Assembly: GCA_037189525.1 (NCBI GenBank)
Contig: JBBCJC010000005.1
Location: 480,001 to 544,000 of the forward strand
Reading direction: 5' to 3'
DNA from: Gemmatimonadales bacterium
GTDB lineage: Bacteria; Gemmatimonadota; Gemmatimonadetes; Gemmatimonadales; GWC2-71-9
DNA: 64,000 nt
In this document: in pieces, positions 1 to 64,000 of the stretch
Numbering within the stretch: position 1 is the stretch's first letter
Layout: the number at the start of each line of letters is the position of its first letter
Position numbers and translations under genes: made by a program
The notes under the pieces: generated by a model
Seen by the model: only the letters and a program-made list of their open reading frames with translations
Database searches by the model: none
Told to the model about the DNA's origin: nothing

Positions 1-792
1 GACGATCCCCGAGACCCGCACCACGCGCCCAGGTATCAGGCTGTCGGGCATGGCGTCGATCCGGACGGCCACCGAGTCGCGCGGCTGGAGACGAAGCGCC
101 GCATTTTCCGGAACGAATCCGGTAACCCACAGTTGCCGGACATCCCCCAAAGACGCGAGCGGCGACCCAATCAACACCGCATCGCCCGGACGCACTTTGA
201 CCTCGAACACGGTCCCGGCGCGGGGCGCCCGCACCATGACCTCCCCGGTGGGCGACGGCGAGAGATGGCGCATGATCTCTTCGCTGCGCACCTGCTCGGC
301 CTGCGCCGCCTCGAACTGAGCCCGGCGCCGTTCGACTTCCTCCCTCGAGACCGCCTCCGCCTCCAGCAGTTTACGGGAGCGCTCGTACGCCGCCTGCGCC
401 ACGGTCAGCTCGGCCTGCGCAGTGACCACATCGCGGTGCGCCACGGCCATTTCGTGCGAGTGAATGTGGAATAGCGGGGTTCCGGCCTCGACCCGGTCAC
501 CGGGCAGCACCAGCACCTCCTCGATGCGGCCTTCGACGATCGAACCCACATGCGAGGTGCGCGTATCGGGCGTCATCACCGTACCAGGCACCGCCAGCGG
601 AATCGTCACCCGGCGCATCACGGTCGTGTCGATCTCGATCCGCGCCGCTTCGAACTGCGCCGCCGTCAGCTCCACCACGCCACGCGGAAGCGCAGCAGGC
701 GCTTCGTCCGCCGCTTTGCCGGCACACGCCACCGAACCGACGACCAGCGCGGCAAGCGGCAGGCGCACCATCATCATCCGACTCATCGTCAT
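1..792 (-). CDS. Efflux RND transporter periplasmic adaptor (MFP, CzcB/CusB-like), 3' end outside the window
   Basis: Hand translation from ATG at 792 (overlaps the tolC stop as TGATG): MTMSRMMMVRLPLAALVVGSVAC...GRIEEVLVLPGDRVEAGTPL...VRAPRAGTVFEVKVRPGDAV. Lipoyl-like halves flank a coiled hairpin. Not in the ORF track. Confidence 0.85.
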   Translation of the reverse strand, partial: MTMSRMMMVRLPLAALVVGSVACAGKAADEAPAALPRGVVELTAAQFEAARIEIDTTVMRRVTIPLAVPGTVMTPDTRTSHVGSIVEGRIEEVLVLPGDRVEAGTPLFHIHSHEMAVAHRDVVTAQAELTVAQAAYERSRKLLEAEAVSREEVERRRAQFEAAQAEQVRSEEIMRHLSPSPTGEVMVRAPRAGTVFEVKVRPGDAVLIGSPLASLGDVRQLWVTGFVPENAALRLQPRDSVAVRIDAMPDSLIPGRVVRVSGIV

Positions 793-2018
793 CACTCCGA
801 AGGATCGTCGCAGAGCACGGCAGCCTCGACCGGTGCTCCTCGTGCCCGAGCCAGCGCCGCGCGAGCCATCCGCCGCTCGGCACGCCAGCTCTCGTAGTCA
901 TCCAGTGCCGAGAGCCTGGCTCGGCGCGCATCCAGTAGCTCGGCGAGGGTGGCCTCGCCGGCGTCGTATCGAGCCTCCGCCGCGGCAACGGCCCGCGACA
1001 GATCGCGCCGCCACTCGGCGTCGAACCGGCTTCGCGATGCGTCCAGGACCGCAACTGCTTGCTCCGCATGGTAGCGTTCCGCCGCCAACCGGGTCACCAC
1101 GGCCTGGTGTTCCGCTTCCCGCGCGTCGGCTTCGGCGCGCGCCGCCGCGGCGGCCGCCCGCCCCCGAGACAACACCGGGAGATCGAACGACAGCCCGACG
1201 ATCACACCCGAGTACCCCCCGGTACGACGAAAACCGACCTGCGGCGTCAGGTCCGGAACGCCCAGCCCGCGCTGCCGATCGGCCTCGGCGCGCGCGGACG
1301 CCACCTGCGCAGCAGCGACCGCCTCCCGGGCGTGTGGTTGTTCCGAGCCGGCTCCCGGTTCGCACGCCCCGGCCGCCACCGTGAACGGAGTACCGGGCGC
1401 CAGCCCGAGCAGGCGCGCCAGCGTCGCCTCCGATCCGACCAACGCTGCTTCGAGTCGGGCCGCCCGCGCCGCCGCCGTCGCCGCCTCCAGTCGGGCTCGC
1501 GCGGCATCGCCCCCGGCCGTGCGCCCCTCCTCGGCACGACGCACCATCGCGGTGGCAAACCGGTCCAGGGCTGCCCCTTCCGACCGAGCGGCTTCGAGCG
1601 CGGATCGATCACGTTCCACCAGCGCGATGCTTTCGACCACCGCGTAGGCCGCTTCCTGCTCGGCAAGCGTCAGCCCCGCGGACGCACCCGCCGCCTGCGC
1701 CCGCGCGACTCGGATGGCCGCGCCGTGATCGCCTCCCAGGGGTATCCAACTCGACAGGGTGATCTGACCCTCGACGCCCGCCAGTCCATCCCGGCCAGTG
1801 ACTTCGCGCTGTGCGCCCAGATTCTCGGCCACAGCGTTCACGCTCGGATTGCGCCATGCCCGCGCTGCCGCAACACCATAGCGCGCCGCCTGGGCTCGGG
1901 ATGAGGCAGCCGCCACGCTTGGCGCATGCCGGCGCGCCAACTCGAGCGCATCGGCCGCCTGCAAGCGGACCGTATCCACGGGACTGGCGGCAATCGCCAA
2001 GGCAAACATGAGCAACAC
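792..2018 (-). CDS. TolC family outer membrane efflux protein
   Basis: Ala-rich helical repeats, PDLTPQVG...GLSFDLPV, C-terminal YDAGEATLAELLDARR. GTG start at 2018 follows GGAGG. Coupled to the MFP gene. Confidence 0.85.
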   Translation of the reverse strand: MLLMFALAIAASPVDTVRLQAADALELARRHAPSVAAASSRAQAARYGVAAARAWRNPSVNAVAENLGAQREVTGRDGLAGVEGQITLSSWIPLGGDHGAAIRVARAQAAGASAGLTLAEQEAAYAVVESIALVERDRSALEAARSEGAALDRFATAMVRRAEEGRTAGGDAARARLEAATAAARAARLEAALVGSEATLARLLGLAPGTPFTVAAGACEPGAGSEQPHAREAVAAAQVASARAEADRQRGLGVPDLTPQVGFRRTGGYSGVIVGLSFDLPVLSRGRAAAAAARAEADAREAEHQAVVTRLAAERYHAEQAVAVLDASRSRFDAEWRRDLSRAVAAAEARYDAGEATLAELLDARRARLSALDDYESWRAERRMARAALARARGAPVEAAVLCDDPSE

Positions 2019-2062
2019 CGAACGGCCTCCGAAATGCGGCGCGGGAAGGGTAACGCTCCAAC

Positions 2063-2078
2063 ATGAACTCCCGATGAA
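2063..2078 (-). promoter_or_regulatory. Candidate OmpR-family operator, TTCAT-N6-TTCAT direct repeat
   Basis: Direct repeat with 11-bp period, 10 nt upstream of a TACCCT -10-like hexamer facing tolC, between tolC and the divergent response regulator. Confidence 0.45.
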
Positions 2079-2134
2079 TCCGGGCAGCACCGGGTGCCGT
2101 CATTAGGTTTCCGGGATTCCCTGCCCGGAACGCC

Positions 2135-2815
2135 ATGCGCCTGCTCGTCGTCGAAGACGAACCTCAGTTGCTCGATTCCCTGCTCCGCGGACTCCGGTCG
2201 GCCGGGCACGCCGTCGACGGCGCCTCGACGATTGGACTGGCCGCGGACAAGCTGGGCCGAGACCCCTATGACGGGGTGGTGCTGGACCTCAACCTGCCCG
2301 ACGGATCGGGGCTCGATCTGGCGCGGCGTCTTCGCGACGGGGGCGCTCAACTCGTCATCCTCGCGCTCACCGCGTACGACAGCATTGCCGACCGGGTCGC
2401 CGGTCTCGACGCCGGCGCCGACGACTACCTGGTCAAGCCGTTTGCGCTCGACGAATTGCTGGCACGCCTCCGCGCGCTGGAGCGCCGGCAGGCCAGCATC
2501 CGGCCCAGCACCTTCGTGGTCGACGACCTGATCATCGACCCCGCCGCACGGACCGCCACGCGCGGCGGCCAGCCGATCGAACTGACGACCACCGAATTTT
2601 CCCTGCTCGAGTTTCTGGCCAAGAACGCCGGCCAGGTGGTGGGACGCGCCACGATCAGCGCGCATGTCTGGGACGAGAACTACGACCCGCTTTCCAACAT
2701 CATCGACGTCTACATCGCGCGGCTTCGGCGCAAGCTCGATACCGGCGGCGCTCCACTGCTCCACACCATTCGCGGCGCCGGCTACGTACTGCGCACCGAG
2801 CAGGACGATGCCTAG
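2135..2815 (+). CDS. OmpR/CusR-family response regulator
   Basis: MRLLVVEDE, LDLNLPD phosphoacceptor, GADDYLVKPF, winged-helix end LHTIRGAGY. Confidence 0.95.
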   Translation: MRLLVVEDEPQLLDSLLRGLRSAGHAVDGASTIGLAADKLGRDPYDGVVLDLNLPDGSGLDLARRLRDGGAQLVILALTAYDSIADRVAGLDAGADDYLVKPFALDELLARLRALERRQASIRPSTFVVDDLIIDPAARTATRGGQPIELTTTEFSLLEFLAKNAGQVVGRATISAHVWDENYDPLSNIIDVYIARLRRKLDTGGAPLLHTIRGAGYVLRTEQDDA

Positions 2816-4253
2816 GTATCCGCTCGGCGGGCTCCGGGTCCGTCTGACCGTTGCGGTCGGCGCGAGTTTCAGCCTGCTCCTGGCCGTGTCGGCGCTCTTG
2901 CTGTACGCCACGCTCGAGCAGCATTGGCGGGAAGAAGTCGACCTCAATCTCAAGCATTCGAGCGAGGGCGCCTACGCGCTCTTTCTTGCCGATACCGAAG
3001 ACAACGTGACGCCGCGGGCTACCCTGATTCACGTCGCGACCGAACTGGTCTACGGCGATCGCTCGATCGTCGGGCTCGATCCCGAAGGGCAGATCATCGC
3101 CCACAGCCGCTCGATCGAAGATACGCCCGAATTTTTCGACACCGACCTGGCTGTGGTCGACACGATTCCGGTAACCCTGATGACCGTCGAAGGTCCCTCG
3201 AGAGCCGTGGCGGTGCGCCTGCCTGAAGGCTTCCGGCTGATCCTGGGTGTTTCGCTGGGGCCGGTCGAGGAACGTCTCTGGCATCTCCGGGTGACGCTGA
3301 TCGTCGGTTTTCTGCTCAGCATGCTGGCGGGAACGGCAGTGGCCTTTCTGGTCTCGGGTCGCGCGCTGACACCGGTCACCGATGTCGCGCGCACCGCCGA
3401 CCGGGTCAGTGATGCGCTCGCACGCGGCATCGTACCCGATATCGCGCTTCCGACTCCGGCAGCTCCGGACGAGGTGGGGCGTCTCCAGGAGGCGTTTGCT
3501 GCGCTGGTGCGGCGCTTAGACATCGCTTTGGGCCGGGAACGAGAAGTCGCGGCCAACCAGCGCCGCTTCTTTGCCGATGCCGCCCACGAGCTCCGTACTC
3601 CGATCACCATCCTGCGCAACGAGATCGAGACGGCGCGGCAAACGGTCGACCCGGCCGCCCCGGAACGCGTCATGCTGGATCGCCTCCAGACCGAGGCCGA
3701 GCACCTGACCAACCTGGTCAGCGATCTTCTGCTGCTGGCCCGTGGCGAGACCGCCGGCGACCTGCGCGCCGCATCGGTCCTCTATCTGGATGACATCGTG
3801 AGTCGGGTGATCCTGCGCGCTGGGCGCCATCCCGCAGCGGCCGGACGGCATCTCACGACCGGTCGCTTCGATACCAGCGCCGTCCGCGGCGACCCGTCCC
3901 TGCTCGAGCGCGCCGTGATGGCGCTGGTGGAGAATGCCCTGATTCATGCCCCGGGCAGCGACATCGAGATTACCGTCGGCGCCGAGGATGGTGCCGACCC
4001 GCGCCGATGGGTTGCGGTGACCGATGACGGCCCGACCATTCCGCCCGAAGCACGGGACAAGATCTTCGAGCGGTTCTTCCGGGTGCGTCATGACATCCCG
4101 GGAAGCGGCCTGGGCCTCGCCATCGTCCGCTGGATCGCCGAACTCCACGGCGGGACGCTGCGCCTCGACCAGCGCCAGGGCGGACGTGGCAAAGCCTTCG
4201 TCCTCGAACTCCCCGGCGCGCCGCAACCGAGGCCTGCGACGGAATCAGCCTAA
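2808..4253 (+). CDS. Sensor histidine kinase (HAMP-HisKA-HATPase)
   Basis: Two TM helices, H-box FFADAAHELRTP, N-box LVENALIH, G2 box GSGLGLAIV. ATG overlaps the regulator's end. Confidence 0.93.
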   Translation: MPRYPLGGLRVRLTVAVGASFSLLLAVSALLLYATLEQHWREEVDLNLKHSSEGAYALFLADTEDNVTPRATLIHVATELVYGDRSIVGLDPEGQIIAHSRSIEDTPEFFDTDLAVVDTIPVTLMTVEGPSRAVAVRLPEGFRLILGVSLGPVEERLWHLRVTLIVGFLLSMLAGTAVAFLVSGRALTPVTDVARTADRVSDALARGIVPDIALPTPAAPDEVGRLQEAFAALVRRLDIALGREREVAANQRRFFADAAHELRTPITILRNEIETARQTVDPAAPERVMLDRLQTEAEHLTNLVSDLLLLARGETAGDLRAASVLYLDDIVSRVILRAGRHPAAAGRHLTTGRFDTSAVRGDPSLLERAVMALVENALIHAPGSDIEITVGAEDGADPRRWVAVTDDGPTIPPEARDKIFERFFRVRHDIPGSGLGLAIVRWIAELHGGTLRLDQRQGGRGKAFVLELPGAPQPRPATESA

Positions 4254-4988
4254 CGACAGTACGTGGTCGAGGGCCTGATGCAGCTGGTCGAAATCCTCGA
4301 GCACGAAGAGCACGTCCGGCAACCGATCGACCGGCACCGGCGTCTCGAGAACCGCCGCCGGATCGAACGGCCGCCGGGTGCAAGCCGCGCCTAACGCATG
4401 CCGGCTCAGGGCTGCCGACGGAATCAGTTCGCTGCCGTACACCTTGGTGCTGGCCCCTTCCCGAATCAGGCCAAACTCCGCCGTGAACCAGAACAGCCGC
4501 GCAAGCCCCTGCTGCACCTGGGGCGTCCGAGCCGCCACCGCCGCCGCGCCATATCGTTCGAGGAACCGCGCATAACGATCCTCCACCAGCAACGGAGCAT
4601 GCCCGAGCAGGTCGGCGTAGATATCGGGCGAAGAGGGGTGCTCCACCCCCGCCGAGGGGCGGATGCCCACCGCGCTCGGCAGGCGGCGACGGCTCAGGCT
4701 CCTGGCCAGATGCGCCTCGGGAAGAAACGGGTTACTTGGCACGATCGCCCAGCCGGTGCGCGGCACCAGACGGCGATTCAGATGGCGAAAGTTCGGGATC
4801 CGAGCGGGGCCGAGATCGAGAATATCGATGCCTCGCAGGACCGGAATGGCGGCGTCGGTCAACAGCGTCGCAAAACGTCGGCAGTACAGGGCCGTCCACA
4901 CCGAATGGTCCTTGACCCCGTACGCCGAAGGACGCTGGCGTAAGGGCTGCTGGCGGTGGCCGACCGAGACTGCGCTCTGGGACGACAT
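4245..4988 (-). CDS. Phenylalanine 4-hydroxylase-like protein, divergent (first Fe-ligand His replaced by Ala)
   Basis: PDIYADLLGHAPLL and LARLFWFTAEFGLI...KVYG match PhhA motifs PDxFHDxxGHxPLL and LARLYWYTVEFGL. AAGGAG RBS. Confidence 0.8.
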   Translation of the reverse strand: MSSQSAVSVGHRQQPLRQRPSAYGVKDHSVWTALYCRRFATLLTDAAIPVLRGIDILDLGPARIPNFRHLNRRLVPRTGWAIVPSNPFLPEAHLARSLSRRRLPSAVGIRPSAGVEHPSSPDIYADLLGHAPLLVEDRYARFLERYGAAAVAARTPQVQQGLARLFWFTAEFGLIREGASTKVYGSELIPSAALSRHALGAACTRRPFDPAAVLETPVPVDRLPDVLFVLEDFDQLHQALDHVLSLG

Positions 4989-5008
4989 CGTAACGCTCCT
5001 TTTGAGTC

Positions 5009-5043
5009 AAACAAAAAGCGACCCACAGTGTTTGCGGGTCGCT
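5009..5043 (-). terminator. Intrinsic terminator in the leader of the phhA-like gene (attenuator)
   Basis: AGCGACCCGCA-aacac-TGTGGGTCGCT then TTTTGTTT, directly upstream of the RBS. Confidence 0.8.
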
Positions 5044-5071
5044 GCCAAGTCATGCTGGATCGTTGATTGAT

Positions 5072-5152
5072 CTATGAACGATGCACTCGGCCGCGGCCCC
5101 GAAAGCACTCGAAGCAGCACATAATCCGGCCGACCGTGCAAATCCGATTCAT
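5072..5152 (-). CDS. Putative Cys/Phe-rich attenuation leader peptide MNRICTVGRIMCCFECFRGRGRVHRS
   Basis: 26-aa ORF with 4 Cys and 2 Phe, lying between a TTGCGC-16-TATTAT promoter and the terminator, with alternative 1:2 and 2:3 pairings. Confidence 0.7.
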   Translation of the reverse strand: MNRICTVGRIMCCFECFRGRGRVHRS

Positions 5153-5161
5153 AGTGTCGGA

Positions 5162-5189
5162 ATAATAACGAGGCGCGTTCGCCGCGCAA
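5162..5189 (-). promoter_or_regulatory. Candidate sigma70 promoter for the leader/phhA-like transcript
   Basis: TTGCGC (5189-5184), 16-nt spacer, TATTAT (5167-5162), 9 nt before the leader ATG. Confidence 0.55.
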
Positions 5190-5244
5190 GGCTTGGCGTG
5201 TACCAGGCCTGCAACGCCCGCAAAAGTCGGTTCGAGGGGGCGAG

Positions 5245-6180
5245 TCATCTCTCGCCCAGACGCTCGACCCGGGCGACCATGATCCCGTCCTGCGCCTTGA
5301 TCGAACGGATCCGATTGGCGAGCGGCACCTCGGAGATCTCGACCACCCGCCCCACCAGTGGCGCGTGGAGCAGATGGAGCTTGCCGTTCTGCCAGAGGGC
5401 AAACCCGGTATGCGCCACGTCGAGCCCGCCGAGCGTCGAGGTGGCCGCGATGATATCGCCGTCCTGAATACCGCGGCTCGCCGCCGTGATCCGGGTTTCC
5501 GGAAGGAACCAGCGCGGGTTGGCGGCGGTCAGGGTCTGCTCGATCGTCCTGACGGCCGAGAGGTTGGCGGTATCCGCCAGCTGACGATACGCCGAGACGT
5601 GGCGCGTCATGAACGAGATGGGCTCGTCGTCGGCGACTCCGCCCAGCTTGCGGCTCAGCTGGCGGACCGTGCCCCGGCGTTCGTTGTCCGCCAGCCACTC
5701 GGAGAAGTAGTGCAGCCGGCTGGTATAGCCGTCGAGAACACCCCCGCGGTATCGGATCGCCTCGAGGTACTGTTCGTACCGCCGGCGCGCTGCCACCGGG
5801 TCCTCGAGCGCAGCAACCCCATCGTTCCGGATGAACCGGACCAGCGCCAGCACGTTCTCGATGAAGGTGACGCAATCCAGTTCGCGGAGGTTGACCACCA
5901 CGCGTTCGGGCCCCGGCACTTCGAGCGTACCCGGTATGTAGGTCGCCCCCACGAAGGTCTCGCCCAGGCGCGCGATGGCTTGGCCGAGTGGCAGGGTATC
6001 CAGACGCCGGGCGGCACCCCAGCGCACCTTGGTTTCGAGGATCTTCCAATCGGCGGCCGTCCACGCCGTGCCGGGAATGGAATCCGGACGGCTCTGCGCC
6101 ATGAGCGGAGCGGCCGTCAGCATCAGGCCCGCGAGCACGCGAGTCGTTCCGCGCCACCGGGGGTTCGTGATGGTCCTCAT
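5245..6180 (-). CDS. DUF1460 / NlpC-P60-like N-acetylmuramoyl-L-alanine amidase
   Basis: Signal peptide, ELDCVTFIENV (catalytic Cys), RLHYFSEW, GLDVAHTG, LLHA. Confidence 0.85.
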   Translation of the reverse strand: MRTITNPRWRGTTRVLAGLMLTAAPLMAQSRPDSIPGTAWTAADWKILETKVRWGAARRLDTLPLGQAIARLGETFVGATYIPGTLEVPGPERVVVNLRELDCVTFIENVLALVRFIRNDGVAALEDPVAARRRYEQYLEAIRYRGGVLDGYTSRLHYFSEWLADNERRGTVRQLSRKLGGVADDEPISFMTRHVSAYRQLADTANLSAVRTIEQTLTAANPRWFLPETRITAASRGIQDGDIIAATSTLGGLDVAHTGFALWQNGKLHLLHAPLVGRVVEISEVPLANRIRSIKAQDGIMVARVERLGER

Positions 6181-6300
6181 GCGGTGAAAGGTAACGGTAA
6201 CGCCTCCGTCCATGCCCCGCGACTGGTCCGGATCGAGAAACGATACCCCATATAGTGAAGACGTCCGGCGCGGAGGTTTGTTAAGGCTGGCAGCTACCCG

Positions 6301-6339
6301 AACGAAAGCCGGCACTCCGATCAGACGGGGTGCCGGCTC
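6301..6339 (-). terminator. Intrinsic terminator after the TPR gene
   Basis: AGCCGGCAC...GTGCCGGCT stem followed by TTCGTT on the minus strand. Confidence 0.6.
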
Positions 6340-6364
6340 GCCGCTGCGGACCTACCGACAACCG

Positions 6365-7306
6365 CTACGGGACTCTAACGTCAGCAGTATCCCGCACCAT
6401 CGGTACCATATCGACCGCCGGCTGCACGGTCTCGACCGAGTCGGTCTTGCTCATGCTGTCCCGCCACATCCCGACCTCCAGCCGGAAGAGCTCGGCCAGA
6501 AAGGTCAGATCCGCGCCGTCGGGCTCGGTGCTGTCGCCGACCAGCGCCGTTACACGCGCCAGGTTCGCAACCGCATTGGCATACCCGCTATCGGCCCGAA
6601 CCGCCGCTTCGTACGCCCGCTTGGCCGAGACGGGGTGCCCCGCCCGCTCGAGCGCGACGCCCAGGTTGTTCTGGAAGACAGGCGACGTCGATCGCAACTG
6701 AACCGCCCGCGCCAACGGTCCGAGGGCCAAACTCGGCTCTCCCTGCTCGAGAAAGAACGAGCCGTAGTTGTTGAGCGTCCAGACGTCGTTGTCATCCATT
6801 ACCAGCGCGCGGCGGTAGGTCTCGCTCGCCTGCTCCGCAAGACCTTGCTTGGCCTGCGCCCGCGCCAACAGCCGGAGTGCCTCGGTCGACGACGAGTCGA
6901 TGGTCAATGCGTAGGTGGCGCGCTCCGCCGCCTCTCCAGGACGGCCCCAATCGAGCAGGGCACGGGCGACGCCGATGTAGTGGCTCGCGACGCCGGGTTC
7001 GAGCGCAATGGCTCGGTCGAAAGCCTTGACCGCATCGCGGTAGCGACCACGCCGGGACGCCTCGAGCCCCAGGGTGCGCGCGTCGGCGGCGGTCACGACG
7101 GTCGCGATCGACGGAACTACAACGGTCCGAGGTTCGACCCGCGGAGGCAATCCGCCGGCCGGCAGCGCAACGGCAACCGGTTCCTCGGGCGGCAGCTGCG
7201 TAATCACGACCGGCTTGGATCCGGGCACGTCGCAGGCGCCCAGCACCGGCAGCAGCAACCAGGTCATCATCGAAGGGCGACGAAACGGCAGGATAAAGCG
7301 GGTCAT
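6365..7306 (-). CDS. Tetratricopeptide repeat lipoprotein
   Basis: AAGGAGG RBS, lipobox LGAC, TPR motifs (TLNNYGSFF, FQNNLGVAL, AYEAAVRAD). Confidence 0.85.
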   Translation of the reverse strand: MTRFILPFRRPSMMTWLLLPVLGACDVPGSKPVVITQLPPEEPVAVALPAGGLPPRVEPRTVVVPSIATVVTAADARTLGLEASRRGRYRDAVKAFDRAIALEPGVASHYIGVARALLDWGRPGEAAERATYALTIDSSSTEALRLLARAQAKQGLAEQASETYRRALVMDDNDVWTLNNYGSFFLEQGEPSLALGPLARAVQLRSTSPVFQNNLGVALERAGHPVSAKRAYEAAVRADSGYANAVANLARVTALVGDSTEPDGADLTFLAELFRLEVGMWRDSMSKTDSVETVQPAVDMVPMVRDTADVRVP

Positions 7307-7366
7307 ACATCCTCCTTGAGAGTGGAACCCGCGGGCGGCAATCGACCGCGAGGTCGCAACTCTCAA

Positions 7367-7384
7367 AGGCAAACCCGCGGCCGG
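7367..7384 (-). promoter_or_regulatory. sigma54 -24/-12 promoter upstream of the TPR gene
   Basis: ccGGccgcgggtttGCct: GG-N10-GC with TTTGC. Confidence 0.6.
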
Positions 7385-7469
7385 ACGATCAGCGTTCCGG
7401 CTCGCGCGGCCAAGTCATTGCGACACAACAGGTTGAGCGGACCGGCGGTACTCCCTGAACAATCCGGTT

Positions 7470-7519
7470 GTGTCCACGCGGACACGGAGCGCGGGAAGCG
7501 GGCGTGTCCCGGCGGACAC
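7470..7519. promoter_or_regulatory. Tandem palindromic enhancer sites GTGTCC-N4-GGACAC (x2)
   Basis: Perfect palindromes at 7470-7485 and 7504-7519, 34 bp apart, about 90-140 bp upstream of the sigma54 box and directly after the bEBP gene. Confidence 0.65.
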
Positions 7520-7530
7520 GTGGAGGAATC

Positions 7531-8880
7531 TCAGGTGGGTGAGGTAATGCCCAGACGACGCATGATCTTGAGCAGGCTGGCATGATCGGCCAGACCGAGG
7601 GCATCGGCCGTCCTGGTGATCTGCCAGTCGTGCCGTTCCAGCGCGCTCAGCACGATATCCCGCTCGGCGTCGACCTTTTGCTCCTGGTAGCTGCGGTTAG
7701 CCGCACCGTCCGGAGTCGGGCCGCTCAGCACCGGCGGCAGGTGCTCGAGGCGAATCATCTCACCCGATGCCGCCACCACGATCCGTTCGACCATGTTGCG
7801 CAACTCGCGCACGTTGTTACGGCGCCAGTCGTATCGGACCAGCCGATCCCGCACTTCGCCCGAGAGGCGTTTTGGCAGCAGGCCGAAACGCTGGCAGACA
7901 TCCTCGATGAACTGCTCGGCAAGCGGGATGACATCTTCCTTGCGGTCCCGGAGCGGCGGAACCTGCAGGGTATGCACGTTGAGGCGATAGAGCAGATCCT
8001 CGCGGAAGGTGCCGTTCCGGGTGGCGGCATCGAGATCCCGATGGGTGGCCGCAACGACTCGGATGTCGACCGCAACGGTGCGCGACGCACCCAGCGGCAT
8101 CACCTCGCGCTGCTCGAGGACGCGGAGCAGCTTGGCCTGCCCGGCCAGCGGAAGCTCGCCGACCTCATCGAGGAAGAGCGTGCCACCCGCCGCCATTTGA
8201 AAGGCGCCGCGCCGAGCGGCCACCGCACCGGTAAAGGCGCCCTTCTCGTGCCCGAACAGTTCGCTCTCCACCAAGTGCTCCGGCAGCGCCGCGCAGTTGA
8301 TCGGCACGAACGGTCCGAGCGCCCGCGGGCTCAACCGATGGATCTCACGCGCCACCAGTTCCTTACCGGTCCCGCTCTCTCCCAGGATCAGCACCGTGCT
8401 CGGCACCGGCGCGGTGCGGCCGATGGCATCGCGCAAGGTCTGCATCGCCGCGCTCCGGCCACGGAGCGACGACTCGCCGAGTTGCGCCTGCAGGGCAACA
8501 ACCTCGCGGCGCAGCCGGGCCCGTTCGATGGCGCTTGCCACCTCCTGCACCACGCGCTCCATCGGCTCCGCCTTGTCGATGAAACCGGCCGCGCCGAGCC
8601 GGACCGCCTGGATGCAGCGATCGAAATCACCGGTGCCGGTATACACGATGACCGGCGTTTCAATGCCGCGATGCGCCAGTTCGCGCAACACTTCGAAGCC
8701 ATCGATTCCGGGCATTTCGAGGTCGAGTATGACACAATCGATCTCGCTCTGCTCGAGCGCGGCAAGCGCCGCCGGGCCGTTGGTCGCGGTCTCGACCTGA
8801 TGCCCGGCCAGGCGCTGCAAGTCATACGCATACGACTCGGCCAGCGCCGGAACATCATCGACGATCAGCAGGCGACTCAT
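7531..8880 (-). CDS. sigma54-dependent response regulator (NtrC/AtoC family)
   Basis: Receiver domain (LDLEMPG), Walker A GESGTGKE, ELFGHEKGAFTGA, FLDEVGEL, C-terminal HTH. Confidence 0.95.
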   Translation of the reverse strand: MSRLLIVDDVPALAESYAYDLQRLAGHQVETATNGPAALAALEQSEIDCVILDLEMPGIDGFEVLRELAHRGIETPVIVYTGTGDFDRCIQAVRLGAAGFIDKAEPMERVVQEVASAIERARLRREVVALQAQLGESSLRGRSAAMQTLRDAIGRTAPVPSTVLILGESGTGKELVAREIHRLSPRALGPFVPINCAALPEHLVESELFGHEKGAFTGAVAARRGAFQMAAGGTLFLDEVGELPLAGQAKLLRVLEQREVMPLGASRTVAVDIRVVAATHRDLDAATRNGTFREDLLYRLNVHTLQVPPLRDRKEDVIPLAEQFIEDVCQRFGLLPKRLSGEVRDRLVRYDWRRNNVRELRNMVERIVVAASGEMIRLEHLPPVLSGPTPDGAANRSYQEQKVDAERDIVLSALERHDWQITRTADALGLADHASLLKIMRRLGITSPT

Positions 8881-10508
8881 GCCGTTGGTAACTCCACCCG
8901 AAATGTGGTCCCCTTCCCGACGGTCGTCTCCACGGCAAGCGATCCGCCCAGGTCGCTCACCAGGCGACGAACGACCGACAGGCCGAGCCCGGTGCCGTGC
9001 GGCTTGGTGGTAAAGAAGTCATCGAAAGCGCGCTTGAGTTCCTCCGGCGTCATCCCCGCTCCTGAATCGACGATTTCGATCGCGACCTCTCCCGGCGAGC
9101 CCGGACGGACCCGGAGTACGACCTGCCCGGCTGGCGCCGCTGCATCGACGGCGTTGCCCACCAGATTCTCGAGGATGCGCCGCACCGATATCGGATCGGC
9201 CCGCAGCATCGGCTCCGGAGTCATCGACTCGGTCCGAATCACCACACCATCCCGTGCCGCTCCCTGAGCCAACTCCGCGATCAGGCGGTTCAACTCCACC
9301 CCGGCCGGCCCCGATGCAGGCGATAGCTTGGCATAGTTGCGCGCCAGGTCCTCCAGGTAAACGACACTCGACTCCATCGTGCCGCGACGCGCGCGGTAGA
9401 CATCGGCCAGTTGCTCCGGATTCTGATCGACCGTCTGCCCGAAATGACGAATCGCGTGGCGAATGGGTGCCAGGCCGTTCTTAATGTCGTGGGTCACCTG
9501 CCGCGCCAGGTCGCCGACGGCGGCACGGCGCTCCGATTCGCGCAGACGGGCGGCGCCTGCCCGAAGACGAGAAGTCATTGCCCCGAGGAGACGGCTCAAT
9601 CCGCCAATCTCGTCGTCCCGATCGGTGTCGAAGGTAACGTCCAACCGATCCAGATCGACGCGCTCGGTCTTCTCCGCCAGCTCCGTAATCGGGCGCGCCA
9701 GCGCATTCGCCACGATCACGGCAATGCCAACTGCAATCAACAACGCCAGGCCCAGGACGATGACAAACCAGCGATCAACCCGCCGGGTCAGCTCACGAGC
9801 CGGAGCCGGATCTCGTACGATGGCTACCACCCCCGACTCCACTCGCTCCGTGCTCTCATCGATCATCAGCACCGGGATCCGCGCGGCAACCAGATCCGGC
9901 AGCTGCGCATTGTCAACCAGTGCGGCGCGCACTTCGGGATCCGTTCCGATCCCGGCAATGGCCATCGAATCGAATGCTGTTCCGCCGACCAGGAAGTACC
10001 GGTGTCCGAGTATCGCAAACGAGTCGACGACCGCCAGGACACTGCGTTCGCCCTCCGCCGTCCGCACCCGGGCCAGCGAAAGACTGTCCCTTCGATTTCT
10101 GAGCGCCTGCGGCACGAACGGCGCCGCTCGACCGTAATCGTTCCGAAACTGCCCCGAACTCAGCACTCGTCCCGCGCTATCGTGAAGGGTCAGGGATGCG
10201 AGACCCGCCAGCCGCATTGCGTTCCCGGCCCAGTCGAGCAACCAACCCGATTCGGCGCCTCCAAGCCGGGCCAGGCGGAACCGGTTGTCGGCCGCAAGGT
10301 CGCTGCCCAGCTGCTGGACCCGCGACCGGACACGATCGCGCTCCGCACGCAATTCCGATTCGATCGTCGACGCCAGCGCGCCGACCCGCCTGCTTCCCTC
10401 TTCCTCCAGCCGGGTCTGCATTTCCGCGCGGACCCGCCAACCGAACAGGGCCAGAGGCAACACCGCAACGGCGGCAAACGCGAGGATGAGGCGAGTCCGG
10501 AAGGTCAC
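8877..10508 (-). CDS. Sensor histidine kinase (HAMP, NtrY-like)
   Basis: ARQVTHDIKNGLAP H-box, NLVGNAVDA, DSGAGM, FFTTKPHGTGLGL. Coupled to the bEBP gene. Confidence 0.92.
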   Translation of the reverse strand: MTFRTRLILAFAAVAVLPLALFGWRVRAEMQTRLEEEGSRRVGALASTIESELRAERDRVRSRVQQLGSDLAADNRFRLARLGGAESGWLLDWAGNAMRLAGLASLTLHDSAGRVLSSGQFRNDYGRAAPFVPQALRNRRDSLSLARVRTAEGERSVLAVVDSFAILGHRYFLVGGTAFDSMAIAGIGTDPEVRAALVDNAQLPDLVAARIPVLMIDESTERVESGVVAIVRDPAPARELTRRVDRWFVIVLGLALLIAVGIAVIVANALARPITELAEKTERVDLDRLDVTFDTDRDDEIGGLSRLLGAMTSRLRAGAARLRESERRAAVGDLARQVTHDIKNGLAPIRHAIRHFGQTVDQNPEQLADVYRARRGTMESSVVYLEDLARNYAKLSPASGPAGVELNRLIAELAQGAARDGVVIRTESMTPEPMLRADPISVRRILENLVGNAVDAAAPAGQVVLRVRPGSPGEVAIEIVDSGAGMTPEELKRAFDDFFTTKPHGTGLGLSVVRRLVSDLGGSLAVETTVGKGTTFRVELPTA

Positions 10509-11530
10509 GGCAGCGCCACCGACTCGAATCCGATCAACTCCCCCGGCAGCCATCGCAACGGTGGAACCCCGCGCCGGACGATCACCGCTCCGCTGACGGC
10601 CACCAGCGGCGCTACACGGGCGCCTAACGGTGCCAGGCAGCCCACCGTCGCCGCCGAGTAGCCCGGCACGACGACGACGGCCACTTCCCCGCGCGCGATG
10701 ACTCGCCGCAGCTCGGCGACCGATGCCACCGGCTCAGCGCGCACCCGCGGTCCCATCGCCGCCACCCATCGGGGGCGCGCGACGCCACCCGAAAGCGAGG
10801 CGACCCGTTCGGCCAGCTGCCTGGCGACCTCGTCGTCCGCCGGATAGGCAACGACCGACCGCCGTTGCCCACCGCCGTCGGCGCGGGTGAGCGGACAGCC
10901 GGCATCAACGCGATCCTCCGACAGCGGTGCGGCAGCCTCACGGACCGCGTGTGCGGCCAGGTCGGATCGATCGGTTGCAGAGGGATCGTCGACGCGGTCA
11001 CCATCGATCGTGACGAGATAGTAGGCGCGCCGAGGGCCGGTCGGCAGCAACATGAACTCGGGATGCTGCGCGGCGTACTGGATGGTCCGCGCATCGATCG
11101 CGAAGACCAGATCGGCCCCGCGATCGAGTTGGTCACGAAGATCACCGTTGGAACGGGCACGGCGCACCTCGATCGACGACGGACCCCGCGAGCCGCTGCT
11201 TCGGACCAACCGGGTATCCGTCTCGCCCTCCCGAGGGACGACAGCGTACGGCGCTTCCCGCTCAGCCAGCCGGTGCGGAACACCACGGCAATCGACTTCG
11301 TCGGCGCCGGGAGCCAGCAGGCGGGAAATGAAACGATCGCCCGCGCTGCTGTCACCATCGGCCAGCGGAGGCTCGGCCAGAACGACCCGGATCGTGTCGA
11401 GCAACGCGCGTCCTGGATCGGCCAGGAAGACGCACGGATCACCGAGCGGCGCGGGCGGTCCGCTCGAACGGGCACTGCACGCCGCCATCCACGCGAGCAC
11501 CCCCGCTGCCACCGCCCGGCGGAAGATCAG
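10505..11530 (-). CDS. Hypothetical lipoprotein, possibly a solute-binding-like sensory partner
   Basis: Fills the gap between peptidase and kinase with overlapping ends; lipobox-like WMAAC. Start uncertain. Confidence 0.55.
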   Translation of the reverse strand: MIFRRAVAAGVLAWMAACSARSSGPPAPLGDPCVFLADPGRALLDTIRVVLAEPPLADGDSSAGDRFISRLLAPGADEVDCRGVPHRLAEREAPYAVVPREGETDTRLVRSSGSRGPSSIEVRRARSNGDLRDQLDRGADLVFAIDARTIQYAAQHPEFMLLPTGPRRAYYLVTIDGDRVDDPSATDRSDLAAHAVREAAAPLSEDRVDAGCPLTRADGGGQRRSVVAYPADDEVARQLAERVASLSGGVARPRWVAAMGPRVRAEPVASVAELRRVIARGEVAVVVVPGYSAATVGCLAPLGARVAPLVAVSGAVIVRRGVPPLRWLPGELIGFESVALP

Positions 11531-13086
11531 CGCGGCGCTCCCCCGGAACTCCGCCGCGCCTGGCCGCAGGCGGGCCACTGCTGCGGCCGACCGTCGGGGC
11601 CTGCGGGCAGCACGCGACGATCGCGGGGCACTCGTTCCGGATCTTCAGACGCCAGGTACGCAAGCATCGCCGCCAGGGTGGCGTTGTTGCGCAGATCGTC
11701 GAACACGATCTTGTCGTAGGTATCCCGATTGGTGTGCCAGGTGTACTGCCGGTAGTCGGGATAATTCGACTGGAGCCGGAAGGCGGGCGCGCCGGCGCAC
11801 AGGAACGACATGTGATCGCTGCCGCCCCGCTCGGGTTCACCCGGCAGGTCGAGATCGATCAGGCTCTCGATTTCCGGCGGAATTCGGCTCAGCCAGCGGC
11901 CGAAATGCCCGCCCGCGCTGGTCAGCCCCATCATCCGGATGTACTCGATCCGCCAGGTTCCGTTGTCCTGATTGAACGAGGTCTGCAACCCGTCGACTAC
12001 CTTGGGATTGTCTTCGGCAAAGGCGCGGGAGCCGATCAGCCCCTGCTCCTCCCCGCCCCAGTGCCCGACCAGGATGGTTCGCTTGGGCGTCGGATAGGCC
12101 AGCTTGAGGAGACGCATGGCCTCCATCATCATCACGGTCCCCGTCCCGTTGTCGGTCGCACCCGAAGCGCCGTCCCACGAATCGAGGTGCGCCGAGAGCA
12201 GGACGTATTCGTCGGGCTTCTCGCTGCCCTTGATCTCGCCGATCACATTGAACATCGGCTGCTCACCGAGCGCCTCCGACCGGGCATCGAGCCGCATCCG
12301 GGGGCCCTGATTGTTCTGGGCCAGACGGAAGAGCAAGCCATAGTCTTCGCAACTCAGATCCAGCGCGGGAATCTGCCGGGTCGGCGCATTGAACACCTTG
12401 TTCACGCCCCAGCCGGCAGACCAGAGCGTCGTCAGAATCCCCGCGGCCCCGGCCCGTTCGATGGCTGCCCCGGCTCCACGCCCCAGACGCCGCATCCGAT
12501 CGTTCCAGGCCCGCCGCTGCTCGTCCCGCGCGGCCTTCATTCTCGCCACCGTTTCCGGTCGCGCCAGGCGTTCCCAGTTCTCGTCGGGGCGGCAGGTCAA
12601 CTCCGCCGGCGACCACAACACGAACTTCCCGCGCACGCTGGGCAACCAGGCCGCAAAGGCGGTCGAGTCGCGTACGTCCGGGAGCAGGACGACTTCGCCT
12701 TCGACCGGTCGCGACGTCCCCGCGCTCCAAGCCAGCATCGTGGCCTCGAGGGTCCGCTGCCGCGGGGCAATCAGGTCGGCATGGGTGTGGCCCCGCCGCC
12801 ATCCCTCCCAGGTGCCGTACTGTTCCTTGCGGGCCGTGATCCCCCATTGCCGATAGACCGACGCCACCCAGTCGGCCGACCCCGCGTAGGCCGGCGACCC
12901 CGACAGCCGAGGGCCGATCGAATCGAGCAGCACCTGGGCAAGCCGTTCCACCTGGGAGCGTTCGGTCATCCCCTCCGCCCAGATCCGGCGGATCACCGCA
13001 TCGTCGGTCGGAAAGGTCTGGGCCACGGCGCCAGGCGCCACAGCCAACGTGAGAGCGAGCAGCACGGGAGTGCGAACGATCGTCAT
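11527..13086 (-). CDS. M28 family Zn peptidase (carboxypeptidase Q-like)
   Basis: Signal peptide, SAHLDSWD, GATDNGTG, GEEQGLIGS, GGSDHMSF, WHTNRDTYDK. Confidence 0.93.
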   Translation of the reverse strand: MTIVRTPVLLALTLAVAPGAVAQTFPTDDAVIRRIWAEGMTERSQVERLAQVLLDSIGPRLSGSPAYAGSADWVASVYRQWGITARKEQYGTWEGWRRGHTHADLIAPRQRTLEATMLAWSAGTSRPVEGEVVLLPDVRDSTAFAAWLPSVRGKFVLWSPAELTCRPDENWERLARPETVARMKAARDEQRRAWNDRMRRLGRGAGAAIERAGAAGILTTLWSAGWGVNKVFNAPTRQIPALDLSCEDYGLLFRLAQNNQGPRMRLDARSEALGEQPMFNVIGEIKGSEKPDEYVLLSAHLDSWDGASGATDNGTGTVMMMEAMRLLKLAYPTPKRTILVGHWGGEEQGLIGSRAFAEDNPKVVDGLQTSFNQDNGTWRIEYIRMMGLTSAGGHFGRWLSRIPPEIESLIDLDLPGEPERGGSDHMSFLCAGAPAFRLQSNYPDYRQYTWHTNRDTYDKIVFDDLRNNATLAAMLAYLASEDPERVPRDRRVLPAGPDGRPQQWPACGQARRSSGGAPR

Positions 13087-13286
13087 GACACCTGCCTTGC
13101 GTTGGGATCCGCCATCCAGCCGGGTCCATTCCGGACCGCCTGCAATCCGTTAAGCATAGTCACGCCGCGGCCGCTTCTGGACTGCAATCCCGGCCGCCGG
13201 GCACCGTCGGCTCCCTTGCAATCGCGCCACGACGGCAGGAGACTTCCAGAGATCGATCGAATGCCACCTGTCTCCGGAGAGGTCCA

Positions 13287-13841
13287 TTGGGGCTTGCGCT
13301 GCTTGCCACGCTGGTCGTCGTGGGCGTGTATGTGGTGGTCGGCTACAACGGGCTGACCCGGCTCCGCCTGCTCGCGGATAACGCCTGGTCGGATATCGAC
13401 GTCCAGCTCAAACGGCGGCACGACCTGATCCCGAGCCTGGTAGCCACGGTGCAGGGACACGCCGGTTACGAGAAGAGCACCCTCGAAGCTGTCATCACCG
13501 CGCGGAACCGGGCCATGGCCGCGTCAGGCCCCGCCGCGATGGCCCCAGCCGAGGCCGATATCGCGGGCGCAGTGAAGCACATCCTGGCGCTGGCCGAGGC
13601 GTATCCGGATCTCAAGGCCGGGGAGAGCTTCCTGTCGCTGCAGCGGAACCTGACGGAGATCGAGGAGCAGGTTCAGCAGGCGCGCCGCTACTACAATGCC
13701 GTCGTCCGCGACCTCAATACCAGCATCGCTCAGTTCCCCAGCAACCTCATCGCCGGCGCCTTCCGCATTTCGCCTCGCGAATTCTTCGGTCTCGACACGC
13801 CGGCGGAAAGCGCGGCTCCGCGGATCGAGCTTGACCCATGA
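13287..13841 (+). CDS. lemA: LemA family protein
   Basis: NAWSDIDVQLKRRHDLIPSLV, EAYPDLKA, ARRYYNAVV, FPSNLIA. TTG start after GAGG. Confidence 0.95.
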   Translation: MGLALLATLVVVGVYVVVGYNGLTRLRLLADNAWSDIDVQLKRRHDLIPSLVATVQGHAGYEKSTLEAVITARNRAMAASGPAAMAPAEADIAGAVKHILALAEAYPDLKAGESFLSLQRNLTEIEEQVQQARRYYNAVVRDLNTSIAQFPSNLIAGAFRISPREFFGLDTPAESAAPRIELDP

Positions 13842-15568
13842 GAGTTTGCCTCGTAGTCGCCCTGGCCATCGTACTTGGCGGTCCGACGACAGCCTGGGGG
13901 TCCCCCGCTGCGCAGCCGGCGCGCTCGCTCGTCCTGGCGCGCTTCGACGCCGCCATCACGGTCCGGCCGACCGGGGAACTCGAGGTGACGGAGACGATCG
14001 CGGCCCGGTTCACCGGAGTATGGAACGGCATCTACCGTTCGATCCCGGTCGAGTATCGAACCTCGACCGGCTTCAACTGGCGAGTCCGGCTCGAGCTGCA
14101 GTCGATCACCAACGACGACGGCGAGCCTCTCTCCTACGAGACGAGCCGGGAGCGGCACTACCGGAAGTTCAAGATCTGGGTGCCGAACGCCGAGGATGCG
14201 GTCCGCACCGTGGTGATCAAATACGTGGTCCACGGCGGACTTCGGTTTTTCGAGGAGCACGACGAGCTCTACTGGAACATCACGGGCGACGAGTGGGACG
14301 TCCCGATCGAAGCCGCCTCGGCGCGAATCACCCTTCCCGATGCGGCGCGGGGCATTCGCGCCACCGCCTTCAACGGCGCCTACGGTTCGACCGCGCGAGA
14401 CGCGCTGGTGGAGATTCGGGCCAACCAGGTCCGGATCACGATGCCCACCGCGCTGGCATTCCGGGAGGGGTTAACGGCCGTGGTGGGATGGGACAAGGGC
14501 GCGGTGCCCGAGCCCACCCGGACCGACCGTGCCCTCGGCTTTCTGGCGACCAACTGGCCGCTGCTGATTCCGGTGCCGGTCTTCATCGCCATGCTGCTCA
14601 CCTGGCGCGCGCGGGGCCGCGACCCTGCCCGGCTGCCGGTGTCGGTCCAGTACACCGCCCCCGAAGGGCTCTCACCCGCCGAAGCCGGTACCCTAATCGA
14701 CAACCGCGTCGACATGCGCGACATCACCGCGACGGTCGTCGACCTGGCGGTCAACGGGCACCTCAAGATCGAGGAGCGGAAAGAGCCCAAGGTCTTCGGC
14801 CTGTTCGAACGCGACGACTTCGTCTTTCATCGCCTCCGCACCGAGGGCGACCGTCCCGCGCTCCGCCCGCACGAGTCCCGCGTACTGGCGGGGATCTTTT
14901 CGGGCAACGATACCTCAGTCGCGCTTTCGGAGCTGCAGAACAAATTTTATTCGCACCTGCCGGCCATCCGCCAATCGATCTTTACCGAACTGGTGCGCAA
15001 GAAGTACTACCAGCGCCGTCCCGACTCGGTGCAGGCGCTCTGGGTCGGTCTCGGCATTGCCGCCGGCGCGCTGATTGCCATCGGCGGCGCCATGATCTCG
15101 GCGGTGTTCGACCTGACCCCGGTTCCGTTCCTGATTGCCGGCGCCATCTCGGCCGTCATCATGGTGGGATTCGGTATCGTGATGCCGGCGCGCACGGTGG
15201 CCGGCGCGCGCGCGCTCGAACGGGTGCTCGGCTTCGAAGAGTTTCTGGAGCGGGTGGAGAGCGATCGCCTGGATCGGGTCGGCAGGACGCCCGAACTGTT
15301 CGAGCGATGCCTGCCGTATGCGATGGCGTTTGGGGTCGAGAAACAGTGGGCCAACGCGTTTCACGACATCTACCGAGAGCCGCCGAACTGGTACACCGGC
15401 CGCTCGATGACCACGTTCAATGCTGCCACCTTCTCGAGCCGGCTCAGCGCCATGTCGAGCCAGGCGTCGTCGACCATGAGTTCGTCGCCGCGGAGTTCGA
15501 GCGGCTCCGGCTTCAGCGGCGGATCATCCGGCGGCGGCGGAGGTGGCGGCGGCGGGGGCGGGTTCTAG
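13838..15568 (+). CDS. DUF2207 membrane protein
   Basis: ELYWNITGDEWDVPI, LPYAMAFGV, Gly/Ser tail GGGGGGGGGGF; typical lemA partner. Confidence 0.9.
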   Translation: MRVCLVVALAIVLGGPTTAWGSPAAQPARSLVLARFDAAITVRPTGELEVTETIAARFTGVWNGIYRSIPVEYRTSTGFNWRVRLELQSITNDDGEPLSYETSRERHYRKFKIWVPNAEDAVRTVVIKYVVHGGLRFFEEHDELYWNITGDEWDVPIEAASARITLPDAARGIRATAFNGAYGSTARDALVEIRANQVRITMPTALAFREGLTAVVGWDKGAVPEPTRTDRALGFLATNWPLLIPVPVFIAMLLTWRARGRDPARLPVSVQYTAPEGLSPAEAGTLIDNRVDMRDITATVVDLAVNGHLKIEERKEPKVFGLFERDDFVFHRLRTEGDRPALRPHESRVLAGIFSGNDTSVALSELQNKFYSHLPAIRQSIFTELVRKKYYQRRPDSVQALWVGLGIAAGALIAIGGAMISAVFDLTPVPFLIAGAISAVIMVGFGIVMPARTVAGARALERVLGFEEFLERVESDRLDRVGRTPELFERCLPYAMAFGVEKQWANAFHDIYREPPNWYTGRSMTTFNAATFSSRLSAMSSQASSTMSSSPRSSSGSGFSGGSSGGGGGGGGGGGF

Positions 15569-15574
15569 CGCGGC

Positions 15575-16975
15575 CTAACGCCCCCGCGAGGGTGGACGCT
15601 TCGAACTGTGATTCCGGGGTCCTTTACGCCGGCCCTGACCGGCCGGAGACCCTGACCGCGTGCCACTGTCCGGACGCGAGGGCTCCCGGCGAGACGATGG
15701 GGGTCGCCGCTCGCCCTGCTGCTCCCGCTGCCGCTGTGCGGCTTCACGCCGCGCCGCATTGGCCTTGGCCCGAACCCGGTCTTCGGCCTTCCGGGCGCGA
15801 ATTTCGGCAATCCGCTGCGCCAGGGGAACTTCGAGCGGCGCATCGGCGCGCGAGGTCAGGTCGAAATCGGGCAGCGTGATCCGCGGCAAGCGCTTCCCGA
15901 TGGCATGTTCGATCCGCCGCAGATCGCCCTCTTCCTCCGGTGACACGAAGGTGAAGGCTTCACCGGTCGCCTCGGCGCGCGCCGTGCGTCCGACCCGGTG
16001 GATGTAATCTTCCGCCACCTCCGGCACGTCGAAATTGACGACATGCCCCAGCGCTTCGACGTCGATGCCCCGAGCCGCGATATCCGTGGCCACCAGCACC
16101 CGATGGGTCCCGTCCTTGAAGCCCGCCAGCGCCGCCGTCCGCTGCGCCTGCGACCGATTGCCGTGAATCCGCTCGGCGGCAATCTTCTCACGCACGAGGA
16201 ACTTGGTCAGCCGATCGGCGCGGTGCTTGGTGCGCGTAAAGACCAGGGCCTCGCGCATCTCACCGCGCTCGAGCAGCGTGGCCAGCAACGCGGCCTTTCG
16301 GTCCTGAGGCACCGGATACACCGCCTGGGTGATCCCGACCGCCGGAGCCGACTGCCGCTCGACGTTGATGGTGGCCGGCGCATTCAGGATCTCACGCGCC
16401 AGCGTGGCGATCTCCTTGGGCATCGTGGCGCTGAACAACATCGTCTGCCGCTTGGTGGGGAGATGGCGCAGCACCCGGCGGATGTCCGGCAGGAACCCCA
16501 TGTCGAGCATCCGATCGGCCTCGTCCAGCACCAGAAACTCGATCCGATCGAGCTTGGCATACGGCGCTTTGAGATGATCGAGCAGGCGGCCCGGTGTCGC
16601 GACGATCACGTCGACCCCGACGCGGAAGGCATGCTCCTGCGGGCCCATCCCCACGCCGCCGAATACCGCGGCGGCCGTGAGCGGCGTATGGACGGCCATG
16701 TCGTTCAGGTTCTCGAGGATCTGGGCCGCCAGTTCCCGGGTCGGCGTCAGCACGAGGGCGCGCGTCGTGCCCCGCGGACGACTCAGCAGGCGATGCAGGA
16801 TCGGCAGAATGAAGGCGGCCGTCTTGCCGCTGCCCGTCATGGCGCACGCCAGCAGGTCCCGCCCTTCCAGCGCGAGAGGAATGGCGTCGGTCTGGATCGG
16901 CGTCGGGCGCGTATATCCCAACTCCTTGAGACCGGTGAGCAGACTGCGATCGAGCTTGAGACCTGAAAACGGCAC
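15575..16975 (-). CDS. DEAD-box RNA helicase (RhlE-like)
   Basis: PTPIQ, TGSGKT, PTRELA, DEADRMLDMGF, SAT, ARGID, HRVGRTAR. GTG start after GGAG. Confidence 0.95.
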   Translation of the reverse strand: MPFSGLKLDRSLLTGLKELGYTRPTPIQTDAIPLALEGRDLLACAMTGSGKTAAFILPILHRLLSRPRGTTRALVLTPTRELAAQILENLNDMAVHTPLTAAAVFGGVGMGPQEHAFRVGVDVIVATPGRLLDHLKAPYAKLDRIEFLVLDEADRMLDMGFLPDIRRVLRHLPTKRQTMLFSATMPKEIATLAREILNAPATINVERQSAPAVGITQAVYPVPQDRKAALLATLLERGEMREALVFTRTKHRADRLTKFLVREKIAAERIHGNRSQAQRTAALAGFKDGTHRVLVATDIAARGIDVEALGHVVNFDVPEVAEDYIHRVGRTARAEATGEAFTFVSPEEEGDLRRIEHAIGKRLPRITLPDFDLTSRADAPLEVPLAQRIAEIRARKAEDRVRAKANAARREAAQRQREQQGERRPPSSRREPSRPDSGTRSGSPAGQGRRKGPRNHSSKRPPSRGR

Positions 16976-17140
16976 GACAACTCCAGGATACGGTACGGAA
17001 TCAACCTGCATCGACGCCGCCCAATCTAAGCGGGCCTGGCCGCTCCCGGGCTATTTCGAGGCCCCGATCCAAAGTCCGTCAGCTGGACGGCACCCGGTGA
17101 GACTACCTTTCCGATCTATCATTTTTTCCGAGTTAGTTAG

Positions 17141-18415
17141 ATGCGAATCGACCTGAGCACGTCGGCCGTTCTGGCCCTCCTGGTGTCAGCCCTGTCCGGC
17201 TGCGGCAAGGCGCCCGAGGGCCGGACCACGGCCTCCACCAGCGACAGCGCCGGCATCCGAATCGTCAACAACGGCCAGGGCAGCTGGCAGGACGGTGAGG
17301 CCTGGACGATCGATGCCACTCCGCTCGTGAGCATTGCCGGGACGCCCGACGCCGAACTGACCCAGATCGTCGGCGCCGTATTGCGCCACGACGGGAGCCT
17401 TGCGGCCGCGTCCGCTCTAGCCAACGCGATCCGCTTCTTCGACGCGTCGGGACAACCGATCGGCACGCTGGGACGCCCGGGGAGCGGCCCCGGTGAGTTT
17501 CAGGCCTTGTCCGGCGTCTGGACTGCCGCCGGCGATTCGCTCGTCGCGGCGGACGTCATGACCCAGCGGCTCACGGTCATCACCCCAGACGGGAAAGCGG
17601 GACGCGCCTACGCCCTGGGCGGCCAATCGAGCCTGGCCCCCGGCGAGGGCGGCCGGATGGCATTTGCCGTACCGATGGGCGCCCTGACCGACGGGTCCGT
17701 CATCGGCCAGCGGCTCAACTTCACGATCGGCGAACAGCGCGAATCGGTCAGCCGGGATACCGTGACCTTCATCCGCTACGCACCTGACGGCACCGCGGCC
17801 GACACGATTGCCTCGGTACCCGGAACCGAAACGACCCAGGTCACCGTCACCTTCGGAACCCAGACCATCCCCATCCCGACGCCCGTTCCGCTCGGCAAGC
17901 AGACCGTCGCCGGGATCCGCGGTAACCACGTGTTTCTGGCGCAGAACAATGCCTGGGAGATCGAACGGTACCGACCGGATGGCACGCTCGACCTGCTGAG
18001 CCGCGCCCCGGTCCAGGCCATTCGGCTCACGGCCAACGACGTCTCCGTCCACCGCGCCGAATGGCGGGAGATGCTCGAGGCGGTACCACAGATGCGAGCG
18101 GCGCCGGCCCAATTCAAGACGCAATACCTGACCCAGCTCGATCAGATCCGCTATCCGGAAGCGATGCTGTGGATCCAGGGCCTCTTCCCCGCGCCGGACG
18201 GTGGCGTCTGGGTCGAAGAGGCGGTCCGGCCCGGGATCAAGCAGCGGCAGTTTGCCGTGCTCGGGGTCGATGGGGTGCTCCTGGGCCGGCTGTCGGCACC
18301 AGCCGGATTTCGATTGATCCAGGTCGAGAGCGACCGGGTGGTGGGAGTCTGGACCGACGACGATGGCCTGGAGCATGTCCGGGTCCATCGGATCCTCAAG
18401 CCTGGAGCTAGCTGA
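17141..18415 (+). CDS. 6-bladed beta-propeller lipoprotein
   Basis: Lipobox LSGC, DSAGIRIVNN, GRPGSGPGEF repeat motif. Confidence 0.8.
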   Translation: MRIDLSTSAVLALLVSALSGCGKAPEGRTTASTSDSAGIRIVNNGQGSWQDGEAWTIDATPLVSIAGTPDAELTQIVGAVLRHDGSLAAASALANAIRFFDASGQPIGTLGRPGSGPGEFQALSGVWTAAGDSLVAADVMTQRLTVITPDGKAGRAYALGGQSSLAPGEGGRMAFAVPMGALTDGSVIGQRLNFTIGEQRESVSRDTVTFIRYAPDGTAADTIASVPGTETTQVTVTFGTQTIPIPTPVPLGKQTVAGIRGNHVFLAQNNAWEIERYRPDGTLDLLSRAPVQAIRLTANDVSVHRAEWREMLEAVPQMRAAPAQFKTQYLTQLDQIRYPEAMLWIQGLFPAPDGGVWVEEAVRPGIKQRQFAVLGVDGVLLGRLSAPAGFRLIQVESDRVVGVWTDDDGLEHVRVHRILKPGAS

Positions 18416-18815
18416 GCACAAACAGTTTGAGCAGGCCGTAGCCACCCGCGGCCGCAGCCAGCGCACCAAGGGCCCCCAGGGTGAGCCTGACCGTCTGCGA
18501 CCGATCAGCCCACCACGCCGACAGCCGTTCGCCGACATCGCGGACCCTGAGCTCGGCCCGGTCGAGGAAGGTCGCCAGAGGCCGGATATCGCTGGCGATC
18601 AGGCCGAGCCCGAGAGCGACGATGAGCCAACCGGGACCCGGCGCCGGGATCAGGAAGGCGCCGGCCGTGGTAATCGCCAGCCCGCCCGCCATCCGCGCCA
18701 CCCGCGCCGCGAACGACGGCCCGCCCTTCCGGGTGCGCCGATAACGCTCGCGAAACCGCCGGCCTGGCTGCGCATCGCGCAGAAGTTGCCACTCTCGCTT
18801 GATCGATTCCAGCAT
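18408..18815 (-). CDS. PGPGW domain membrane protein
   Basis: LIPAPGPGWLIVALGLGLIA motif. Confidence 0.85.
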   Translation of the reverse strand: MLESIKREWQLLRDAQPGRRFRERYRRTRKGGPSFAARVARMAGGLAITTAGAFLIPAPGPGWLIVALGLGLIASDIRPLATFLDRAELRVRDVGERLSAWWADRSQTVRLTLGALGALAAAAGGYGLLKLFVLS

Positions 18816-19031
18816 TCTCCCTACCGCATGATGACTTCAATACATGACGTCCTGTCGTCCCAATCTAGCGACAGTGACCCATCCCAGGGACACAACTGGC
18901 TGAGAAGCCGTCTCGACGGTAAGAATCTAATTCCTTATAAAACAACAAGTTAGGCAAATCGGAAGTGCTGGCCCGATTCTTTCTATACGGGAGGGAAATG
19001 AGTCGACTTGCCAAGAAATCGGATCTCGAAT

Positions 19032-19190
19032 ATGCCCACCAATCAGCTCACCAGCCAACTCCTGCCCACGGTGTTCATCGCGACGACCTCACTCCCGTGG
19101 CCGGGCCAGATGCCGCCGGCAACTCAGATCCAGGCCTTACCGCAGCCGCTGGATCGCACCAGCAATCGAACGTTCCTGGCCGTCCGCTGA
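19032..19190 (+). CDS. Small hypothetical protein (52 aa)
   Basis: MPTNQLTSQLL...FLAVR; third codon positions are mostly G/C like host genes, unlike the overlapping frame. Confidence 0.45.
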   Translation: MPTNQLTSQLLPTVFIATTSLPWPGQMPPATQIQALPQPLDRTSNRTFLAVR

Positions 19191-19243
19191 ACTCGATCAG
19201 CGGACGACCCGGTACGGCTCGATACACTCTGCAGTAAAGACGA

Positions 19244-20338
19244 TTAGCGGGACGGTCGCTCGACCGAACCCGGAGGAGCGGCTCGCAAGTACTGCGCGGG
19301 CCACGGCACATCGAGGCCGAGTTCGGCTGCCGCGCGAAGCGGCCAGTAGGGATCACGTAACAGTTGCCGCGCCAGCAGTACCAGATCGGCTTGCCCCGTC
19401 CGGATGACATGATCGGCCTGCGCCGGCGCCGTCAGCAGCCCCACAGCCCCGGTACGGACGTTGGCTTCGCGACGGATCCGCTCGGAGAGACCGGTCTGAT
19501 AGCCGGGCCCGATCGGAATCCGGACCCCGCTGACATTCCCGCCCGACGAACAGTCGATCAGATCCACCCCCTGTTCGACCAGGATCCGCGACAGCCGAAC
19601 CGAATCGTCCAGCGTCCAGCCTCCCTCGACCCATTCCGTCGCCGAGATCCGTACGAAGAGCGGTAAGTGCTCGGGCCAGTGGCGGCGGACTTCCATCACC
19701 ACGTCGCCCAGCAATCGAATCCGGTTTTCGAAGCTCCCGCCGTACTCGTCGGTCCGCTGATTGCTGACGGGCGAGAGAAACTCGTGCAGCAGGTACCCGT
19801 GGGCCGCGTGAATCTCGACGACTTCGAACCCCGCTTGGCGCGCACGGCGAGCGGCCGCGCCGAACCCGAGCACCACGTTCCGGAGGCCGGCCAGATCGAG
19901 AGCTTCCGGCCTCGGATAGGTATCGCTGAACGCAACGGCACTCGGCCCCACCACCTGCCAGCCGTCGCGATCGGGCGGCACCGTTCCCTGCACCGGATGC
20001 CAGGGGCGATAGGTACTGGCCTTCCGGCCGGCATGCGCCAGCTGCACACCCGGCACCGCGCCCTGCTGCTTGATGAAGGCCGTAACCCGGGCGAGAAAGG
20101 GCACGTGTTCGTCGTCCCAGATTCCCAGGTCTTCCGGACTGATACGCCCCTCGGGCAACACGGCCGCCGCCTCGGTCAGCACCAGCCCCGCGCCGCCCAC
20201 GGCTCGGCTGCCGAGATGCACCAGATGCCAGTCGTTGGCAAATCCGTTCTCACTCGAATATTGACACATCGGAGACACCACGATGCGATTGGGCAGGGTC
20301 ACCCCGCGAATCGCGAGCGGTTCGAACAGGCTCGTCAT
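19244..20338 (-). CDS. NADH:flavin oxidoreductase (Old Yellow Enzyme, YqjM/NamA type)
   Basis: NRIVVSPMCQYS, QLAHAGRKAS, EIHAAHGYLLHEFLSP, YGGSFENRIR. Confidence 0.95.
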   Translation of the reverse strand: MTSLFEPLAIRGVTLPNRIVVSPMCQYSSENGFANDWHLVHLGSRAVGGAGLVLTEAAAVLPEGRISPEDLGIWDDEHVPFLARVTAFIKQQGAVPGVQLAHAGRKASTYRPWHPVQGTVPPDRDGWQVVGPSAVAFSDTYPRPEALDLAGLRNVVLGFGAAARRARQAGFEVVEIHAAHGYLLHEFLSPVSNQRTDEYGGSFENRIRLLGDVVMEVRRHWPEHLPLFVRISATEWVEGGWTLDDSVRLSRILVEQGVDLIDCSSGGNVSGVRIPIGPGYQTGLSERIRREANVRTGAVGLLTAPAQADHVIRTGQADLVLLARQLLRDPYWPLRAAAELGLDVPWPAQYLRAAPPGSVERPSR

Positions 20339-20416
20339 GGTATTGCAGTTGGTTGGGACGACGTTAGGCACATCGGGGCGGCCTGCCGCGCTGCGACGCC
20401 GGCTCCACCCCGATGG

Positions 20417-21466
20417 TCAGGCACCACCCCCGACGGGGGTCGAACTCAATCGACCGATGACCTGGTCGGCAAAGCGTTCCATCTCTTCTGCCTGCGGGCT
20501 GAATTGTAATAGCAGAAGGTCGACCCCGGCGGCCTCGAATGCCGCAATCCGATCGGCGACCTGTGCCGGCGTACCGACCAGGCCTGCCCGCAATCCCCGA
20601 TTGGACACCGAGTACTCCTCGAGGGACACCTGGCGCTCGAGCCGGGTATTGGCCACCCAGTCGCGATAGTTCCCGTAGCCAGGCGATCCCGGCGCCACGT
20701 TGGTAATCCGTTCCAACTCGCGCGCCGCCTCCTGCTCGGAATCCCGGACGATGACGAAGGCCGCCATCCCGAACGAAAGGGGCGGGAGACCCGTCGCGTC
20801 CCTGAGCGCCGAAAGCTCATCGATCCGCGCCGAGATAACGTCGAGGGGATCGCCGTGCATGACGTAGGCATCGCACTGCCGGCTGATCAATTGCTTCGCC
20901 GCCGGCGACTCGCCGCCCGCGTAGATCGGCGGCCGCGGACGGCGCACCGGTTTGGGTTCGAGAATGGTCTGGTCGACCTGATAGTAGGCCCCATCGAAGG
21001 AGAACTCCGGCTCCCGCCACACGCCGTCGACGACCGAAAGCCACTCGGCGGTGCGCGCGTACCGGTCGTCGTGCTGATCGAAGCGCACGCCGTATCGCCT
21101 CGCTTCGTCGGCCCACCAGGAGGAGACGACGTTGAGGGCCAGCCGGCCGCCCGCAATCCGATCGATCGCTGCCGCCTGCTTGGCAAGGATCGCCGGCTGA
21201 TGAAAGGTCGGCCGCACCGCGACCATCAGTTCGAGGCGCCGGGTCACCGCGGCCAGCGCCGCGGCCGTCGACCACGCATCCAGCGACGGCGCGGTGATCC
21301 CCTTGATGTCATTGAGGAACAACTCGGCGATCAGAGTCAGGTCGTAGCCGATCTCTTCACTTCGGCGCGCCAGGCGGCTGACGTATTCCCACGACGGATC
21401 CATCCCCTCATCCGGAACGTTGCGCAACCACCCGCCGAACACCGGAAGCCAGTACCCGAAGCGCAT
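20417..21466 (-). CDS. LLM-class flavin-dependent monooxygenase (SfnG/SsuD-like)
   Basis: MRFGYWLPVFGG, LDAWSTAAALAAVT, GRLALNVVSSW, YAGGESPA, LVGTPAQVADRI. Confidence 0.9.
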   Translation of the reverse strand: MRFGYWLPVFGGWLRNVPDEGMDPSWEYVSRLARRSEEIGYDLTLIAELFLNDIKGITAPSLDAWSTAAALAAVTRRLELMVAVRPTFHQPAILAKQAAAIDRIAGGRLALNVVSSWWADEARRYGVRFDQHDDRYARTAEWLSVVDGVWREPEFSFDGAYYQVDQTILEPKPVRRPRPPIYAGGESPAAKQLISRQCDAYVMHGDPLDVISARIDELSALRDATGLPPLSFGMAAFVIVRDSEQEAARELERITNVAPGSPGYGNYRDWVANTRLERQVSLEEYSVSNRGLRAGLVGTPAQVADRIAAFEAAGVDLLLLQFSPQAEEMERFADQVIGRLSSTPVGGGA

Positions 21467-21468
21467 CG

Positions 21469-22455
21469 TCAGGTGCTCGCCGGGGTCACCAACCCGGCCC
21501 GGACTTCGATGTAGTCCACGAAGCGGGCAAACGGATCGAACCCGATCACATTCGGCGCATCCGCCACGAAGTTCGACAGCGCATTGATGTCGTAGAAGTA
21601 GTGCCGGCCGTCGCGCTCATCGATCAGATACTCGATCCCGCCGATGTCGAGCCGAACGTGACGGGCAATCTGCTCGACCTGGGCCACGATCTCCGCCGGC
21701 GGATCGGCCCGTTCGACCCGCATCCCGGTCTTGGGCGCGTCTGCTGCGCAGAAGGTGCGATCCAGCGTCCGCCCTTCGGTCGTCTGGCAGATGTCGGCCG
21801 GACAGAGATTGAACGACTCGCCGGTCGGATACACGTTGATGGCGTAGAGGAACTTGCCGTCGAGCACTTCGACTCGAGTGATCCGGCTGCCCGACAACGG
21901 CGCCAGTTCCTGGACCAATGCCGTTTGATCCAAGCCGAGATCAATCCGCCCGGCCGCCGCCGCCTCGACCAACTGGTCTTCGGTATCGAAACGGACGATT
22001 CCGGCGCCGCTGCCGCCGATATTGGCTTTGACGACGACCGGATACCGGAGTTGTCGAGCCGCCGACGCGGCGCGCGACGCATGATTGATCACCAAGGCGC
22101 GCGGCACCGGCAGACCCAACTCCGCCAGGACCTCGACCTGGAAGGCCTTCGAGATCTCGAGCGCATAGACCGCCGAGCCGTTGACGATCGGCGTGCCGGT
22201 GCGTTCGACGTGGCGAAGCCAGTTGAGGGTATGGAACGTGGTCTGGCCATGGCCACGCAGATAGGCGGAGGGACTGTTGCGATTGACGACCAGGGAGTAG
22301 CGGCGCGTCAGATCAGCCGGATCGTACTCGTGGGCTGCCGCATCGAGCGCCACCCATGGAATCCCCCGCCGATCGAGTTCCGCAAAGAGTGGCTTGAACC
22401 AGTCCGGATGCTCATGGTATACGGCAACGGGAAGCGTCCCCGATGGAACCGACAT
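21469..22455 (-). CDS. ATP-grasp ligase (RimK / glutathione-synthetase-like)
   Basis: YPVVVKANIGGSGAGI, LVQE, GGIEY, YDINALSNF. Confidence 0.88.
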   Translation of the reverse strand: MSVPSGTLPVAVYHEHPDWFKPLFAELDRRGIPWVALDAAAHEYDPADLTRRYSLVVNRNSPSAYLRGHGQTTFHTLNWLRHVERTGTPIVNGSAVYALEISKAFQVEVLAELGLPVPRALVINHASRAASAARQLRYPVVVKANIGGSGAGIVRFDTEDQLVEAAAAGRIDLGLDQTALVQELAPLSGSRITRVEVLDGKFLYAINVYPTGESFNLCPADICQTTEGRTLDRTFCAADAPKTGMRVERADPPAEIVAQVEQIARHVRLDIGGIEYLIDERDGRHYFYDINALSNFVADAPNVIGFDPFARFVDYIEVRAGLVTPAST

Positions 22456-22513
22456 AAACCTGCCTCGATTGTTGGATTTGAGAACGACAGACTACGACGA
22501 CGTCAGGGACGCC

Positions 22514-22612
22514 TTAGCGACAACAACAACAGCCCTGGTGGCCCGACCCGACGAGGCGGGAGGCGCACCCAGGGAGTACAGCGGGGGTGATGGAGCGGCG
22601 TACAACCAGCAT
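22514..22612 (-). CDS. Leaderless polycysteine leader peptide MLVVRRSITPAVLPGCASRLVGSGHQGCCCCR
   Basis: 32-aa ORF ending TGT-TGT-TGT-TGT-CGC-TAA. ATG is 6 nt after the -10 box; the stop is 58 nt before the ATP-grasp start. Confidence 0.8.
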   Translation of the reverse strand: MLVVRRSITPAVLPGCASRLVGSGHQGCCCCR

Positions 22613-22618
22613 TCACGG

Positions 22619-22647
22619 ACTCTAAGCGACCGCCCGACCGGGGTCAA
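22619..22647 (-). promoter_or_regulatory. sigma70 promoter producing a leaderless transcript
   Basis: TTGACC-17 nt-TAGAGT-6 nt-ATG. Confidence 0.75.
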
Positions 22648-22719
22648 CCGACGGTCGCTCCGTCCAAGGACCGGATCTGCCACCAGATCGCGGTCCCTAT
22701 TTCACTGGAAACGAACGGC

Positions 22720-23319
22720 TCAGCCGCGCCAGGTCACTTTGTCATCGAGCGGGCGCCGAACGACATCCGGAGGAACACTGCCCGGATGGCCAAGGATAAA
22801 AAAGCCGAGTGGTCTGGAGGGCGCGGGCACTCCGACGAACTCCGCAACATGCGGCAGCACAGCCTGCGCACCCGTCGACCACTGCCCGGCCAGGCCGAGC
22901 GCCGTCGCGGCCAGGTGGAGATTCTGGACCGCGCCGCCAAAGGCGAGGAGCTCTTCCCATTCCGGCATCGCGAACGACCCGTCGGGCTTGAGGCCCGGCT
23001 TGAGCGTGAGCGCGATCCAGACCGGCACTTTCCACACCTTGTCTCGGCTGGTCTCGAAGGCCTCCTGCGTGAAATTCCCCCGCGCTTCGGCCTGGATCCG
23101 GTAGGCTTCGCCAAAGGCTTCACCCAGCGCCCGCCGTCCCTCACCGGTGAAGACGGTGAAGTGCCAGGGCTCGGTCTTGCCGTGGCTGGGCGCCCACCGG
23201 GCGGCCTCGAGCACCTGCTCGATCAACGAGGGGTCGACCGGGTCGGGCTTGAGAAAGGGCATCTTGTGGCTGCGACGGGCTCGCATCAGAGCAAGCAGGT
23301 CGGCTGCGTCGATTGCCAT
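22720..23319 (-). CDS. Nitroreductase family protein (YdjA-like)
   Basis: RRSH, ARWAPSHGKTEPWHF, AVQNLHLAATALGLAGQWST. Confidence 0.9.
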   Translation of the reverse strand: MAIDAADLLALMRARRSHKMPFLKPDPVDPSLIEQVLEAARWAPSHGKTEPWHFTVFTGEGRRALGEAFGEAYRIQAEARGNFTQEAFETSRDKVWKVPVWIALTLKPGLKPDGSFAMPEWEELLAFGGAVQNLHLAATALGLAGQWSTGAQAVLPHVAEFVGVPAPSRPLGFFILGHPGSVPPDVVRRPLDDKVTWRG

Positions 23320-23557
23320 ATCGCTCTACGAATTGATGTTGAAAACCTGGTTTCGTCCGCACGCAGGCGAACATACGAAACGCAAACCTAACGGCCACGC
23401 GATGCGGGACCAATCAGATGGATTCCCGTGACCGCATCTGTCCTGATCCCGTCACGGCGGCCCCTCCGAAAGTCAATTCGCTCAAGTACGTCAATCCATT
23501 GCATTTCAATGGTTTAAGAACGCAGACATCAGGTAATTTCGAACCTCGGGCGGCCAA

Positions 23558-23635
23558 TGGTGACGTAGAGTCCCGGTTGATTCGAAGACCGGGGCGCATC
23601 TACGTTCAGTCGAGAAGGCGTTCTCTGATTCACCA
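23558..23635 (+). ncRNA. Candidate structured cis-regulatory RNA upstream of the corC-like gene
   Basis: Nested stems TGGTGA/TCACCA, ACGTAGA/TCTACGT, GTCCCGGT/ACCGGGGC, GAGAA/TTCTC. No family recognised. Confidence 0.4.
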
Positions 23636-23655
23636 GCGCGAGGGACCACCAGTCG

Positions 23656-24939
23656 ATGGACATAGCCCTATTAGTCGGCCTGATTCTGCTCAACGGTGTC
23701 TTCGCGATGTCCGAGATTGCCCTGGTCACCGCCCGAAAAGCCCGGCTCGCCAAACTCGCCGGCGCCGGTGACAGCGCCGCCGAAGTCGCCCTGCGGCTGG
23801 GCGAAGACCCGACCCGGTTCCTGTCGACCGTCCAGATCGGCATCACCTCGATCGGCATCCTGAACGGTATCCTCGGCGAGGCCGTCTTCGCCGAGCCCTT
23901 TGCGGTCTGGCTGGTGTCGCTGGGCATGAGCGAGGGCGCCGCATCGATCGTATCGACCGGACTCGTCGTGCTCGTGATCACCTATGTCTCCATCGTCGTG
24001 GGCGAACTGGTGCCGAAGCGGCTGGGCCAGATCAGCCCGGAGAGTGTGGCCCGGCTGGTCGCGCGCCCGATGCAGCTCCTGGCCCAACTGACGCGCCCCT
24101 TCGTCCGCCTGCTCTCGTTCTCGACCAATACCCTGCTCCGGCTACTGGGCGTCCGGAGCAACCAGGGTCCGTCGATCACCGAAGAAGAACTCCACGCCTT
24201 CCTGGCCGAAGGCTCCGAAGCTGGGGTCATCGAGCGACAGGAACACGAGATGGTCCGGAACCTGTTTCGTCTCGACGACCGAAAGCTCGGCTCGCTGATG
24301 GTGCCACGCGCCGACATCGTCTACCTCGACACCAAGGTTCCGATCGCGGAGAATCTGGCGCGCGTCGCCGAGTCGGTGCATTCCCGCTTTCCGGTCTGCG
24401 ACGGCGACCTCGATAATCTGACCGGCCTGGTCACCGCCAAGCAGATCCTGGCGCAGACGCTCAAGGGCGAAACCCCGGACCTGCTGGCCAACCTGCAGAC
24501 GCCCGCGTTCGTTCCCGAGACCCTGACCGGGCTCGAGTTGCTCGAGAGCTTTCGGACCAACCACATCTCGGCCGCGTTCGTCCTGGATGAGTACGGAGGG
24601 GTGAAAGGGCTAGTGACGTTACAGGACCTGTTAGAAGCCGTGACCGGCGATCTCTCCGCCCCCGGCGGCGGCGATGCCTGGGCGGTCCAGCGGGAGGACG
24701 GGTCCTGGCTCCTGGATGGGACCATCCCGATCCCCGAGCTCAAAGACCGGCTGCAGATCGCGCAACTTCCCGAAGAGGATGCCGGGCGCTACCACACGGT
24801 CAGCGGCATGATGATGCTGCTATTGGGACGGGTCGGCGTGACGGGAGATCGAGTGCAGTGGGAAAACTGGACGTTCGAGATCGTGGATATGGACGAGAAG
24901 CGGATCGATAAGGTGCTCGCCAGCCGGATCGAGAGCTGA
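23656..24939 (+). CDS. HlyC/CorC (CNNM-CBS) metal transporter, hemolysin family
   Basis: LNGVFAMSEIALV, FLSTVQIGIT, GELVPKRL, HSRFPV, DEYGG, C-terminal CorC domain. Confidence 0.95.
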   Translation: MDIALLVGLILLNGVFAMSEIALVTARKARLAKLAGAGDSAAEVALRLGEDPTRFLSTVQIGITSIGILNGILGEAVFAEPFAVWLVSLGMSEGAASIVSTGLVVLVITYVSIVVGELVPKRLGQISPESVARLVARPMQLLAQLTRPFVRLLSFSTNTLLRLLGVRSNQGPSITEEELHAFLAEGSEAGVIERQEHEMVRNLFRLDDRKLGSLMVPRADIVYLDTKVPIAENLARVAESVHSRFPVCDGDLDNLTGLVTAKQILAQTLKGETPDLLANLQTPAFVPETLTGLELLESFRTNHISAAFVLDEYGGVKGLVTLQDLLEAVTGDLSAPGGGDAWAVQREDGSWLLDGTIPIPELKDRLQIAQLPEEDAGRYHTVSGMMMLLLGRVGVTGDRVQWENWTFEIVDMDEKRIDKVLASRIES

Positions 24940-24987
24940 ACGCCACGGCTCCCGGAGCAGAGCACCGCCCCGGGAGCCCCAAAAAGA

Positions 24988-25239
24988 TCAGTCGCCTTTG
25001 GTCTTGAGGACCGCGTCGTTGTCCCGCAAAAAGGCGCGAATCTCATCCGCCATATCGAGCAGACGGCTCCACTGCTCCTTATAGAGGGTCACGGGGAAAC
25101 GACCCAGGCCGTAGAGCGACAGGCCCCCCTTCTCACTGACCTTGAGATATACCGAGCGCTTCGATTTGTCGCGCTCTTTGAGGGACGCATTTTCGGCCCG
25201 AAGCCGTTCCAATTCTGCCTTCAGATCCTCATCACTCAT
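24988..25239 (-). CDS. Conserved small hypothetical protein
   Basis: GGAG RBS, N-terminal coiled coil, LKVSEKGGLSLYGLGRFPVTLYKEQW motif. Confidence 0.8.
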   Translation of the reverse strand: MSDEDLKAELERLRAENASLKERDKSKRSVYLKVSEKGGLSLYGLGRFPVTLYKEQWSRLLDMADEIRAFLRDNDAVLKTKGD

Positions 25240-25320
25240 TGTCGGTCTCCGTCGTGGTCCTGATGCGTCGGATCGAATCCGCCCGCAAGGGTCAACCTCC
25301 GAATATACCCGCTTCGGGAC

Positions 25321-26853
25321 TCAGCGTTTGGCGGGCTGTCCGGCCTTGGGCAGCGTCTTGGCGATGAAGACCCGGATATCTTCGTTGGAGGTCGCCAGGT
25401 CTTCCTGCCGCAGATACATCATGTGGCCCGACCGATATCCCTTGAAGCTCATCCGGTCCTGGAAGCGTCCGCTCGGGTCCATGTGCCACATGGTGTACTT
25501 GGCGTCGAAGTACGGCGTGCCCCCGTCGTAGTACCCCGATTGCACCATGACATGCAGGTAGGGGTTGGCGCCGAGTGCCTGCTGGAGATTTGCGCCGGTC
25601 TGGTCGCCGACCCGGTTCCACGGATTGACCGGGCCAAAGAGCCAGTACTGCAGGTCGGTCTTCCAACCGAGCACGTCGCGAAGGTAGTGGTTGATGGCCG
25701 GGGCAAACGCATGATTCCACGAAGTCAGCGCCGGATCGAAGTCCGGAGCGACGCCCGCATCGACCCGATCGAAGCCGCGATAGCGCGAGTCGAGGCGGCC
25801 GACGGTAAACCCGCTCGTGCGCAACAACTCTTTCCAGTAGAAGGACGTCGGGACAGCAAGCGCATGCTCCCGCACGACGACTTCGGACAGGCCGCTGTAT
25901 CGGGCAAACCGCTTGATCAGCGCGTCTCGCTTGGCGGCGTCGAGCGAGCCGCCCATCACCATCCCGGGAATCAGTTCGTCAACCGTGAACCGTTCGACCT
26001 CGGGCAGCAACTGATCGAGGTCGCGCCCCTGGAGGTCCGCAGCGAGCGCCTTGTGATACCAGGCCGTGGCGGCAAAGTACGGCAGCTTGAGCGCCGCCCC
26101 GACCGGTCCGCCGCGCTCGACACCCAATACCGTGGGCGACACCAGCACGACACCGTTGAGGTACATCCAGTGCGAACCTTGCAGCCGCTGCGCCAGACCG
26201 GAGACGCGATTAGTCCCGTAGCTTTCGCCGATCAGGTACTTGGGACTGGTCCAGCGCCCCTGCCGGCTCACGAAGGCGTCGACCCAGCGCGCCAGGTACG
26301 CAATGTCCTCGTTGACGCCGAAGAACTGGTCACGCTTGGCATCGCCGACGATCCGGGAGAACCCCGTATTGACCGGGTCCACATAGACGATGTCGGCCAC
26401 GTCGAGAATCGAGTGCGGGTTGTCGACCACGCCGTAGGGCTGGACCGGATAGCCCTCGTTGTCGATCCGAAGCAGCTTGGGACCGGTGTAGGCCACATGC
26501 ATCCAGACGGACGCCGACCCTGGACCGCCGTTGAACGAAATGACCAGCGGCCGAGCCGATCGATCCGCCACGTCGCTGCGCTCGTAGTAGGTGAAGAAGA
26601 CGGCCGCCACCACGGCGCCCTTGTCGTCCCAGACCGGCTGGGTACCTATGGTCGTCCGGTACGGAACGCGCTGCCCTTTGACCGTGACGACGCCCTCACG
26701 ACGCACCGTCGAGTCGGCGGGGAACGTCACGGCTCCATCGCGCGGGGCGGCGGGACGGGACGGCGCGGTTGCCGGTGGCGCAGTGCGCTCTTGCGCAACA
26801 AGCATCGTCGACGGAAGCCCGGCCAGGGCCAGAAGCGACAGGGTACGAAGCAT
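25321..26853 (-). CDS. S10 family serine carboxypeptidase
   Basis: FNGGPGSAS, DPVNTGFS, GESYG nucleophile, GYYD, SGHMMY. Confidence 0.93.
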   Translation of the reverse strand: MLRTLSLLALAGLPSTMLVAQERTAPPATAPSRPAAPRDGAVTFPADSTVRREGVVTVKGQRVPYRTTIGTQPVWDDKGAVVAAVFFTYYERSDVADRSARPLVISFNGGPGSASVWMHVAYTGPKLLRIDNEGYPVQPYGVVDNPHSILDVADIVYVDPVNTGFSRIVGDAKRDQFFGVNEDIAYLARWVDAFVSRQGRWTSPKYLIGESYGTNRVSGLAQRLQGSHWMYLNGVVLVSPTVLGVERGGPVGAALKLPYFAATAWYHKALAADLQGRDLDQLLPEVERFTVDELIPGMVMGGSLDAAKRDALIKRFARYSGLSEVVVREHALAVPTSFYWKELLRTSGFTVGRLDSRYRGFDRVDAGVAPDFDPALTSWNHAFAPAINHYLRDVLGWKTDLQYWLFGPVNPWNRVGDQTGANLQQALGANPYLHVMVQSGYYDGGTPYFDAKYTMWHMDPSGRFQDRMSFKGYRSGHMMYLRQEDLATSNEDIRVFIAKTLPKAGQPAKR

Positions 26854-26930
26854 CAGAGCATCTCGGCGAAAGTGATATGGAACAGGCAATTCGGGACGCA
26901 TTCTATCGGGGCAATGGGAGAGAGGCAACA

Positions 26931-27137
26931 TCATCGTGACGGCGCGCCAGGCCCCCAATCGTCCTCGTCATCCTCGGCGTCGAATGCCCGCGCTTCCTCC
27001 TCGTCGGCCAACTCACGCTCGGCCGCTTCGAGCTCGTCCCGATCCGCAACGGGCGAACGGTCCGTTCCAGGCCGCCGACGGCTCACGACCCAGATGATCA
27101 GTGCAGCCGCCGCAAGGATACCGATCAATCCGGCCAT
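26931..27137 (-). CDS. Small membrane-anchored acidic protein (68 aa)
   Basis: ATG overlaps the patatin stop (TGATG); N-terminal TM helix and acidic tail. Confidence 0.65.
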   Translation of the reverse strand: MAGLIGILAAAALIIWVVSRRRPGTDRSPVADRDELEAAERELADEEEARAFDAEDDEDDWGPGAPSR

Positions 27138-29200
27138 CAGAACCACCTCCCGATCCGGAGATAGAGCGCATCGCGGCGCGACGTCGTGAACCCGTACCCC
27201 ACCTCGATCGGGCCGGCCGGCGTCTCGGCGCCGAGACCGATCCGCGCTCCGGACAACCAGTCTCGAGCCTGGGGACCGGATGACCAGGCTCGGCCCGTCG
27301 CCAGCTGGAGGCGGACCTCGAGCGGACGCACCACGGCCATGCCGAGATTGAGCGCGCCCATCAGTTCCCGGGTTCCTCGCCGCTCACCGTGATGGATCCC
27401 CGGAAACCCGTCGTTGCCACCGAGCGGGAACGTGAGTTGCACCGGAAGGTCCGATGACCCCAGGCCCGCTCGCACGACCGGCGCCACCCGCCACCGGCGT
27501 CGCACGACCGGCCAGGACACCGTGGCGCGCGCCCGCTGAAAAGCCTCCGTAACCAGGGCATCTCCCGTCACCTCCAAGCCCTCCTGCCCGGTGCGAGACA
27601 GGCGCGCGGACCCGCCGAGTGTCGCGTTGCCGCGCGTGGCCTCGGATCCCCACGTCATCACATCACCCCCGACCGCTGCTCGCCAGCCGGGCGCAAAGCG
27701 GACTTCCACTCCCGCCGTGACACGCGCATGGGTGGTCACCAGATGCGGCAGCTCGGTCCCATCCTCCGTAAAATCGCGGATATCGTCCGATCGAACCCGG
27801 ATCGTCATATGCGGAGCGACCGAAGACCACCCTCCCCTGGTATGCCAGAGGACCGATCCGAACAATTCCTGCTGATACTTACCAAGCGATGCCAACACGC
27901 TTCCCTCGAGCGTGGTTCCCGCCAATCGCCGATCGAACAGGCCGAGCCAGATCTTGCCGCCCCATTCGTGATCGTACGCGAGTCCGCCGCCCCCGACGGT
28001 ACGCGGTACCGGCATCGGCTCGAGCCGGAGATAGACGCTGTCGCCGTGTCCAACCGGGTTGAGCCAGGCACCCCGGAATGATTCGATCTCCGCCAGGCTC
28101 AGCAACCCGGCGCGCAGGTGATTCACGTCGAGGCGTCGGGGTGCCACCAGTGGCAGCATTCGCCGGAGCAGCGTCCCGTCGCTGGCAATTCCGCTCGTCA
28201 CGCTCCATCCGCTCAGCACCGACGGTACCGCCGCCTCCGGAGTTTGCTCGGAACGGGTCAGGCATTGAGCGCGCAGCATGGTGGTGTCCGCCGCGCGGCG
28301 GCCGTGCCTCAGAATCTCGGCGATGGTCTCGGGTGAAAAATCCAACGAGCGATAGTCCTGCACCGCCGGTCGTACATAGATATCGTTCGGACCAAGCGGA
28401 GTCTCAGCCTGATTGAAGAGAAATCCGATCAGCTGTTCCGCCAGCCCGAAGGGCGACTCGGGATCGAGATCGGTGGAGAGGCGCGCCGTCACATCCACCA
28501 CGATGACGCGATCCGCGCCGGCTTTCCGCGCTTCGGCAATCGGGATGTTCGCCGAGAGTCCGCCGTCGACGAGGACGGCGCCGTTCATCACGACCGGGGG
28601 GAAGACGAGTGGTACCGCACTGCTCGCGCGCACGGCCCGGGCCAGATCGCCGTCTCGGATCACCACGGTTTCGCGGGTGCGCAGATCGGTCGCGACGGCT
28701 CGGAAAGGAATCGGGAGCCGATCGAAGTCGCCCCGGGCAATCAGATTGCCGCGCAGCAGCGCCGCATTGAGCCGGGCATTGGGCCGGCTCTCGTCGACCA
28801 CACCCGTCTGGAACTCGAATCCGTTGCGCCCGCGTACCATGAACACGAGCGGCAAGCGATCGTCCCAGGCGTCAGGCGCGGTAACCCGGAATGGACGGAC
28901 GATATCGGCGAGCGGCAGGGTTCGCGTGAGAGAGTCGATCTGGCGGGCGGAGTACCCGCTGGCATACATGCCGCCGACGATGGCGCCGATACTCGTGCCG
29001 ACGATCAGATCGGGACGAAAACCGATCCGATCGAGCGCTTCGAGCATCCCGATATGCGCAATCCCTTTGACCCCGCCGCCACTCAACACCAGCGCGGTCC
29101 GCATCGGCCGGCAGGCTGCTTCCTGCGCGCCGAGACTCCAGGGCCAGGCCAGCGCCACCACACACACGAGCCATCGGATCAACATCAGAGGAGAACGCAC
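27137..29200 (-). CDS. Patatin-like phospholipase with C-terminal beta-barrel (PlpD-like)
   Basis: LSGGGVKG, GTSIG, DGG; beta-strand-rich C-terminus ending in WF. Confidence 0.88.
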   Translation of the reverse strand: MRSPLMLIRWLVCVVALAWPWSLGAQEAACRPMRTALVLSGGGVKGIAHIGMLEALDRIGFRPDLIVGTSIGAIVGGMYASGYSARQIDSLTRTLPLADIVRPFRVTAPDAWDDRLPLVFMVRGRNGFEFQTGVVDESRPNARLNAALLRGNLIARGDFDRLPIPFRAVATDLRTRETVVIRDGDLARAVRASSAVPLVFPPVVMNGAVLVDGGLSANIPIAEARKAGADRVIVVDVTARLSTDLDPESPFGLAEQLIGFLFNQAETPLGPNDIYVRPAVQDYRSLDFSPETIAEILRHGRRAADTTMLRAQCLTRSEQTPEAAVPSVLSGWSVTSGIASDGTLLRRMLPLVAPRRLDVNHLRAGLLSLAEIESFRGAWLNPVGHGDSVYLRLEPMPVPRTVGGGGLAYDHEWGGKIWLGLFDRRLAGTTLEGSVLASLGKYQQELFGSVLWHTRGGWSSVAPHMTIRVRSDDIRDFTEDGTELPHLVTTHARVTAGVEVRFAPGWRAAVGGDVMTWGSEATRGNATLGGSARLSRTGQEGLEVTGDALVTEAFQRARATVSWPVVRRRWRVAPVVRAGLGSSDLPVQLTFPLGGNDGFPGIHHGERRGTRELMGALNLGMAVVRPLEVRLQLATGRAWSSGPQARDWLSGARIGLGAETPAGPIEVGYGFTTSRRDALYLRIGRWF

Positions 29201-30615
29201 TACGATTCCAGATTGTAGACCTGACGATTGTTCTGGTAGAGAATCATCCGCGCCGCGTCCAGCGCCTCCGACTCATCCAGAATGCCTTCTCGAACGTACA
29301 CGGCCAAGGCGCCAGCCAGGTATCGTTTACCCCAGCGCGCAGCAAGCCAGTACAGCTCGGGAACGTGGTACGCATCACTGCCAAAGAGGATCTTCGACAA
29401 CGGCACCGCTTCCATGATCTGGAGGAATCGAAGCATGATTCCCTGGTGCGCAAAGGGAGTCATGATCGACGTTTCGAAGTAGACGTTGGTGTACAGGTGG
29501 CTGAGCCACGCGGCCTCGCCCACGAGCGGATACCCCGCGTGGATCGGGATGATCTTGGGCATCCGCATCACGCCGTCCTTGTCGAATCGGGCGACTTCCT
29601 CCAGGTAATATGGATGCTGGTTTCGAAGGATGACGTACGGCGCTTCACCATCGCCGGCGTGGAACTGCATCGGCATGTCCCGCGTCAGGCACTCCTCCAG
29701 CGCAAGGGTCAGGAGCCGCTCGCGCAATACTTGCCCGCGCCGGGCCCGATCTCCCCGCGCTTCGCCTCGATCGGTTCGGGTCCGCCGATACTCGGTCCAT
29801 GATTGGGCCGCCACCCCGTCATCGTATTGTGGCGTGATCAATCCGACATCAGGCAGCAAATAGGATTTCATCCCGTAGGAACGCGCCCCGTAGTTACCGG
29901 TGCCGTCGAGCGCCTCACGAACGCGCGCCACGAAGCGGTCGCGCAGGTCGGGATACGGGATGTCCTCATCCATCAGATCATCGGCGAGGGCCTCGACCCG
30001 GGCGATGTGGCGCGTACGGCTCGGTTGGATTGCGGACGCAAATCGCTGGATCCCCGCCTGGTCGAGCGAATCGGTGAAGCCGGTATCGAGCATCACGTTT
30101 TCGATTCGGGCATCGCGGAACAAGGCATTGATGTAGCCGAAGTAGTCGCGGCCCTTGGCATTCCGCGCTTCGATCACGGCAGGAAGGGTTGGTGCGCAAC
30201 CGAGGAATGCGGCCATCTCCTTCACCATGAACTTGGCGAAGATGCTCGTCTCGAACTGCCGATTGATCGAACGCAGGGTATCGGCAATTCGATATTGCGC
30301 GTCCAATCGTGCCCGGGTCGCCGCGTCTCCCTGCTGCCACTCCCGAAACGCCCCCCGAGGGAAATAGAACGGCGCCGGAAACGCGGCCAGCGAGATCCGC
30401 TCCAGAAACCGATCCGCTGTCGTCTCCGCGTCGGCGTCCGAGATCGGATGCGCGTGGCCGTCATCCACCGGCATCTGCGCAATGGCCTCCCGAAGCCGCT
30501 CGCCGACGGCATCGACCCTGCCGTCATCGGCACAGGAGGACACCATCATCGCTCCACTTCCCAGGAGCCCGCCGGCCAGCCCCGCGGCGCCGAGAAATCC
30601 TCGTCGTGTCGTCAT
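29200..30615 (-). CDS. Tat-exported amidohydrolase family protein
   Basis: MTTRRGFLG twin-arginine signal, DGHAH, MQFHAG, IHAGYP, KILFGSDAY. Confidence 0.85.
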   Translation of the reverse strand: MTTRRGFLGAAGLAGGLLGSGAMMVSSCADDGRVDAVGERLREAIAQMPVDDGHAHPISDADAETTADRFLERISLAAFPAPFYFPRGAFREWQQGDAATRARLDAQYRIADTLRSINRQFETSIFAKFMVKEMAAFLGCAPTLPAVIEARNAKGRDYFGYINALFRDARIENVMLDTGFTDSLDQAGIQRFASAIQPSRTRHIARVEALADDLMDEDIPYPDLRDRFVARVREALDGTGNYGARSYGMKSYLLPDVGLITPQYDDGVAAQSWTEYRRTRTDRGEARGDRARRGQVLRERLLTLALEECLTRDMPMQFHAGDGEAPYVILRNQHPYYLEEVARFDKDGVMRMPKIIPIHAGYPLVGEAAWLSHLYTNVYFETSIMTPFAHQGIMLRFLQIMEAVPLSKILFGSDAYHVPELYWLAARWGKRYLAGALAVYVREGILDESEALDAARMILYQNNRQVYNLES

Positions 30616-31355
30616 ATCCCCGCGTACCAGGAGTATCCGTACTTCACTACCATGGCTCCCGTCCCGTCTTCGATCTGGTCGATCCGGTCGGTAACCTGAA
30701 TCGATTTGACGAACTTGAGGCTCTTGTAGCCCAGCTGGCGCTCTACCCGAAGCCGGATCGGCGCACCGTGCTTGACCGGGACGTCGCCGCCGTTCATCCC
30801 GTACGCCAGGACGGTCTGGGGATGCAGCGCGTCGAACATGTCGAGACTGTCCCACCAGCCGTCGACACAATGGAAAACCACATAGCGCGCCTCCGGCCGG
30901 ATGGCGGCCGCCTCCAGCACGTGATGCAGCGACACCCCCGTCCACTCCGCGATCGCCGACCAACCCTGCTCACAGTTGTGCTGCGTCACCTGGGTGCGCG
31001 CCGGCATACTCCGGAGCATTTCCAACGACAGCGCCAGCGGTTTGCCCACCAATCCGGTCACCGGGAGACGCCACTCCGCGAACCCGCCCGCCCGGAGACG
31101 CTGGTACTCCTCATCCTCGGGATCGACGGTATTGATGGCCGGAAAATTCGCGGAGATCATGCCGCGATCGAACTCGCGCGCAAACGGCTGCTTCCTGAGC
31201 AGAACCCGATGCGAAGCGAAGGTCAGCGCTTCGCCAATGCCCAGCAGGCTACCGTACGTCGGCGGCAGGAAACCCTGGCATCCGGTCAGCGCCGCGCTGC
31301 CGGCCACCGCGGCCATCGCCGCCAGCAACTGGCGCCGAGTCAACGGCTCTGACAT
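30612..31355 (-). CDS. Molybdopterin-dependent oxidoreductase (sulfite oxidase / MsrP-like)
   Basis: TRRQLL Tat signal, HNCEQGWS (Mo-ligand Cys), HGAPIRLRVERQLGYKSLK. Confidence 0.9.
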   Translation of the reverse strand: MSEPLTRRQLLAAMAAVAGSAALTGCQGFLPPTYGSLLGIGEALTFASHRVLLRKQPFAREFDRGMISANFPAINTVDPEDEEYQRLRAGGFAEWRLPVTGLVGKPLALSLEMLRSMPARTQVTQHNCEQGWSAIAEWTGVSLHHVLEAAAIRPEARYVVFHCVDGWWDSLDMFDALHPQTVLAYGMNGGDVPVKHGAPIRLRVERQLGYKSLKFVKSIQVTDRIDQIEDGTGAMVVKYGYSWYAGI

Positions 31356-32092
31356 CAGACCTCCTCGTCGGCGGATCGAACCCCGACCGTCATGGCCCGC
31401 ACCTGACGCCGAAATCCGGAAAGCGTCACCATCAGCAGATGCACTGCCAGGAACAGGACCAGACCGGCCGACGTCAGGAAATGCACCGTGCGCGCCGACT
31501 GTCGCCCGCCGAACAACGTGAACAGCTCGGGATAGGCCGCCGTCACCGCCGGCGACATGGTGAGGCCGGACAGGATCATCACCGGCGTCAGGATGAAGAT
31601 GACGAACAGATAGGCCGTCTTCTGCAGCAAAGAGTATCGCGGACCGGCGCCACCGCGTGGAATCCGTAGCGTCAGATGATTGCGGATCTCCGCCACCAGG
31701 CTCGGTTTGGCAAACTCCTCGCGGCGCGGCAGCAGATGACGGCGGAAATGGCGACCGACGAGGCCGGACACCAGGTAGATCACACCATTGATGACGAAGA
31801 CCCAGGCCGCGAGGAAATGCAGGCTGCGTCCCCACCCCGTATGCGACAGGTTGGTCTCGATCGGAAATTCGAAGAGCGCGGGCAGCCCGAAATAGCCGTC
31901 CTCGCCCCAATACAGGCGTGGATGGGCAATCAGAATGGCAATACCACTGACGACCAGCGCCACGAAGCTGACGCTGTTGAGCGTGTGGGTGATCCGCACC
32001 AGACGGGAGTGCCCCCGCTCCGTCGGGATCGATGCTGCCCTGTCGTCAGGTTGTGACCCGGTCGCCTCGAGCGCTGAGGAAGGCATTGTCAA
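31355..32092 (-). CDS. Cytochrome b/b6 domain membrane subunit
   Basis: VRITHTLN, GRSLHFLAAW, RYSLLQK, ARTVHF, AVHLLMV: four His heme ligands. Confidence 0.88.
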   Translation of the reverse strand: MTMPSSALEATGSQPDDRAASIPTERGHSRLVRITHTLNSVSFVALVVSGIAILIAHPRLYWGEDGYFGLPALFEFPIETNLSHTGWGRSLHFLAAWVFVINGVIYLVSGLVGRHFRRHLLPRREEFAKPSLVAEIRNHLTLRIPRGGAGPRYSLLQKTAYLFVIFILTPVMILSGLTMSPAVTAAYPELFTLFGGRQSARTVHFLTSAGLVLFLAVHLLMVTLSGFRRQVRAMTVGVRSADEEV

Positions 32093-32143
32093 TGATGCCC
32101 TCCCCCTCCCGTTGCGGCAAGCTGGAACCGGAGCGCCTCCGGG

Positions 32144-32677
32144 TCAGGGCGCCGATTCGATCCGGACCCGGACGCCGTCCGATCGATGCTCGATCAGCAC
32201 GACCCGCCGGCGGGTAGGCTCGAGGATACGCGCCAGGGGCTCGGGAAAGAACGGCACCAGGATATCGAACGGTCCGGGATCGACTTCGATCCGCTCCAGC
32301 ACGCGGAGCATCGGCTCGGGCGGCGGCAGCAATCGCAGATCCATGACCTGATCCGCAACCTCGCACACGATCTCCTGCTCCGCCATGACACGGGGCGCAA
32401 CCACCGCCGTCCCTTCTCTCCAGAACCAGGTCGACCAGTCGTCGTCACTGAAGCCTTCGGTGTGCCAGCAGAACCCTTCCCGCGCCAGCCGGTCCAGCAG
32501 GCGTTCCGGACGGAACGGCGAGCGCAAATGCAGCACCTGGTTCGGCGCCAGAGCAGACGCCGCCTGGAGAACGCGGGGCAGCGGCGGGCTGCCCTGCGCA
32601 ATGTCGCCCCGAACGTCCAGATCGACGATGGACTCGGGATCGAACTCGGGTAACGGGTCTCCGGATTCGTTCATCAT
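32144..32677 (-). CDS. DUF2249 domain protein (two repeats)
   Basis: LDVRGDIAQGSPPLPRVL, SPFRPERL, MDLRLLPPPEPMLRVL. Confidence 0.75.
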   Translation of the reverse strand: MMNESGDPLPEFDPESIVDLDVRGDIAQGSPPLPRVLQAASALAPNQVLHLRSPFRPERLLDRLAREGFCWHTEGFSDDDWSTWFWREGTAVVAPRVMAEQEIVCEVADQVMDLRLLPPPEPMLRVLERIEVDPGPFDILVPFFPEPLARILEPTRRRVVLIEHRSDGVRVRIESAP

Positions 32678-32711
32678 GCGGCCAACCTACCGCACGCGGC
32701 GGCGGCCGACC

Positions 32712-32727
32712 TGTGACGGATGTCTCA
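32712..32727. promoter_or_regulatory. Crp/Fnr-type box upstream of the DUF2249 gene
   Basis: TGTGAC-GGAT-GTCTCA, one mismatch to TGTGAC-N4-GTCACA. Confidence 0.55.
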
Positions 32728-33423
32728 CGAGGCTTCACCCCGGGCCCAGTCCCGCAGCTGGCCCACCGGCGACAGGCGCCAGACGGTTCCGGACAGGCCC
32801 CGAACCAGGCCGAGCTTTTTGAGCTGCTTGATGGCGCGCGAGACCGACTCCCGCGCAGTGCCGATCTCGGTCGCCAGCTCTTCCTGCGTCCGCGGCAAAT
32901 CGAGGACGACGTCGGCTCCTTCCAGACGCCCGTCTCGGCTGGCATAGTCGGCCAGATGCATCGCGAGCCGGGCCGCCACGTCCCGAAACGCAATCGTCTC
33001 GACCAACTGCACCAGGTGCCGAAGCCGGCGCCCCAGCGCGGCGACGACCGCGCTGGCCACATCGGGGTCGTGCCGAAAGGCATACTCGAATTCCGCGCGC
33101 GGGAGGTAGGCGAGCCGCGACGGCACCACCGTCATGGCGCTGGCCGGATAGGGCCCGCCATCGAACAGCGGCAGTTCCGCCACCGGTCGCCCGGGGCCTT
33201 CGACCGTGAGGGTCTGTTCTCTTCCGTCATGCGCGGTCCGATAGACCCGAACCTGGCCCGCGAGCACGATATAGACGCCGCCGCACGGATCGCCCGCGCG
33301 GAAGAGCGCAAAGCCGGCGCCGACTGCCCGCGGCACGCAGCGCGCCGCCAGGCGTTCGAGGGCAGCATCGGACAGCCCGGAAAGAAAGGGCACCTCACGC
33401 AGGGCCTCGATCAGTGTCGTCAT
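32725..33423 (-). CDS. Crp/Fnr family transcriptional regulator (no FNR Cys cluster)
   Basis: cNMP-binding fold (LFRAGD, AELPLFDGGPYPASA), HTH TQEELATEIGTARESVSR. Confidence 0.93.
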   Translation of the reverse strand: MTTLIEALREVPFLSGLSDAALERLAARCVPRAVGAGFALFRAGDPCGGVYIVLAGQVRVYRTAHDGREQTLTVEGPGRPVAELPLFDGGPYPASAMTVVPSRLAYLPRAEFEYAFRHDPDVASAVVAALGRRLRHLVQLVETIAFRDVAARLAMHLADYASRDGRLEGADVVLDLPRTQEELATEIGTARESVSRAIKQLKKLGLVRGLSGTVWRLSPVGQLRDWARGEAS

Positions 33424-33451
33424 GGCCGAAAACAAACTCCGCCGGATTCGA

Positions 33452-33467
33452 TGTGACAAGCGTCACA
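33452..33467. promoter_or_regulatory. Perfect Crp-type box between the regulator and the cupin operon
   Basis: TGTGAC-AAGC-GTCACA palindrome. Confidence 0.8.
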
Positions 33468-33522
33468 TGGCTCTGGCATTCGACGGGCACATTGTTCGAT
33501 CACCCCTTCCCGAGGATGACCA

Positions 33523-33861
33523 ATGTCGAACCCGATCGATCTCCAGTCTCAGGACGCGGCGGCCACGCCGTCAAACGGCCGCCCCGCTGTCCTCGATCTC
33601 GTCACTACGCCCGAAGGCCGCACCTTCCGGCTGGTTTTTCAAGCAGGCCAATCGCTCCCGTTTCACCACAACCCCGAACGGATCGTGATTACCGCCGAAA
33701 CCGGCGCCGGCACACTGTACGTGGGCGAGTCCGACTCTCGCCAACTGGCCGCGGGTGTCGTCGTCCAACTCGAACCGGGCACGCCTCACGCGGTCGACGC
33801 CGGTGAGGAGGGCCTCGAACTCGTCGTCACCATTGCTCCCAACTGCTGCCGGATGTGCTGA
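33523..33861 (+). CDS. Cupin domain protein with C-terminal CCRMC
   Basis: GQSLPFHHNP and LEPGTPHAVDA cupin motifs; GAGGA RBS. Confidence 0.82.
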   Translation: MSNPIDLQSQDAAATPSNGRPAVLDLVTTPEGRTFRLVFQAGQSLPFHHNPERIVITAETGAGTLYVGESDSRQLAAGVVVQLEPGTPHAVDAGEEGLELVVTIAPNCCRMC

Positions 33862-34304
33862 TGGACCCGTACGTGACGCGCTTTCTGCGCAGCTCGCTGA
33901 TCTGGCTGGCCCTGGGCGTGACGCTGGGCGCTGCCATGGCCATCCGCCCGGTCTGGCAGATCTACCGGCCCGTGCATCTCCACATGCTGCTCCTGGGCTT
34001 CGTCTTCATGATGATCGCCGGGGTGGCGTACCATGTCTTTCCCCGCTTTGCGGCCACGCCGCTCCATGCGCCACGGCTGGCGCTGGCGCATGTCTACATC
34101 GCCAACATCGGCCTTGCGCTCCTGGCGACGGGGTTCGCCCTCCGGGCGCGCGCAGCACCGGCGGCACCGGTGTTTCTCGCCATCGGAGGTATCGGATCGG
34201 CCGTGGGCGCCTATGCCTTTGTCTGGAATCTCTGGCGTACCCTGGACCGAGCCGCCCTGCCCTTCAGCCAACTGGCCAGAACTCCGACCCGATCCACCGG
34301 ATAA
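33861..34304 (+). CDS. Four-TM membrane protein with HxH motif (NnrS / heme-copper-oxidase-repeat-like)
   Basis: VHLHMLLLGF...GVAYHVFPRF; TGATG coupling to the cupin. Confidence 0.7.
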   Translation: MDPYVTRFLRSSLIWLALGVTLGAAMAIRPVWQIYRPVHLHMLLLGFVFMMIAGVAYHVFPRFAATPLHAPRLALAHVYIANIGLALLATGFALRARAAPAAPVFLAIGGIGSAVGAYAFVWNLWRTLDRAALPFSQLARTPTRSTG

Positions 34305-34307
34305 TCC

Positions 34308-34766
34308 GTGTCCGAATTATCCCGTCGATTCCTGCTCTCGGCCGCGCTGTTCATGGCCGGGGGCATCGGGATCGGACTCTGGCTCCTGGTGTCCCGGGAA
34401 TTGCTGGGCCGGTGGCCCACCCCGTATCAGATCAGCGTCCACACCCACCTGATCCTGGTCGGGGCGGTGATTCAGACCATTCTGGGCACCGCGCTCTGGC
34501 TCTTCCCGCGCCCTCCGAAAGCGCTCCGCCCCAAGCGAGAGTGGTTCGGTGAAATCGCCTGGTGGGCAATCACGCTCGGCACGATCGTGCGCGCGGCGGC
34601 CGAGTATCACCGGGCGGATGGACCCGGCTGGCTCCGAGGCGCAATCGTGGCCGGCGGCGCGGCCCAGGCGCTGGGTCTGGTGAACGGCCTGCTCGCCCTT
34701 CGGCACCGGATTCGCCCGGCCGCCAGCAGGCCGGCGTCGACGGACTCCTTATCCGATCCGCGCTAG
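34308..34766 (+). CDS. Paralogous four-TM membrane protein with HxH motif
   Basis: VHTHLILVG...GTALWLFPR parallels the preceding gene. Confidence 0.7.
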   Translation: MSELSRRFLLSAALFMAGGIGIGLWLLVSRELLGRWPTPYQISVHTHLILVGAVIQTILGTALWLFPRPPKALRPKREWFGEIAWWAITLGTIVRAAAEYHRADGPGWLRGAIVAGGAAQALGLVNGLLALRHRIRPAASRPASTDSLSDPR

Positions 34767-34795
34767 AGGAAATCGCCCCAATTTCCTGGCGCCCC

Positions 34796-34811
34796 TGTGA
34801 CAATCGTCACG
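34796..34811. promoter_or_regulatory. Crp-type box upstream of nosZ
   Basis: TGTGAC-AATC-GTCACG, about 100 bp before the nosZ ATG. Confidence 0.7.
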
Positions 34812-34907
34812 CACTTTTGCCCCCCTCCATACCCATGTTGTCCCTGTGCCACCGCGGGTGCGGATCGGCACCAGACCGGCCCGCGAGGGCCCATCTATGA
34901 GGCAAGC

Positions 34908-36917
34908 ATGACCCAGCCATCGAGTCTACGCGGCCTGCTCCTGACCACGATCGTGGTCGCCGCGACCGCGTGCGGCACAGGGGCGCCCAACGACCTGGTC
35001 AGCGGTGACGCCGCCCGACGGACCTATGTCGCGCCGGGCGAACACGACGAGTTCTACGCCTTCATGTCCGGGGGATTCAGCGGCCAGGTCACGGTCTATG
35101 GCCTGCCATCCGGACGCCTTCTCAAAACCATTCCGGTGTTCTCCCAGTTTCCCGAGAACGGCTATGGCTACTCGGAAGAGACCAAGCCGCTCCTCGAAAC
35201 GAGCTATGGGACGGTTCCCTGGGATGACACCCACCATCCGGAGCTGTCGCAGACGGACGGCGTCCCGGACGGGCGCTGGCTCTTCATCAACGGGAACAAC
35301 ACCCCGCGGATTGCCCGGATCGACCTGACCACCTTCGAAACCGACGAGATCCTCGAGATCCCGAACTCGGCAGGTGGGCATGCGGCGCCGTTTACGACCG
35401 CCAATTCCGAGTACGTCGTCTCCGCGATCCGGTTCTCGGTACCGGTGCCCAACACCGACGTGCCGATCGAGAGCTACCAGCAGAACTTCAAGGGCTCGCT
35501 CTCGTTCATTCGCGCCGACCAGCCGGGCAAAATGGACATCGCATTCCAGATCCTGATGCCTGGCTACAACTACGACCTCGGTCACGCCGGCCGCGGACCG
35601 TCGGACGGCTGGTTCTTCTTCACCAGCTACAACTCCGAGCAGGCCTACACCAAGCTCGAGCTCAACGCATCGAAGAACGACAAGGACTACATCGCCGCAG
35701 TCAACTGGAAACAGGCGGAGCAGTGCGTCGCTTCCGGCAAGGCGTCGAAGCGCCCGGCCCGCTACTTCCACAACTACATCGACCACAGCACCCGGATTGC
35801 CCAGAGCCACGTCCGGACCTCGGTGACGGTGCTCGAGCCCTCAGCCTGCCCTGGCCTGGTGTACTTCCTCCCGACGCCCAAGTCGCCGCACGGCGTCGAC
35901 GTGGATCCGACCGGCGAGTACATCGTGGGCGGCGGCAAGCTGGCCAGCGTGATCCCGGTGCACTCGGCCACCAAAATGCTGGCAGCCATCAAGGACCAGA
36001 AGTTCGACGGTGAGCTGGACGGAATTCCGGTGCTGCAGTACGACGCCGTGCTGGCCGGCGAAGTCGACAAGCCGGGCCTGGGACCGCTCCACACCGAGTT
36101 CGACGGCAAAGGCTACGCCTACACCTCGATGTTCATCTCGTCCGAAGTCGTCAAATGGAAGCTGGGCACCTGGGAAATCATCGACCGGGCGCCGACCTAC
36201 TACTCGATCGGCCATCTGATGGTGCCGGGCGGCGACTCGAAGCAGCCGTGGGGCAAGTACCTCGTGGCGATGAACAAGATCACCAAAGACCGCTATCTCC
36301 CCACCGGCGGCGAGTTGTCCCATTCGGCGCAGCTCTATGACATCAGCGGCGAGAAGATGCAGTTGCTGCTCGACTTCCCGACCCAGGGCGAACCGCACTA
36401 TGCCCAGGCGCTTCCGGCATCGCTGATCAAGGACAAGCAGGTCAAGTTCTTCTCGCTTGCTGAGAATAAACATCCGCACGTGGTCCGCGCGGAGTCGGAG
36501 ACCGGCATCGAGCGCAGCGGCCGGGTCGTCCGGATCAAGATGGTCGCCATCCGCAGCCACTTTGCACCCGATGTGATCGAAGGCATCGAAGTGGGTGATA
36601 CGGTCTACTGGCACATCACCAACGTCGAGCAGGACTGGGACATCCTCCACGGCTTTGCCGTCCTCGGGATGCAGAACGCGGAAATCATCATGCAGCCGGG
36701 CGAAACCCGCACCCTGATGTGGGTTCCCAGGTCGGCCGGTGTCTTCCCGTTCTACTGCACTGACTTCTGCAGCGCGTTGCACCAGGAGATGTCCGGCTAT
36801 GTGCGGGTCTCGCCTCGGGGTGGCGGCGTTCCCCTCAAGGCCAACGTGTCGGCCAAGGCAGCTACGCAACAGGCGCGCCTGCCCGCCGTGTCGCCGAGCC
36901 GCTCGAGCGGAGAGTGA
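34908..36917 (+). CDS. nosZ: Clade II (Sec-dependent) nitrous oxide reductase
   Basis: CuZ His motifs DTHH, GGH, SPHG, LGPLH, IGH, EPH; CuA ILHGF...CTDFCSALHQEM; lipobox ATAC; no twin-arginine signal. Confidence 0.97.
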   Translation: MTQPSSLRGLLLTTIVVAATACGTGAPNDLVSGDAARRTYVAPGEHDEFYAFMSGGFSGQVTVYGLPSGRLLKTIPVFSQFPENGYGYSEETKPLLETSYGTVPWDDTHHPELSQTDGVPDGRWLFINGNNTPRIARIDLTTFETDEILEIPNSAGGHAAPFTTANSEYVVSAIRFSVPVPNTDVPIESYQQNFKGSLSFIRADQPGKMDIAFQILMPGYNYDLGHAGRGPSDGWFFFTSYNSEQAYTKLELNASKNDKDYIAAVNWKQAEQCVASGKASKRPARYFHNYIDHSTRIAQSHVRTSVTVLEPSACPGLVYFLPTPKSPHGVDVDPTGEYIVGGGKLASVIPVHSATKMLAAIKDQKFDGELDGIPVLQYDAVLAGEVDKPGLGPLHTEFDGKGYAYTSMFISSEVVKWKLGTWEIIDRAPTYYSIGHLMVPGGDSKQPWGKYLVAMNKITKDRYLPTGGELSHSAQLYDISGEKMQLLLDFPTQGEPHYAQALPASLIKDKQVKFFSLAENKHPHVVRAESETGIERSGRVVRIKMVAIRSHFAPDVIEGIEVGDTVYWHITNVEQDWDILHGFAVLGMQNAEIIMQPGETRTLMWVPRSAGVFPFYCTDFCSALHQEMSGYVRVSPRGGGVPLKANVSAKAATQQARLPAVSPSRSSGE

Positions 36918-37510
36918 CCATGCCACGCTCAGCCCGACTCCTGATGGTACTGGCGGCACTCTGCGTCGCGGGCGCGCTGGCCTTCCCTCTCTGGGAGGTC
37001 CGTCTGGTCGCGCCGCAGTATCCGGAGGGGCTGGGCCTCCAGATCCACGCACATACCGTGAGCGGGATCAAGCCGAACGACCTGACGAACATCAACAACC
37101 TCAACCACTACATCGGGATGCGGCCGATCGAGCCGGACGCGATTCCCGAACTTCGGTGGATGCCGGGGATCCTGATCGGGCTGGCCGCGGTTGCACTGAC
37201 CGCGGCCGGCGTCGCCCGCAAGGGATTGCTGCGCATCTGGCTGGGTGCCCTGGTGGTGCTCGCCGTGGCCGGCGTCTGGGACTTCTGGCGCTGGGGACAC
37301 GACTACGGCCACAACCTCGACACCGAGAACGCCATCATCGTGGTGCCCGGCATGACCTATCAACCACCGGTCATCGGGCGGAAACACCTGCTCAACTTCA
37401 CCGCGACGGCCTGGCCTTCGGCCGGCGCGGCCCTGCTCGGTGTGGCCTTCCTGCTCGGCGGCGTGGCGTTGCGTCTCTCGCGTCAGCCACGGATAGGAGT
37501 CGTCAAATGA
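36914..37510 (+). CDS. nosB: NosB-like membrane protein
   Basis: APQYPEGLGL, INNLNHYIGM, YGHNLD, YQPPVIG; directly after clade II nosZ. Confidence 0.85.
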   Translation: MTMPRSARLLMVLAALCVAGALAFPLWEVRLVAPQYPEGLGLQIHAHTVSGIKPNDLTNINNLNHYIGMRPIEPDAIPELRWMPGILIGLAAVALTAAGVARKGLLRIWLGALVVLAVAGVWDFWRWGHDYGHNLDTENAIIVVPGMTYQPPVIGRKHLLNFTATAWPSAGAALLGVAFLLGGVALRLSRQPRIGVVK

Positions 37511-37962
37511 CCTGCGATCGACGCCAGTTCCTGCTCATCCTTGCCGCCGGCGCCGTCGGCTGCGCGGCGGGCATTCCGGTCCTCCGGTACGGCGTCGACG
37601 TCTGTGACTTCTGTCGCATGACGATCAGTGATCCCGAGTTCGCCGCATTGGCCGAGACGGCTAAAGGGCGCGCCGCGCGGTTCGACTCGATCGAATGTCT
37701 GGCCCGGTGGATCGAAGAACAAGAAGAGTTCCCCAGAAATACCTGGGTTACTGACTTCGCCACGCCAAGCGTCATGCTTGCCACGAACGAGGCGCGATTC
37801 TACCGGGCCGCCGTCCGGTCCTCGATGGGTCAGGGATGGATCGCATCCGATGCGAAGCGAACCGGCGCACCATTGCCGAAGAGTGAAGGACCCTACACGT
37901 GGGATGAAACCCGCCGCGGCATCTTAGCGGGGGCCGAAGAGCCGCATGGAGGGAGGCACTGA
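37507..37962 (+). CDS. nosL: Copper chaperone NosL
   Basis: CDFCRMTI, FDSIECL, SSMG; lipobox VGC. Confidence 0.88.
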   Translation: MTCDRRQFLLILAAGAVGCAAGIPVLRYGVDVCDFCRMTISDPEFAALAETAKGRAARFDSIECLARWIEEQEEFPRNTWVTDFATPSVMLATNEARFYRAAVRSSMGQGWIASDAKRTGAPLPKSEGPYTWDETRRGILAGAEEPHGGRH

Positions 37963-39185
37963 TGCGCGCGCTCCTCGTTCTGGCTCAACTCGCGACCATC
38001 GCCGTCGGCCCGAATGAGTCGTTCCAAACCCTGGCCGCAGCCATCGGTGCGGCGGCGCCGGGCGCGGTGATCACGGTTCGCCCCGGGATCTATCGCGAAC
38101 CGACCGTCACGATCGACCGGCAGATTACCCTGGTGGGCGAACCCGGAGCCATCATGGACGGCGAAGGGACTCACGGTCTCCTGGTCCTGACCGCCCCCGA
38201 TATCACGGTGCGGGGGCTCACCTTTCGCAATACCGGCATCTCGTTTCAGGAAGACCGGGCTGCGGTCCTGGCCCAGGGAGCCGAACGGTGCCGCATCGAG
38301 GGCAACACCTTCGAACAGACCTTCTTTGCCGTCTACCTCGCGAGTACGACCGACTGCGCCGTGATCGGGAATACCATGATCGGGCTCCGCGGTTCCGAAA
38401 GCCGGACCGGGAATGCGGTCCATTCCTGGGGCTCGCGGCATATCGTCATCAAGGAGAACACCATCTCGGATCACCGGGACGGCATCTATCTCGAGTTCAC
38501 CCGTCACGCGACCGTGACCGGTAACCGGAGCGCCAGGAACCTGCGCTACGGTCTGCACTTCATGTACGCCGATTCGTCGACCTACGACGGCAATCGCTTC
38601 GAAGCCAACGGAAGCGGCGTGGCCGTGATGTACTCCAAATCGGTGACATTGACCCACAACACCTTCGTCGACAACCGCGGAGCGACCGCCTACGGACTGT
38701 TGCTCAAGGAGATCGCCGATGTCGACCTGCGCGACAACCGGTTCATCAACAATACGACCGGCCTGCTGGCCGACGGTGCCGACCGCGTCCGCATCGTCGC
38801 CAACGAGTTTGCGGAGAACGGCTGGGCCCTCCGTCTGATGGCCAGTACGTCCGACGGCGTGGTGCGCCAGAACCAGTTCCGCAGCAACACCTTCGACTTG
38901 GCCGTCAACGCCCGGATCCTCACCACCGAATTCAGCGGCAACTGGTGGGATCGCTATCGGGGCTGGGATCTCGACCGCGACGGCATCGGCGACGTGGGAC
39001 ACCACCCGATCCGGCTCTTCACCCTGTTCGTCGGACGCGCCGACCCGGCGCTGATGCTCCAGCGTTCGTTGTTCGTCCGCATGCTCGACGCCGTGGAGCA
39101 GGCGCTTCCTGCGCTCACGCCGAAGGAGGTCATCGACCCCTCGCCGCTGATGGCCCCGCCCGTGAAAGGAGCGCCCTCCCTATGA
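37962..39185 (+). CDS. nosD: Nitrous oxide reductase maturation protein NosD
   Basis: HRDGIYLEF, LRYGLHFMY, GNWWDRYRGWDLDRDGIGD beta-helix. Confidence 0.93.
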   Translation: MRALLVLAQLATIAVGPNESFQTLAAAIGAAAPGAVITVRPGIYREPTVTIDRQITLVGEPGAIMDGEGTHGLLVLTAPDITVRGLTFRNTGISFQEDRAAVLAQGAERCRIEGNTFEQTFFAVYLASTTDCAVIGNTMIGLRGSESRTGNAVHSWGSRHIVIKENTISDHRDGIYLEFTRHATVTGNRSARNLRYGLHFMYADSSTYDGNRFEANGSGVAVMYSKSVTLTHNTFVDNRGATAYGLLLKEIADVDLRDNRFINNTTGLLADGADRVRIVANEFAENGWALRLMASTSDGVVRQNQFRSNTFDLAVNARILTTEFSGNWWDRYRGWDLDRDGIGDVGHHPIRLFTLFVGRADPALMLQRSLFVRMLDAVEQALPALTPKEVIDPSPLMAPPVKGAPSL

Positions 39186-39901
39186 TCACCATTCGTGGTC
39201 TCGAGAAACGCTTCGGTCGACGAGGCGTGCTGACCGGCCTGAACGCCGAATTCCGGCGGGGGCGGGTGACGGTACTGACCGGACCCAACGGCGCCGGCAA
39301 AACCACCCTGCTCAAGCTGATCCTCGGCCTGGCCCGCCCCGAAGCCGGCCGGATCGAGGTGAACGGCGTCGAGCTGCGCGGCGATCCCAGCTACCGGGCC
39401 GCGATCGGCTATATGCCGCAGATCGTCCGCTTTCCCGGCCAGCTGACCGGGCGCGACCTGCTCGGCATGCTCCGCACCTTACGCAAAGGGGCCGTACCCG
39501 ACCTCGACCTGGCCGCAGACCTGGGCGTCGGCGACGCGATGGACCGCCCGTTCGAAACCCTGTCGGGCGGCACCCGGCAGAAGGTCAACGCCGTCCTCGC
39601 CTTTGCCTTTCGGCCGGAGATCCTGATCCTCGACGAACCGACCGCCGGGCTCGACCCGCTCGCCAGCTGCGTCCTCAAGGAGCGCCTGGCCCACGAACGC
39701 GCGTCGGGAACGACCGTCATCATCACTTCCCACGTGCTACCCGAACTCGAAGAGCTCGCCGACGACGTGGTCTTCCTCGACGACGGCCGAGTCCGCTGGT
39801 CCGGCAGCGCCAACGAATTGCGCAGCTCGACGGGCCAGCCATCGCTGGAACGAGCGGTGGCGTCCCTGCTCCGCCCCGAAGGGCTGAGGATCGTCGCATG
39901 A
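39182..39901 (+). CDS. nosF: ABC transporter ATP-binding protein NosF
   Basis: GPNGAGKTT, LSGGTRQK, ILDEPT; nos context. Confidence 0.92.
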   Translation: MITIRGLEKRFGRRGVLTGLNAEFRRGRVTVLTGPNGAGKTTLLKLILGLARPEAGRIEVNGVELRGDPSYRAAIGYMPQIVRFPGQLTGRDLLGMLRTLRKGAVPDLDLAADLGVGDAMDRPFETLSGGTRQKVNAVLAFAFRPEILILDEPTAGLDPLASCVLKERLAHERASGTTVIITSHVLPELEELADDVVFLDDGRVRWSGSANELRSSTGQPSLERAVASLLRPEGLRIVA

Positions 39902-40686
39902 CTGCTCAGACGCACGCCCTCATCGCCGCTGGCCGCGATGTCATCCGGAGCCGTTGGCTCCTCGGCCTGGGCATTTTCCTCGCTGCAGCGGGCGATCTCC
40001 TGCTCCGCTTCGGTGAGGGTGCTACGGCGCGGGCCTCGCTGATGGACATCGTCCTGGTCGCGACCCCGCTCGCTGCGCTCGTGATCGGCACGATCCAGGT
40101 TCACAACGCCCGCGAAATCACCGAGCTACTGCTGGCCCAGCCCGTGACGCGCACCCGGCTCTTCCTGCGCCTCTTCCTCGGCACGGTCGCCCCGCTTGCG
40201 GTGGTGCTCTCGCTGGGTCTGATCCTGCCATTCGTCTGGCATGGTCGTGTCACGGCAGCCGAGCTTCCGCACCTGGCGGCGCTCGTCGCGGCGACGCTCC
40301 TGCTCACCGCGATCGGGACCGCACTCGCCTTCGTGATCGCGCTCCGGACCGACGACCGGGTCCGCGCACTCGGCATTGCGTGCCTGATCTGGCTCGCCGC
40401 CGCCGTGTTGTGGGATGGAATCGTACTACTGCTGACCCTGATGTATGCCGACCGGCCGATCGAATGGGCCGTGCTCGTCCTCCTGGCGCTCAACCCGCTC
40501 GACCTGGTCCGTGTCGTCCTGCTGCTGGGCACGGATGGCGCTGCTCTCTTCGGCTATACCGGCGCCGTCCTCGAACATGTGCTCGGCACCGGTACCGGCC
40601 GTATTGCTCTGATGTCCGTGCTGTTGCTTTGGCTCGCCCTGCCTCTCGGGGCGGCCGCCCGTACCTTCACTTCGAAAGATTTCTGA
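39898..40686 (+). CDS. nosY: ABC transporter permease NosY
   Basis: ELLLAQPV, LNPLDLVR, GYTGA; multi-TM. Confidence 0.88.
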   Translation: MTAQTHALIAAGRDVIRSRWLLGLGIFLAAAGDLLLRFGEGATARASLMDIVLVATPLAALVIGTIQVHNAREITELLLAQPVTRTRLFLRLFLGTVAPLAVVLSLGLILPFVWHGRVTAAELPHLAALVAATLLLTAIGTALAFVIALRTDDRVRALGIACLIWLAAAVLWDGIVLLLTLMYADRPIEWAVLVLLALNPLDLVRVVLLLGTDGAALFGYTGAVLEHVLGTGTGRIALMSVLLLWLALPLGAAARTFTSKDF

Positions 40687-40696
40687 GGCGATCGAT

Positions 40697-41116
40697 ATGA
40701 TGCCCCGATCATTATTCGGCCTGGTGCTGCTCGCCGCGGCGTGCGGCAGTTCTCCCAAAGAAGCCAGTCCTCCCGCGGACCAGCAACGGAGCGCACCTGC
40801 CGCCGTCGCCACCGGGCGGACCATCGAAATCAAGATGGTGACCGACGGCACCGGGAACTACTATGAACCCAAGGAGGTCGAGGTCAAACAGGGAGATCTG
40901 CTCCGGTTCGTCCTCGTCACGGGTGTCCATAACGTCCACTTCCTCGCCGACAGCAACCCCGGCGTCAGCAACCTGCCACCGATGAGTGACATGCTGCAGC
41001 TGCCCGGGCAGACGTACGACCTGCCCGTCACCATGGCCCCCGGCAAACGCTACGTCTACCAGTGCGATCCGCATGCGGCGCTCGGAATGATCGGGGCGAT
41101 TACCGTCGTCCCGTGA
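40697..41116 (+). CDS. Plastocyanin/azurin-family blue copper lipoprotein
   Basis: Lipobox AAAC, VHNVHF, YQCDPHAALGM type-1 Cu ligands. Confidence 0.9.
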   Translation: MMPRSLFGLVLLAAACGSSPKEASPPADQQRSAPAAVATGRTIEIKMVTDGTGNYYEPKEVEVKQGDLLRFVLVTGVHNVHFLADSNPGVSNLPPMSDMLQLPGQTYDLPVTMAPGKRYVYQCDPHAALGMIGAITVVP

Positions 41117-41134
41117 CCGTAGCGATCTGATGAT

Positions 41135-41177
41135 GACGAAGCCGCCCGGCCGACTCGATCGACCGGGCGGCTTCGTC
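41135..41177 (+). terminator. Terminator-like hairpin closing the nos operon
   Basis: GACGAAGCCGCCCGG / CCGGGCGGCTTCGTC 15-bp stem; weak U-tract. Confidence 0.6.
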
Positions 41178-41327
41178 CTTCCGCGTCTGCCACCTATTGC
41201 CTCTCGAAGATGGAATGATTCCCGGCATCATCCCGATGCAACGCCGCGACGCGACCGCTGTCACCGTTGGCTTGGGCGAAGGTCAGAGTGACGTTCTCAC
41301 CGACATGGGACGTGAGTCTCTCGGGCA

Positions 41328-41373
41328 TTGACGCGCCTTATCTGTTCACGTAATATCTGTTCATGTCAGATAT
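41328..41373 (+). promoter_or_regulatory. Leaderless sigma70 promoter and probable PadR operator
   Basis: TTGACG-17-TAATAT-6-ATG; ATATCTG-N7-CAGATAT inverted repeat over the start codon; TATCTGTTCA direct repeat. Confidence 0.75.
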
Positions 41374-41716
41374 CGATACGCGAGCCCTGGACCGCGAGCT
41401 CAAGCGGGGCTCGGCGGAGCTCCTGATCCTCGCGCTGCTCGACGCGCAGCCCCGGCACGGTTACGAGCTGAGCAAGCTGATCCAGATCCGCTCCGGCGGC
41501 GCCCTGACCTTCCACATCGACTCGCTCTACCCCCTGCTCTATCGCCTCGAGGAACGCGGCTGGATCAAGGGCACCTGGGTGGAGAAGGCTGGCGAGCGGC
41601 GCCGCCGGTTCTACAAAGTCACCGGCGAGGGGCGCCGGATACTCGCTGCGCAGCGCAAGACCTGGGCGACGTTCGTGGAGGCCGTTCACCAGATCATTGG
41701 ACCCGAGCATGCCTGA
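41363..41716 (+). CDS. PadR family transcriptional regulator
   Basis: [39 protein letters not shown]. Confidence 0.93.
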
Positions 41717-44393
41717 TTGGGCAAGCGAGGTTCGGACGCGGCTGGCACCGCTGCGACTCGCGCCCACGCGCGAAGCCGAGATCGTCGACGAGCTCTCGCA
41801 GCATCTGGACGATCGGTATCGGGAGCTGATGGCGGGAGGCGCGTCGTCCGAGGAGGCGATTCGGCTGGCGCTCGCCGACTTCCAGGAAGGCGACGTGCTC
41901 GCGCAACATATGGGCTCGCTGCGGCAGGCGCACGCGCCGCCGCCGGTCACGCCGGGTGCGCCGACCGGTGGCGTGCTCGGCGATTTCTGGCAAGACCTGC
42001 GCTACGCCGCGCGTATCTTCCGGAAGCAGCCCGCCTTCGCCGCGACCGTAGTGCTGACGCTCGCTCTCGGTATCGGCGCCACAACGGCAATCTTCAGTGT
42101 GGTCCACGGTGTCCTGCTCAAGCCGCTACCGTTCCACGAGGCCGACCGGCTGGTGAGCTTGAGCCACCATACACCACTCGCCGGCGGGGGAGCCAATCAC
42201 GGCCCGACCACCTACCTCACCTATCGCGAACACCAGCGGGCATTCGAAGCCATCGGCGCCTGGGATCCTGCCGAAGTTTCGATCACCGGACATGGCGATC
42301 CGGAGCGTCCGCAGGCGCTGCTGGTCAGCGCAAGCACCCTGCCGCTCCTGCGGGTCCGACCCGCGCTTGGCCGGCTCTTCAGTGCCGAGGACGATACGCC
42401 CGGCAATCCGCTGCGCACAGTGCTGACCCACGGGTACTGGCAGCGGCGCTTCGGCGGCGCCGACGACATCGTCGGTCGCTCGCTCGTAATCGACGGCCAG
42501 CCGGCCGAAGTGATCGGCGTGTTGCCGCCGTCGTTCACCTTCCTGCGCACTCGGCCAGACCTCCTGCTACCGATGCCGCTCCCGGCAACCCCGCCCGACG
42601 GCGTCAGCTTCGGGTTCCAGGCCCTGGCACGACTCAAGCCGGGCGTCACGCTGGCCCAAGCCAACGCCGACGTGGGCCGGCTGATCACGCTGCTGCCGCC
42701 GTCCTTCGAGTGGCTCGAGCTCGGGCCGGATGTGCGCCCGCTCGCCGTCGATGTGATCGGCGACGTCGGAGAGATCCTCTGGATCCTGCTGGCCGCGGTC
42801 GGCGTGGTGCTGCTGATCGCTTGCGGCAACGTGGCGAACCTCTTTCTGGTGCGCGCCGAGGGACGCCATCACGAGCTGGCAATGCGGGTAGCGCTGGGCG
42901 CGAGTCGCGGTCGCATCACGCGCGCGCTCCTGTCCGAGAGCATCGTACTGGCGCTTGCGGGCGGCGCGGTCGGCGTGCTGCTCGCCCGGGCCGCCACCGG
43001 CCTCCTGCAGGCGATCGCGCCTGCGGAGCTGCCGCGCGTCGACGAGATCGGCATCGACATCACGGTCCTGCTCTTCACCGTCTCCGTCTCGGTGCTGAGC
43101 GGGATCCTGTTCGGCCTCGCCGCCGTGGTGCGCTTCGGGAATCCGAGCATCACGGCGCTCAAGGAGTCCGGCCGATCCGCCTCCGATGGCCCCGGCCGGC
43201 ACCGGACCCGTCAGGCGCTGGTCGTGGGACAGGTCGCCCTGGCGCTCACCCTGCTGATCGTCTCGGGGCTCATGATCCGGACCTTCATCGCTCTGCGGCA
43301 GGTCGATCCGGGGTTCACGCACCCGGAGGAGATCCAGACCTTCACCATCGCGATCCCGCCTGGCATGATCGCCGATCCGGACCAAGCGGCGCGCAGGTTC
43401 GAGCAGGTCGCCGAGGCGCTGACCCGGGTGCCCGGCGTGGGCTCGGTCGGCCTCTCGTCGTCGATCACGATGGACGGTGAAGACAACGGCAGTCCGATCG
43501 AGGTGGAGGAGGCCCCGCTCGCGGAAGGAGAACGGACACCGCTCAGGCGGTTCAAGAGCATTGGACCAGGCTACGTCGAGACCATGGGCAATCGGCTGGT
43601 AGCCGGGCGGTCGTTCACCTGGCAGGAGATCCACGAACGGCGGCCGGTCATCCTCATCTCGGAGCCGCTCGCGCGTGAGTATTGGACCGAGCCGTCGCGC
43701 GCCATCGGCAAACGCGTGCGCGCCCTGCAGCCCGAGGTGCCGTGGCGCGAGATCGTGGGCGTGGTCGGTCCTGAGCGCGACGACGGGCTGCATCGGCCGC
43801 CGACGCCGATCGTCTACTGGCCGATCCAGAGCGAGAGCTACCGGTGGCGTACGATGACCTACGTCGTTCGGTCCACACGCGTCGGCGCGCCGGGATTCCT
43901 TCGCGAGCTCGAGCAGGCGGTCTGGTCGGTCGATCCGAACCTGCCGCTCGACGATCCGCGCACCGTGAACGAGATCCAGGCCCTCTCGCTGGCCCAGACC
44001 TCCTTCGCGCTGGTGATGTTGGGCATTGCCGCAGCCGTCGCGCTGCTGATCGGAATAGTGGGGATTTACGGCGTGATCGCCTATGCCGCCGCACAACGAA
44101 CCCGCGAGATCGGCGTCCGCATGGCGCTCGGCGCGCAAGCGGGCGACGTCCGGCGTCTCTTTATCCGCTCCGGCGTGGCGCTGACGGCCGCCGGCATCGC
44201 GCTCGGGATCGGGCTCGCCGCGGTGCTGACCCGGGTGATGTCCGCCTTTCTCTTCGGCGTCGGCCCACTGGACCCGATGACGTATGCGCTCGTGTCGGCG
44301 ACGCTGGCCGCCGTCGCCCTCCTGGCCGCCTATCTCCCCGCGCGCCGCGCTTCACGCGTCGATCCGGTGGTCGCCCTGCGCGCGGACACCTGA
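41709..44393 (+). CDS. ADOP-type duplicated MacB/FtsX ABC permease with permease prefix domain
   Basis: [10 protein letters not shown] prefix, [46 protein letters not shown]. Confidence 0.92.
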
Positions 44394-44421
44394 CGGTCCG
44401 GCCCGATCGACCGGCACGGAC

Positions 44422-45327
44422 TCAGCGCGGCGGCAGGCCCCGTCCGTACGCCGAGCCCTTGCCCAGTCGAACGAAGTGGTTCCACGCGGCGAGCGAAAGC
44501 TCGCCCAGCAACCGTTCCGCAGCCGGCGCATCGTTGACGTATGTCGCCATGATGGTAATCGCGAACGGCCGCCCCGGCGCGTACAACACGCCCCCTTCCG
44601 TCACTACCGCATCGAGACTGCCCGTCTTGGTGGCCCCGCGCGCCCCGGACGGCAGCTGCGACAGGAGACGACTGCGCTTGGGCGTTGCCAGCACGCGGAA
44701 GAAGTCCGCGGTCAGGTCGGGAGAAAAGAGCTTGCCGTGATGCGCGGCGGCCAGTAGCGCAACCGTCTCGTTGCTGGAGGCGACGTTTTCGCGACCGGCC
44801 TGCGCAGCAGCCAAGTCGATCATCTTCCGCTCGAGCCGCGTCCTGGAATAGCCCAGCCCGGTCAGCGTGGCGTTGATCTTCGCCATGCCCAGCCGGTCGA
44901 TCAGGATGTTGGTCGCGCCGTTGTCGCTCTCGCCGATCATCGCGGTCGCGACATCCCGGAGGGTCAGGCGCGTCACCCCATGCGTGTACCGGCTCATGAT
45001 GGCGCTACCGGGCACCAGATCGGTCGTATCGAGGGTGTAGAGGTCGCCCATCCGACCCTGCCGATAGAGCTCGACCAGCACCGCGATCTTGATCATACTC
45101 GCCGTCGGCATCACTTCGTCGCCCCGAACGCTGACCGTGCGGCCGTCGGTGAGGTCCTGAATGGTGACCGAGAGCACGCCGTCGAACTCGGCGGCGGCCC
45201 GTTTGACGGTCGACTCCAGATGCTGCCATAGGATATCGGGCTTTGCCTGGGCGGCGACCGGCGCGGTAACCAGCAATGCGCCGGCCACGATCGCCAACGC
45301 TCTGAGGGAGCGGGAGAGAGGTGTCAT
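44422..45327 (-). CDS. Class A beta-lactamase-fold serine hydrolase (PBP-A-like)
   Basis: ASMIK (SxxK), SDN, KTG; signal peptide; no obvious Glu166 equivalent (RLERKMID). Confidence 0.85.
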   Translation of the reverse strand: MTPLSRSLRALAIVAGALLVTAPVAAQAKPDILWQHLESTVKRAAAEFDGVLSVTIQDLTDGRTVSVRGDEVMPTASMIKIAVLVELYRQGRMGDLYTLDTTDLVPGSAIMSRYTHGVTRLTLRDVATAMIGESDNGATNILIDRLGMAKINATLTGLGYSRTRLERKMIDLAAAQAGRENVASSNETVALLAAAHHGKLFSPDLTADFFRVLATPKRSRLLSQLPSGARGATKTGSLDAVVTEGGVLYAPGRPFAITIMATYVNDAPAAERLLGELSLAAWNHFVRLGKGSAYGRGLPPR

Positions 45328-45371
45328 GGGTAACCCCGAGGCCGAGGTGGAGATGTATCGTTGGAAATGAG

Positions 45372-45401
45372 ACGGTCCCGCACCCGAAGGTGCGGGACCG
45401 T
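45372..45401 (-). terminator. Stable hairpin after the AKR gene
   Basis: ACGGTCCCGCACC / GGTGCGGGACCGT 13-bp stem with a UUCG loop on the minus strand. Confidence 0.55.
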
Positions 45402-45421
45402 TCAAAACTACTCGACTGGCC

Positions 45422-46396
45422 TCAGGCCGGAAGCGCGTCGAACGTCTCTTCCATCTTCTTTCGGGCCGCCGCATCGGGCAACCGGCCGCGCGCCGCGCCC
45501 ATGTTGTCCTCGACATAGGACACCCGCCGGGTGCCAGGAATCGCCACCGTGACCGCCGGATGCGACACCACATACTTGAGGAAGAACTGGGGCCAGGTCT
45601 TGATGTCGAAATCAGCGGCCCACCCCGGCAGCGGCACGCTGGCCAGCTTCGGGAAATTGACGCTGGCTCCCCGCCGCCCGCCGAACGGCAGGTTGATCAT
45701 GACGGCGGCGCCCCGGTCCTGCGCCAGCGGCAGCATGCGCTCTGCGGCGCCCCGGTTGCCAAGCGAGTAATCGACCTGGACGATGTCGAGCTTGTGCTTG
45801 GTCAGCTCGGCGGCCAGCGCGTCGTACTGCCGCTCCGTCGAGGTCGAGATACCCAGGTGGCGGATCTTGCCCTGCTGCTTCCACTCCTGGAGCGCCGGAA
45901 TGAGGACGTCGGTGCCGGCCAGGTTGTGAACCAGGAGGCCATCGAGGACGTTGGTCTTGAGCCGCTCGAGCGACGTCGCAAAACCGGCACGGCCGGTTTC
46001 GATGTTGTTTTCCGGAGCCACGATCTTGGTGACGAAGAAAATCTTGTCGCGCAGCTTGAGTTCGCTCGAAAGCTCGCCCAGCACGGCCTCCGACTCCCCC
46101 CGCGCGTAGCCGGTTGCCGTGTCATAGACCGAGCCGCCCAGCTCGATGAATCGCTTCATCGTGTCCCGCAGCGCGTCACGCTGCTCGGCCGACAAGTTGT
46201 ACTGATTGGTGCCGATCCCCACGACGGGGACCTTGGTGCCGGATGACGGGATCGCCTTGGTGATGAGCGGGAGCTGTTCCAGCCGCTCCAACTCCTCAGC
46301 CCACAGACTGTTACGGGTCCCGGCCACCAGGCCGGCGCCCGTGAGCAGCCCGAACTTGATGACATCTCGGCGGGAGGGGTTTGTAAAGGACGCCAT
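45422..46396 (-). CDS. Aldo/keto reductase with Tat signal
   Basis: SRRDVIK, DTATGY, FFVTK, LVHNL, IRHLGIS, AIPGT. Confidence 0.9.
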   Translation of the reverse strand: MASFTNPSRRDVIKFGLLTGAGLVAGTRNSLWAEELERLEQLPLITKAIPSSGTKVPVVGIGTNQYNLSAEQRDALRDTMKRFIELGGSVYDTATGYARGESEAVLGELSSELKLRDKIFFVTKIVAPENNIETGRAGFATSLERLKTNVLDGLLVHNLAGTDVLIPALQEWKQQGKIRHLGISTSTERQYDALAAELTKHKLDIVQVDYSLGNRGAAERMLPLAQDRGAAVMINLPFGGRRGASVNFPKLASVPLPGWAADFDIKTWPQFFLKYVVSHPAVTVAIPGTRRVSYVEDNMGAARGRLPDAAARKKMEETFDALPA

Positions 46397-46872
46397 GGAC
46401 CGACTACCTCTCGAGAGTAGGGTGACAACGCGATCTCGGATACACCAAAGTACTACGCCCTTCCCCCCGGCGCCGTTGAGCCGCAGCCCCGGGGTTGGGG
46501 GCCGGCCCCGCTAACCCCGCCCGCCTGCCGCCCCGTCGGGCCGGGAGCTCCCCACTGAAGCACCAGCCCGGGATCCCGGTCTGATCTTCGCTTTCTACGC
46601 ATCTCGGATTGGCGCATCTACCGCCATATCTGAACGAAGTTCGTCCACCGCATGATCGTGGTGTGTCCACGAATGGAACGAGCGCGTTATAAGGGGTATC
46701 ACGACTGCGTGATCAATCGCCCGTGAAGTTTGCACAGCCTGCCGGTTCTCGCGCATTGCGCTGCGAAGGCATCAGGCGCGTCAGGTACGCACGACGACCC
46801 GGCGGCACGCGAACGCAACGGGACCGCCGTCTGCGCGGCGAATGAATTGATCGGGATCTGCGAGGAGATAAC

Positions 46873-49047
46873 ATGCGACATACCATTCCATCTGACACCC
46901 GGGAGCGGTCCGCCGCTCGCTTCGCGTACCTGTGTCCGGCCCTGGCAGCGCTCGTGCTGCTGGCCGCACCCACGCCGCCTGCCGCGGCGCAAGGGGTTCG
47001 CTATCACATTGCTCCGGCCGCGAGCCATATCAAGTGGGCCGACAACTTCGGTCTGGAGGACGTGACGCTGCTCGGCGGCCGCCTGGGCGCCAACTTCGGC
47101 GGGCTGATCGGTCTCGATGCGTACTACCTGCGGAGAGACAACGTCCAAACCATCTTCGGATCGAGCGGGATCACCGCCCCGGGCGGCATTCCCCTCATCG
47201 ACCAGTCGCTCAAGCTGCAGCAGCTGGGCGCCGACCTCCGTGTCAATCTCGGCACCGGAGCGCTCCAGCCGTTCGCAGCTGCCGGCGCCGGCGTGATGCG
47301 CTTCGAACCCGAGACCGGCAGCCGCTTCGATCAGATCGTCGTCAAATACGGTGGCGGCGTACGATTCGACCTCGCGCCGGGCATCAGCGGCCAGGTGCAC
47401 GCCGAGAACATTCGGATGCGCCTCGACCGGTTTGCGATGGCAGCGTCCGGCGGGACACCGTATCCGGCCGACCCCGATGCAGACGAGGTCCGTAACCACC
47501 TTTCCTTCGGTGCGGCGCTGGGCTTTGCCATCGGCGGACGGGGCCAGCCCGAGCGTGAACGGTGGTCGATGGCATCACTGGCCATCGAGCCGTATGTCGC
47601 CCGCCTCGACTTCGACCAGTCCAACTTGGCCACCCAGTGGATGACCGGTGCGCGGGCCGGCATCGACCTGGGGCAATACTTCGGGCTGCGCGGCTACTAC
47701 CTTCGCGGCGTCAACGACGACTTCAACGCCTTCGCACCGATCGAAAGCTACGGCGTCGAAGGCCAGTTCAACTTCAATCGCGGTCGCGGACCGGCTCCCT
47801 TCCTGCTGGCCGGAGCTGGGCGCCTGGACTTCCACGGCGACTACCGGGACCTCAACGACGTTCCGGTCGAGAACCGGAATGCGTTCATCCTGGGCGGCGG
47901 CCTGGGCATCCGCCTGACGGATCAGCTGAGCCTCAACGTCGCGGTCCGCGATTTCATCACGAGCGAGGCCGACTTCGAAGACGTGGCCAGCACGGCCCAG
48001 CTGCGCCACAATGTCATGCTGAGCGCCGGCGTCGGGATTGCCTTTGGACGAGGGCGAACCGAGACCCGCTCACGGGACGATGATCGTTTCGACGACCGGG
48101 ATCGCCGGAGCGATCGGGATCGCGAAGTACGCGACCGCGATGACCGTGATCGGCGTGACGAGCGAGACCGGCGATTCCGCGACGAGCGCCGCAAGCCGGA
48201 CTGCGCTCGGGATGACGAACAGTGCATCCGACGCGAGCGAGAGCGCGCCCGAACCGGTGATGACGGCCATGTGTCGGGCCGCACGGTCACCCTTCCGGTG
48301 CCGCGTGAAGGCGAGCTCTACGTTCGCTACGGTCCGGGCGCCAGCATTCGCCGAGGCGACTCCACGGCGCCGGTGCGCAGCGAAGTGAGCGACAGCTCGC
48401 TGCGCGAAACGATCCGGCAGGAGCTGCGAGCGGCCAGAGTCGACACCGTCGCCGTCCGGGTCGAGAGCGATTCTGCCCGGACCGCCCGGATCGTCCGCGA
48501 AACGATGGAGGCCATCGAGCGTGAGCGCGGCTTGCCGGTACCGAGCCGGGTTGCGCCCCAGGAACCGACGCCGTACGTCGCCCCGGTGGCGTCGGCGCCG
48601 ATCACCATGCGCGACCGGTCGCCGCAGCTCTACACCGGTTTCAACCTCGACACGCCGACACAGCTGGTCATCGGCGGACTGCTCGACCTCACGCCGGGAC
48701 AGAGCAACAGCATCGTCCGGTTCCTGCCCGAACTGGCCTTCGGGTTCGGTGATGGCGGCACCTCGTTCATGGCCGCCGCCAACGTCGGAATCCGGCTGCC
48801 GAGGATCGCCGCCGGCCGCGACGCATCGATTACGCCGCATGCCCGGCTGGGGCTCGGCCTGCTGACCTACGGCGACGCGCCGGAAGGGGTCAGTGGAACC
48901 CAGGGCGTCCTCAACTTTACCTACGGTATCAGCACCGACCTGGTCCGGATCGGCGGTCTGGGTCGCCCGCTGTTCACGATCGAGCATCAGGGACTCGATC
49001 TGTTCGATTCGAATCGTCTCCTCGTCGGCCTGCAATGGCGGCGTTGA
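46873..49047 (+). CDS. Multi-barrel outer membrane protein with Arg/Asp-rich linker
   Basis: GAGGAG RBS, signal peptide, two OmpA-TM-like repeats, RD low-complexity tract, third beta-rich domain. Confidence 0.7.
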   Translation: MRHTIPSDTRERSAARFAYLCPALAALVLLAAPTPPAAAQGVRYHIAPAASHIKWADNFGLEDVTLLGGRLGANFGGLIGLDAYYLRRDNVQTIFGSSGITAPGGIPLIDQSLKLQQLGADLRVNLGTGALQPFAAAGAGVMRFEPETGSRFDQIVVKYGGGVRFDLAPGISGQVHAENIRMRLDRFAMAASGGTPYPADPDADEVRNHLSFGAALGFAIGGRGQPERERWSMASLAIEPYVARLDFDQSNLATQWMTGARAGIDLGQYFGLRGYYLRGVNDDFNAFAPIESYGVEGQFNFNRGRGPAPFLLAGAGRLDFHGDYRDLNDVPVENRNAFILGGGLGIRLTDQLSLNVAVRDFITSEADFEDVASTAQLRHNVMLSAGVGIAFGRGRTETRSRDDDRFDDRDRRSDRDREVRDRDDRDRRDERDRRFRDERRKPDCARDDEQCIRRERERARTGDDGHVSGRTVTLPVPREGELYVRYGPGASIRRGDSTAPVRSEVSDSSLRETIRQELRAARVDTVAVRVESDSARTARIVRETMEAIERERGLPVPSRVAPQEPTPYVAPVASAPITMRDRSPQLYTGFNLDTPTQLVIGGLLDLTPGQSNSIVRFLPELAFGFGDGGTSFMAAANVGIRLPRIAAGRDASITPHARLGLGLLTYGDAPEGVSGTQGVLNFTYGISTDLVRIGGLGRPLFTIEHQGLDLFDSNRLLVGLQWRR

Positions 49048-49191
49048 GCCGGTAACCGGCAGACCGGCGATCTCGCCGGCCCTTCTCCCCCCGAGGCTGC
49101 CTTCCACGGCGCCCTCGGGGGGTTCTGCTACCGGCTGGTCTTGGACACCCGATAGGCTAGATTGCATGGCACCGCCTCGGAGTACGGATCC

Positions 49192-50382
49192 ATGCGCTTG
49201 CTGGCCGTCACCGCTGTGAGTCTGCTCGCCTCAGCCGCCGCTCCCCAGCTGGCAGCGCAGCAGGAAAGTGCTGTGGAGCGCGCCGCCCGGCAGTCGCGGG
49301 AAGCCGAGGCGCGCGGCCTGGCCGAGCCGTTCAAAGGCATCACCACCGACGGCACACCCCTTACCGGCCTCTTTCCGATTCGTTCGACCGGCGTCTCCAC
49401 CGCACCAGCGGTAGAGGCCGCACGCGCCTTCCTCAAATCGCTGACGCCGATCCAGCAGGCCAAAACGCTGTTTGCCGACGACGATCCCGAATGGCGCAAA
49501 TGGATGAACCAGCACTTTTACGTGCGCCAGGGTATCGGCTTCAAGGAAATGAGCGATGCGCAGCGCGATGCCGCCTTTGCCATGCTCGGCGCCGCGCTGA
49601 GCGCCAAGGGCCTGCGCCTGAGCCGCGACATCATGCGGCTCAACCATACCCTGGCGGAACTGACCGGAAACTTCGACGAGTACGGCGAATGGCTCTACTG
49701 GATTACGATCATGGGCGAGCCGTCGGAGACCGAGCCGTGGGGCTGGCAGCTCGACGGGCACCACCTGATTATCAACTACTTCGTGCTGGGCGATCAGGTG
49801 GTCATGACCCCGATGTTCGTCGGCTCGGAACCGGTTACGGCCACGTCGGGCAAGTATCAGGGCGTTTCCATCCTGCAGCAGGAGCAAAACGACGGCCTGG
49901 CCCTGGTCAACGCCCTGATGCCCGGCCAGCGGAAAGCGGCGATTCTCGATAGCGCCAAAGCCGGGGTCAACTCCCTGACCGAGGCATTCCGGGACAACGT
50001 CGTGCTGGACTATGCCGGCGTTTCCGCGCGCTCCTTCTCGCCCAGCCAGCGTCGGCAGTTACTCGACCTGATCGGCCTCTTCGTCGGCAACATGCGGGAA
50101 GGCCACGCCAAGGTACGCATGGCGGAGGTCGAAGCGCACCTCGATCGAACCCATTTCGCGTGGATCGGTAAAACGGAACTCGATGCCGTGTTCTACTACC
50201 GGATCCACAGCCCCGTCATTCTGATCGAGTTCGACCATCAACGCCCCATCGCACTCCGCCGGCTCTATGGTACGGGGCCGACCCCACAACACATTCACGC
50301 CGTCGTCCGAACTCCGAACGGTAACGACTACGGGAAAGACCTGCTGCGCGAACATCATCGCCGGCACAAACATCCACACTGA
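49192..50382 (+). CDS. DUF3500 domain protein
   Basis: [43 protein letters not shown]. Confidence 0.88.
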
Positions 50383-50416
50383 ATTCCATGCTCTACTTTC
50401 ACCTCCGGGAGCCGTC

Positions 50417-51829
50417 ATGACGACCGAAGTCAGTCTTCTCGCGCAGGTCGACGCCATGTTCGACCAGGCCGCGGCCCTGACACCGCACGATCCGACTTTG
50501 CTCGCGCATATCAAGGCATGCAATGCCGTCTATCAGATGACCTTTCCGATCCGCCGCGACGACGGCACGATCGAAGTGATCCATGCCTGGCGCGCAGAGC
50601 ACAGCCATCACCGGATGCCGACCAAGGGCGGCATTCGGTACTCGATGGCGGTGACGGCCGATGAAGTGATGGCGCTGGCTTCGCTGATGACGTTCAAGTG
50701 CGCGCTGCTGGACGTGCCCTTCGGCGGCGCCAAGGGCGGTATTCGGATTGCGCGCCACAAATATTCCGACGCCGAACTCGAGCGGATTACCCGCCGCTAC
50801 ACCTTCGAGCTCTGGCGCAAGAACTTCATCGGACCCGGCGTCGATGTCCCGGCGCCAGACTACGGCACCAGTTCCCGCGAAATGGCCTGGATTGCCGACA
50901 CCTACCGCAGCCTGAGCAACGACCTCAACGCGATGGCCTGCGTGACCGCCAAGCCGGTTTCGCAAGGCGGTATTCGCGGCCGGAACGAAGCGACCGGCCG
51001 AGGCGTGATGTTTGGCCTCCGGGAAGCCTGTAACGTCGCCGAGGATATGAAGAAACTTGGCTTGGGCCCCGGCCTGGCCGGAAAACGAATCGTGATTCAG
51101 GGACTCGGCAACGTCGGGTATCACGCCGCCAAGCTGCTCCAGGAGCAGGGCGCCGTCCTGGTCGGCCTGGCGGAGTATGAGGGCGCCATCAGCAATCCCA
51201 AAGGGCTGGACGTCGACCGGGTCATGGAGCACCGGAAAAACACCAAATCGATCCTCGGATTTCCGGGAGCCCAGGATATCCCGCAGTCGGCAGCTGCGCT
51301 CGAACTCGAGTGCGACATCCTCGTCCCCGCCGCGCTCGAAAACGTGATCACCGCCGAGAATGCGCCCCGCATCAAGGCCAAGATCATCGGCGAAGCGGCC
51401 AACGGGCCGACCACGGCCGAAGCTGACGGCATCCTCAAGAGCCGGGGCGTCTACATCATTCCCGACTTTTACCTCAACGCAGGCGGGGTGACCGTCTCGT
51501 ACTTCGAATGGCTCAAGAACCTCTCGCACGTCCGCTTCGGCCGGATGCAGCGGCGATTCGAAGAACAATCCAACCTTGGCATCCTGAACCTGGTGCAGCA
51601 GAGCACCGGACGCAGCATCGACGCGGCCGAGTTGAGCCGCATTGCTCATGGCGCGAGCGAAGAAGATCTGGTCAACTCCGGCCTCGAAGACTCCATGGCC
51701 GTTGCCTACCACCAGATTCGCGATATCCTGATCCGGCCCAAGGGCCCGACCGATCTCCGAACCGCGGCGTTCATTTCCGCGATCGACAAGATCGCCGTGA
51801 GCTATCAGGAGCTGGGCCTGTTCCCGTAA
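50417..51829 (+). CDS. Glutamate dehydrogenase (Glu/Leu/Phe/Val family)
   Basis: PTKGGIRY, VPFGGAKGG, DVPAPD, QGLGNVG, EAANGP, LNAGGVTVSYFEW. Confidence 0.95.
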   Translation: MTTEVSLLAQVDAMFDQAAALTPHDPTLLAHIKACNAVYQMTFPIRRDDGTIEVIHAWRAEHSHHRMPTKGGIRYSMAVTADEVMALASLMTFKCALLDVPFGGAKGGIRIARHKYSDAELERITRRYTFELWRKNFIGPGVDVPAPDYGTSSREMAWIADTYRSLSNDLNAMACVTAKPVSQGGIRGRNEATGRGVMFGLREACNVAEDMKKLGLGPGLAGKRIVIQGLGNVGYHAAKLLQEQGAVLVGLAEYEGAISNPKGLDVDRVMEHRKNTKSILGFPGAQDIPQSAAALELECDILVPAALENVITAENAPRIKAKIIGEAANGPTTAEADGILKSRGVYIIPDFYLNAGGVTVSYFEWLKNLSHVRFGRMQRRFEEQSNLGILNLVQQSTGRSIDAAELSRIAHGASEEDLVNSGLEDSMAVAYHQIRDILIRPKGPTDLRTAAFISAIDKIAVSYQELGLFP

Positions 51830-51846
51830 GCGAAGGCGGATGAACG

Positions 51847-51885
51847 AAGCGGCCCGTGCGACCGGCAAGGTCACACGGGCCGCTT
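51847..51885. terminator. Hairpin between convergent gdh and tRNA-Cys
   Basis: AAGCGGCCCGTG / CACGGGCCGCTT stem with short T runs on both strands. Confidence 0.6.
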
Positions 51886-51903
51886 TGCCTTTGGACAGAA
51901 AAG

Positions 51904-51974
51904 AGGCGCCGACCGGAATCGAACCGGTGATTAGGGTTTTGCAGACCCTTGCCTTGCCACTTGGCCACGGCGCC
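51904..51974 (-). tRNA. tRNA-Cys (GCA), CCA not encoded
   Basis: GGCGCCG acceptor, AGGGT-CTGCAAA-ACCCT anticodon arm, GGTTCGATTCC T-loop, U73 discriminator. Confidence 0.97.
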
Positions 51975-51978
51975 CGGA

Positions 51979-53205
51979 CTATCGGTCGAGCAGTTCCTCG
52001 ACGATCGCGATGTATTCCCGCACCAGCGCATCGTGGTACGGCCCGCTGGCCTTGGCCGCGAAGCCGCTGCGCACGGCGTGTACCCGCCCTTCCCGATCGA
52101 GGAAGAACGTCGCGGGCCAGGTATTCAGGTTGACGGCCTGCGGCAGCTTGGCAGCCACGTCGCTCGGCTCTCCCGCCACCAGGTACGGATACTCGATTCC
52201 GTACTTCGCGACGAAGGCGCGCAACCGGCCGAGATCCTCCAGCTGTTCCGCCTCTTCGAAATCGAGCGCCACCACTTCCAGTCCCCGATCCCGATAGCGG
52301 CGGTACAGGTCCGCCAGGAACGGCGCCTCGTCGTGGCAATTGGGGCACCAGCTGCCTGTCACGTTGACTACGACCACCTTCCCGGCAAACCGCGCGTCCC
52401 GCTCGGTTACCAGACGCCCGTCGAGATCGGGAAAGGCAAACCGGAACGGCTCAGCCGAGTCGCGAACCCGGGTGTGAGTCGCGGCATCGGCCGGCTCGGG
52501 CAAGCCCCGCGCCCGGGCCAGATCGGGACGAAGCGCCTCGAAGATCCGAGGTGCTCCGCGGGGCGAATGCAGGGTGAGCCGGAGCGTTCCATCCGCCTGC
52601 GGATCGACCTCCAGCCGCGCCGGCCGAGTCCCCGCGAAATGACTGAGCTCGAATCGGGTGCCCGTCCAGGTGCCGGTCAGGGCGCCTGCATCGCCATCGA
52701 CCCGAAGGATGGTGGCCGACACCGCCACTCCCTGCTGCCGGACCACGAACCGCCAGGCGCGCTCGCCCTTGGCGGTTTCGGCCGGCAGGTACCACTCACC
52801 ATCGATGTTGGGCGCCGGGACGGCAGATCGCGCGGTTGCCGTTCCGACCGGCGCGGCCTCGACCGGATGGAATCCGCGCCGTTCGTTGCCATAGCGGCCC
52901 CGGAAGGCCCCGTCCGAGAGCACCCCTTCGAACCTCGTCGCAAGGTGCGCAAATTCGACCACCACGGAATCGCCCTGTCGGCGCACGGCGGTCGAGGTCA
53001 CCGGCACGTCGCCGTTGTAGAGCCGGACCAGCCGGCGCCCGGACTCCGAAGCCCACTCGAGCGGAAAGTCGATGGCGAGCGAGTCATACCGAATCGTTCC
53101 GGTCCAGCGGCCCTGCGGCTCCTGCGCTTCGAGCAAAGCCCCGCCACCCGCCGCGAATCCGAGGACGAGGGCAGACCATGTGGCGCGTTTGAACGTCGCT
53201 GACAT
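51979..53205 (-). CDS. TlpA-family thiol-disulfide oxidoreductase with N-terminal extension
   Basis: GSWCPNCHDE, WPATFFLDREG; signal peptide; ATG overlaps the upstream stop. Confidence 0.9.
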   Translation of the reverse strand: MSATFKRATWSALVLGFAAGGGALLEAQEPQGRWTGTIRYDSLAIDFPLEWASESGRRLVRLYNGDVPVTSTAVRRQGDSVVVEFAHLATRFEGVLSDGAFRGRYGNERRGFHPVEAAPVGTATARSAVPAPNIDGEWYLPAETAKGERAWRFVVRQQGVAVSATILRVDGDAGALTGTWTGTRFELSHFAGTRPARLEVDPQADGTLRLTLHSPRGAPRIFEALRPDLARARGLPEPADAATHTRVRDSAEPFRFAFPDLDGRLVTERDARFAGKVVVVNVTGSWCPNCHDEAPFLADLYRRYRDRGLEVVALDFEEAEQLEDLGRLRAFVAKYGIEYPYLVAGEPSDVAAKLPQAVNLNTWPATFFLDREGRVHAVRSGFAAKASGPYHDALVREYIAIVEELLDR

Positions 53206-53678
53206 CAGCGGCCTCCCGGCAGCTGCGCAACGAGCGTAGCCGTCCGCGGTGGCAGGCAGGTGGTCTCGGTGCAGGCCTGATAACGAACTTTGAGCGCGGC
53301 ACCGGCCACAGGCGCCGGCGAGCCGACCCGAACCGGCACCACGAATCGCGGCCGTCCGTCGTAGACCTCGACCGGAATCCCGAACGCCGACGTTTCCTGA
53401 ACGATCGGCGCCGGGCCGGTGACCGCTCCGGCCAGGGAAACCGACTCGGCACCGGGCGCGATTCGCAGTGGAAACGGCCCGCCAGACGTTTGTGTCAGCG
53501 AATACACTTTCCACCCGGGGTCGATCGAGGCCGTCACCGCCAGGGTGACCACCTCGGCATCACCACCACGGGTGGGTACCACGGCTACCGACCAGCGAAC
53601 CGGATCGGGACCCTGGGCCACGACACCCGACACCACGACCGCGGATAGCCAGACAACCAGCTTCAGTGTGACCTGCAT
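53205..53678 (-). CDS. Stand-alone DsbD N-terminal-domain protein
   Basis: IDPGWKVYS, YQACTETTCLPP; signal peptide; GAGG RBS. Confidence 0.85.
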   Translation of the reverse strand: MQVTLKLVVWLSAVVVSGVVAQGPDPVRWSVAVVPTRGGDAEVVTLAVTASIDPGWKVYSLTQTSGGPFPLRIAPGAESVSLAGAVTGPAPIVQETSAFGIPVEVYDGRPRFVVPVRVGSPAPVAGAALKVRYQACTETTCLPPRTATLVAQLPGGR

Positions 53679-53741
53679 TTCGTCTCTTTCCTCACCCCGA
53701 GTACCGACGTCCGTTCGAGACTGCGTATTCGGGTAGGCCAC

Positions 53742-53775
53742 AACGAAAACGGCCCACCCGTGAACGGGTGGGCCG
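53742..53775 (-). terminator. Intrinsic terminator in the leader of the dsbD-N/tlpA/tRNA-Cys unit (attenuator)
   Basis: CGGCCCACCCG-ttca-CGGGTGGGCCG-TTTTCGTT. No long gene upstream on this strand (the neighbour is divergent). Confidence 0.82.
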
Positions 53776-53819
53776 GAAGCGTTTGACTGCGCGCCGCCGT
53801 GGCGCAATCGACTGTCGTA

Positions 53820-53891
53820 CTATAGCCGCGCGCCGCCCCACCCGTTTCCGAGGGGACAACAACAGACAGCCTGAGCGCGGACCAGCGACAT
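53820..53891 (-). CDS. Polycysteine attenuation leader peptide MSLVRAQAVCCCPLGNGWGGARL (alternative in-frame ATG at 53942)
   Basis: TGT-TGT-TGT run, GGAG RBS; contains AACGGGTGGG, complementary to the terminator 5' arm. Confidence 0.78.
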   Translation of the reverse strand: MSLVRAQAVCCCPLGNGWGGARL

Positions 53892-54072
53892 GGATGATGC
53901 TCCGAACGTAAATGAACTCACGTCGGACAATAATCGGGACATGACGAACTTGTAAAGTGCGCCCCGGACACCCCGCCGTGACGGACAACACCTCGCGGAG
54001 AATCGGGTCGCGACGATAACTTGATGGATCCAACCGCCCCATCACTCCACATCACCTCTGCGAGCCGCGACG

Positions 54073-55590
54073 ATGCGACGATCGTTTGGCCTGATCCTCC
54101 TTGCTCTGACGCCGACCCTGATCGGCGCCCAATCCACCCCGCGCCCCGACCGCTGGCAACCCGTGCGCGATGCCGCCAACCGGCTCATCGTCGAGCGTGG
54201 TGTAGCGGCGGTTGCCGTCGCCGTTGCCAAAGACGGAAAAATCATCTGGGAAGAAGGCTTCGGCTGGGCCAACCGCGAAAAACTCATCCCGGCCAACGAG
54301 CACACCATGTTCTCGCTGGCCTCGATTTCCAAACCGATCACCGCCACCGGCCTGATGCTGCTGGTCGACCGTGGCCAGGTCGTCCTCGACCGGCCTGCCA
54401 ACGACTACCTCGGTTTCGGCAAGCTGACCGGTCTGGCCGGTGATGCGTCGGGGGCCACCGTCCGGCGGGTCCTGTCCCACACCGCGGGGCTGCCGCTCCA
54501 CTATCAGTTCTTCTACGAGAATGAACCTACCCGACGCCGGCCCTCGATGGATGAGACGGTCGGCCGCTACGGGATCCTGGTCTCCGCACCTGGCGAGACC
54601 TTCCAATACTCGAATCTCGGCTACGGCATCCTCGACGACATCATCAGCCGCGTGTCCGGCCGTTCCTACGCCGACTTCATGCGCACCGAGGTCTTCCTCC
54701 CCCTCGGCCTGACCCGGACCTCGATCGACATCGCCCCGGGCCTCGAACCGTATGTCGCCGAGCGGTACTGGAAGGGCAAGCCGGTGCCGTTCTATACTTT
54801 CGACCACCCGGGCGGATCGGCCGTCTATTCGAGCGCGCACGACCTGGTCCGGTTCGGCATGTTCCACCTCAAGAACAAGCTGCCCGAACAGCGCGCCATT
54901 CTCCCGGAGACCAGAATCGACGAGATGCAGAAGCCGGAAACGCCGGCGTTCGGCTCGCACTACAGTCTGGGATGGGTGGTCGGTCGTGATCGCGGGCATC
55001 GTCTGGTGCAGCACAGCGGAGGCATGCCGGGAGTCAGTACCATCCTCTACCTCTACCCGGACGCCAACGCGGCCATCGTGGTGCTGACCAACGCCTCGGC
55101 CGCCCCGTTCGACCAGGTCCTCGACGAAGCGGCTGCGGTCATCCTGCCCGGCTACGCCGATTCGCTCAAAGCCGAACGCGCCAAACCTCGGCCGACGCCA
55201 GCTCCGGAAGCGTTTACGCCCCCGGCCGAACTGGTCGGCACCTGGACCGGCACCCTGCGCACCTGGACCAAGACACTGCCGTTCGAACTCGAGATTCGCT
55301 CGACCGGAGAAATGCAGGCGCAGATCGGAGAGGCGATGCGCCCCGGCGACGACCCGTTGCTCGGCAGACAACTCCGTGCGCTGGTCAACCTGCCAAGCTA
55401 TCGCGACGGCGTGCTGAGCGGTCGCTTTGCCGGAACCATCCCGACCCCGGACGTCGACTGGGTGGCCCATACCGTCGCCTTCGATCTGCGCCTCGTCAAC
55501 GGCGTGTTGCGCGGTCAGGCCAGCGCCCAGACCGGTATCGACCCCCTCTTCTTTTCGGTTGCTTCGTATCTGGAGCTGCGCAAGCGATAG
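54073..55590 (+). CDS. Serine hydrolase, AmpC / beta-lactamase-related family
   Basis: ASISK, LSHTAGL, YSNLGY, HSGG; signal peptide. Confidence 0.9.
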   Translation: MRRSFGLILLALTPTLIGAQSTPRPDRWQPVRDAANRLIVERGVAAVAVAVAKDGKIIWEEGFGWANREKLIPANEHTMFSLASISKPITATGLMLLVDRGQVVLDRPANDYLGFGKLTGLAGDASGATVRRVLSHTAGLPLHYQFFYENEPTRRRPSMDETVGRYGILVSAPGETFQYSNLGYGILDDIISRVSGRSYADFMRTEVFLPLGLTRTSIDIAPGLEPYVAERYWKGKPVPFYTFDHPGGSAVYSSAHDLVRFGMFHLKNKLPEQRAILPETRIDEMQKPETPAFGSHYSLGWVVGRDRGHRLVQHSGGMPGVSTILYLYPDANAAIVVLTNASAAPFDQVLDEAAAVILPGYADSLKAERAKPRPTPAPEAFTPPAELVGTWTGTLRTWTKTLPFELEIRSTGEMQAQIGEAMRPGDDPLLGRQLRALVNLPSYRDGVLSGRFAGTIPTPDVDWVAHTVAFDLRLVNGVLRGQASAQTGIDPLFFSVASYLELRKR

Positions 55591-55663
55591 CGCAGATCAT
55601 ACCTGGTCGGCAGGCGGCAAAAGATCATTCCGCCTGCCAATCGGGGCGCCGGACCTTCTCCCC

Positions 55664-55708
55664 AAAAAGAAGTCGCCCGCCGAACCGGATACAGGTTCGG
55701 CGGGCGAC
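55664..55708 (-). terminator. Intrinsic terminator after the LVIVD gene
   Basis: 15-bp stem GTCGCCCGCCGAACC / GGTTCGGCGGGCGAC then TTCTTTTT on the minus strand. Confidence 0.8.
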
Positions 55709-55727
55709 AGAGACAGAATCGCTCAGG

Positions 55728-57749
55728 TCAGGGCGTCAGCGTCTCCTTCGGCATGACCCGGGCCGCCCAGAGGCCCGTGTTGAAGTCCGTAAAGAGCACG
55801 TGACCCTTCCACGGCATTGCGTTCATGACGAACGATGCGTTCGGCGTGAAGCCTTTCGGATCGTACGGCTTGAACACGGCAATCTCGCGGCCCTGATCGA
55901 CCAGATTGCCCATCAACTCACCCGACACATCGACCATCCGGACACCACCCTCGTAGTACGCCTGATAGAGGACGTCATCCTTGACGATGATGTCGTGCGC
56001 ACCGAAATCCTCGATATGGTAACGGCCCACCGGCATCGGCTTCATCGGATCGGTAAAGTCGACGATATGGACGTATCCGCCCGAGGTCTGCGGCACGCCA
56101 CCCGGCGTGGTCATCTCGTTCCGGTAGTTGGTACCGGCCCAGACGCGGTTGGCCCGATTCATCTCCTCGTCGCCGATGAACAGGTAGGTCCGCCCGGTCG
56201 ACTCCTGGAAGTACGGGAAGATTTCGTGGCCGCTGTTGACCGAGTACGACGTGATCAGCTTCGGCTTCTCCGGCGAACCGCCGTACTTGCCGTTCCCGAC
56301 GTCGACCACCACCGTGCCCGCCCCGCCCTGCGCCGAGTAGGCAATGCCGTCCCGAACCCAGAGATCGTGGATCCGCGCATTCGGGTGGCGATACTCGCTG
56401 ACGTACCTCGGCTTGTAGATGTCGCGCACGTCGATGATGACGTACTTGGCGCCGCCGGAGATGGCGTAGAGATAGTCCTCGGTGGCAAACATGTTGTGCA
56501 CACCACCGGTGAGTTCCTGCTCGAACGTCGACGCGATCTTGGGATGCGCCGGGGTGGCCAGATCGAGGATCACGACGCCGTTGACCCGGTTAGACGCGCC
56601 TTCGCGCGCCAGCACGCCATACCGCCCGTCGGGCGAGACGGTCACGTCGTTGATGGTCCGGGCATCGATCTTGATCGAGTCGGTCTTGACCACATTGTTG
56701 AGATCGGTGATGTCGAAGACGTATGCGTAGCCATCGCCGCCCCAGGTGCCGACCAGCGCGTAGTCCTTACCGTCTTTCCCCGTCCAGGGCCAGAGGTCGG
56801 AGGTATGCACGTGGTTGATGTTGCCGCGGCTGGTGATCTGGATCGGCCGCCGAGCGCTCCGCTCGACCACTTCCAGCGTCTTCTCGGCAAAGGCAGACCC
56901 GGAACGGGCCATGACGGTGTAGCGTCCCGGATGATTCGCGGCAAAGCGACCGAACTGGACGATACCCGAGCCGCCCGGCAGACCCGACGGCGCCACCGTG
57001 TCGGCGGGCACGTAGCTGTAACTCCAGGTTACCGGCGCATCGGTCACCTCTCGGCCGCCGGCGCCACGCGCCACGGCCTTGAGGTGGATCACGTCGCCCG
57101 TCCGCAAGGTCGAATCGGGCAGCGAGATCTCGAGCGCCGTCACCGGATGGGCGGTAACGGTATGGGTCAGCGTGGCCGAGGCGCCGGCATCCTGCGCCGT
57201 GATGGTGACGGTGCCGGCTTTGACACCGCGGACGTTGCCGAACCGGTCAACCGTCGCCACGGACGGGTCGGAACTGCGCCAGGTCGGGACCAGACCGGGC
57301 CGCTCGCTGCCATCGGCATGGAGGCCTTTGGCCCGGTGCGCCAGGGTCACACCGGTGTAGAGCTTGCCCTGTTCGGGCACGATCTCCAGCTTAGTAAGCT
57401 GAGGCCAGGTGACAGTGACCGGGATTTCCAGCATGACCGGATTTCCGCCAGCACCCTGGGCTGCAGCCGTCAGGGTGTGCGTGCCGGCGGCCAGAGCGTG
57501 GACCACACCATCGCTGTAGGCTACTGCGCGCCGAGTACCGAAGACCCGGACCTCGGGGTCGGCAATCTCCCGGCCCTGGGCATCGTAGGCCCGGATCCGG
57601 ATCCGGGTCGAATCGCCGGCCTGGATCCGCAGGGCAGTCGGTTCCGCCACCAGCTTCGCGACGGCCGCGCCTTGCGCCTGGAGGGGCGCCCCGATCAGGG
57701 GCAGGAGCAGCAGCGCTGTTGGGATGGCGCCAAAACGAGTTAGCTTCAT
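55728..57749 (-). CDS. Ig-like (Big_2) plus LVIVD-repeat secreted protein
   Basis: WRSSDPSVATVD; repeats GVVILDL, GTVVVDV, GVRMVDV with His-containing turns. Confidence 0.82.
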   Translation of the reverse strand: MKLTRFGAIPTALLLLPLIGAPLQAQGAAVAKLVAEPTALRIQAGDSTRIRIRAYDAQGREIADPEVRVFGTRRAVAYSDGVVHALAAGTHTLTAAAQGAGGNPVMLEIPVTVTWPQLTKLEIVPEQGKLYTGVTLAHRAKGLHADGSERPGLVPTWRSSDPSVATVDRFGNVRGVKAGTVTITAQDAGASATLTHTVTAHPVTALEISLPDSTLRTGDVIHLKAVARGAGGREVTDAPVTWSYSYVPADTVAPSGLPGGSGIVQFGRFAANHPGRYTVMARSGSAFAEKTLEVVERSARRPIQITSRGNINHVHTSDLWPWTGKDGKDYALVGTWGGDGYAYVFDITDLNNVVKTDSIKIDARTINDVTVSPDGRYGVLAREGASNRVNGVVILDLATPAHPKIASTFEQELTGGVHNMFATEDYLYAISGGAKYVIIDVRDIYKPRYVSEYRHPNARIHDLWVRDGIAYSAQGGAGTVVVDVGNGKYGGSPEKPKLITSYSVNSGHEIFPYFQESTGRTYLFIGDEEMNRANRVWAGTNYRNEMTTPGGVPQTSGGYVHIVDFTDPMKPMPVGRYHIEDFGAHDIIVKDDVLYQAYYEGGVRMVDVSGELMGNLVDQGREIAVFKPYDPKGFTPNASFVMNAMPWKGHVLFTDFNTGLWAARVMPKETLTP

Positions 57750-57808
57750 GCGAATGACTCCACGACGGGTGACGGACATCCGTAAAGATTGGCAAGGAAG
57801 GTGGAACG

Positions 57809-59059
57809 ATGCGGACGATTAGCCCTACGCGCAAGACGACGATTTCGTTGACCCTGCTCGGGACGCTGGCCGGACTGGCTGCCTTTGAGGCACCTGGCCT
57901 CGAAGCCCAGGCCGCGAAGCCCGCTCCCCCCAAGGCCACCTACTGGGCCTACGTCGGGGCCGAGTCGGCCGACCTGATCCATCGGATCCGGTTCGGACCG
58001 GAGGGCGCTTCGGTCGAAAAGACCATCGGCGTCGGCGAACTGGCCGCGGAAATGGAAGGTCCCCACGGCCTCGCCATCTCCCGCGACGGCAAGTACCTCC
58101 ATATGACGACCGGGCACGGCTTCCCGGACGGCAAGTACTGGCGCTACGAGCTGGGTCCGGACACGCTCGTGGGTCCGGGGGTCCTGCTAGGCAACTTCCC
58201 GGCCTCGATCGACATCTCGCCGGACGGGCTCTACGCGCTTGCTGCGAACTTCAACCTGCACGGCGACATGGTCCCGTCGTCGTTCTCGGTGGTCTACACG
58301 CCGACCCACACCGAGGTCACCCGGATCATCACCTGCACCATGCCGCATGGCAGCCGGATCGATGCGAGCGGCCGCTTCCACTACTCCGGTTGCATGATGG
58401 ACGACCAGCTGGTGGAAATCGATACCCGCAAGTTCGAAGTCTCGCGGCGGTTCTCGGTCGCCAAGGGCAAGGAAGGCCCCCTGCCGGTCGACGCCCGCGG
58501 CGCGATGGCTGCGCATATGCACAGCGGTCATGCCCCGGCCCGGCCCGGCACCGAGGTCGACCCCGCCGATGTCGGCTACCAGGGCATGCGGCACGCCATG
58601 GAGCCGCAGAGCTGCTCACCGACCTGGGCGCAGCCGTCGCCGGATGGCGCCAAGATCTACGTCGCCTGCAACAAGTCGGACGAGATCCTGGAAGTGGACA
58701 ACGGCAAGTGGGCCGTGGCGCGCCGGTTCCCGACCGGTCGCGGACCGTACAACCTGGCCACCTCGCCCGACGGCAAGCTGCTGGTCATCACCCTCAAGCA
58801 GGGCGCGGGCGTCGAAGTGATCGACCTCACGACCGGCAAGCAGGCCGCCAAGTTCACCAGCTCGACGACGGTGACGCACGGCGTCGCCATCAGCTCCGAC
58901 TCGCGCTATGCCTTCATCAGCAACGAGGGCAAGGGCGCCGAGCCGGGTAAGGTCGACATCTACGACCTGCAGGCATTCGCCAAAGTCGGGACCGTCGACG
59001 TCGGCCAGCAGGCGGGCGGCATCGCATTCTGGAAGATGGAGCCGGCCGCCGGCAAATAG
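57809..59059 (+). CDS. YncE-family beta-propeller protein
   Basis: Signal peptide, GPHGLAISRDG, PYNLATSPDG, HGVAISSDS repeats. Confidence 0.82.
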   Translation: MRTISPTRKTTISLTLLGTLAGLAAFEAPGLEAQAAKPAPPKATYWAYVGAESADLIHRIRFGPEGASVEKTIGVGELAAEMEGPHGLAISRDGKYLHMTTGHGFPDGKYWRYELGPDTLVGPGVLLGNFPASIDISPDGLYALAANFNLHGDMVPSSFSVVYTPTHTEVTRIITCTMPHGSRIDASGRFHYSGCMMDDQLVEIDTRKFEVSRRFSVAKGKEGPLPVDARGAMAAHMHSGHAPARPGTEVDPADVGYQGMRHAMEPQSCSPTWAQPSPDGAKIYVACNKSDEILEVDNGKWAVARRFPTGRGPYNLATSPDGKLLVITLKQGAGVEVIDLTTGKQAAKFTSSTTVTHGVAISSDSRYAFISNEGKGAEPGKVDIYDLQAFAKVGTVDVGQQAGGIAFWKMEPAAGK

Positions 59060-59102
59060 CGCATCGGCACCGCGGCACCGTCGCGGCAGGCAATCTGGTC
59101 GC

Positions 59103-59138
59103 GAACGGCGGGCTTCTTTTCGGCCCGCCGTTCCGTTT
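59103..59138 (+). terminator. Terminator-like hairpin after the YncE gene
   Basis: GAACGGCGGGC / GCCCGCCGTTC then CGTTT. Confidence 0.55.
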
Positions 59139-59159
59139 CACATCGGTCGGAGATTCCCC

Positions 59160-61034
59160 ATGTCCATCACCCTGCTCCGCCGCCGGCTCGGCACGGCGCT
59201 GTTGCTCCTCTTTGGACCGATCGCTCTGGCTGCCCAGGCCCCGTTCGACGTGACCGAACGCTCGGTCCGGGAACTCCAGACCGCGCTCACCGCGGGCACA
59301 GTCACCTCGGTGGCGCTGGTCGATGCGTACCTTGCGAGGATCGCGGCGTACGATATCGGCGGCCCCGGCCTCAACAGCGTCATCCGCCAGAATGCCTCGG
59401 CCCGCGTCGATGCAGCGCGGCTCGACGCCGAACGGCGCGCCGGCCGGGTTCGGGGGCCGCTGCACGGGATTCCGATCCTCCTCAAGGACAACTTCGACAC
59501 GGCCGACGCGCCGACCAGCGGGTCGTCGCTGGCCCTGGCCACCCTGCGCCCCCGATCCGACGCCTTCATCGTCCAGCGCCTCCGCGAGGCGGGCGCCATC
59601 ATTCTCGGCAAGACCAACATGCACGAGCTGGCGGCCGGCATCACCACCATCTCATCGCTTGGCGGGCAGACGCGCAATCCGTACGACCCGCGCCGCTGCC
59701 CCGGCGGGTCGAGCGGCGGCACCGGCGTGGCCATTGCCGCCAGCTTTGCCGCCATCGGTTGGGGCAGCGACACCTGCGGATCGATCCGGATCCCGGCCGC
59801 GTACAATAGCCTCTTCGGACTCCGGCCCACCCAGGGCCTGGTGAGCCGGACCGGCGTGGTGCCGTTGTCGCACACGCAGGACATTGCCGGCCCGCTGGCC
59901 CGAACGGCTGCGGACCTGGCGATTGCGCTCGAACTGAGCGCCGGATTCGATCCGGCCGATTCGACTACGGCATCCCTCGCCAACCGGCCGCCGTTCCGCT
60001 TCGTGGCCGCGGTCGATTCCGCTTCGCTGCGCGGCGTCCGGCTCGGGATGCTGACCTCGCTGATCGAAGGCGCCGACGCCGATATTCGTGATACCGTGCG
60101 AGCCGCCGCCCAGGTCATGGCACAGCACGGCGCCGAACTGGTCCCGGTTGCCATTCCCGAACTCGATGCCCTGATGCGGACCTCAGCCGTACTCAACTTC
60201 GAGACCAAATTCGACCTGGCGGAATATCTGAGCCGAGTTCCGGGGGCTCCGGTTGCTACGCTGAACGAGATTCTCGATCGCGGTCTCTACCACGACGCGA
60301 TGGAGGGCCGGTTTCGGCGGATCGACACGGTCTCGTCGGCGGACAGCGATCCCTATCGCCAGGCGCTGGCAGCCCGCGCCGTCCTTCGCGAGCGGCTCGT
60401 GGCCGTCCTCGACAGCCTCCGGCTCGACGCGCTGGTCTATCCGACGATGCAGCGCCGCCCCGTCCTGGTGGGCGATCCGCAGATGGGCGGCACCTGCCAG
60501 CTGAGCGCCAATTCGGGCCTGCCGGCGTTGAGCGCGCCGGCCGGCTTCACCAATGACGGCCTTCCCGTCGCCTACGAAATGCTCGGGCGGCCGTATGACG
60601 ACGTCCGCTTGGTGGCCATTGCCGCCGCATTCGAGCGGGTCGGGCCGCGTCGTCGTTCGCCGCCCAATACACCGGCGCTGGTGCGTGGACGCGCGCCAGC
60701 CGCGCATACCTTCACCACCCAGGGCGGCAGTGGAGCCGGTCGCACCGCCGGCGAGTTCAGCTTCGAGCCCGCGACCGGAGAACTCCGCTATCGGATTCGG
60801 ATATCCGGCGTCGCAGCCGATCAGGTCCACGCTGTCGTGCTCCGCCGCAATGATGGAGGACGACCGGGACCGGTCATCGAACGGCTGGTACGGGCCGGCA
60901 CCCTGAACGGCGAAGGGACGATGACGCTGGTTGGCGTGAACCGGTCGGCGCTCGAAACGGGCGGGCTTTCGATCGAACTCTTTACCACCCAGGCGCCCTT
61001 GGGAACGGCAGCGGCCACGCTCTCGATCCGCTGA
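59160..61034 (+). CDS. Amidase signature family enzyme with C-terminal extra (CHRD-like) domain
   Basis: LHGIPILLKDN, GKTNMHE, GGSSGG, GSDTCGSIRIPA. Confidence 0.9.
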   Translation: MSITLLRRRLGTALLLLFGPIALAAQAPFDVTERSVRELQTALTAGTVTSVALVDAYLARIAAYDIGGPGLNSVIRQNASARVDAARLDAERRAGRVRGPLHGIPILLKDNFDTADAPTSGSSLALATLRPRSDAFIVQRLREAGAIILGKTNMHELAAGITTISSLGGQTRNPYDPRRCPGGSSGGTGVAIAASFAAIGWGSDTCGSIRIPAAYNSLFGLRPTQGLVSRTGVVPLSHTQDIAGPLARTAADLAIALELSAGFDPADSTTASLANRPPFRFVAAVDSASLRGVRLGMLTSLIEGADADIRDTVRAAAQVMAQHGAELVPVAIPELDALMRTSAVLNFETKFDLAEYLSRVPGAPVATLNEILDRGLYHDAMEGRFRRIDTVSSADSDPYRQALAARAVLRERLVAVLDSLRLDALVYPTMQRRPVLVGDPQMGGTCQLSANSGLPALSAPAGFTNDGLPVAYEMLGRPYDDVRLVAIAAAFERVGPRRRSPPNTPALVRGRAPAAHTFTTQGGSGAGRTAGEFSFEPATGELRYRIRISGVAADQVHAVVLRRNDGGRPGPVIERLVRAGTLNGEGTMTLVGVNRSALETGGLSIELFTTQAPLGTAAATLSIR

Positions 61035-61139
61035 GGGGTACTCGGCGCCGGCGAGCGGCGTGATTGCCGCCCGCCGGACGTGAGCCAGACCGGCATGGTT
61101 CTGCGCGTGACTGGGTGACTCCTCACGCGCAGGTCGATT

Positions 61140-63557
61140 TTGGTCACACGTCCCTTCGTCCAACCCGGGCGCCTCGTCACGGCGGCGCTCGTATCTCTAA
61201 TGCTGGCCGGCTGCGGCTCGAGCCAGACCACGAACCCGAACCCGCCGGCACCGCCACCCCCTCCACCTCCTCCACCACCACCCGCCGCGCCGACGATCGC
61301 GCTCTCCAGCCCGACCATCGAGCTCAAGGGCGTCGGGACGACCGGCACGCTCACGGCGACGATCACGCCGAGCACCGCGACGGTCACCTGGACGGTAGAC
61401 AAGCCCGCCGTGGCCACCGTGGCCGGCGCTGGGATCAATGCCACCGTCACGGCGGTCGGAGCCGGAACGGCTCAGATCACCGCAACGGCCACGAATAGCG
61501 GCCAGACCGCCAGCGCCCACACGACGATCACGGTCGTGCCCGGCATCCGCGCCGTGAGCATCGAGCCCGCGCTGGACACGATTGCCATCGGCGGCACTCG
61601 CACCTTCACCGCCAGTGTGGAAGCCGACTCCGGCGCCGCGGTCGACGTGACATGGCGTTCGAGCGCACCAGCCGTGGCGACGATCGGCAGCGGAGGTACC
61701 GTAACCGCGCTGGCGGCGGGGACGACGACGATCACCGTGCTATCGACCGCCGATACGACCAAACGCGCCTCGGCCACGCTGGTCGTTCGCAGCGGACCAA
61801 CCTTTCCGCTCTCCTGGAGCGAAACCGAAGACGGGATCATCGGCGGATCGGCGTCGCCGACGTTCAACGAGTACGCCAGCCGCCCCGACGGCCTGGTGTA
61901 TGCCGTCGGCAATGCAGGCGCCCTCGCCTCTCGCCCCCCGGGCGGCGAGTGGACTACGATTGCGACACCCGTCGGCACCGATCTGACGCGCATATCCGCA
62001 CCAAGCAATGACTCCGCCTGGGCGGCCGGCGCGGACGGCGTCATTCTCGCCCGTCGCGGCGACAGCTGGGTGGTCGAGCCGACCGGCATCACGGATCCGA
62101 TCCTCTCGCTGGCGATGCGGGCCAACGGCACGGGGTTCGCACTCGCGCGCAGTACCGGTAACCCGTCGATCGTGCTCGAGCGCTCGGGCGGCGTGTGGAG
62201 CCCGATTACCGTCCCCGCCGCGTCGGCGTTCAGTCGCGTGGGCAACCTCTCCGTCGCGGGGAATACGGTCTATGCCTACGCGTCAACCAATGCCGGGGCT
62301 CCGGGCGGCATCCTCTTCCGCCGCACCGGCACGGCCTGGAGCACCACGTCGGGGGCCACGAGCACACCGAACGGTTCGACCGTGCTGGCGCTGTCGGACA
62401 CGGACGCGCTGGTCGCCGGCGAAGCGCCGATCGGCACTGCCAGTATCTGGCGGGTAAGCAACACTACCTGGCAGCGGGAGTGGGTGAGCCCGGTCCCCAG
62501 CACCGCCAACTTCGCCAATCGGTTCATCCGCTGCACGGACGGCAGTATCATGGCCGGCACGTCGCATCGCGTGACCGTGTTCCGCACCGGCACGAGTTGG
62601 ACCGAACACCAGGCGCTGGCATTCCCCGGCATCGGACACGGCGCGGGTGTCCCGCTGACATGCCGCTCCTCGTCGGATTGGGACTATGAGAACGGACGCG
62701 TGGTCGGCTCGACGGTGACTGTCGAATCCTTCCGTCTCGGCAATGGCTCGGCACGGGTCAGCGCGGGTCCGTCGCGCGCGTTCATCACCGGCAGCAATAC
62801 CAATCGTGCGCTCGTCTGGGACGGCGTGATCTGGAAACCGCTGTTCATTCCTTCGTCGAGTTTCAATCTCAACTTCGGACCCTCATTTGCCGTCACCGGG
62901 CCGAACTCGGCTCGCGCTATTGCCACCGAGTGGGTCGGGACCTGGAACGGGGCGGCGTGGAGTTGGACGACGCTGTCCATTCCCGGGCGCGCCATGTGGG
63001 CGTCCGGTCCGAATGACGTCTGGGCCGTCGGGAGCCGGGGTTCCGGCATCCCGTCCATTCCGGCCATCCACCGGTATACCGGTTCCTGGCAGCCACAGGT
63101 ACCGTCCGCTCTCGACATCACGGCGTTGAACGTGCACGGCACCGGGCCCGGGATCATCTTTGCCAATACGCCAAGGACGATGCTCCGCTCCACCCCGGCC
63201 GGGATCCTCGAGGATCAGGTCGACCAGCGCGGATCGTCGACCCTTGCGGACGTCGTTGCGTTTTCCGCAACCTCCGCAATCGCGGTGGGAACTTCGGGGT
63301 ACGTCGCCCGATACGACGGAGAGCGTTGGGCCCGGCTCGCGTCGCCCACGGCGGAGAACTTCGTGAGTGTGACGGGACGCAGCCCTACCGAGGTGTATGC
63401 CTTCACCGACCAGGGCAAGCTCTATGGTTTCGACGGCACCGATTGGGCTCTGATCCGTGCGTTCAGCCGGCCGGTCCGACATGCGCGGCTTGCGGGCAAT
63501 CTGATCATCGGCGCCGGCGACGACGGCCTGATCGTCTACGGCAGGCCGTTGCAATAA
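61140..63557 (+). CDS. Surface lipoprotein with two Ig-like (Big_2) domains and beta-propeller repeats
   Basis: Lipobox LAGC, poly-Pro linker, WRSSAPAVATI, repeated VWAVG / YAVG...W motifs. Confidence 0.78.
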   Translation: MVTRPFVQPGRLVTAALVSLMLAGCGSSQTTNPNPPAPPPPPPPPPPPAAPTIALSSPTIELKGVGTTGTLTATITPSTATVTWTVDKPAVATVAGAGINATVTAVGAGTAQITATATNSGQTASAHTTITVVPGIRAVSIEPALDTIAIGGTRTFTASVEADSGAAVDVTWRSSAPAVATIGSGGTVTALAAGTTTITVLSTADTTKRASATLVVRSGPTFPLSWSETEDGIIGGSASPTFNEYASRPDGLVYAVGNAGALASRPPGGEWTTIATPVGTDLTRISAPSNDSAWAAGADGVILARRGDSWVVEPTGITDPILSLAMRANGTGFALARSTGNPSIVLERSGGVWSPITVPAASAFSRVGNLSVAGNTVYAYASTNAGAPGGILFRRTGTAWSTTSGATSTPNGSTVLALSDTDALVAGEAPIGTASIWRVSNTTWQREWVSPVPSTANFANRFIRCTDGSIMAGTSHRVTVFRTGTSWTEHQALAFPGIGHGAGVPLTCRSSSDWDYENGRVVGSTVTVESFRLGNGSARVSAGPSRAFITGSNTNRALVWDGVIWKPLFIPSSSFNLNFGPSFAVTGPNSARAIATEWVGTWNGAAWSWTTLSIPGRAMWASGPNDVWAVGSRGSGIPSIPAIHRYTGSWQPQVPSALDITALNVHGTGPGIIFANTPRTMLRSTPAGILEDQVDQRGSSTLADVVAFSATSAIAVGTSGYVARYDGERWARLASPTAENFVSVTGRSPTEVYAFTDQGKLYGFDGTDWALIRAFSRPVRHARLAGNLIIGAGDDGLIVYGRPLQ

Positions 63558-63734
63558 CACACCAGGCACGGACACGTCGCGGCGCTCCCTCGGGGTGCTC
63601 GGGCGTCCTGCCCTCGCGCGATGCGGAGATGTGGCGTAGCTTCAAAACGGGCGGTGAGAGAAGCCGTTGCACCTACTGTGACGGTCATCGATCCCGTTCT
63701 GCCGTAGTCCACTTCGAACCGCACGGAGACGACC

Positions 63735-64000
63735 ATGACGACTGCATCTCGACCGGAGACCGCCACGCTGCCGGAACTCGCGGCCAGTTATACGCCCGCG
63801 ATCCCGATCCGTGCCCGATACGACAACTGGATCGCCGGCGAGTACGTGCCGCCGGCCCGGGGGCAATACTTCGTCAATCCGTCGCCGATCACCGGACAAC
63901 CGCTCTGTGAGGTGGCGCGTTCGACGCACGAAGACGTCGATCGCGCTCTCGATGCCGCGCATGCCGCCGCGGTGAGTTGGAACACCACGTCCCCCACCTA
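63735..64000 (+). CDS. Aldehyde dehydrogenase (AldB-like), truncated by the window end
   Basis: GGAG RBS; RYDNWIAGEYVPP...YFVNPSPITG...EVARSTHEDVDRALDAAHAA. Confidence 0.88.
   Translation, partial: MTTASRPETATLPELAASYTPAIPIRARYDNWIAGEYVPPARGQYFVNPSPITGQPLCEVARSTHEDVDRALDAAHAAAVSWNTTSPT

Follow-up and report, generated by a model that had tools for sequence, protein, structure and literature searches.

Cysteine-clustered small open reading frames as predicted attenuator leaders in a Gemmatimonas-like bacterium

Known attenuators and cysteine leaders

In the trp and his attenuators of enterobacteria, the regulatory codons lie before or within segment 1 of the leader, the stop codon is found near segment 2, and segments 3 and 4 pair to build the terminator.

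The kind of switch that is considered here is already known from Actinobacteria. As far as the available text of Canestrari et al. goes (bioRxiv 10.1101/834739), the mycobacterial "Cys ribulon" comprises several short ORFs, each with two or more Cys codons in succession, at the head of operons including that of cysK; they have leaderless starts, and stalling on the Cys codons is proposed as the sensor. The loci are described there as being controlled independently by a common signal, and the sole case dissected, of the Ms5788A type, works by sequestration of the Shine-Dalgarno (SD) sequence. For actinobacterial cys/cbs operons, leader peptides in which a run of Cys codons lies close to the stop had been predicted before, and a Rho-dependent route was suggested for those lacking a terminator (Seliverstov et al. 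2005, PMC1262725; accessible part). Our search of the searchable literature found no Cys leaders outside Actinobacteria.

We here describe three such candidates from a Gemmatimonas-like bacterium. The window, i.e., the whole stretch of 64,000 nucleotides that was analysed, contains three small ORFs (sORFs) with CC (R1), CCCC (R2) or CCC (R3) in the predicted translation. A preliminary description had placed them at 5152-5072, 22612-22514 and 53891-53820; all three were found there on the minus strand, each co-oriented, as claimed, with what follows: a Biopterin_H-like gene (R1), an ATP-grasp/LLM/OYE operon (R2), and DsbD_N plus redoxin genes (R3). The phylum guess, Gemmatimonadota, was also right; the nearest relatives are Gemmatimonas and Gemmatimonadaceae. 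The sORFs probably encode the leader peptides of attenuators in which a translating ribosome gauges how much charged tRNA-Cys is available. A similar leader at cysK, and probably one or two on another contig, would join them in a small, dispersed cysteine/sulfur-limitation regulon, and the predicted switch looks as if it also covered cysteine synthase and a spare tRNA-Cys gene. Support is best for R2 and weakest for R1.

R3: a thiol-redox operon ending in tRNA-Cys

53927..53956, minus strand: promoter-like site TTTACA-18-TATTGT, 35 nt before the ATG (promoter scan)
53820..53891, minus strand: leader sORF of 23 codons, MSLVRAQAVCCCPLGNGWGGARL, with three TGT codons at 53864-53856
53740..53776, minus strand: intrinsic terminator, 11-bp stem with 10 G-C pairs, T-run (terminator scan, 53775-53750; folding)
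53678-53205, minus strand: DsbD_N-like gene (Pfam)
ATG 53205 to 51979, minus strand: secreted TlpA/ResA-like redoxin with a WCPNC motif (Pfam)
51903..51974, minus strand: tRNA-Cys(GCA), 4 nt past the redoxin stop codon (Rfam)

R3 has a leader of about 30 nt with GGAG at 53903-53900, 8 nt upstream of the ATG. In view of this GGAG, it does not look leaderless. The last Cys codon is where hairpin 1:2 begins; segment 2 spans 53844-53833, and the 5' arm of the terminator is complementary to it at 11 of 12 positions. The fold has a z of -2.7. A mask that places the ribosome on the Cys codons leaves 9 of the 10 arm bases paired with segment 2, against 5 of 10 with the mask at the stop codon and 4 of 10 with no ribosome. 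Judged from these predicted folds, R3 looks like a textbook 1:2/2:3/3:4 terminator attenuator.

The two protein genes (51979..53678) encode products free of internal Met. In all three genomes compared (this one, G021 and G005) the operon ends in tRNA-Cys, which is here the second of two credible tRNA-Cys genes and is followed by a strong hairpin (51885-51847, minus strand). The sORF itself is free of indels and its TGT codons are invariant in G021 and G005; the flanks carry indels.

R1: a PAH-like gene

5162..5189, minus strand: promoter-like hexamers TTGCGC-16-TATTAT, read by eye, 9 nt from the -10 to the ATG, i.e., near-leaderless
5072..5152, minus strand: leader sORF of 26 codons, MNRICTVGRIMCCFECFRGRGRVHRS (sequence read, folding)
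5008..5043, minus strand: intrinsic terminator, 11-bp stem plus T-run (terminator scan, 5043-5017; folding)
4245..4988, minus strand: Biopterin_H/phenylalanine-4-monooxygenase-like gene, 247 aa (Pfam)

By its sequence, R1 appears to have the same architecture as R3, only C5 and CC being conserved. The Cys-Cys codons (5119-5114) open a hairpin (5118-5093), and the 5' arm of the terminator can pair with 5101-5085 as an antiterminator. The earlier claim of two intrinsic terminators with complementary segments fits R1 and R3. In truncated-transcript folds of R1, 7, 8 and 8 of the 10 arm bases are paired in the antiterminator helix across the three ribosome states, which does not separate them. The promoter-like site is below the threshold of the promoter scan, its -35 matching at 3 of 6 positions. 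This TTGCGC recurs in R2-type leaders of relatives.

Conservation of R1 refers to two close relatives, G021 and G005, where the sORF is in frame with C5, C12 and C13 invariant and C16 replaced by W. Because its pattern of three Cys within six residues is common (98 sORFs genome-wide), R1 cannot rest on the pattern alone. The PAH-like protein contains zero internal Met; a link between its enzymatic function and cysteine is not evident.

A common mechanism can be proposed for R1 and R3 from sequence and folds; full-length MFE folds, however, retain the terminator under every ribosome mask applied. With plentiful Cys-tRNA the ribosome would reach the stop codon, segment 2 would be taken up by hairpin 1:2 or by the ribosome, and the terminator 3:4 would form. 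With scarce Cys-tRNA the ribosome would stall on the Cys codons and cover segment 1, leaving segment 2 to pair with the 5' arm of the terminator. Read-through would then reach the PAH-like enzyme at R1 and, at R3, two periplasmic thiol-disulfide oxidoreductase-like proteins plus the second tRNA-Cys gene.

R2: an ATP-grasp operon and its relatives

22619..22647, minus strand: promoter-like site TTGACC-17-TAGAGT (promoter scan)
22514..22612, minus strand: leader sORF of 32 codons, MLVVRRSITPAVLPGCASRLVGSGHQGCCCCR, C-terminus CCCC-R-stop, four TGT codons at 22531-22520
22455-21469, minus strand: RimK-like ATP-grasp gene (Pfam; best match RimK family)
21466-20417, minus strand: luciferase-like monooxygenase (LLM), nearest to SfnG/SsuD (Pfam)
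20371-19244, minus strand: OYE/NamA-like gene (Pfam)

One leader had been described as leaderless behind a promoter. The geometry of R2, whose operon spans 19244..22455 (minus strand), would fit this: the promoter-like site ends 6 nt before the ATG. The terminator scan of this genome's R2 leader found no intrinsic terminator after the sORF, and the leader is not more stably folded than its shuffles (z = +2.15). Nor was a scorable SD-sequestering fold found for R2 in this genome; the polyCys:SD duplexes of R2 and two relatives were no better than those of 500 shuffles, of which a fraction of 0.36, 0.80 and 0.51, respectively, reached or fell below the observed energy.

The strength of R2 lies in its orthologs. 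Of 13 orthologous ATP-grasp loci (59-93% identity), 12 have a co-oriented upstream sORF with at least two Cys. The number of Cys per sORF varies from 2 to 8; consecutive Cys, from CC up to seven in a row, occur at 11 of the 13 loci, and the remaining peptide is variable. Between this genome and G005 the sORF differs by an in-frame 3-nt indel. Among genus relatives a C-terminal part, RPMSSGDG.., is kept. In seven of nine leaders folded, a leaderless-type promoter goes together with a strong terminator and with a hairpin that starts in the last Cys codons (L004, L007, L008, L009, L012, L013 and L014, all from more distant genus members); those without terminator, L001 and L003, belong to this genome and G005. 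Truncated-transcript folds of the R2-type relatives do not separate the stalled state from the other states.

At further loci, a Cys/Met-rich sORF was found in 30 of 80, compared with 2 of 80 in the reverse-complement control and 0.75 of 80 in shuffles. The equivalent position carries an Rfam match to SAM-II in 10 of 34 further loci (5 of the 10 at gathering score) and to SAM-I in one of the 34, which implies that the operon is under sulfur-amino-acid control elsewhere.

R2 would be the same sensor as R1 and R3, here as a leaderless sORF with four TGT codons at its end. Its terminator was presumably lost in this genome and in the two relatives nearest to it; more distant genus members retain one. 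The output step of R2 may be Rho-dependent or translational, which is a guess.

cysK, genome-wide counts and methionine

Outside the window, cysK has its own leaderless-type CC..CC leader, MMEPVLVVVGIGACCRAGGVCCRHAASTA, followed by a terminator; both are conserved in 6 of 7 orthologs, which adds computational support to the idea, already put forward in the preliminary description, of a dispersed Cys-tRNA regulon. The dependence on cysteine is a prediction. The cysK leader of G014 and the R2-type leaders are one and the same cassette. Further candidates with at least two consecutive Cys codons are at C2:314712-314795 and C2:312404-312499. In the same genome, hisG-hisD is preceded by a His leader and DAHP synthase-trpE by a Trp leader, and SAM-II (Rfam) controls metH and related genes. 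PAPS reductase, sulfite reductase and a bona fide CysE were not found in this genome.

Two checks that can be computed had been proposed, on codon conservation and on chance, and both came out in favour of the idea. The regulatory codons are kept in 12 of 13 orthologous leaders for R2, with variable Cys number, in 6 of 7 for cysK, and, in frame, in both close relatives for R1 and R3; the distant homologs of the genes behind R1 and R3 have no such sORFs upstream. As to chance, intergenic regions of up to 1000 nt contain 8 CCC sORFs genome-wide. Seven are co-oriented with the downstream gene, versus 2.6 +/- 1.6 in 100 dinucleotide shuffles, of which 3 reach 7. This enrichment of strict Cys-run sORFs is modest, and with a looser Cys+Met criterion there is none (10 vs 8.1).

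The leaders use TGT for 16 of 24 Cys codons, compared with 23.7% in coding genes. The earlier statement that two leaders are TGT-only stands for R3 (3 of 3) and for the run of four in R2; it fails insofar as R2 also has one TGC. R1 uses TGC only. The proteins behind Cys leaders are strikingly methionine-poor, i.e., sulfur-sparing: those predicted to be so controlled contain 24 internal Met among their 4350 residues, where 73.8 would be expected (Mann-Whitney p = 2.5e-4).

Alternative explanations

The sORFs could, of course, be chance open frames, the conserved parts being ordinary promoters and terminators, or plain RNA structures such as terminators under the control of a protein or ligand, with no sensing by ribosomes. 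Three Cys in six residues are common in this GC-rich genome, the five other CCC sORFs with annotated downstream genes precede unrelated genes and look like chance, and the R1 and R3 leaders are nearly identical in nucleotides across three closely related genomes. The latter precludes covariation and, conservation being at the nucleotide level, makes coding and RNA constraint inseparable at these two loci. Yet the Cys run persists in the R2 orthologs despite changing length and flanking residues, indels either spare the sORFs or come in multiples of three, start codons are at leaderless distance from -10 hexamers, cysK carries the same device, and the further loci exceed their controls by far. 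Also, Rfam at gathering score found no family at R1, R2 or R3, the tRNA at 51904-51974 being the sole match in the whole window. Chance frames are in our view very improbable. No more credible is the idea that the nascent Cys-rich peptide senses metal or redox stress instead of Cys-tRNA, as in copper-sensing upstream ORFs. The DsbD_N- and TlpA-like proteins behind R3 would fit a thiol-redox signal, but the R3 unit includes tRNA-Cys in each genome compared, and the device is common to cysK and to an operon that SAM riboswitches control elsewhere. Moreover, the Cys runs are surrounded by neither His residues nor conserved peptide motifs, and the preference for the rare TGT matters for decoding, not for the peptide.

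In RiPP biosynthesis a small ORF immediately ahead of an ATP-grasp enzyme is a typical layout. R2 might accordingly encode a RiPP precursor modified by ATP-grasp/LLM/OYE, or the sORFs might be metal-binding or other functional small Cys-rich peptides. The conserved RPMSSGDG.. part would agree with it, as would NCBIfam matches to ATP-grasp ribosomal-peptide maturases, which are weak (E about 1e-6) and far below the cut-off. The best match of the ATP-grasp protein is, however, the RimK family, the variation in Cys number speaks against a peptide product, and a terminator belongs to the cassette, as does a hairpin that starts in the Cys codons. A precursor with a maturase-tied core fits poorly, since the cassette is shared with cysK of G014 and SAM riboswitches take its place elsewhere (at 11 of the 34 loci scanned). 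Functional peptides are the least probable of these explanations. For R2 of this genome only, a different output deserves more attention, although we consider it rather doubtful: a real sensor that acts by Rho-dependent termination of the tna type, a ribosome stalled near the stop codon blocking Rho. The Cys run lies right at the stop codon, an intrinsic terminator is missing, the leader is less structured than shuffles, and Seliverstov et al. (2005, PMC1262725; accessible part) proposed the same for actinobacterial cys leaders that lack a terminator; against it, no clear C-over-G, rut-like window was seen downstream of the sORF.

A possible wider scheme

Attenuation by Cys-tRNA remains our preferred reading. 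It may be part of something larger: a sulfur-amino-acid "ribulon" of exchangeable sensors in Gemmatimonadota, a tentative combination to which we give somewhat less than even credence. A single operon would have had its sensors swapped among SAM-II, Met/Cys leaders (MCMCHLMC type) and pure poly-Cys with or without intrinsic terminator; one attenuator cassette would have moved between cysK and the ATP-grasp operon; and a spare tRNA-Cys gene would sit inside a Cys-attenuated operon. If so, the cell raises the very tRNA whose shortage is sensed, a feedback on the set-point of the sensor, and the proteins of the regulon, purged of methionine, could be made when sulfur is scarce.

Comparison with known systems

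With the classical attenuators the loci would share the four-segment logic, of which the same genome has His and Trp examples; the intrinsic terminator is found at R1 and R3, not at R2 of this genome. Unlike in trp and his, cysteine is the regulatory amino acid, and for three sORFs the start codon coincides with the predicted transcript start or lies beside it. The SAM-II riboswitch (RF00521) occupies the same position at some orthologous ATP-grasp operons, but it is a ligand-binding RNA, not a translated sensor, and Rfam did not find it at R1, R2 or R3.

R2 resembles some of the actinobacterial leaders of Seliverstov et al. (PMC1262725) in having no terminator. The accessible part of that work deals with Actinobacteria only and contains neither terminator/antiterminator versions nor tRNA-Cys or redox targets.

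There is a close likeness to the mycobacterial "Cys ribulon", as far as its available text describes it: several loci have at least two consecutive Cys codons, cysK included, stalling on these codons is the proposed sensor, each locus would respond by itself to a common signal, and, by predicted promoters, R2 and cysK fit the leaderless geometry, R1 nearly does, and R3 does not. Unlike the one mycobacterial case dissected, R1, R3, cysK and the R2-type relatives use predicted intrinsic terminators with antiterminator alternatives, and the polyCys:SD pairing of Ms5788A was not found for R2. The phylum, too, is different, and so are the targets: ATP-grasp/LLM/OYE, DsbD_N/TlpA, tRNA-Cys and a PAH-like gene.

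Putative leaders and their predicted targets

Re-reading the sequence locates the three short Cys-clustered ORFs of the window (R1, R2 and R3) on the minus strand, at exactly the positions given in the preliminary description. As it had also claimed, the gene annotation puts each of them in the same orientation as the gene or operon downstream. The putative leaders, their signals and the genes downstream (predicted targets) are:

5152-5072, minus strand: R1 leader ORF, MNRICTVGRIMCCFECFRGRGRVHRS
R1 promoter-like hexamers TTGCGC-16-TATTAT, minus strand, read by eye and under the scan threshold
5043-5017, minus strand: R1 intrinsic terminator (terminator scan)
4988-4245, minus strand: R1 target gene, Biopterin_H / phenylalanine-4-monooxygenase-like (PAH-like), 247 aa
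22612-22514, minus strand: R2 leader ORF, MLVVRRSITPAVLPGCASRLVGSGHQGCCCCR
R2 promoter-like site TTGACC-17-TAGAGT, minus strand, ending 6 nt before the ATG (promoter scan)
22455-19244, minus strand: R2 target operon, RimK-like ATP-grasp, luciferase-like monooxygenase (LLM) and OYE/NamA-like flavoprotein
53891-53820, minus strand: R3 leader ORF, MSLVRAQAVCCCPLGNGWGGARL
R3 promoter-like site TTTACA-18-TATTGT, minus strand (promoter scan)
53775-53750, minus strand: R3 intrinsic terminator (terminator scan)
53678-53205, minus strand: R3 target gene 1, DsbD_N-like
to 51979, minus strand: R3 target gene 2, secreted TlpA/ResA-like redoxin with a WCPNC motif

Two of the three leaders had been said to precede intrinsic terminators; the scan finds these behind R1 and R3, and none 3' of R2 in the window genome (G000). 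The monooxygenase of the R2 operon is closest to SfnG/SsuD, under the equivalog cut-offs. The 3' end of the DsbD_N-like gene overlaps the redoxin start. At gathering score, Rfam yields no match at R1, R2 or R3; its sole match in the whole window is one tRNA. Between the end of a nitroreductase/BluB-like gene (22720-23319, minus) and the R2 promoter there are 73 nt.

The R2 leader in related genomes

Of 40 related genomes searched, 13 contain an ortholog of the ATP-grasp gene, at 59-93% identity. A co-oriented upstream ORF with at least two Cys precedes 12 of these 13 loci, so that the Cys codons of R2 are kept in orthologous leaders; consecutive Cys occur at 11, in runs of up to seven, and L010 is the only locus without such an ORF. 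Examples of the peptides are MAMCCCCRPMSSGDGHAYGTGDRG, MIRSLSMAMCCCCCCCRPNSSGD.. and MSGPIGPAPTCCRPPLMCCGRERTIV. Aligned with the leader of the close relative G005, R2 displays an in-frame 3-nt indel. The nearest ATP-grasp relative in the wider survey described below (93%) is an uncultured Gemmatimonas, which confirms the phylum that had been guessed, Gemmatimonadota.

Nine R2-type leaders were folded, and seven of them (at loci L004, L007, L008, L009, L012, L013 and L014) have the layout of a classical attenuator: promoter, Cys-codon hairpin, terminator. About 7 nt separate the end of the promoter, of the type TTGCGC-17-TAGACT, from the ATG. The hairpin (UGUCGCCCGA...UCGGGGGAC) starts within the final Cys codons and is followed by a strong terminator made of GGCCGCGAnUCC...UCGCGGCC and a T-run. 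If the Cys codons are masked by a ribosome, the freed 3' arm of the hairpin pairs with the 5' arm of the terminator. In shortened transcripts this 5' arm is also paired in the other ribosome states, and the test is thus not discriminating. The two folded leaders without a terminator are those of the window genome and of G005; by alignment, the same holds for the second close relative, G021.

In a wider survey with one genome per species, 579 ATP-grasp relatives were found and 80 loci kept. By their titles, nearly all of these belong to Gemmatimonadota, Gemmatimonadaceae or Gemmatimonas; the few others are Acidobacteriota, Hymenobacter and Gemmataceae. Upstream of 30 of the 80 there is a co-oriented ORF with at least four Cys plus Met (at least two of them Cys) in 8 residues, compared with 2/80 in the reverse complement and 0.75/80 in shuffles. 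In many of these peptides Met and Cys alternate (MCMCHLMC, LSMQMCMC, CCCMCMCC, and CCCICMCC in a Blastocatellia contig).

A further 34 ATP-grasp loci were scanned with Rfam; 33 have no such ORF, and the distal match at the last one (L137) was judged to be due to chance. A SAM-II match lies 60-210 nt before the ATP-grasp gene in 10 of the 34, five times at gathering score, and one Hymenobacter locus carries a SAM-I riboswitch. The peptide VVICRLLPPRK, one reading frame inside SAM-II-like aptamers, recurs at five loci (L080, L108, L116, L135, L141). Several of these aptamers score just under the Rfam gathering cut-off, which suggests a divergent SAM-II subgroup of Gemmatimonadota.

Judged by these elements, three different devices place the same ATP-grasp operon under the control of sulfur amino acids. 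A peptide encoded next to an ATP-grasp enzyme might also be its substrate, e.g., a RiPP precursor. The presence of three sulfur-amino-acid devices at the same operon argues for the R2 Cys leader being a sensor instead.

How the sensor acts in the window genome itself is a reservation. The R2 leader fold is not stabler than its shuffles (z = +2.15), a duplex of the polyCys tract with the SD region is not better than in shuffles, and there is no rut-like C-over-G window 3' of the ORF. The Cys run of R2 adjoins the stop codon. In this it resembles the terminator-less actinobacterial leaders which, in the available text of Seliverstov et al. (PMC1262725), likewise have their Cys run at the stop codon and for which Rho is suggested. 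The R2 sensor is probably conserved in the window genome; the reservation concerns its output mechanism.

The probable R3 attenuator and its tRNA-Cys gene

The R3 leader fold is stabler than its shuffles (z = -2.7; none of 200 equally stable). Hairpin 1:2 opens at the last TGT codon, and 11 of the 12 bases of segment 2 (CGGGUGGGGCGG, 53844-53833) are complementary to the terminator 5' arm (CCGGCCCACCCG). With a ribosome masking the Cys codons and the transcript ended before the terminator 3' arm, 9 of 10 bases of the terminator 5' arm pair with segment 2; in the same test, a ribosome placed at the stop codon gives 5/10 and a ribosome-free transcript 4/10. Full-length MFE folds with ribosome masks keep the terminator in every state and cannot decide.

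In G021 and G005, whose downstream proteins are 85% and 83% identical, respectively, the R3 ORF is free of indels; 1-nt and 3-nt indels occur in the flanks. Its three TGT codons are invariant, while codons 6-9 vary, and the Cys codons are thus kept in these orthologous leaders. Among 401 family genomes searched, a separate DsbD_N gene of the R3 type is present only in G000, G021 and G005, and 9 more distant loci with homologs of the R3 gene have no Cys ORF. Contigs from four DNA runs, compared with 53600-54000, have no listed difference within the R3 ORF and several in its flanks; the comparison is weak, since the contigs stem from related strains.

The tRNA matched by Rfam stands at the end of the R3 operon and proves to be tRNA-Cys(GCA). 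Its start is 4 nt past the redoxin stop codon, a strong hairpin comes next, and G021 and G005 have the same tRNA-Cys at this position. In a promoter scan of 51800-54000 the R3 promoter is the sole match. The genome holds one other credible tRNA-Cys (contig C2, C2:795422), which differs in sequence from the operon copy. A third ARAGORN call (C5:559999-560067) is probably false, being atypical in sequence and inside a called coding gene. A tRNA-Cys gene under a Cys-codon attenuator would make a simple feedback circuit. In a search that was thin on subscription journals, no publication was found that describes tRNA-Cys genes inside Cys-attenuated operons.

R1 and the role of chance

R1 is the weakest case of the three. 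Its ORF is in frame in G021 and G005, and the Cys codons are kept in part: C5, C12 and C13 are invariant, but the relatives have W in place of C16. A hairpin (5118-5093) starts at the Cys-Cys codons, and 5101-5085, comprising its 3' half and the next bases, could form a helix with 5051-5036, a stretch overlapping the terminator 5' arm. Segment 2 is followed by the stop codon at a distance of about 10 nt. This is the layout of a classical attenuator. In the folds, however, the antiterminator also forms without a ribosome and with one at the stop codon (7, 8 and 8 of 10 across the three ribosome states). At 18 more distant PAH-like loci no such ORF was seen.

The frequency of Cys ORFs was estimated in G000 (4.65 Mb, 16 contigs, rough gene call). 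Its intergenic regions of at most 1000 nt contain 8 ORFs of 8-70 codons with CCC, of which 7 are co-oriented with the downstream gene; 100 dinucleotide shuffles give 2.6 ± 1.6, and 3 of the 100 reach 7. The enrichment over shuffled controls is modest for CCC and absent for a Cys-plus-Met window of at least 4 (10 co-oriented vs 8.1). At a threshold of at least 5, a single match is left (C2:314712-314795). The loose R1-type pattern (three Cys in a stretch of 6 residues) is shared by 98 ORFs and is unremarkable alone.

Five other CCC ORFs precede a Big_2 / choice-of-anchor protein, RadC/RelA, a GFO/ADH oxidoreductase, RecQ and PIN. Most were judged to be chance hits before unrelated genes; the Big_2 case is unexplained. 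So is a 62-codon ORF with 14 Cys (C1:210420-210608, minus), which abuts a terminator-like hairpin 5' of an NtrC-type response regulator and a histidine kinase. Searching in reverse, from 105 Met-poor proteins, did not add a convincing leader; the four candidates inspected have neither promoter nor terminator and appear to be antisense to coding sequence.

Other predicted attenuators and the sulfur economy

A scan of G000 for terminators in 5' leaders with an ORF just upstream recovered two positive controls outside the window, both on the minus strand. A His leader (MSAIRGHHHAHHHHGS.., C1 ~590478-590685) has its terminator 37 nt before hisG-hisD, and a Trp leader (MQQLVTLNLWWWPWRES.., C3 ~116295-116515) with terminator precedes DAHP synthase-trpE. 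Leader-peptide attenuation is therefore in use in this genome. SAM-II riboswitches lie before metH and a homocysteine methyltransferase/MTHFR gene.

The same genome has a cysK (C3:810146-811033, over the NCBIfam cut-off) with a leader of its own: a promoter TTGACC-17-TAGGCT, then cga and ATGATG, the peptide MMEPVLVVVGIGACCRAGGVCCRHAASTA with all four Cys encoded by TGT, and a terminator ending 16 nt before the gene start of the rough gene call. Cys ORF and terminator follow each other in this order at 6 of 7 cysK orthologs (at least 79% identity) of relatives. The cysK leader of one of these, G014 (MATTRKTRSCCCRPTESGDGHGFGPGKRG), aligns with R2-type leaders along the whole attenuator.

Two candidate leaders with terminators lie on contig 2, MMRAPATVGYHMCCCRMCGACIHPGGR before a choice-of-anchor-B/Big_2 protein and MGYGRRRMCRRWVMCCPPQ.. 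before 1024-aa and 472-aa proteins. Neither has comparative support. The gene behind C2:314712-314795 has paralog-level matches only (at most 67%) in 40 relatives, with a Cys ORF at 0 of 19 such loci. The whole stretch (C2:307670-314795) strings together two Cys/Met ORFs with terminators, the choice-of-anchor-B/Big_2 protein, the 1024-aa protein (1 Met, 0 Cys) and the 472-aa protein (0 Met); it may be a sulfur-spared uptake system. A divergent region, C1:803880-804292, has on its plus strand a Thr-rich ORF (..TKRTGTTSTTFMTKGGMTM..) with terminator before asd and aspartokinase, while on its minus strand a SAM-II match below the threshold precedes a thrC-like / small carrier-like / MoeZ operon of Met-poor proteins.

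The ten proteins behind Cys leaders contain 24 internal Met in 4350 residues, where the genome mean predicts 73.8 (one-sided Mann-Whitney p = 2.5e-4, genes sharing an operon not being independent). Internal Met is absent from the PAH-like and DsbD_N-like proteins, the 408-aa redoxin and the 472-aa protein; only 0.8% of the G000 proteins of at least 300 aa have none. The leader-controlled choice-of-anchor-B protein has 5 Met vs 8-12 in its four paralogs; CysK and the LLM are exceptions and not Met-poor. One of the five choice-of-anchor-B paralogs of the genome lies in the window (55728-57749, minus), about 2 kb from R3; it is 64% identical to the leader-controlled copy, with 12 Met vs 5. Codon choice is a second, independent signature: TGT accounts for 23.7% of the Cys codons in called genes vs 16/24 in six G000 leaders, and for 40/49 in ten R2-type leaders of relatives. 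G000, which is 98% complete, has no PAPS reductase (PF01507), no NIR_SIR sulfite reductase (PF01077) and no cysE over the cut-off; assimilatory sulfate reduction may be missing.

Relation to known cysteine leaders

Taken together, the comparative evidence backs the proposed Cys-sensing regulon, as far as sequences can, with a modest enrichment genome-wide and a weak case in R1. The genes flagged for a response to sulfur limitation are the ATP-grasp/LLM/OYE operon, the periplasmic redoxins and the PAH-like enzyme, all methionine-poor apart from the LLM. Cys leaders here coexist with His and Trp attenuators and alternate with SAM riboswitches at orthologous operons, a natural series for how RNA-based and ribosome-based sensors replace each other. 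For annotation, unannotated short ORFs account for several "empty" intergenic regions. In the leader peptide and attenuation literature, with subscription journals thinly covered, no paper on Cys leaders in Gemmatimonas was found, nor anything relevant on the ATP-grasp/LLM operon.

To our knowledge, experimental proof of Cys-sensing leader peptides exists in mycobacteria only. As the available text of Canestrari et al. (bioRxiv 10.1101/834739) has it, leaderless polycysteine ORFs make several operons of M. smegmatis cysteine-responsive, and the dissected case acts on translation via SD sequestration. The available text of Seliverstov et al. (PMC1262725) predicts Cys-run leaders without terminators in Actinobacteria. 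The sensing principle proposed for the Gemmatimonas-like leaders is the same as in these. Here, however, it appears in an unrelated, little-studied phylum and in the classical terminator/antiterminator form, with terminators at most loci, new targets and a tRNA-Cys gene inside one unit.

Follow-up and report, generated by a model that had tools for sequence, protein, structure and literature searches.

The leader of an ATP-grasp/monooxygenase operon in a Gemmatimonadota bacterium is most likely a cysteine-sensing leader of a known kind, and what is new here is its terminator-less form in this phylum. It is located in a window of 64,000 nt, which is the whole stretch of DNA that was analysed, and all elements of the leader and the operon reside on the minus strand. 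The succession of promoter, short open reading frame (sORF) and structural genes suggests that the ribosome reads a leaderless transcript as a cysteine sensor, and that this sensor likely controls the ATP-grasp/monooxygenase/OYE operon downstream.

The -35 hexamer TTGACC (22642..22647) and the -10 hexamer TAGAGT (22619..22624) are separated by 17 nt and followed after 6 nt by the ATG of the sORF (22612-22610), exactly as given in the preliminary description. This is the sole promoter-like match in the region 21400-23400 (shuffle mean 0.2), and its -35 hexamer is invariant in all three genomes with this form of the leader. The promoter geometry places the putative transcription start at or near 22612. 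The leader ORF MLVVRRSITPAVLPGCASRLVGSGHQGCCCCR* (22514..22612, stop included) comprises 32 codons and ends, as had also been described, in GCCCCR; four consecutive TGT codons (28-31; 22520..22531), two codons ahead of the stop, represent the putative stall site. Cysteine occupies 5 of the 32 codons, versus 0.68% genome-wide, and TGT is the rarer cysteine codon with a share of 21% (both from 1931 long ORFs). The only tRNA-Cys anticodon found in the genome is GCA, so that TGT is read by wobble; in 20 related leaders the ratio of TGT to TGC is 63 to 37. Leaderless-like sORFs amount to 1145 in the genome, 41 of them with CC, and among the sORFs listed the window's is the only one with CCCC. The poly-Cys ORF is not a product of chance. 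The search for other leaderless poly-Cys sORFs that might make up a “Cys regulon” of the genome returned only one further credible candidate, located within the same window, from a list that is noisy because the crude coding filter (GC3) took out few entries.

The first structural gene (21469..22455) encodes a RimK-like ATP-grasp protein, for which only generic, weak ATP-grasp matches were obtained. The adjacent gene (20417..21466; PF00296, 2e-62) encodes a luciferase-like flavin monooxygenase that falls into the sulfonate/sulfone monooxygenase group; its profile scores of 249 bits (SfnG model) and 172 bits (SsuD model) are both below the cut-off, and its PDB matches are 3rao (421 bits), the “alkanesulfonate monooxygenase” 8vw6 (355 bits) and the dimethylsulfone monooxygenase 8t0u (183 bits). 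Profile matches identify the downstream gene (19244..20371) as an OYE-family NADH:flavin oxidoreductase (NamA-like), which is part of this operon in the window's clade only (genomes L001-L003). The ATP-grasp/sulfonate-monooxygenase operon is distributed over at least five phyla. The operon with its ATP-grasp, sulfonate-monooxygenase-like and OYE genes probably serves to scavenge organic sulfur; a literature search for ATP-grasp together with SfnG retrieved nothing related.

The comparison with orthologous operons supports a sensor. A Cys-containing short ORF is located 5' of the ATP-grasp gene at 14 of 15 loci from relatives. The orthologous leaders exhibit leaderless promoter geometry and Cys/Met-rich mini-ORFs, and the richness in Cys and Met is the sole common feature of their peptides. 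Each of the 12 genus-level leaders read by eye has a TAnnnT 6-8 nt ahead of its sORF ATG (L014 with the variant CATAAT). For nine leaders of genus and family level, RNAalifold predicts a hairpin that takes in the last Cys codons, along with a terminator helix of 10 pairs and a T-run behind it. The wider survey covered 80 further loci of the orthologous operon, including 39 from Gemmatimonadota and 18 from Acidobacteriota, and scored sense-strand sORFs with at least three Cys in 12 residues, with the antisense strand as control. Such Cys-rich sORFs are present at 12 of the 39 gemmatimonadotal loci (antisense 2/39) and at 11 of the 18 acidobacterial loci (antisense 0/18), and a terminator-like hairpin accompanies every one of these 23. 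At seven other Gemmatimonadota loci the same place harbors an RF00521 match of the SAM-II type together with a terminator (30.3-36.3 bits; the gathering score of 36 is reached by one of the seven), and a search of 12 loci with Cys leaders gave no Rfam match at E values up to 1. The sORF is missing from all ten Planctomycetota loci that keep the ATP-grasp/monooxygenase pair. The occurrence of Cys leaders and SAM-II-like elements on the same operon is indicative of sulfur-amino-acid control by three interchangeable devices, and the comparative data make a Cys-sensing leader peptide very likely.

The window's leader agrees with the orthologous terminator-type leaders in the operon, in the promoter-to-ATG geometry and in a TGT-rich Cys run that is followed by CGC (Arg). 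In the latter, however, the Cys run lies in the middle of the peptide, constitutes the 5' arm of the hairpin and is succeeded by a GC-rich terminator with a T-run, whereas in the window 27 codons and a hairpin (H1) precede the Cys run, the stop follows two codons on, and there is no terminator. With respect to classical attenuation of the trp/his type, the leader ORF is enriched in the codons of the regulating amino acid, here Cys; an intrinsic terminator and a competing antiterminator are absent here and present in the orthologous leaders. The preliminary description had seen no U-tailed hairpin ahead of the ATP-grasp gene, and the scan bears this out with 0 terminator-like sites in 21400-23400 (shuffle mean 1.4). 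Inspection by eye likewise detected none in the spacer (22456..22513), which separates the ATP-grasp ATG from the sORF stop by 58 nt and contains the sequence CAACAA (22470-22475) and the Shine-Dalgarno (SD) motif GAGG (22463-22466) 7 nt 5' of that ATG. Gemmatimonadetes are included in a table of anti-SD types in the accessible part of PMC10783764.

Two hairpins flank the Cys tract. H1 (22533..22574; CCCUGG...CCAGGG, inner CCCG-N6-CGGG) lies within the sORF, belongs to the centroid structure of all three genomes and ends 1 nt 5' of the Cys tract. H1 and the U-rich Cys tract were considered as the missing intrinsic terminator; the stem is irregular and was not called by the terminator scan, and this reading was set aside because the termination decision would precede the reading of any of codons 28-31. 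In front of CUGUUGUUGUUGU, H1 might also be taken for a weak terminator or a pause site, with the decision falling ahead of the Cys codons, and a role of H1 in pausing is possible. The second and small hairpin, H2 (GGCGUC-CCU-GACGUC; 22499..22513), is located directly 3' of the stop codon and emerges from local prediction for the window and for L003; one-sided changes between L001 and L003 keep its pairing (G.U to A-U; U-A to U.G). The dominant full-length folds of the three genomes are three different structures, and the whole leader is less stable than its shuffles (z = +2.15, +1.90 and +0.50).

The following mechanism would be compatible with this organization. The leaderless transcript would start at or adjoining the ATG at 22612 and encode the 32-codon peptide with UGU codons 28-31. 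When Cys-tRNA is scarce, the ribosome would park on the UGU run, and its footprint would extend from the 3' arm of H1 across the Cys tract and the stop codon into the beginning of the spacer. With cysteine in plentiful supply, the ribosome would terminate and depart, leaving behind a naked, pyrimidine-rich and unusually unstructured leader. The vacated leader would be exposed to Rho or, where the U-rich Cys tract lies single-stranded next to H1, to an endonuclease, and their access would bring transcription or the life of the mRNA to an early end; a parked ribosome would block both, and the operon would be expressed at cysteine shortage. H1 may act as a pause hairpin at which the leaderless ribosome catches up with the polymerase. 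The window's leader would accordingly be a derived, terminator-less variant of a family that elsewhere employs classical terminator/antiterminator attenuation. Taken as a whole, this explanation appears fairly likely to us, and the cysteine sensor in itself likely. As the output step, shielding from Rho or RNase is our preference with chances that, both agents added up, fall somewhat short of even, and we rank it above an occlusion of the translation start, to which we give lower chances.

Rho is encoded in the genome (TIGR00767, 688.7 bits, over the cut-off). The first 78 nt of the leader have a C/G ratio of 1.48 (93.5th percentile of genome windows) and contain 21 YC dimers (98th percentile), and this C-rich, rut-like part lies within the translated sORF. 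The 58-nt spacer is not C-rich (C16, G15; C/G percentiles 25-64); since it leads to a good SD (GAGG) and AUG, ribosomes that load there would counteract Rho. The shielding logic favored here is that of the Escherichia coli tna operon, where a ribosome held near the stop of the tnaC leader ORF blocks the access of Rho. TnaC senses free tryptophan via the nascent peptide, not tRNA charging, and the tnaC spacer comprises about 200 nt. In the window, by contrast, the spacer measures 58 nt and the rut site is only a candidate. A more far-reaching reading, which we regard as doubtful in its entirety, is that of a third output mode: a structure-poor leaderless leader in which a UGU-parked ribosome beside the stop might shield from Rho or an endonuclease, with ribosome and polymerase synchronized by the pause hairpin just upstream, as replacement of an ancestral intrinsic-terminator attenuator and exchangeable in evolution for a SAM-II riboswitch of that operon.

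The strongest competitor is translational attenuation in the style of Ms5788A or erm/cat, which we consider rather unlikely. Here, a structure starting right behind the sORF stop would occlude the ATP-grasp gene's SD and AUG, and a ribosome parked on the Cys codons would melt its base and open the start, with the downstream genes following by polarity. The Cys run adjoins the stop, as in terminator-less actinobacterial leaders (PMC1262725 and 10.1101/834739, in their accessible parts). For the window's sequence from the stop codon to +40, a long hairpin (22432..22514) is predicted, with 12 bp between AGGCGUCCCUGA (22503-22514) and UCGGGGACGCUU (22432-22443); the latter corresponds to ATP-grasp codons 5-8, so that the hairpin encloses SD and AUG. 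With -31.1 kcal/mol (z -2.14; 7 of 200 shuffles as stable) it dominates the window's full-length ensemble (12.46 expected bp), and its 5' arm begins at the stop codon, where a ribosome stalled on codons 28-31 could reach it. This significant SD/AUG hairpin of the window alone favors the translational variant for the window's own genome. The long helix is, however, not predicted in the sister genomes L002 (z +0.44) and L003 (z +1.20), and the three genomes show three folds. Masking the footprint of the stalled ribosome does not improve the accessibility of the SD in any of the three, as the probability of an unpaired GAGG declines from 0.37 to 0.28, from 0.29 to 0.23 and from 0.19 to 0.00. Moreover, whole leaders are no more stable than shuffles, and the two pairings proposed in the preliminary description are at chance level, as detailed below.

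The sensor reading has also to be weighed against the improbable scenario of a decaying remnant, in which the clade would have lost its terminator, the operon would be constitutive and the sORF would persist for want of time. The form is indeed rare: a DNA search of 401 family genomes recovered full-length leader matches in three, the window's own among them, and the 25 other matches are 22-61 nt long, GC-rich and without a Cys sORF nearby. The metagenome scan with an 18-nt pattern produced 60 loci, in which the leader match extends to 18-35 nt around the pattern at most. A conserved switchable structure was not found in the three genomes, which would also suit a remnant. The pattern of conservation in L001-L003 argues against it. 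Invariant columns number 35/48 in the promoter, 16/19 in the Cys tract with the stop and 33/43 in H1 (three sequences, without compensatory changes to score), versus 59/162 at 4-fold sites in the ATP-grasp gene; the values for the spacer and the RBS block are 19/38 and 17/23. Pairwise leader identity amounts to 166-176 of 221-222 positions, versus 0.49-0.57 at 4-fold sites. The reading frame into the Cys codons is held in L002 and L003 through 3-nt indels, and a TGT-to-TGC change in L003 is synonymous, thus retaining the Cys. The variable columns of the sORF are spread over the codon positions without bias (7, 9 and 8 of 31 each), which fits a regulatory ORF and not a functional peptide.

The preliminary description had left the choice between translational, SD-sequestering control and Rho-dependent control, and had pointed to two pairings at the RBS, one between CCCGCCTCG of the leader and CGAGGCAGG at the RBS (complementary at 8 of 9 positions) and one between TGTTG of the Cys codons and CAACA. 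The complementary letters are present in both cases, but a sequestration of the SD by them is not supported. When the sORF was simulated 5000 times with a Markov model, an 8/9 match to that 9-mer arose with P = 0.068, and one to any 9-mer of the 30-nt RBS zone with P = 0.127; the helix lies outside the predicted ensembles (0.00 expected base pairs in each of the three genomes), and an uncompensated C-to-G change in its middle reduces it in L002 to 7/9, split into short runs. The duplex energy of Cys tract and RBS is matched or surpassed by shuffled RBS regions in 0.34-0.63 of cases, and the Cys tract is expected to form 0.00, 6.52 and 1.21 base pairs with the CAACAA region in the three genomes. 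Both pairings were hence rejected as being at chance level and not conserved in a leader that is under-structured as a whole. The proposed anti-SD, CCCGCCUCG (22552-22560), is held in H1 together with the conserved Cys codon 16; as it is locked there, its release by a ribosome that stalls at the Cys tract would lead to repression, not induction. An inverse switch of this kind, in which the stall would open H1, release CCCGCCUCG for pairing with CGAGGCAGG and turn translation off at Cys shortage, is very unlikely: the 8/9 complementarity exists in L001 and L003, and in L003 the SD is fully paired with CCCGCCUCG once the footprint is masked (probability unpaired 0.00), but the helix is interrupted in L002, does not exceed chance, and would switch in the direction contrary to the terminator-type leaders and SAM-II elements of the orthologous operon.

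Finally, a functional sORF product, either a Cys-rich RiPP precursor processed by the ATP-grasp ligase and the flavoenzymes or a small peptide with metal or redox activity, is hardly credible: the small ORF is situated immediately 5' of an ATP-grasp enzyme gene with weak matches to peptide maturases (TIGR04187, 28.1 bits; TIGR04184, 23.2 bits), but these fall far short of the cut-offs (350 and 475) and do not surpass the matches to many other ATP-grasp families, the peptide lacks Asp, Glu and Lys for ATP-grasp cross-linking, and the hallmarks of graspetides, a conserved precursor core with acceptor and donor residues (Thr/Ser/Lys with Asp/Glu) and an ATP-grasp enzyme of a maturase family, were not found, while the absent codon-position bias, orthologous peptides alike only in their Cys/Met richness, the riboswitch in place of the sORF at seven loci and its absence from the ten planctomycetotal gene pairs all speak against a product.

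Among known systems, the preliminary description had pointed to the mycobacterial polycysteine leaderless sORF attenuators. This match stands with respect to the leaderless geometry, the C-terminal poly-Cys, the lack of an intrinsic terminator and the sulfur-related operon downstream; it does not extend to a stable leader duplex or a convincing pairing of Cys tract and SD, and the host belongs to Gemmatimonadota. According to the accessible text of Canestrari et al. (10.1101/834739), who described Ms5788A, Rv2334A and a “Cys ribulon”, ribosome stalling at the Cys codons is the presumed signal there as well, and their feature of at least two consecutive Cys codons upstream of a sulfur-linked operon is found here (CCCCR*). 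The leader of Ms5788A forms an “exceptionally stable” duplex (10.1101/834739, same text), and a comparable duplex, in which the Cys tract would pair with the next gene's SD region, was not found in the window. Further differences are the ATP-grasp/LLM/OYE operon and the conserved hairpin directly 5' of the Cys tract; the main text of 10.1101/834739, as far as accessible, contains neither “grasp” nor “monooxygenase”, and we claim likeness without sequence homology.

The actinobacterial cys/cbs leader peptides reported by Seliverstov et al. (2005; PMC1262725, accessible part) similarly possess Cys codon runs near the stop and no conserved terminator hairpin. Their mechanism was left unknown, and a Rho-dependent, tna-like control with the E. 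coli operon cited as model was proposed, which is considered here too; they differ in preceding cysteine biosynthesis genes of Mycobacterium, P. acnes and B. longum. The uORFC-8-2 motif 5' of cysS in Rhodobacterales (Brewer et al. 2021; PMC8632094, accessible part) is likewise a uORF with tandem Cys codons that has been interpreted as a ribosome-mediated attenuator. In contrast to the window's leader, it has an intrinsic terminator, is not called leaderless in that part, controls the cysteinyl-tRNA synthetase and prefers UGC over UGU.

Our literature search found no paper on Cys leader-peptide control in Gemmatimonadota. To our knowledge, cysteine-sensing leader peptides have been tested in mycobacteria alone, and we know of no study of leaderless initiation in Gemmatimonadota, for which the present leaders provide support at the sequence level. 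The leaders with and without terminator form a natural pair in which to ask how the signal of a stalled ribosome is relayed if both the terminator and a stable SD-sequestering duplex are absent. As this locus illustrates, related bacteria can couple one and the same operon to the supply of sulfur amino acids through three different RNA devices, and the widespread ATP-grasp/monooxygenase pair is thereby flagged as part of the metabolism of sulfur starvation, which offers a handle on its function.

The minus strand upstream of the ATP-grasp gene (22455-21469) carries, by direct reading of 22900-22200, a -35 hexamer TTGACC (22647-22642), a 17-nt spacing, a -10 hexamer TAGAGT (22624-22619) and, 6 nt further on, the ATG (22612-22610) of a short leader ORF (sORF; 22612-22514, minus strand) that encodes MLVVRRSITPAVLPGCASRLVGSGHQGCCCCR before its stop and whose codons 28-31 are all TGT. 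This arrangement with its four TGT codons had been proposed in the preliminary description, together with the absence of an intrinsic terminator upstream of the ATP-grasp gene. Both are borne out: a consensus scan of 21400-23400 retrieved TTGACC/TAGAGT as the single promoter-like site (shuffle mean 0.2) and no terminator-like site (shuffle mean 1.4). The sORF stop is followed by a 58-nt spacer, in which GAGG lies 7 nt before the ATG of the 328-aa ATP-grasp gene. Across 1931 long ORFs of the window's genome, 21% of the Cys codons are TGT, and the three tRNA-Cys genes all have the anticodon GCA; in 20 related leaders TGT outnumbers TGC by 63 to 37. This preference fits selection for a wobble-read codon or for U-richness.

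Downstream of the sORF follow, on the same strand, the genes for the ATP-grasp protein, a luciferase-like monooxygenase and an OYE/NamA-type flavin oxidoreductase. The ATP-grasp protein is RimK-like and has weak and generic family matches only. The top NCBIfam models for the monooxygenase are SfnG dimethylsulfone monooxygenase (249 bits) and alkanesulfonate monooxygenase (172 bits), both under the family cut-offs; its top solved relatives are 3rao (421 bits), 8vw6, named an alkanesulfonate monooxygenase (355 bits), and SfnG 8t0u (183 bits). In a wider scan of 80 loci from six phyla (labels taken from record titles), the ATP-grasp gene is located directly 5' of the monooxygenase gene in 73 cases, and the flavin oxidoreductase belongs to the operon in the window's clade only. 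The pair of ATP-grasp and SfnG/SsuD-like monooxygenase genes (loci L031-L110) is conserved without an assigned pathway and occurs in Gemmatimonadota, Acidobacteriota, Planctomycetota, Armatimonadota, Bacteroidota and one Methylomirabilota-labelled MAG. A nitroreductase-family gene (22720-23319, minus strand) directly upstream of the promoter is found in the window only; the sister genomes L002 and L003 have another neighbor, so the leader and the operon move together as one unit.

When 41 related genomes were searched at the protein level for ATP-grasp orthologues, 14 clear loci and one at 35% identity were obtained; in 14 of these 15, a short ORF containing two or more Cys codons lies no more than 320 nt upstream. 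The architecture of the window's leader is shared with L002 (93% protein identity) and L003 (91%). At the other loci the Cys run is placed mid-peptide, e.g. MAMCCCCRPMSSGDG, and followed by a GC-rich hairpin and a T-run. For nine leaders of this type RNAalifold predicts a hairpin with the last Cys codons in its 5' arm and a 10-pair terminator helix preceding the T-run; inspection of this result by eye indicates that the segment between them is able to base-pair with the 5' arm of the terminator. This predicted arrangement is that of a classical attenuator. In each of the 12 genus-level leaders a TAnnnT motif (CATAAT in one), identified by eye, ends 6-8 nt 5' of the sORF ATG and leaves no room for an SD, so the leaderless geometry is conserved despite sequence divergence.

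The 80-locus scan, in which L031 and the same-genus L007 of the 41-genome search represent one and the same contig stretch, extends this distribution. For loci whose upstream sequence spans 250 nt or more, a sense-strand sORF with at least three Cys in 12 residues was present in 12 of 39 Gemmatimonadota (antisense control 2/39), 11 of 18 Acidobacteriota (0/18), none of 10 Planctomycetota (3/10) and two of seven Armatimonadota (0/7). All 23 sense sORFs of Gemmatimonadota and Acidobacteriota are accompanied by a terminator-like hairpin; terminators and promoters of the relatives were in part assigned by visual inspection or by means of a rough script. Met and Cys codons are interleaved in many leaders (L053, L056, L061, L046, L045, L096 and L103, 260-300 nt upstream), as in VMCTMCMCQLMW, MCRCYMCTCLMC and MCMCMCCC, and this alternation suggests that the two sulfur amino acids are sensed jointly. 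Seven further Gemmatimonadota loci harbor, in place of the sORF and ahead of a terminator, a match to the SAM-II-type riboswitch RF00521, a family described for Alphaproteobacteria: L033 (2370-2444), L043 (1056-1127), L051 (2358-2429), L054 (2359-2433), L058 (1230-1302), L060 (2317-2390) and L064 (821-894). Their scores range from 30.3 to 36.3 bits, and L043 alone reaches the gathering score of 36. Two other variants were seen: in L035 (= L010) a terminator hairpin comes very soon after the promoter TTGACC-17-TAGGTT, about 70-110 nt before the gene, and no sORF separates the two, and L042 (2310-2440) has a short ORF without Cys and a strong hairpin lacking a T-run.

By sequence, one operon is thus tied to sulfur-amino-acid supply by three putative devices, which is a strong argument for reading the window's sORF as a sensor and against a chance ORF or a peptide product. 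Taken together, we consider it quite probable from these comparisons that the sORF is a functional cysteine-sensing leader.

A second leaderless-looking sORF of the window (53820-53921, minus strand; TTTACA-18-TATTGT-5-GTG, product VSSFTFGASSMSLVRAQAVCCCPLGNGWGGARL) has three Cys codons in a row, and behind it lies a terminator at about 53745-53775, seen as a clear GC hairpin with a T-run. Downstream are a DsbD_N-domain gene and an AhpC/TSA-redoxin gene (53807-53205 and 53514-51979), and this sORF is possibly a Cys-sensing attenuator of periplasmic thiol-disulfide genes.

The terminator-less form was found in three sequences in all, those of the window, L002 and L003, and 401 family genomes and a metagenome scan gave no further copy. 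Their pairwise identity is 75-80% over 221-222 aligned leader columns, compared with 49-57% at the 4-fold degenerate sites of the ATP-grasp gene that served as yardstick, of which 59 of 162 (0.36) are invariant in all three. Invariant columns number 35 of 48 in the promoter, 23 of 38 in the 5' part of the sORF, 33 of 43 in the hairpin H1 (22574-22533), which ends 1 nt before the Cys tract, 16 of 19 in the Cys tract with the stop, 19 of 38 in the spacer and 17 of 23 in the RBS block. The sORF frame is kept through 3-nt indels, and L003 shows a synonymous TGT-to-TGC change. The variable sORF columns are distributed evenly over codon positions 1, 2 and 3 (7, 9 and 8, each of 31), a constraint therefore unlike that of an ordinary protein.

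How a stalled ribosome would be read out was assessed from structural statements that are all thermodynamic predictions. Provided that the leader is functional, we give somewhat less than an even chance to shielding from Rho or RNase: once the ribosome has terminated and departed, a C-rich unstructured leader would be laid open, whereas a ribosome parked on the Cys codons would block Rho's path. The parked ribosome would in addition protect the single-stranded, U-rich Cys tract next to H1 from possible cleavage. H1 might act as a pause hairpin that synchronizes the leaderless ribosome with the polymerase. Rho is encoded in the window's genome (688.7 bits), and the first 78 nt of the leader are C-rich (C/G 1.48, 93.5th percentile; YC dimers 98th percentile). 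Arguments against shielding come from the spacer, which at 58 nt is short, is not C-rich and precedes a good SD.

Occlusion of the start site, a translational attenuator of the right polarity, appears rather unlikely. In the window's RNA the stretch that starts at the sORF stop codon and reaches position +40 of the ATP-grasp gene is predicted to form a long hairpin (12 pairs, 22514-22503/22443-22432) that encloses SD and AUG, has an MFE of -31.1 kcal/mol (z -2.14; 7 of 200 shuffles fold as well) and dominates the full-length ensemble; a ribosome held on codons 28-31 could reach its 5' arm. However, it is not predicted in the sister genomes (z +0.44 and +1.20), the dominant folds of the three genomes are three different ones, and H1, the best-conserved element after the Cys tract, would have no role in a simple SD-occlusion model.

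Sequestration of the SD by two complementarities, as formerly suggested, fared worse. The letters are correct (CCCGCCTCG matches CGAGGCAGG at 8 of 9 positions, and TGTTG matches CAACA), but such pairing is at chance level: an 8/9 complement has P=0.068, or P=0.127 when every 9-mer in the RBS zone is allowed as a partner, and the duplex energy of the Cys tract is no better than with a shuffled RBS region. The anti-SD helix amounts to 0.00 expected base pairs in each of the three ensembles, Cys-tract pairing to 0.00, 6.52 and 1.21 across the genomes, and a central position of the anti-SD is altered in L002 without compensation. Since the anti-SD lies inside H1, ribosome stalling on the Cys codons would release it and cause repression upon starvation, a polarity opposite to that of the terminator-type and SAM-II versions. 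With the footprint of a stalled ribosome masked, the SD became no more accessible in any of the three leaders. The full leaders are predicted to be less stable, or no more stable, than dinucleotide shuffles (z +2.15, +1.90 and +0.50 in the three genomes, where 198, 197 and 139 of 200 shuffles, respectively, were equally or more stable). The remaining weight falls on a remnant, an inverse switch, a peptide product or something unseen.

The Cys leader peptide as such is of a known kind. Terminator-less Cys leader peptides near the stop codon were predicted for Actinobacteria in 2005, with Rho suggested (PMC1262725), a translational action was shown in M. smegmatis (10.1101/834739), and Rhodobacterales have a Cys uORF with a terminator ahead of cysS (PMC8632094). 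A literature search found nothing on leader-peptide attenuation in Gemmatimonads, and one on leaderlessness in them gave, judged by title or the start of the abstract, nothing on the present subject. The M. smegmatis study describes for the leaderless polycysteine attenuator Ms5788A an exceptionally stable duplex that pairs the Cys tract with the SD (10.1101/834739); in contrast, the window's leader is predicted to be less stable than its shuffles, and that pairing is unsupported. Particular to the present case are the phylum, Gemmatimonadota as opposed to the mycobacteria, the operon, the fact that one operon is served by three alternative regulatory solutions, and, in the tests run, a conserved terminator-less form whose predicted behavior agrees with neither the Ms5788A mechanism nor the classical one.

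Follow-up and report, generated by a model that had tools for sequence, protein, structure and literature searches.

RESULTS

A leader with consecutive cysteine codons precedes two redox genes and a tRNA-Cys gene

The minus strand of the window (the whole 64,000-nucleotide stretch of Gemmatimonadales DNA that we analysed) carries a leader element followed by two protein-coding genes and a tRNA gene (Table 1). Similar proteins in the database (P0005, 82% identity; P0053) bear labels that place the host in the Gemmatimonadales. The first gene, dsbD-N, encodes a stand-alone DsbD N-terminal domain protein whose two Cx4C cysteines are invariant in our alignment A2, and its stop is overlapped by the start of the second gene, tlpA. 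The TlpA/ResA-like product of tlpA matches ResA (E = 4.6e-20), yet it falls under every NCBIfam cut-off. Its structure model (pLDDT 95) has an N-terminal all-beta region, for which neither sequence searches nor Foldseek returned a solved relative; the sequence and fold matches of this protein span only the thioredoxin domain. A search for the subfamily gave 5260 matches among 8000 candidates, many of them to the thioredoxin domain only.

By eye, the hydrophobic N-termini of both proteins look like signal peptides. One natural protein (L256:230-1891, 553 aa) joins DsbD-N to the TlpA-like protein, and the database contains another such fusion (P0022), which supports the notion that the two work together. 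Two DsbD_TM genes lie elsewhere in the genome, and the proteins that they encode could supply electrons to the redox pair.

The unit ends in a tRNA-Cys gene. We found no sigma-70-like promoter for it in 51700-52500, and it is probably co-transcribed with dsbD-N and tlpA. Two tRNA-Cys genes are present in the genome of the window (G000) and in each of its close relatives G005 and G021, where one of them occupies the same position after tlpA. All three congeners with the operon thus carry an extra copy, whereas the five congeners without it carry a single tRNA-Cys (5/5). We saw this link only in the genus of the window; none of the loci from genus g28 or the acidobacterial side shows it. A third tRNA-Cys call by ARAGORN (C5 559999) lies antisense within a protein gene and was rejected.

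Table 1. Features of the leader element and of the genes downstream of it (window coordinates)
Feature	Position	Strand	Basis or remark
Sigma-70-like promoter (TTTACA, 18 nt, TATTGT)	53927..53956	-	1 found vs 0.3 expected
Shine-Dalgarno-like GGAG of the leader	53900..53903	-	about 8 nt upstream of the leader ORF
Leader ORF (P0001), 23 aa, MSLVRAQAVCCCPLGNGWGGARL	53820..53891	-	internal Cys run
Sensor codons TGT TGT TGT (segment 1)	53856..53864	-	inside the 23-codon leader ORF
Protector hairpin 1:2	53832..53860	-	folding; -17.4 kcal/mol
Segment 2 (antiterminator strand), pairs with 53781-53763 (10+3+3 bp)	53829..53846	-	folding and duplex test
Spacer hairpin, arms 53809-53802 and 53792-53785	53785..53809	-	folding; -12.7 kcal/mol
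Intrinsic terminator, 11-bp stem (53775-53750) and tail TTTTCGTT (53749-53742)	53742..53775	-	terminator scan and folding
dsbD-N, stand-alone DsbD N-terminal domain protein, 157 aa, Cx4C	53205..53678	-	PF11412, E 2.3e-13
tlpA, TlpA/ResA-like thioredoxin-fold protein, 408 aa, WCPNC	51979..53205	-	AhpC-TSA, E 2.4e-16
tRNA-Cys(GCA), 4 nt after the tlpA stop	51903..51974	-	second copy in genome

The leader has the parts of an attenuator

The sequence-only reading had drawn attention to three TGT codons at 53864-53856. The run is where it was placed, and it belongs to a real short ORF (53891-53820). This ORF is not leaderless, since the -10 element ends at 53927, the ATG lies at 53891 and the Shine-Dalgarno (SD) sequence falls in between. 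In the other two frames across the run (Val and Leu), translation would meet no stop ahead of the terminator, and we rejected both as leaders.

The protector hairpin proposed at 53857-53835 is present, with limits that were drawn too short (53860-53832). Likewise, the perfect 10-nt pairing was recovered between AACGGGTGGG in segment 2 (53846-53837) and CCCACCCGTT in the terminator arm (53772-53763, minus strand), and a 6-bp extension had been missed, bringing the antiterminator to 16 bp (53846-53829 with 53781-53763), closed around the spacer hairpin in the stalled fold. The antiterminator duplex (-31.2 kcal/mol, z = -3.6) was matched by 0 of 300 shuffles. The spacer hairpin lies between segment 2 and the terminator arm, as had been claimed; it is seen in every modelled nascent state and brings the two together. 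The 11-bp terminator with its TTTTCGTT tail was also found (53775-53742): 10 of its 11 base pairs are G-C (-24.5 kcal/mol), its U tract is interrupted, and it ends 64 nt before dsbD-N.

The leader region as a whole folds more stably than its shuffles (z = -2.82; 2 of 200 shuffles equally stable). Terminator-like sites in the 3-kb region number 3, against 2.1 +/- 1.4 by chance, which is not above chance, and the case therefore rests on architecture and conservation. No Rfam family matches over the leader element at E up to 5.

The modelled switch depends on the position of the ribosome

To model the switch, we folded a nascent transcript that stops within the first bases of the terminator 3' arm, with the ribosome footprint masked and its edge assumed to lie 9 nt past the A-site codon. 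In this masking model, occupancy of the terminator 5' arm is 0.91 with the ribosome on any of the Cys codons, 0.07 with the ribosome at the stop, and 0.40 without a ribosome. The resulting switch of 0.84 compares with a mean of 0.08 when the stretch from the Cys run to the terminator is shuffled (0/40 shuffles match). As controls, the genome's own trp leader gives 0.85 stalled and 0.23 at the stop, and the his leader gives 0.79 versus 0.55, a poor separation. In silico, the leader thus has an antiterminator that excludes the terminator; it is available while the ribosome sits on the sensor codons and hidden once the ribosome has reached the stop.

Across 24 homologous leaders, the mean switch is 0.59 versus 0.12 for shuffled sequences. 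Several are weak, with shuffles doing as well in 22/40 (L263), 12/40 (L296) and 9/40 (L266) cases, and the antiterminator duplex test gives p > 0.05 in 12 of the 24. L279 and L297 were left out of the masking model, as no core terminator was found in them.

On the full transcript at equilibrium, the terminator wins in every state, the stalled ribosome included. Therefore, the switch must be kinetic, and by folding a shortened transcript our model takes kinetic control as given. Such control is accepted for classical attenuators. The same equilibrium result would be expected of a terminator that acts constitutively, releasing a small RNA or peptide, with the genes expressed by leak-through or from another promoter, and 11 of the 28 acidobacterial-side homologous genes described below do have no leader. 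We nevertheless regard a constitutive terminator as highly improbable, given that an antiterminator is conserved at ribosome-footprint distance in two unalignable RNA families and that no second promoter-like site was found between the terminator and the downstream genes. Geometry, the masking model and conservation in two phyla instead favour the earlier proposal that a ribosome stalled on Cys would open the protector so that the antiterminator forms.

Close relatives keep the leader and a core of the antiterminator

In a DNA search of 61 genomes, two others, G005 and G021, gave good matches. Retained in both are the promoter hexamer, the SD, the start, the CCCP motif, the stop, and the terminator stem and tail. 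Specifically, the -35 hexamer does not vary and most of the -10 region persists despite divergent flanks, and the leader ORF has equal length. The GGAG, the three TGT codons and the terminator stem with its tail are invariant in all three genomes, and the terminator loop varies; in the spacer hairpin, the 3' arm is invariant and the 5' arm varies.

The full 10-mer of the pairing is not conserved, as each congener has lost its AAC/GTT part on one side. What is kept in both is the 7-nt core (GGGTGGG/CCCACCC) together with the extension. Because core and extension are invariant, the three closest genomes show conservation but no covariation of the antiterminator.

The leader design recurs before one TlpA-like subfamily in two phyla

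We searched for the N-terminal region of the TlpA-like protein and found it in 16 of 401 genomes of the phylum and, within genus g28, in 6 of 87. A leader with 3-8 Cys and a terminator are present at each of the five g28 loci that have upstream DNA, as well as at the metagenome locus L256. Together with the three congeners these make up the nine loci with upstream DNA in the strongly supported tlpA clade of the window, every one of which (9/9) has a Cys leader and a terminator. CCP recurs in most of these leaders.

On the acidobacterial side, the phylum of G725 gave matches in 4 of 251 genomes, and the order of G896 in 27 of 201. Upstream DNA is available for 28 of the 30 loci; a Cys-cluster ORF is present in 17 of the 28, a terminator in 16 and the two together in 15, and 11 have no leader. 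Two (L279 and L304) have a leader without a strict terminator, and three have CxC only. At L313, a promoter is followed almost at once by a terminator, with no leader upstream of tlpA, possibly a decayed attenuator. L309, L312 and L347 were left out of the counts because they have no upstream DNA. Since the homologues are related, the leader counts are not independent. Mapped on the protein tree, the leader label changes six times, with L348 wrongly marked leaderless, and the pattern is patchy.

Of 16 loci selected on the terminator alone, 14 have a short ORF with CC or CxC; the expected number is 1.1, and the highest among 200 shuffles was 5. No residue other than Cys was enriched likewise in these loci. 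The homologous leaders contain 2 to 8 Cys, and the rest of the peptide is not kept. Pairing polarity differs between the two sides: segment 2 is G-rich and the terminator arm C-rich in the clade of the window, with the reverse on the acidobacterial side, where the protector forms directly behind the Cys run and paired changes can be seen sequence by sequence.

Covariation in orthologues had been suggested as a check. In 14 alignable sequences, the terminator is 96.8% paired and 3 of 11 pairs changed on both sides, for a covariation score of 0.32 versus 0.20, inflated by kinship. The terminator pairs thus covary, whereas the antiterminator of the three closest genomes carries no compensatory change. 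As MAFFT did not bring segment 2 into register, antiterminator covariation was read per sequence rather than counted from an alignment.

Among the Cys codons of 25 homologous leaders, 73 of 113 are TGT and 40 are TGC, compared with TGT at 1248 of 5526 (23%) in long ORFs of the genome. TGT is the wobble-read codon for the GCA anticodon. The strong TGT bias, and hence the recurring UGUUGU, could also point to a riboswitch or a protein-binding antiterminator in which the Cys frame is incidental. Near-total nucleotide identity between the Cys run and the terminator in the three closest genomes, synonymous sites included, would agree with this. Yet across the homologues the reading frame persists with its start and stop although the sequence is not conserved, both Cys codons are used, Cys-cluster ORFs far exceed expectation at terminator-selected loci, pairing polarity is reversed between phyla, and Rfam gave no match at gathering score over the homologous tlpA leaders (9 loci). 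In addition, genus g28 has a SAM riboswitch at metY and nonetheless a Cys leader at tlpA. Recognition of the RNA itself is therefore very unlikely in our judgement.

Other search handles added little. With the DsbD-N domain, a leader and terminator were found only in the window, G005 and L256 among 90 loci. The distant full-length tlpA paralogues L004-L012 show no convincing leader, and the six that we inspected in detail lie immediately behind another gene. No new locus came from the family of G057 (2/251). A "CCCC" ORF at L260 lies inside another gene and was discarded. Altogether, judged from sequence, the leader design precedes one predicted exported TlpA-like subfamily in two bacterial phyla, a tie that is new here.

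Further leaders and gene context point to cysteine supply

A genome scan (375 terminator-like sites, 326 ORF-terminator pairs) revealed further Cys leaders upstream of metY-metX and phhA-like genes and of two SusC-type units. Another, which lacks a clear terminator, lies before a cysK-like gene and brings the further leaders to five. By sequence, consecutive Cys codons thus occur at six loci of one genome. Three of the further leaders were found conserved in both congeners, and about a dozen more CC-containing ORFs from the scan were taken as chance.

One of these leaders is in the window (5152-5072 minus, terminator near 5043-5017). The ORF that it precedes (4988-4245 minus) is phenylalanine-4-monooxygenase-like (PhhA-like; E = 7.5e-57, below cut-off). 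Both congeners, G021 and G005, retain the MCC motif of the leader and the terminator. The cysK-like leader (G000 C3 +, about 809905; gene about 810084-811075) has a promoter, 29 codons, two CC pairs and no strong intrinsic terminator, and it may work on translation. The metY-metX leader (L284; G000 C5 + 194724) contains Met-Met-Cys-Cys and has a terminator; it too is kept in G021 and G005. In g28, a SAM_alpha riboswitch replaces the leader at metY, while tlpA keeps its Cys leader. At three g28 loci (L287, L288 and L289), the dsbD-N/tlpA unit lies back to back with a cystathionine gamma-synthase gene, whose 5' region resembles SAM_alpha, under gathering score in the two loci checked.

The two remaining leaders, both with terminators, precede a SusC-type receptor unit (L286, G000 C5 + 976781; kept in G021 and G005) and a choice-of-anchor-B-like gene followed by a SusC/SusD-like pair (L285, G000 C2 minus 314795). 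A choice-of-anchor-B-like protein from a family akin to this C2 gene is also encoded in the window (57779-55728 minus). Finally, a His leader precedes a hisG-like gene (G000 C1 minus 590654) and a Trp leader precedes DAHP-synthase-like and trp-like genes (G000 C3 minus 116483), all named from their translations. These show that the genome uses classical attenuation.

In 17 acidobacterial-side units, the genes after tlpA include DsbD-N (4, Pfam), 1-Cys peroxiredoxin (2), and, as sulfur genes (3/17), a cysteine-synthase-like gene, a TauE-CysD-CysN set and a rhodanese (1 each). We detected no cysD or cysN in the genome of the window (tblastn at 1e-15; 98% complete), a result compatible with scavenging of reduced sulfur by the cell. 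The gene context points to cysteine supply as the signal; oxidants or thiophilic metals could trip the switch indirectly by draining cysteine. The targets had been described as redox rather than biosynthetic. The first two genes do encode redox proteins, but the unit ends in tRNA-Cys, related leaders precede cysK-like and metY-metX genes, and homologous operons include sulfur genes.

As the peptide is not conserved outside the Cys cluster, the codons rather than the peptide appear to be read. Sensing by the nascent peptide would mean that the Cys cluster binds a metal, an electrophile or an oxidant and arrests the ribosome in a CruR/CutF- or TnaC-like manner, with the hairpins only relaying the arrest. 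The thiol-redox proteins encoded downstream and the recurrent CCP agree with such sensing, as does the precedent of CruR (PMC9426467) and CutF (10.1101/2022.11.11.516240), Cys-bearing upstream ORFs that, according to the accessible text of these reports, sense copper through Cys motifs and control envelope-related genes via the ribosome. However, the same text describes longer nascent-protein sensors with CXXC and C-terminal arrest motifs, CutF being exported, that act through Rho (CruR) or on translation via an SD stem-loop (CutF), whereas the present leader has an intrinsic terminator and no CXXC, C-terminal arrest motif (RAPP included), proline-rich motif or signal peptide. Moreover, Pro is missing from most acidobacterial-side leaders, and similar leaders precede cysK-like and metY genes. 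The Cys of a 23-residue peptide remain within the ribosome exit tunnel, which also argues against ligand binding by the Cys cluster. We thus consider nascent-peptide sensing quite unlikely and favour the reading of codons.

DISCUSSION

Our results are best explained by transcription attenuation of the trp/his type, in which a translating ribosome senses charged tRNA-Cys and cysteine is the likely signal; we hold this explanation to be probable. Translation of the leader, coupling of transcription to translation and the Cys-tRNA signal would all be part of it. The transcript would begin some 30 nt ahead of the leader. When cysteine is plentiful, the ribosome would reach the stop at 53820 and cover segment 2; the terminator could then form, and transcription would end near 53745. 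When Cys-tRNA is scarce, the ribosome would wait on the TGT run, covering segment 1 and opening the protector. Segment 2, which starts about 11 nt past the last Cys codon, would stay free of the stalled ribosome and could pair with the terminator 5' arm before the 3' arm is made, allowing polymerase to continue into dsbD-N, tlpA and the extra tRNA-Cys gene. Without a ribosome, the protector would form and termination would be favoured.

The attenuation mechanism itself is textbook. The classical attenuators (trpL, hisL, thrL, leuL and pheL), as far as they are described in the accessible part of 10.1101/834739, share a short leader with a run of cognate codons, a protector 1:2, an antiterminator 2:3, a terminator 3:4 with a U tract, and the prediction that a stall leads to read-through. 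The leader described here differs in that Cys would be sensed, in the spacer hairpin between segments 2 and 3, in that its first genes encode predicted exported thiol-redox proteins and its unit ends in the cognate tRNA, and in its hosts (Gemmatimonadota and Acidobacteriota) and the lack of a matching Rfam family.

The closest published parallels likewise use consecutive Cys codons. The accessible text of 10.1101/834739 states that uORF attenuation for cysteine was previously undescribed and reports a mycobacterial "Cys ribulon" (Ms5788A, Rv2334A) of polycysteine sORFs at several loci per genome, with targets that include cysK, a sulfurtransferase and the redox gene mshA. Among Cys-controlled genes, a redox target thus has a precedent. 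The mycobacterial ORFs are described there as leaderless and translational in mechanism, with a C-terminal Cys tract that sequesters the downstream SD and no transcription termination; in contrast, the present leader has an SD, an internal Cys run paired with segment 2, and an intrinsic terminator. The predicted Cys leaders of Mycobacterium, P. acnes cys and B. longum cbs are similarly short ORFs with Cys runs before cysteine genes, for which, in the part of PMC1262725 available, no terminator hairpins are reported and Rho is proposed, whereas terminator and antiterminator are present and conserved here. From what is accessible of PMC2965389, almost no acidobacterial attenuators have an assigned function, and the available portion of PMC4833913 holds nothing specific. 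Our literature search, which covered subscription journals thinly, turned up neither a Cys attenuator with an intrinsic terminator nor any report of Cys leaders upstream of tlpA or dsbD genes. The Lyubetsky group reportedly made wider attenuator surveys, possibly including Cys cases.

Cysteine is a gap in the textbook list of intrinsic-terminator attenuators, given that the published Cys leaders we found act on translation or lack terminators. As read from the DNA, further new points are an RNA element that comes in two families with opposite polarity, the extra tRNA-Cys that travels with the operon, and a putative Cys regulon of six loci in one genome. The element is also compact (about 215 nt) and portable.

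The presence of this leader design before a redox family hints that the proteins help to obtain sulfur, and the two redox proteins presumably act in response to sulfur shortage. Extending this further, it is conceivable, though on balance doubtful, that the exported pair (a stand-alone DsbD-N and a beta-domain TlpA/ResA subfamily) serves Gemmatimonadota and Acidobacteriota as a module against cysteine starvation. Such a module would reduce external disulfides or polysulfides to usable thiols in a cell without detected cysD/cysN. It would be wired by ribosome-read Cys attenuators of two RNA families and opposite polarity, within a genome-wide transcriptional Cys regulon that raises its own tRNA-Cys. 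If an attenuator controlled the very tRNA that it senses, this would create a feedback loop for which the trp and his operons offer no example. For the large, uncharacterised TlpA-like subfamily, which occurs in abundant, mostly uncultured soil and water bacteria, a sulfur-shortage response would be the first functional hint.
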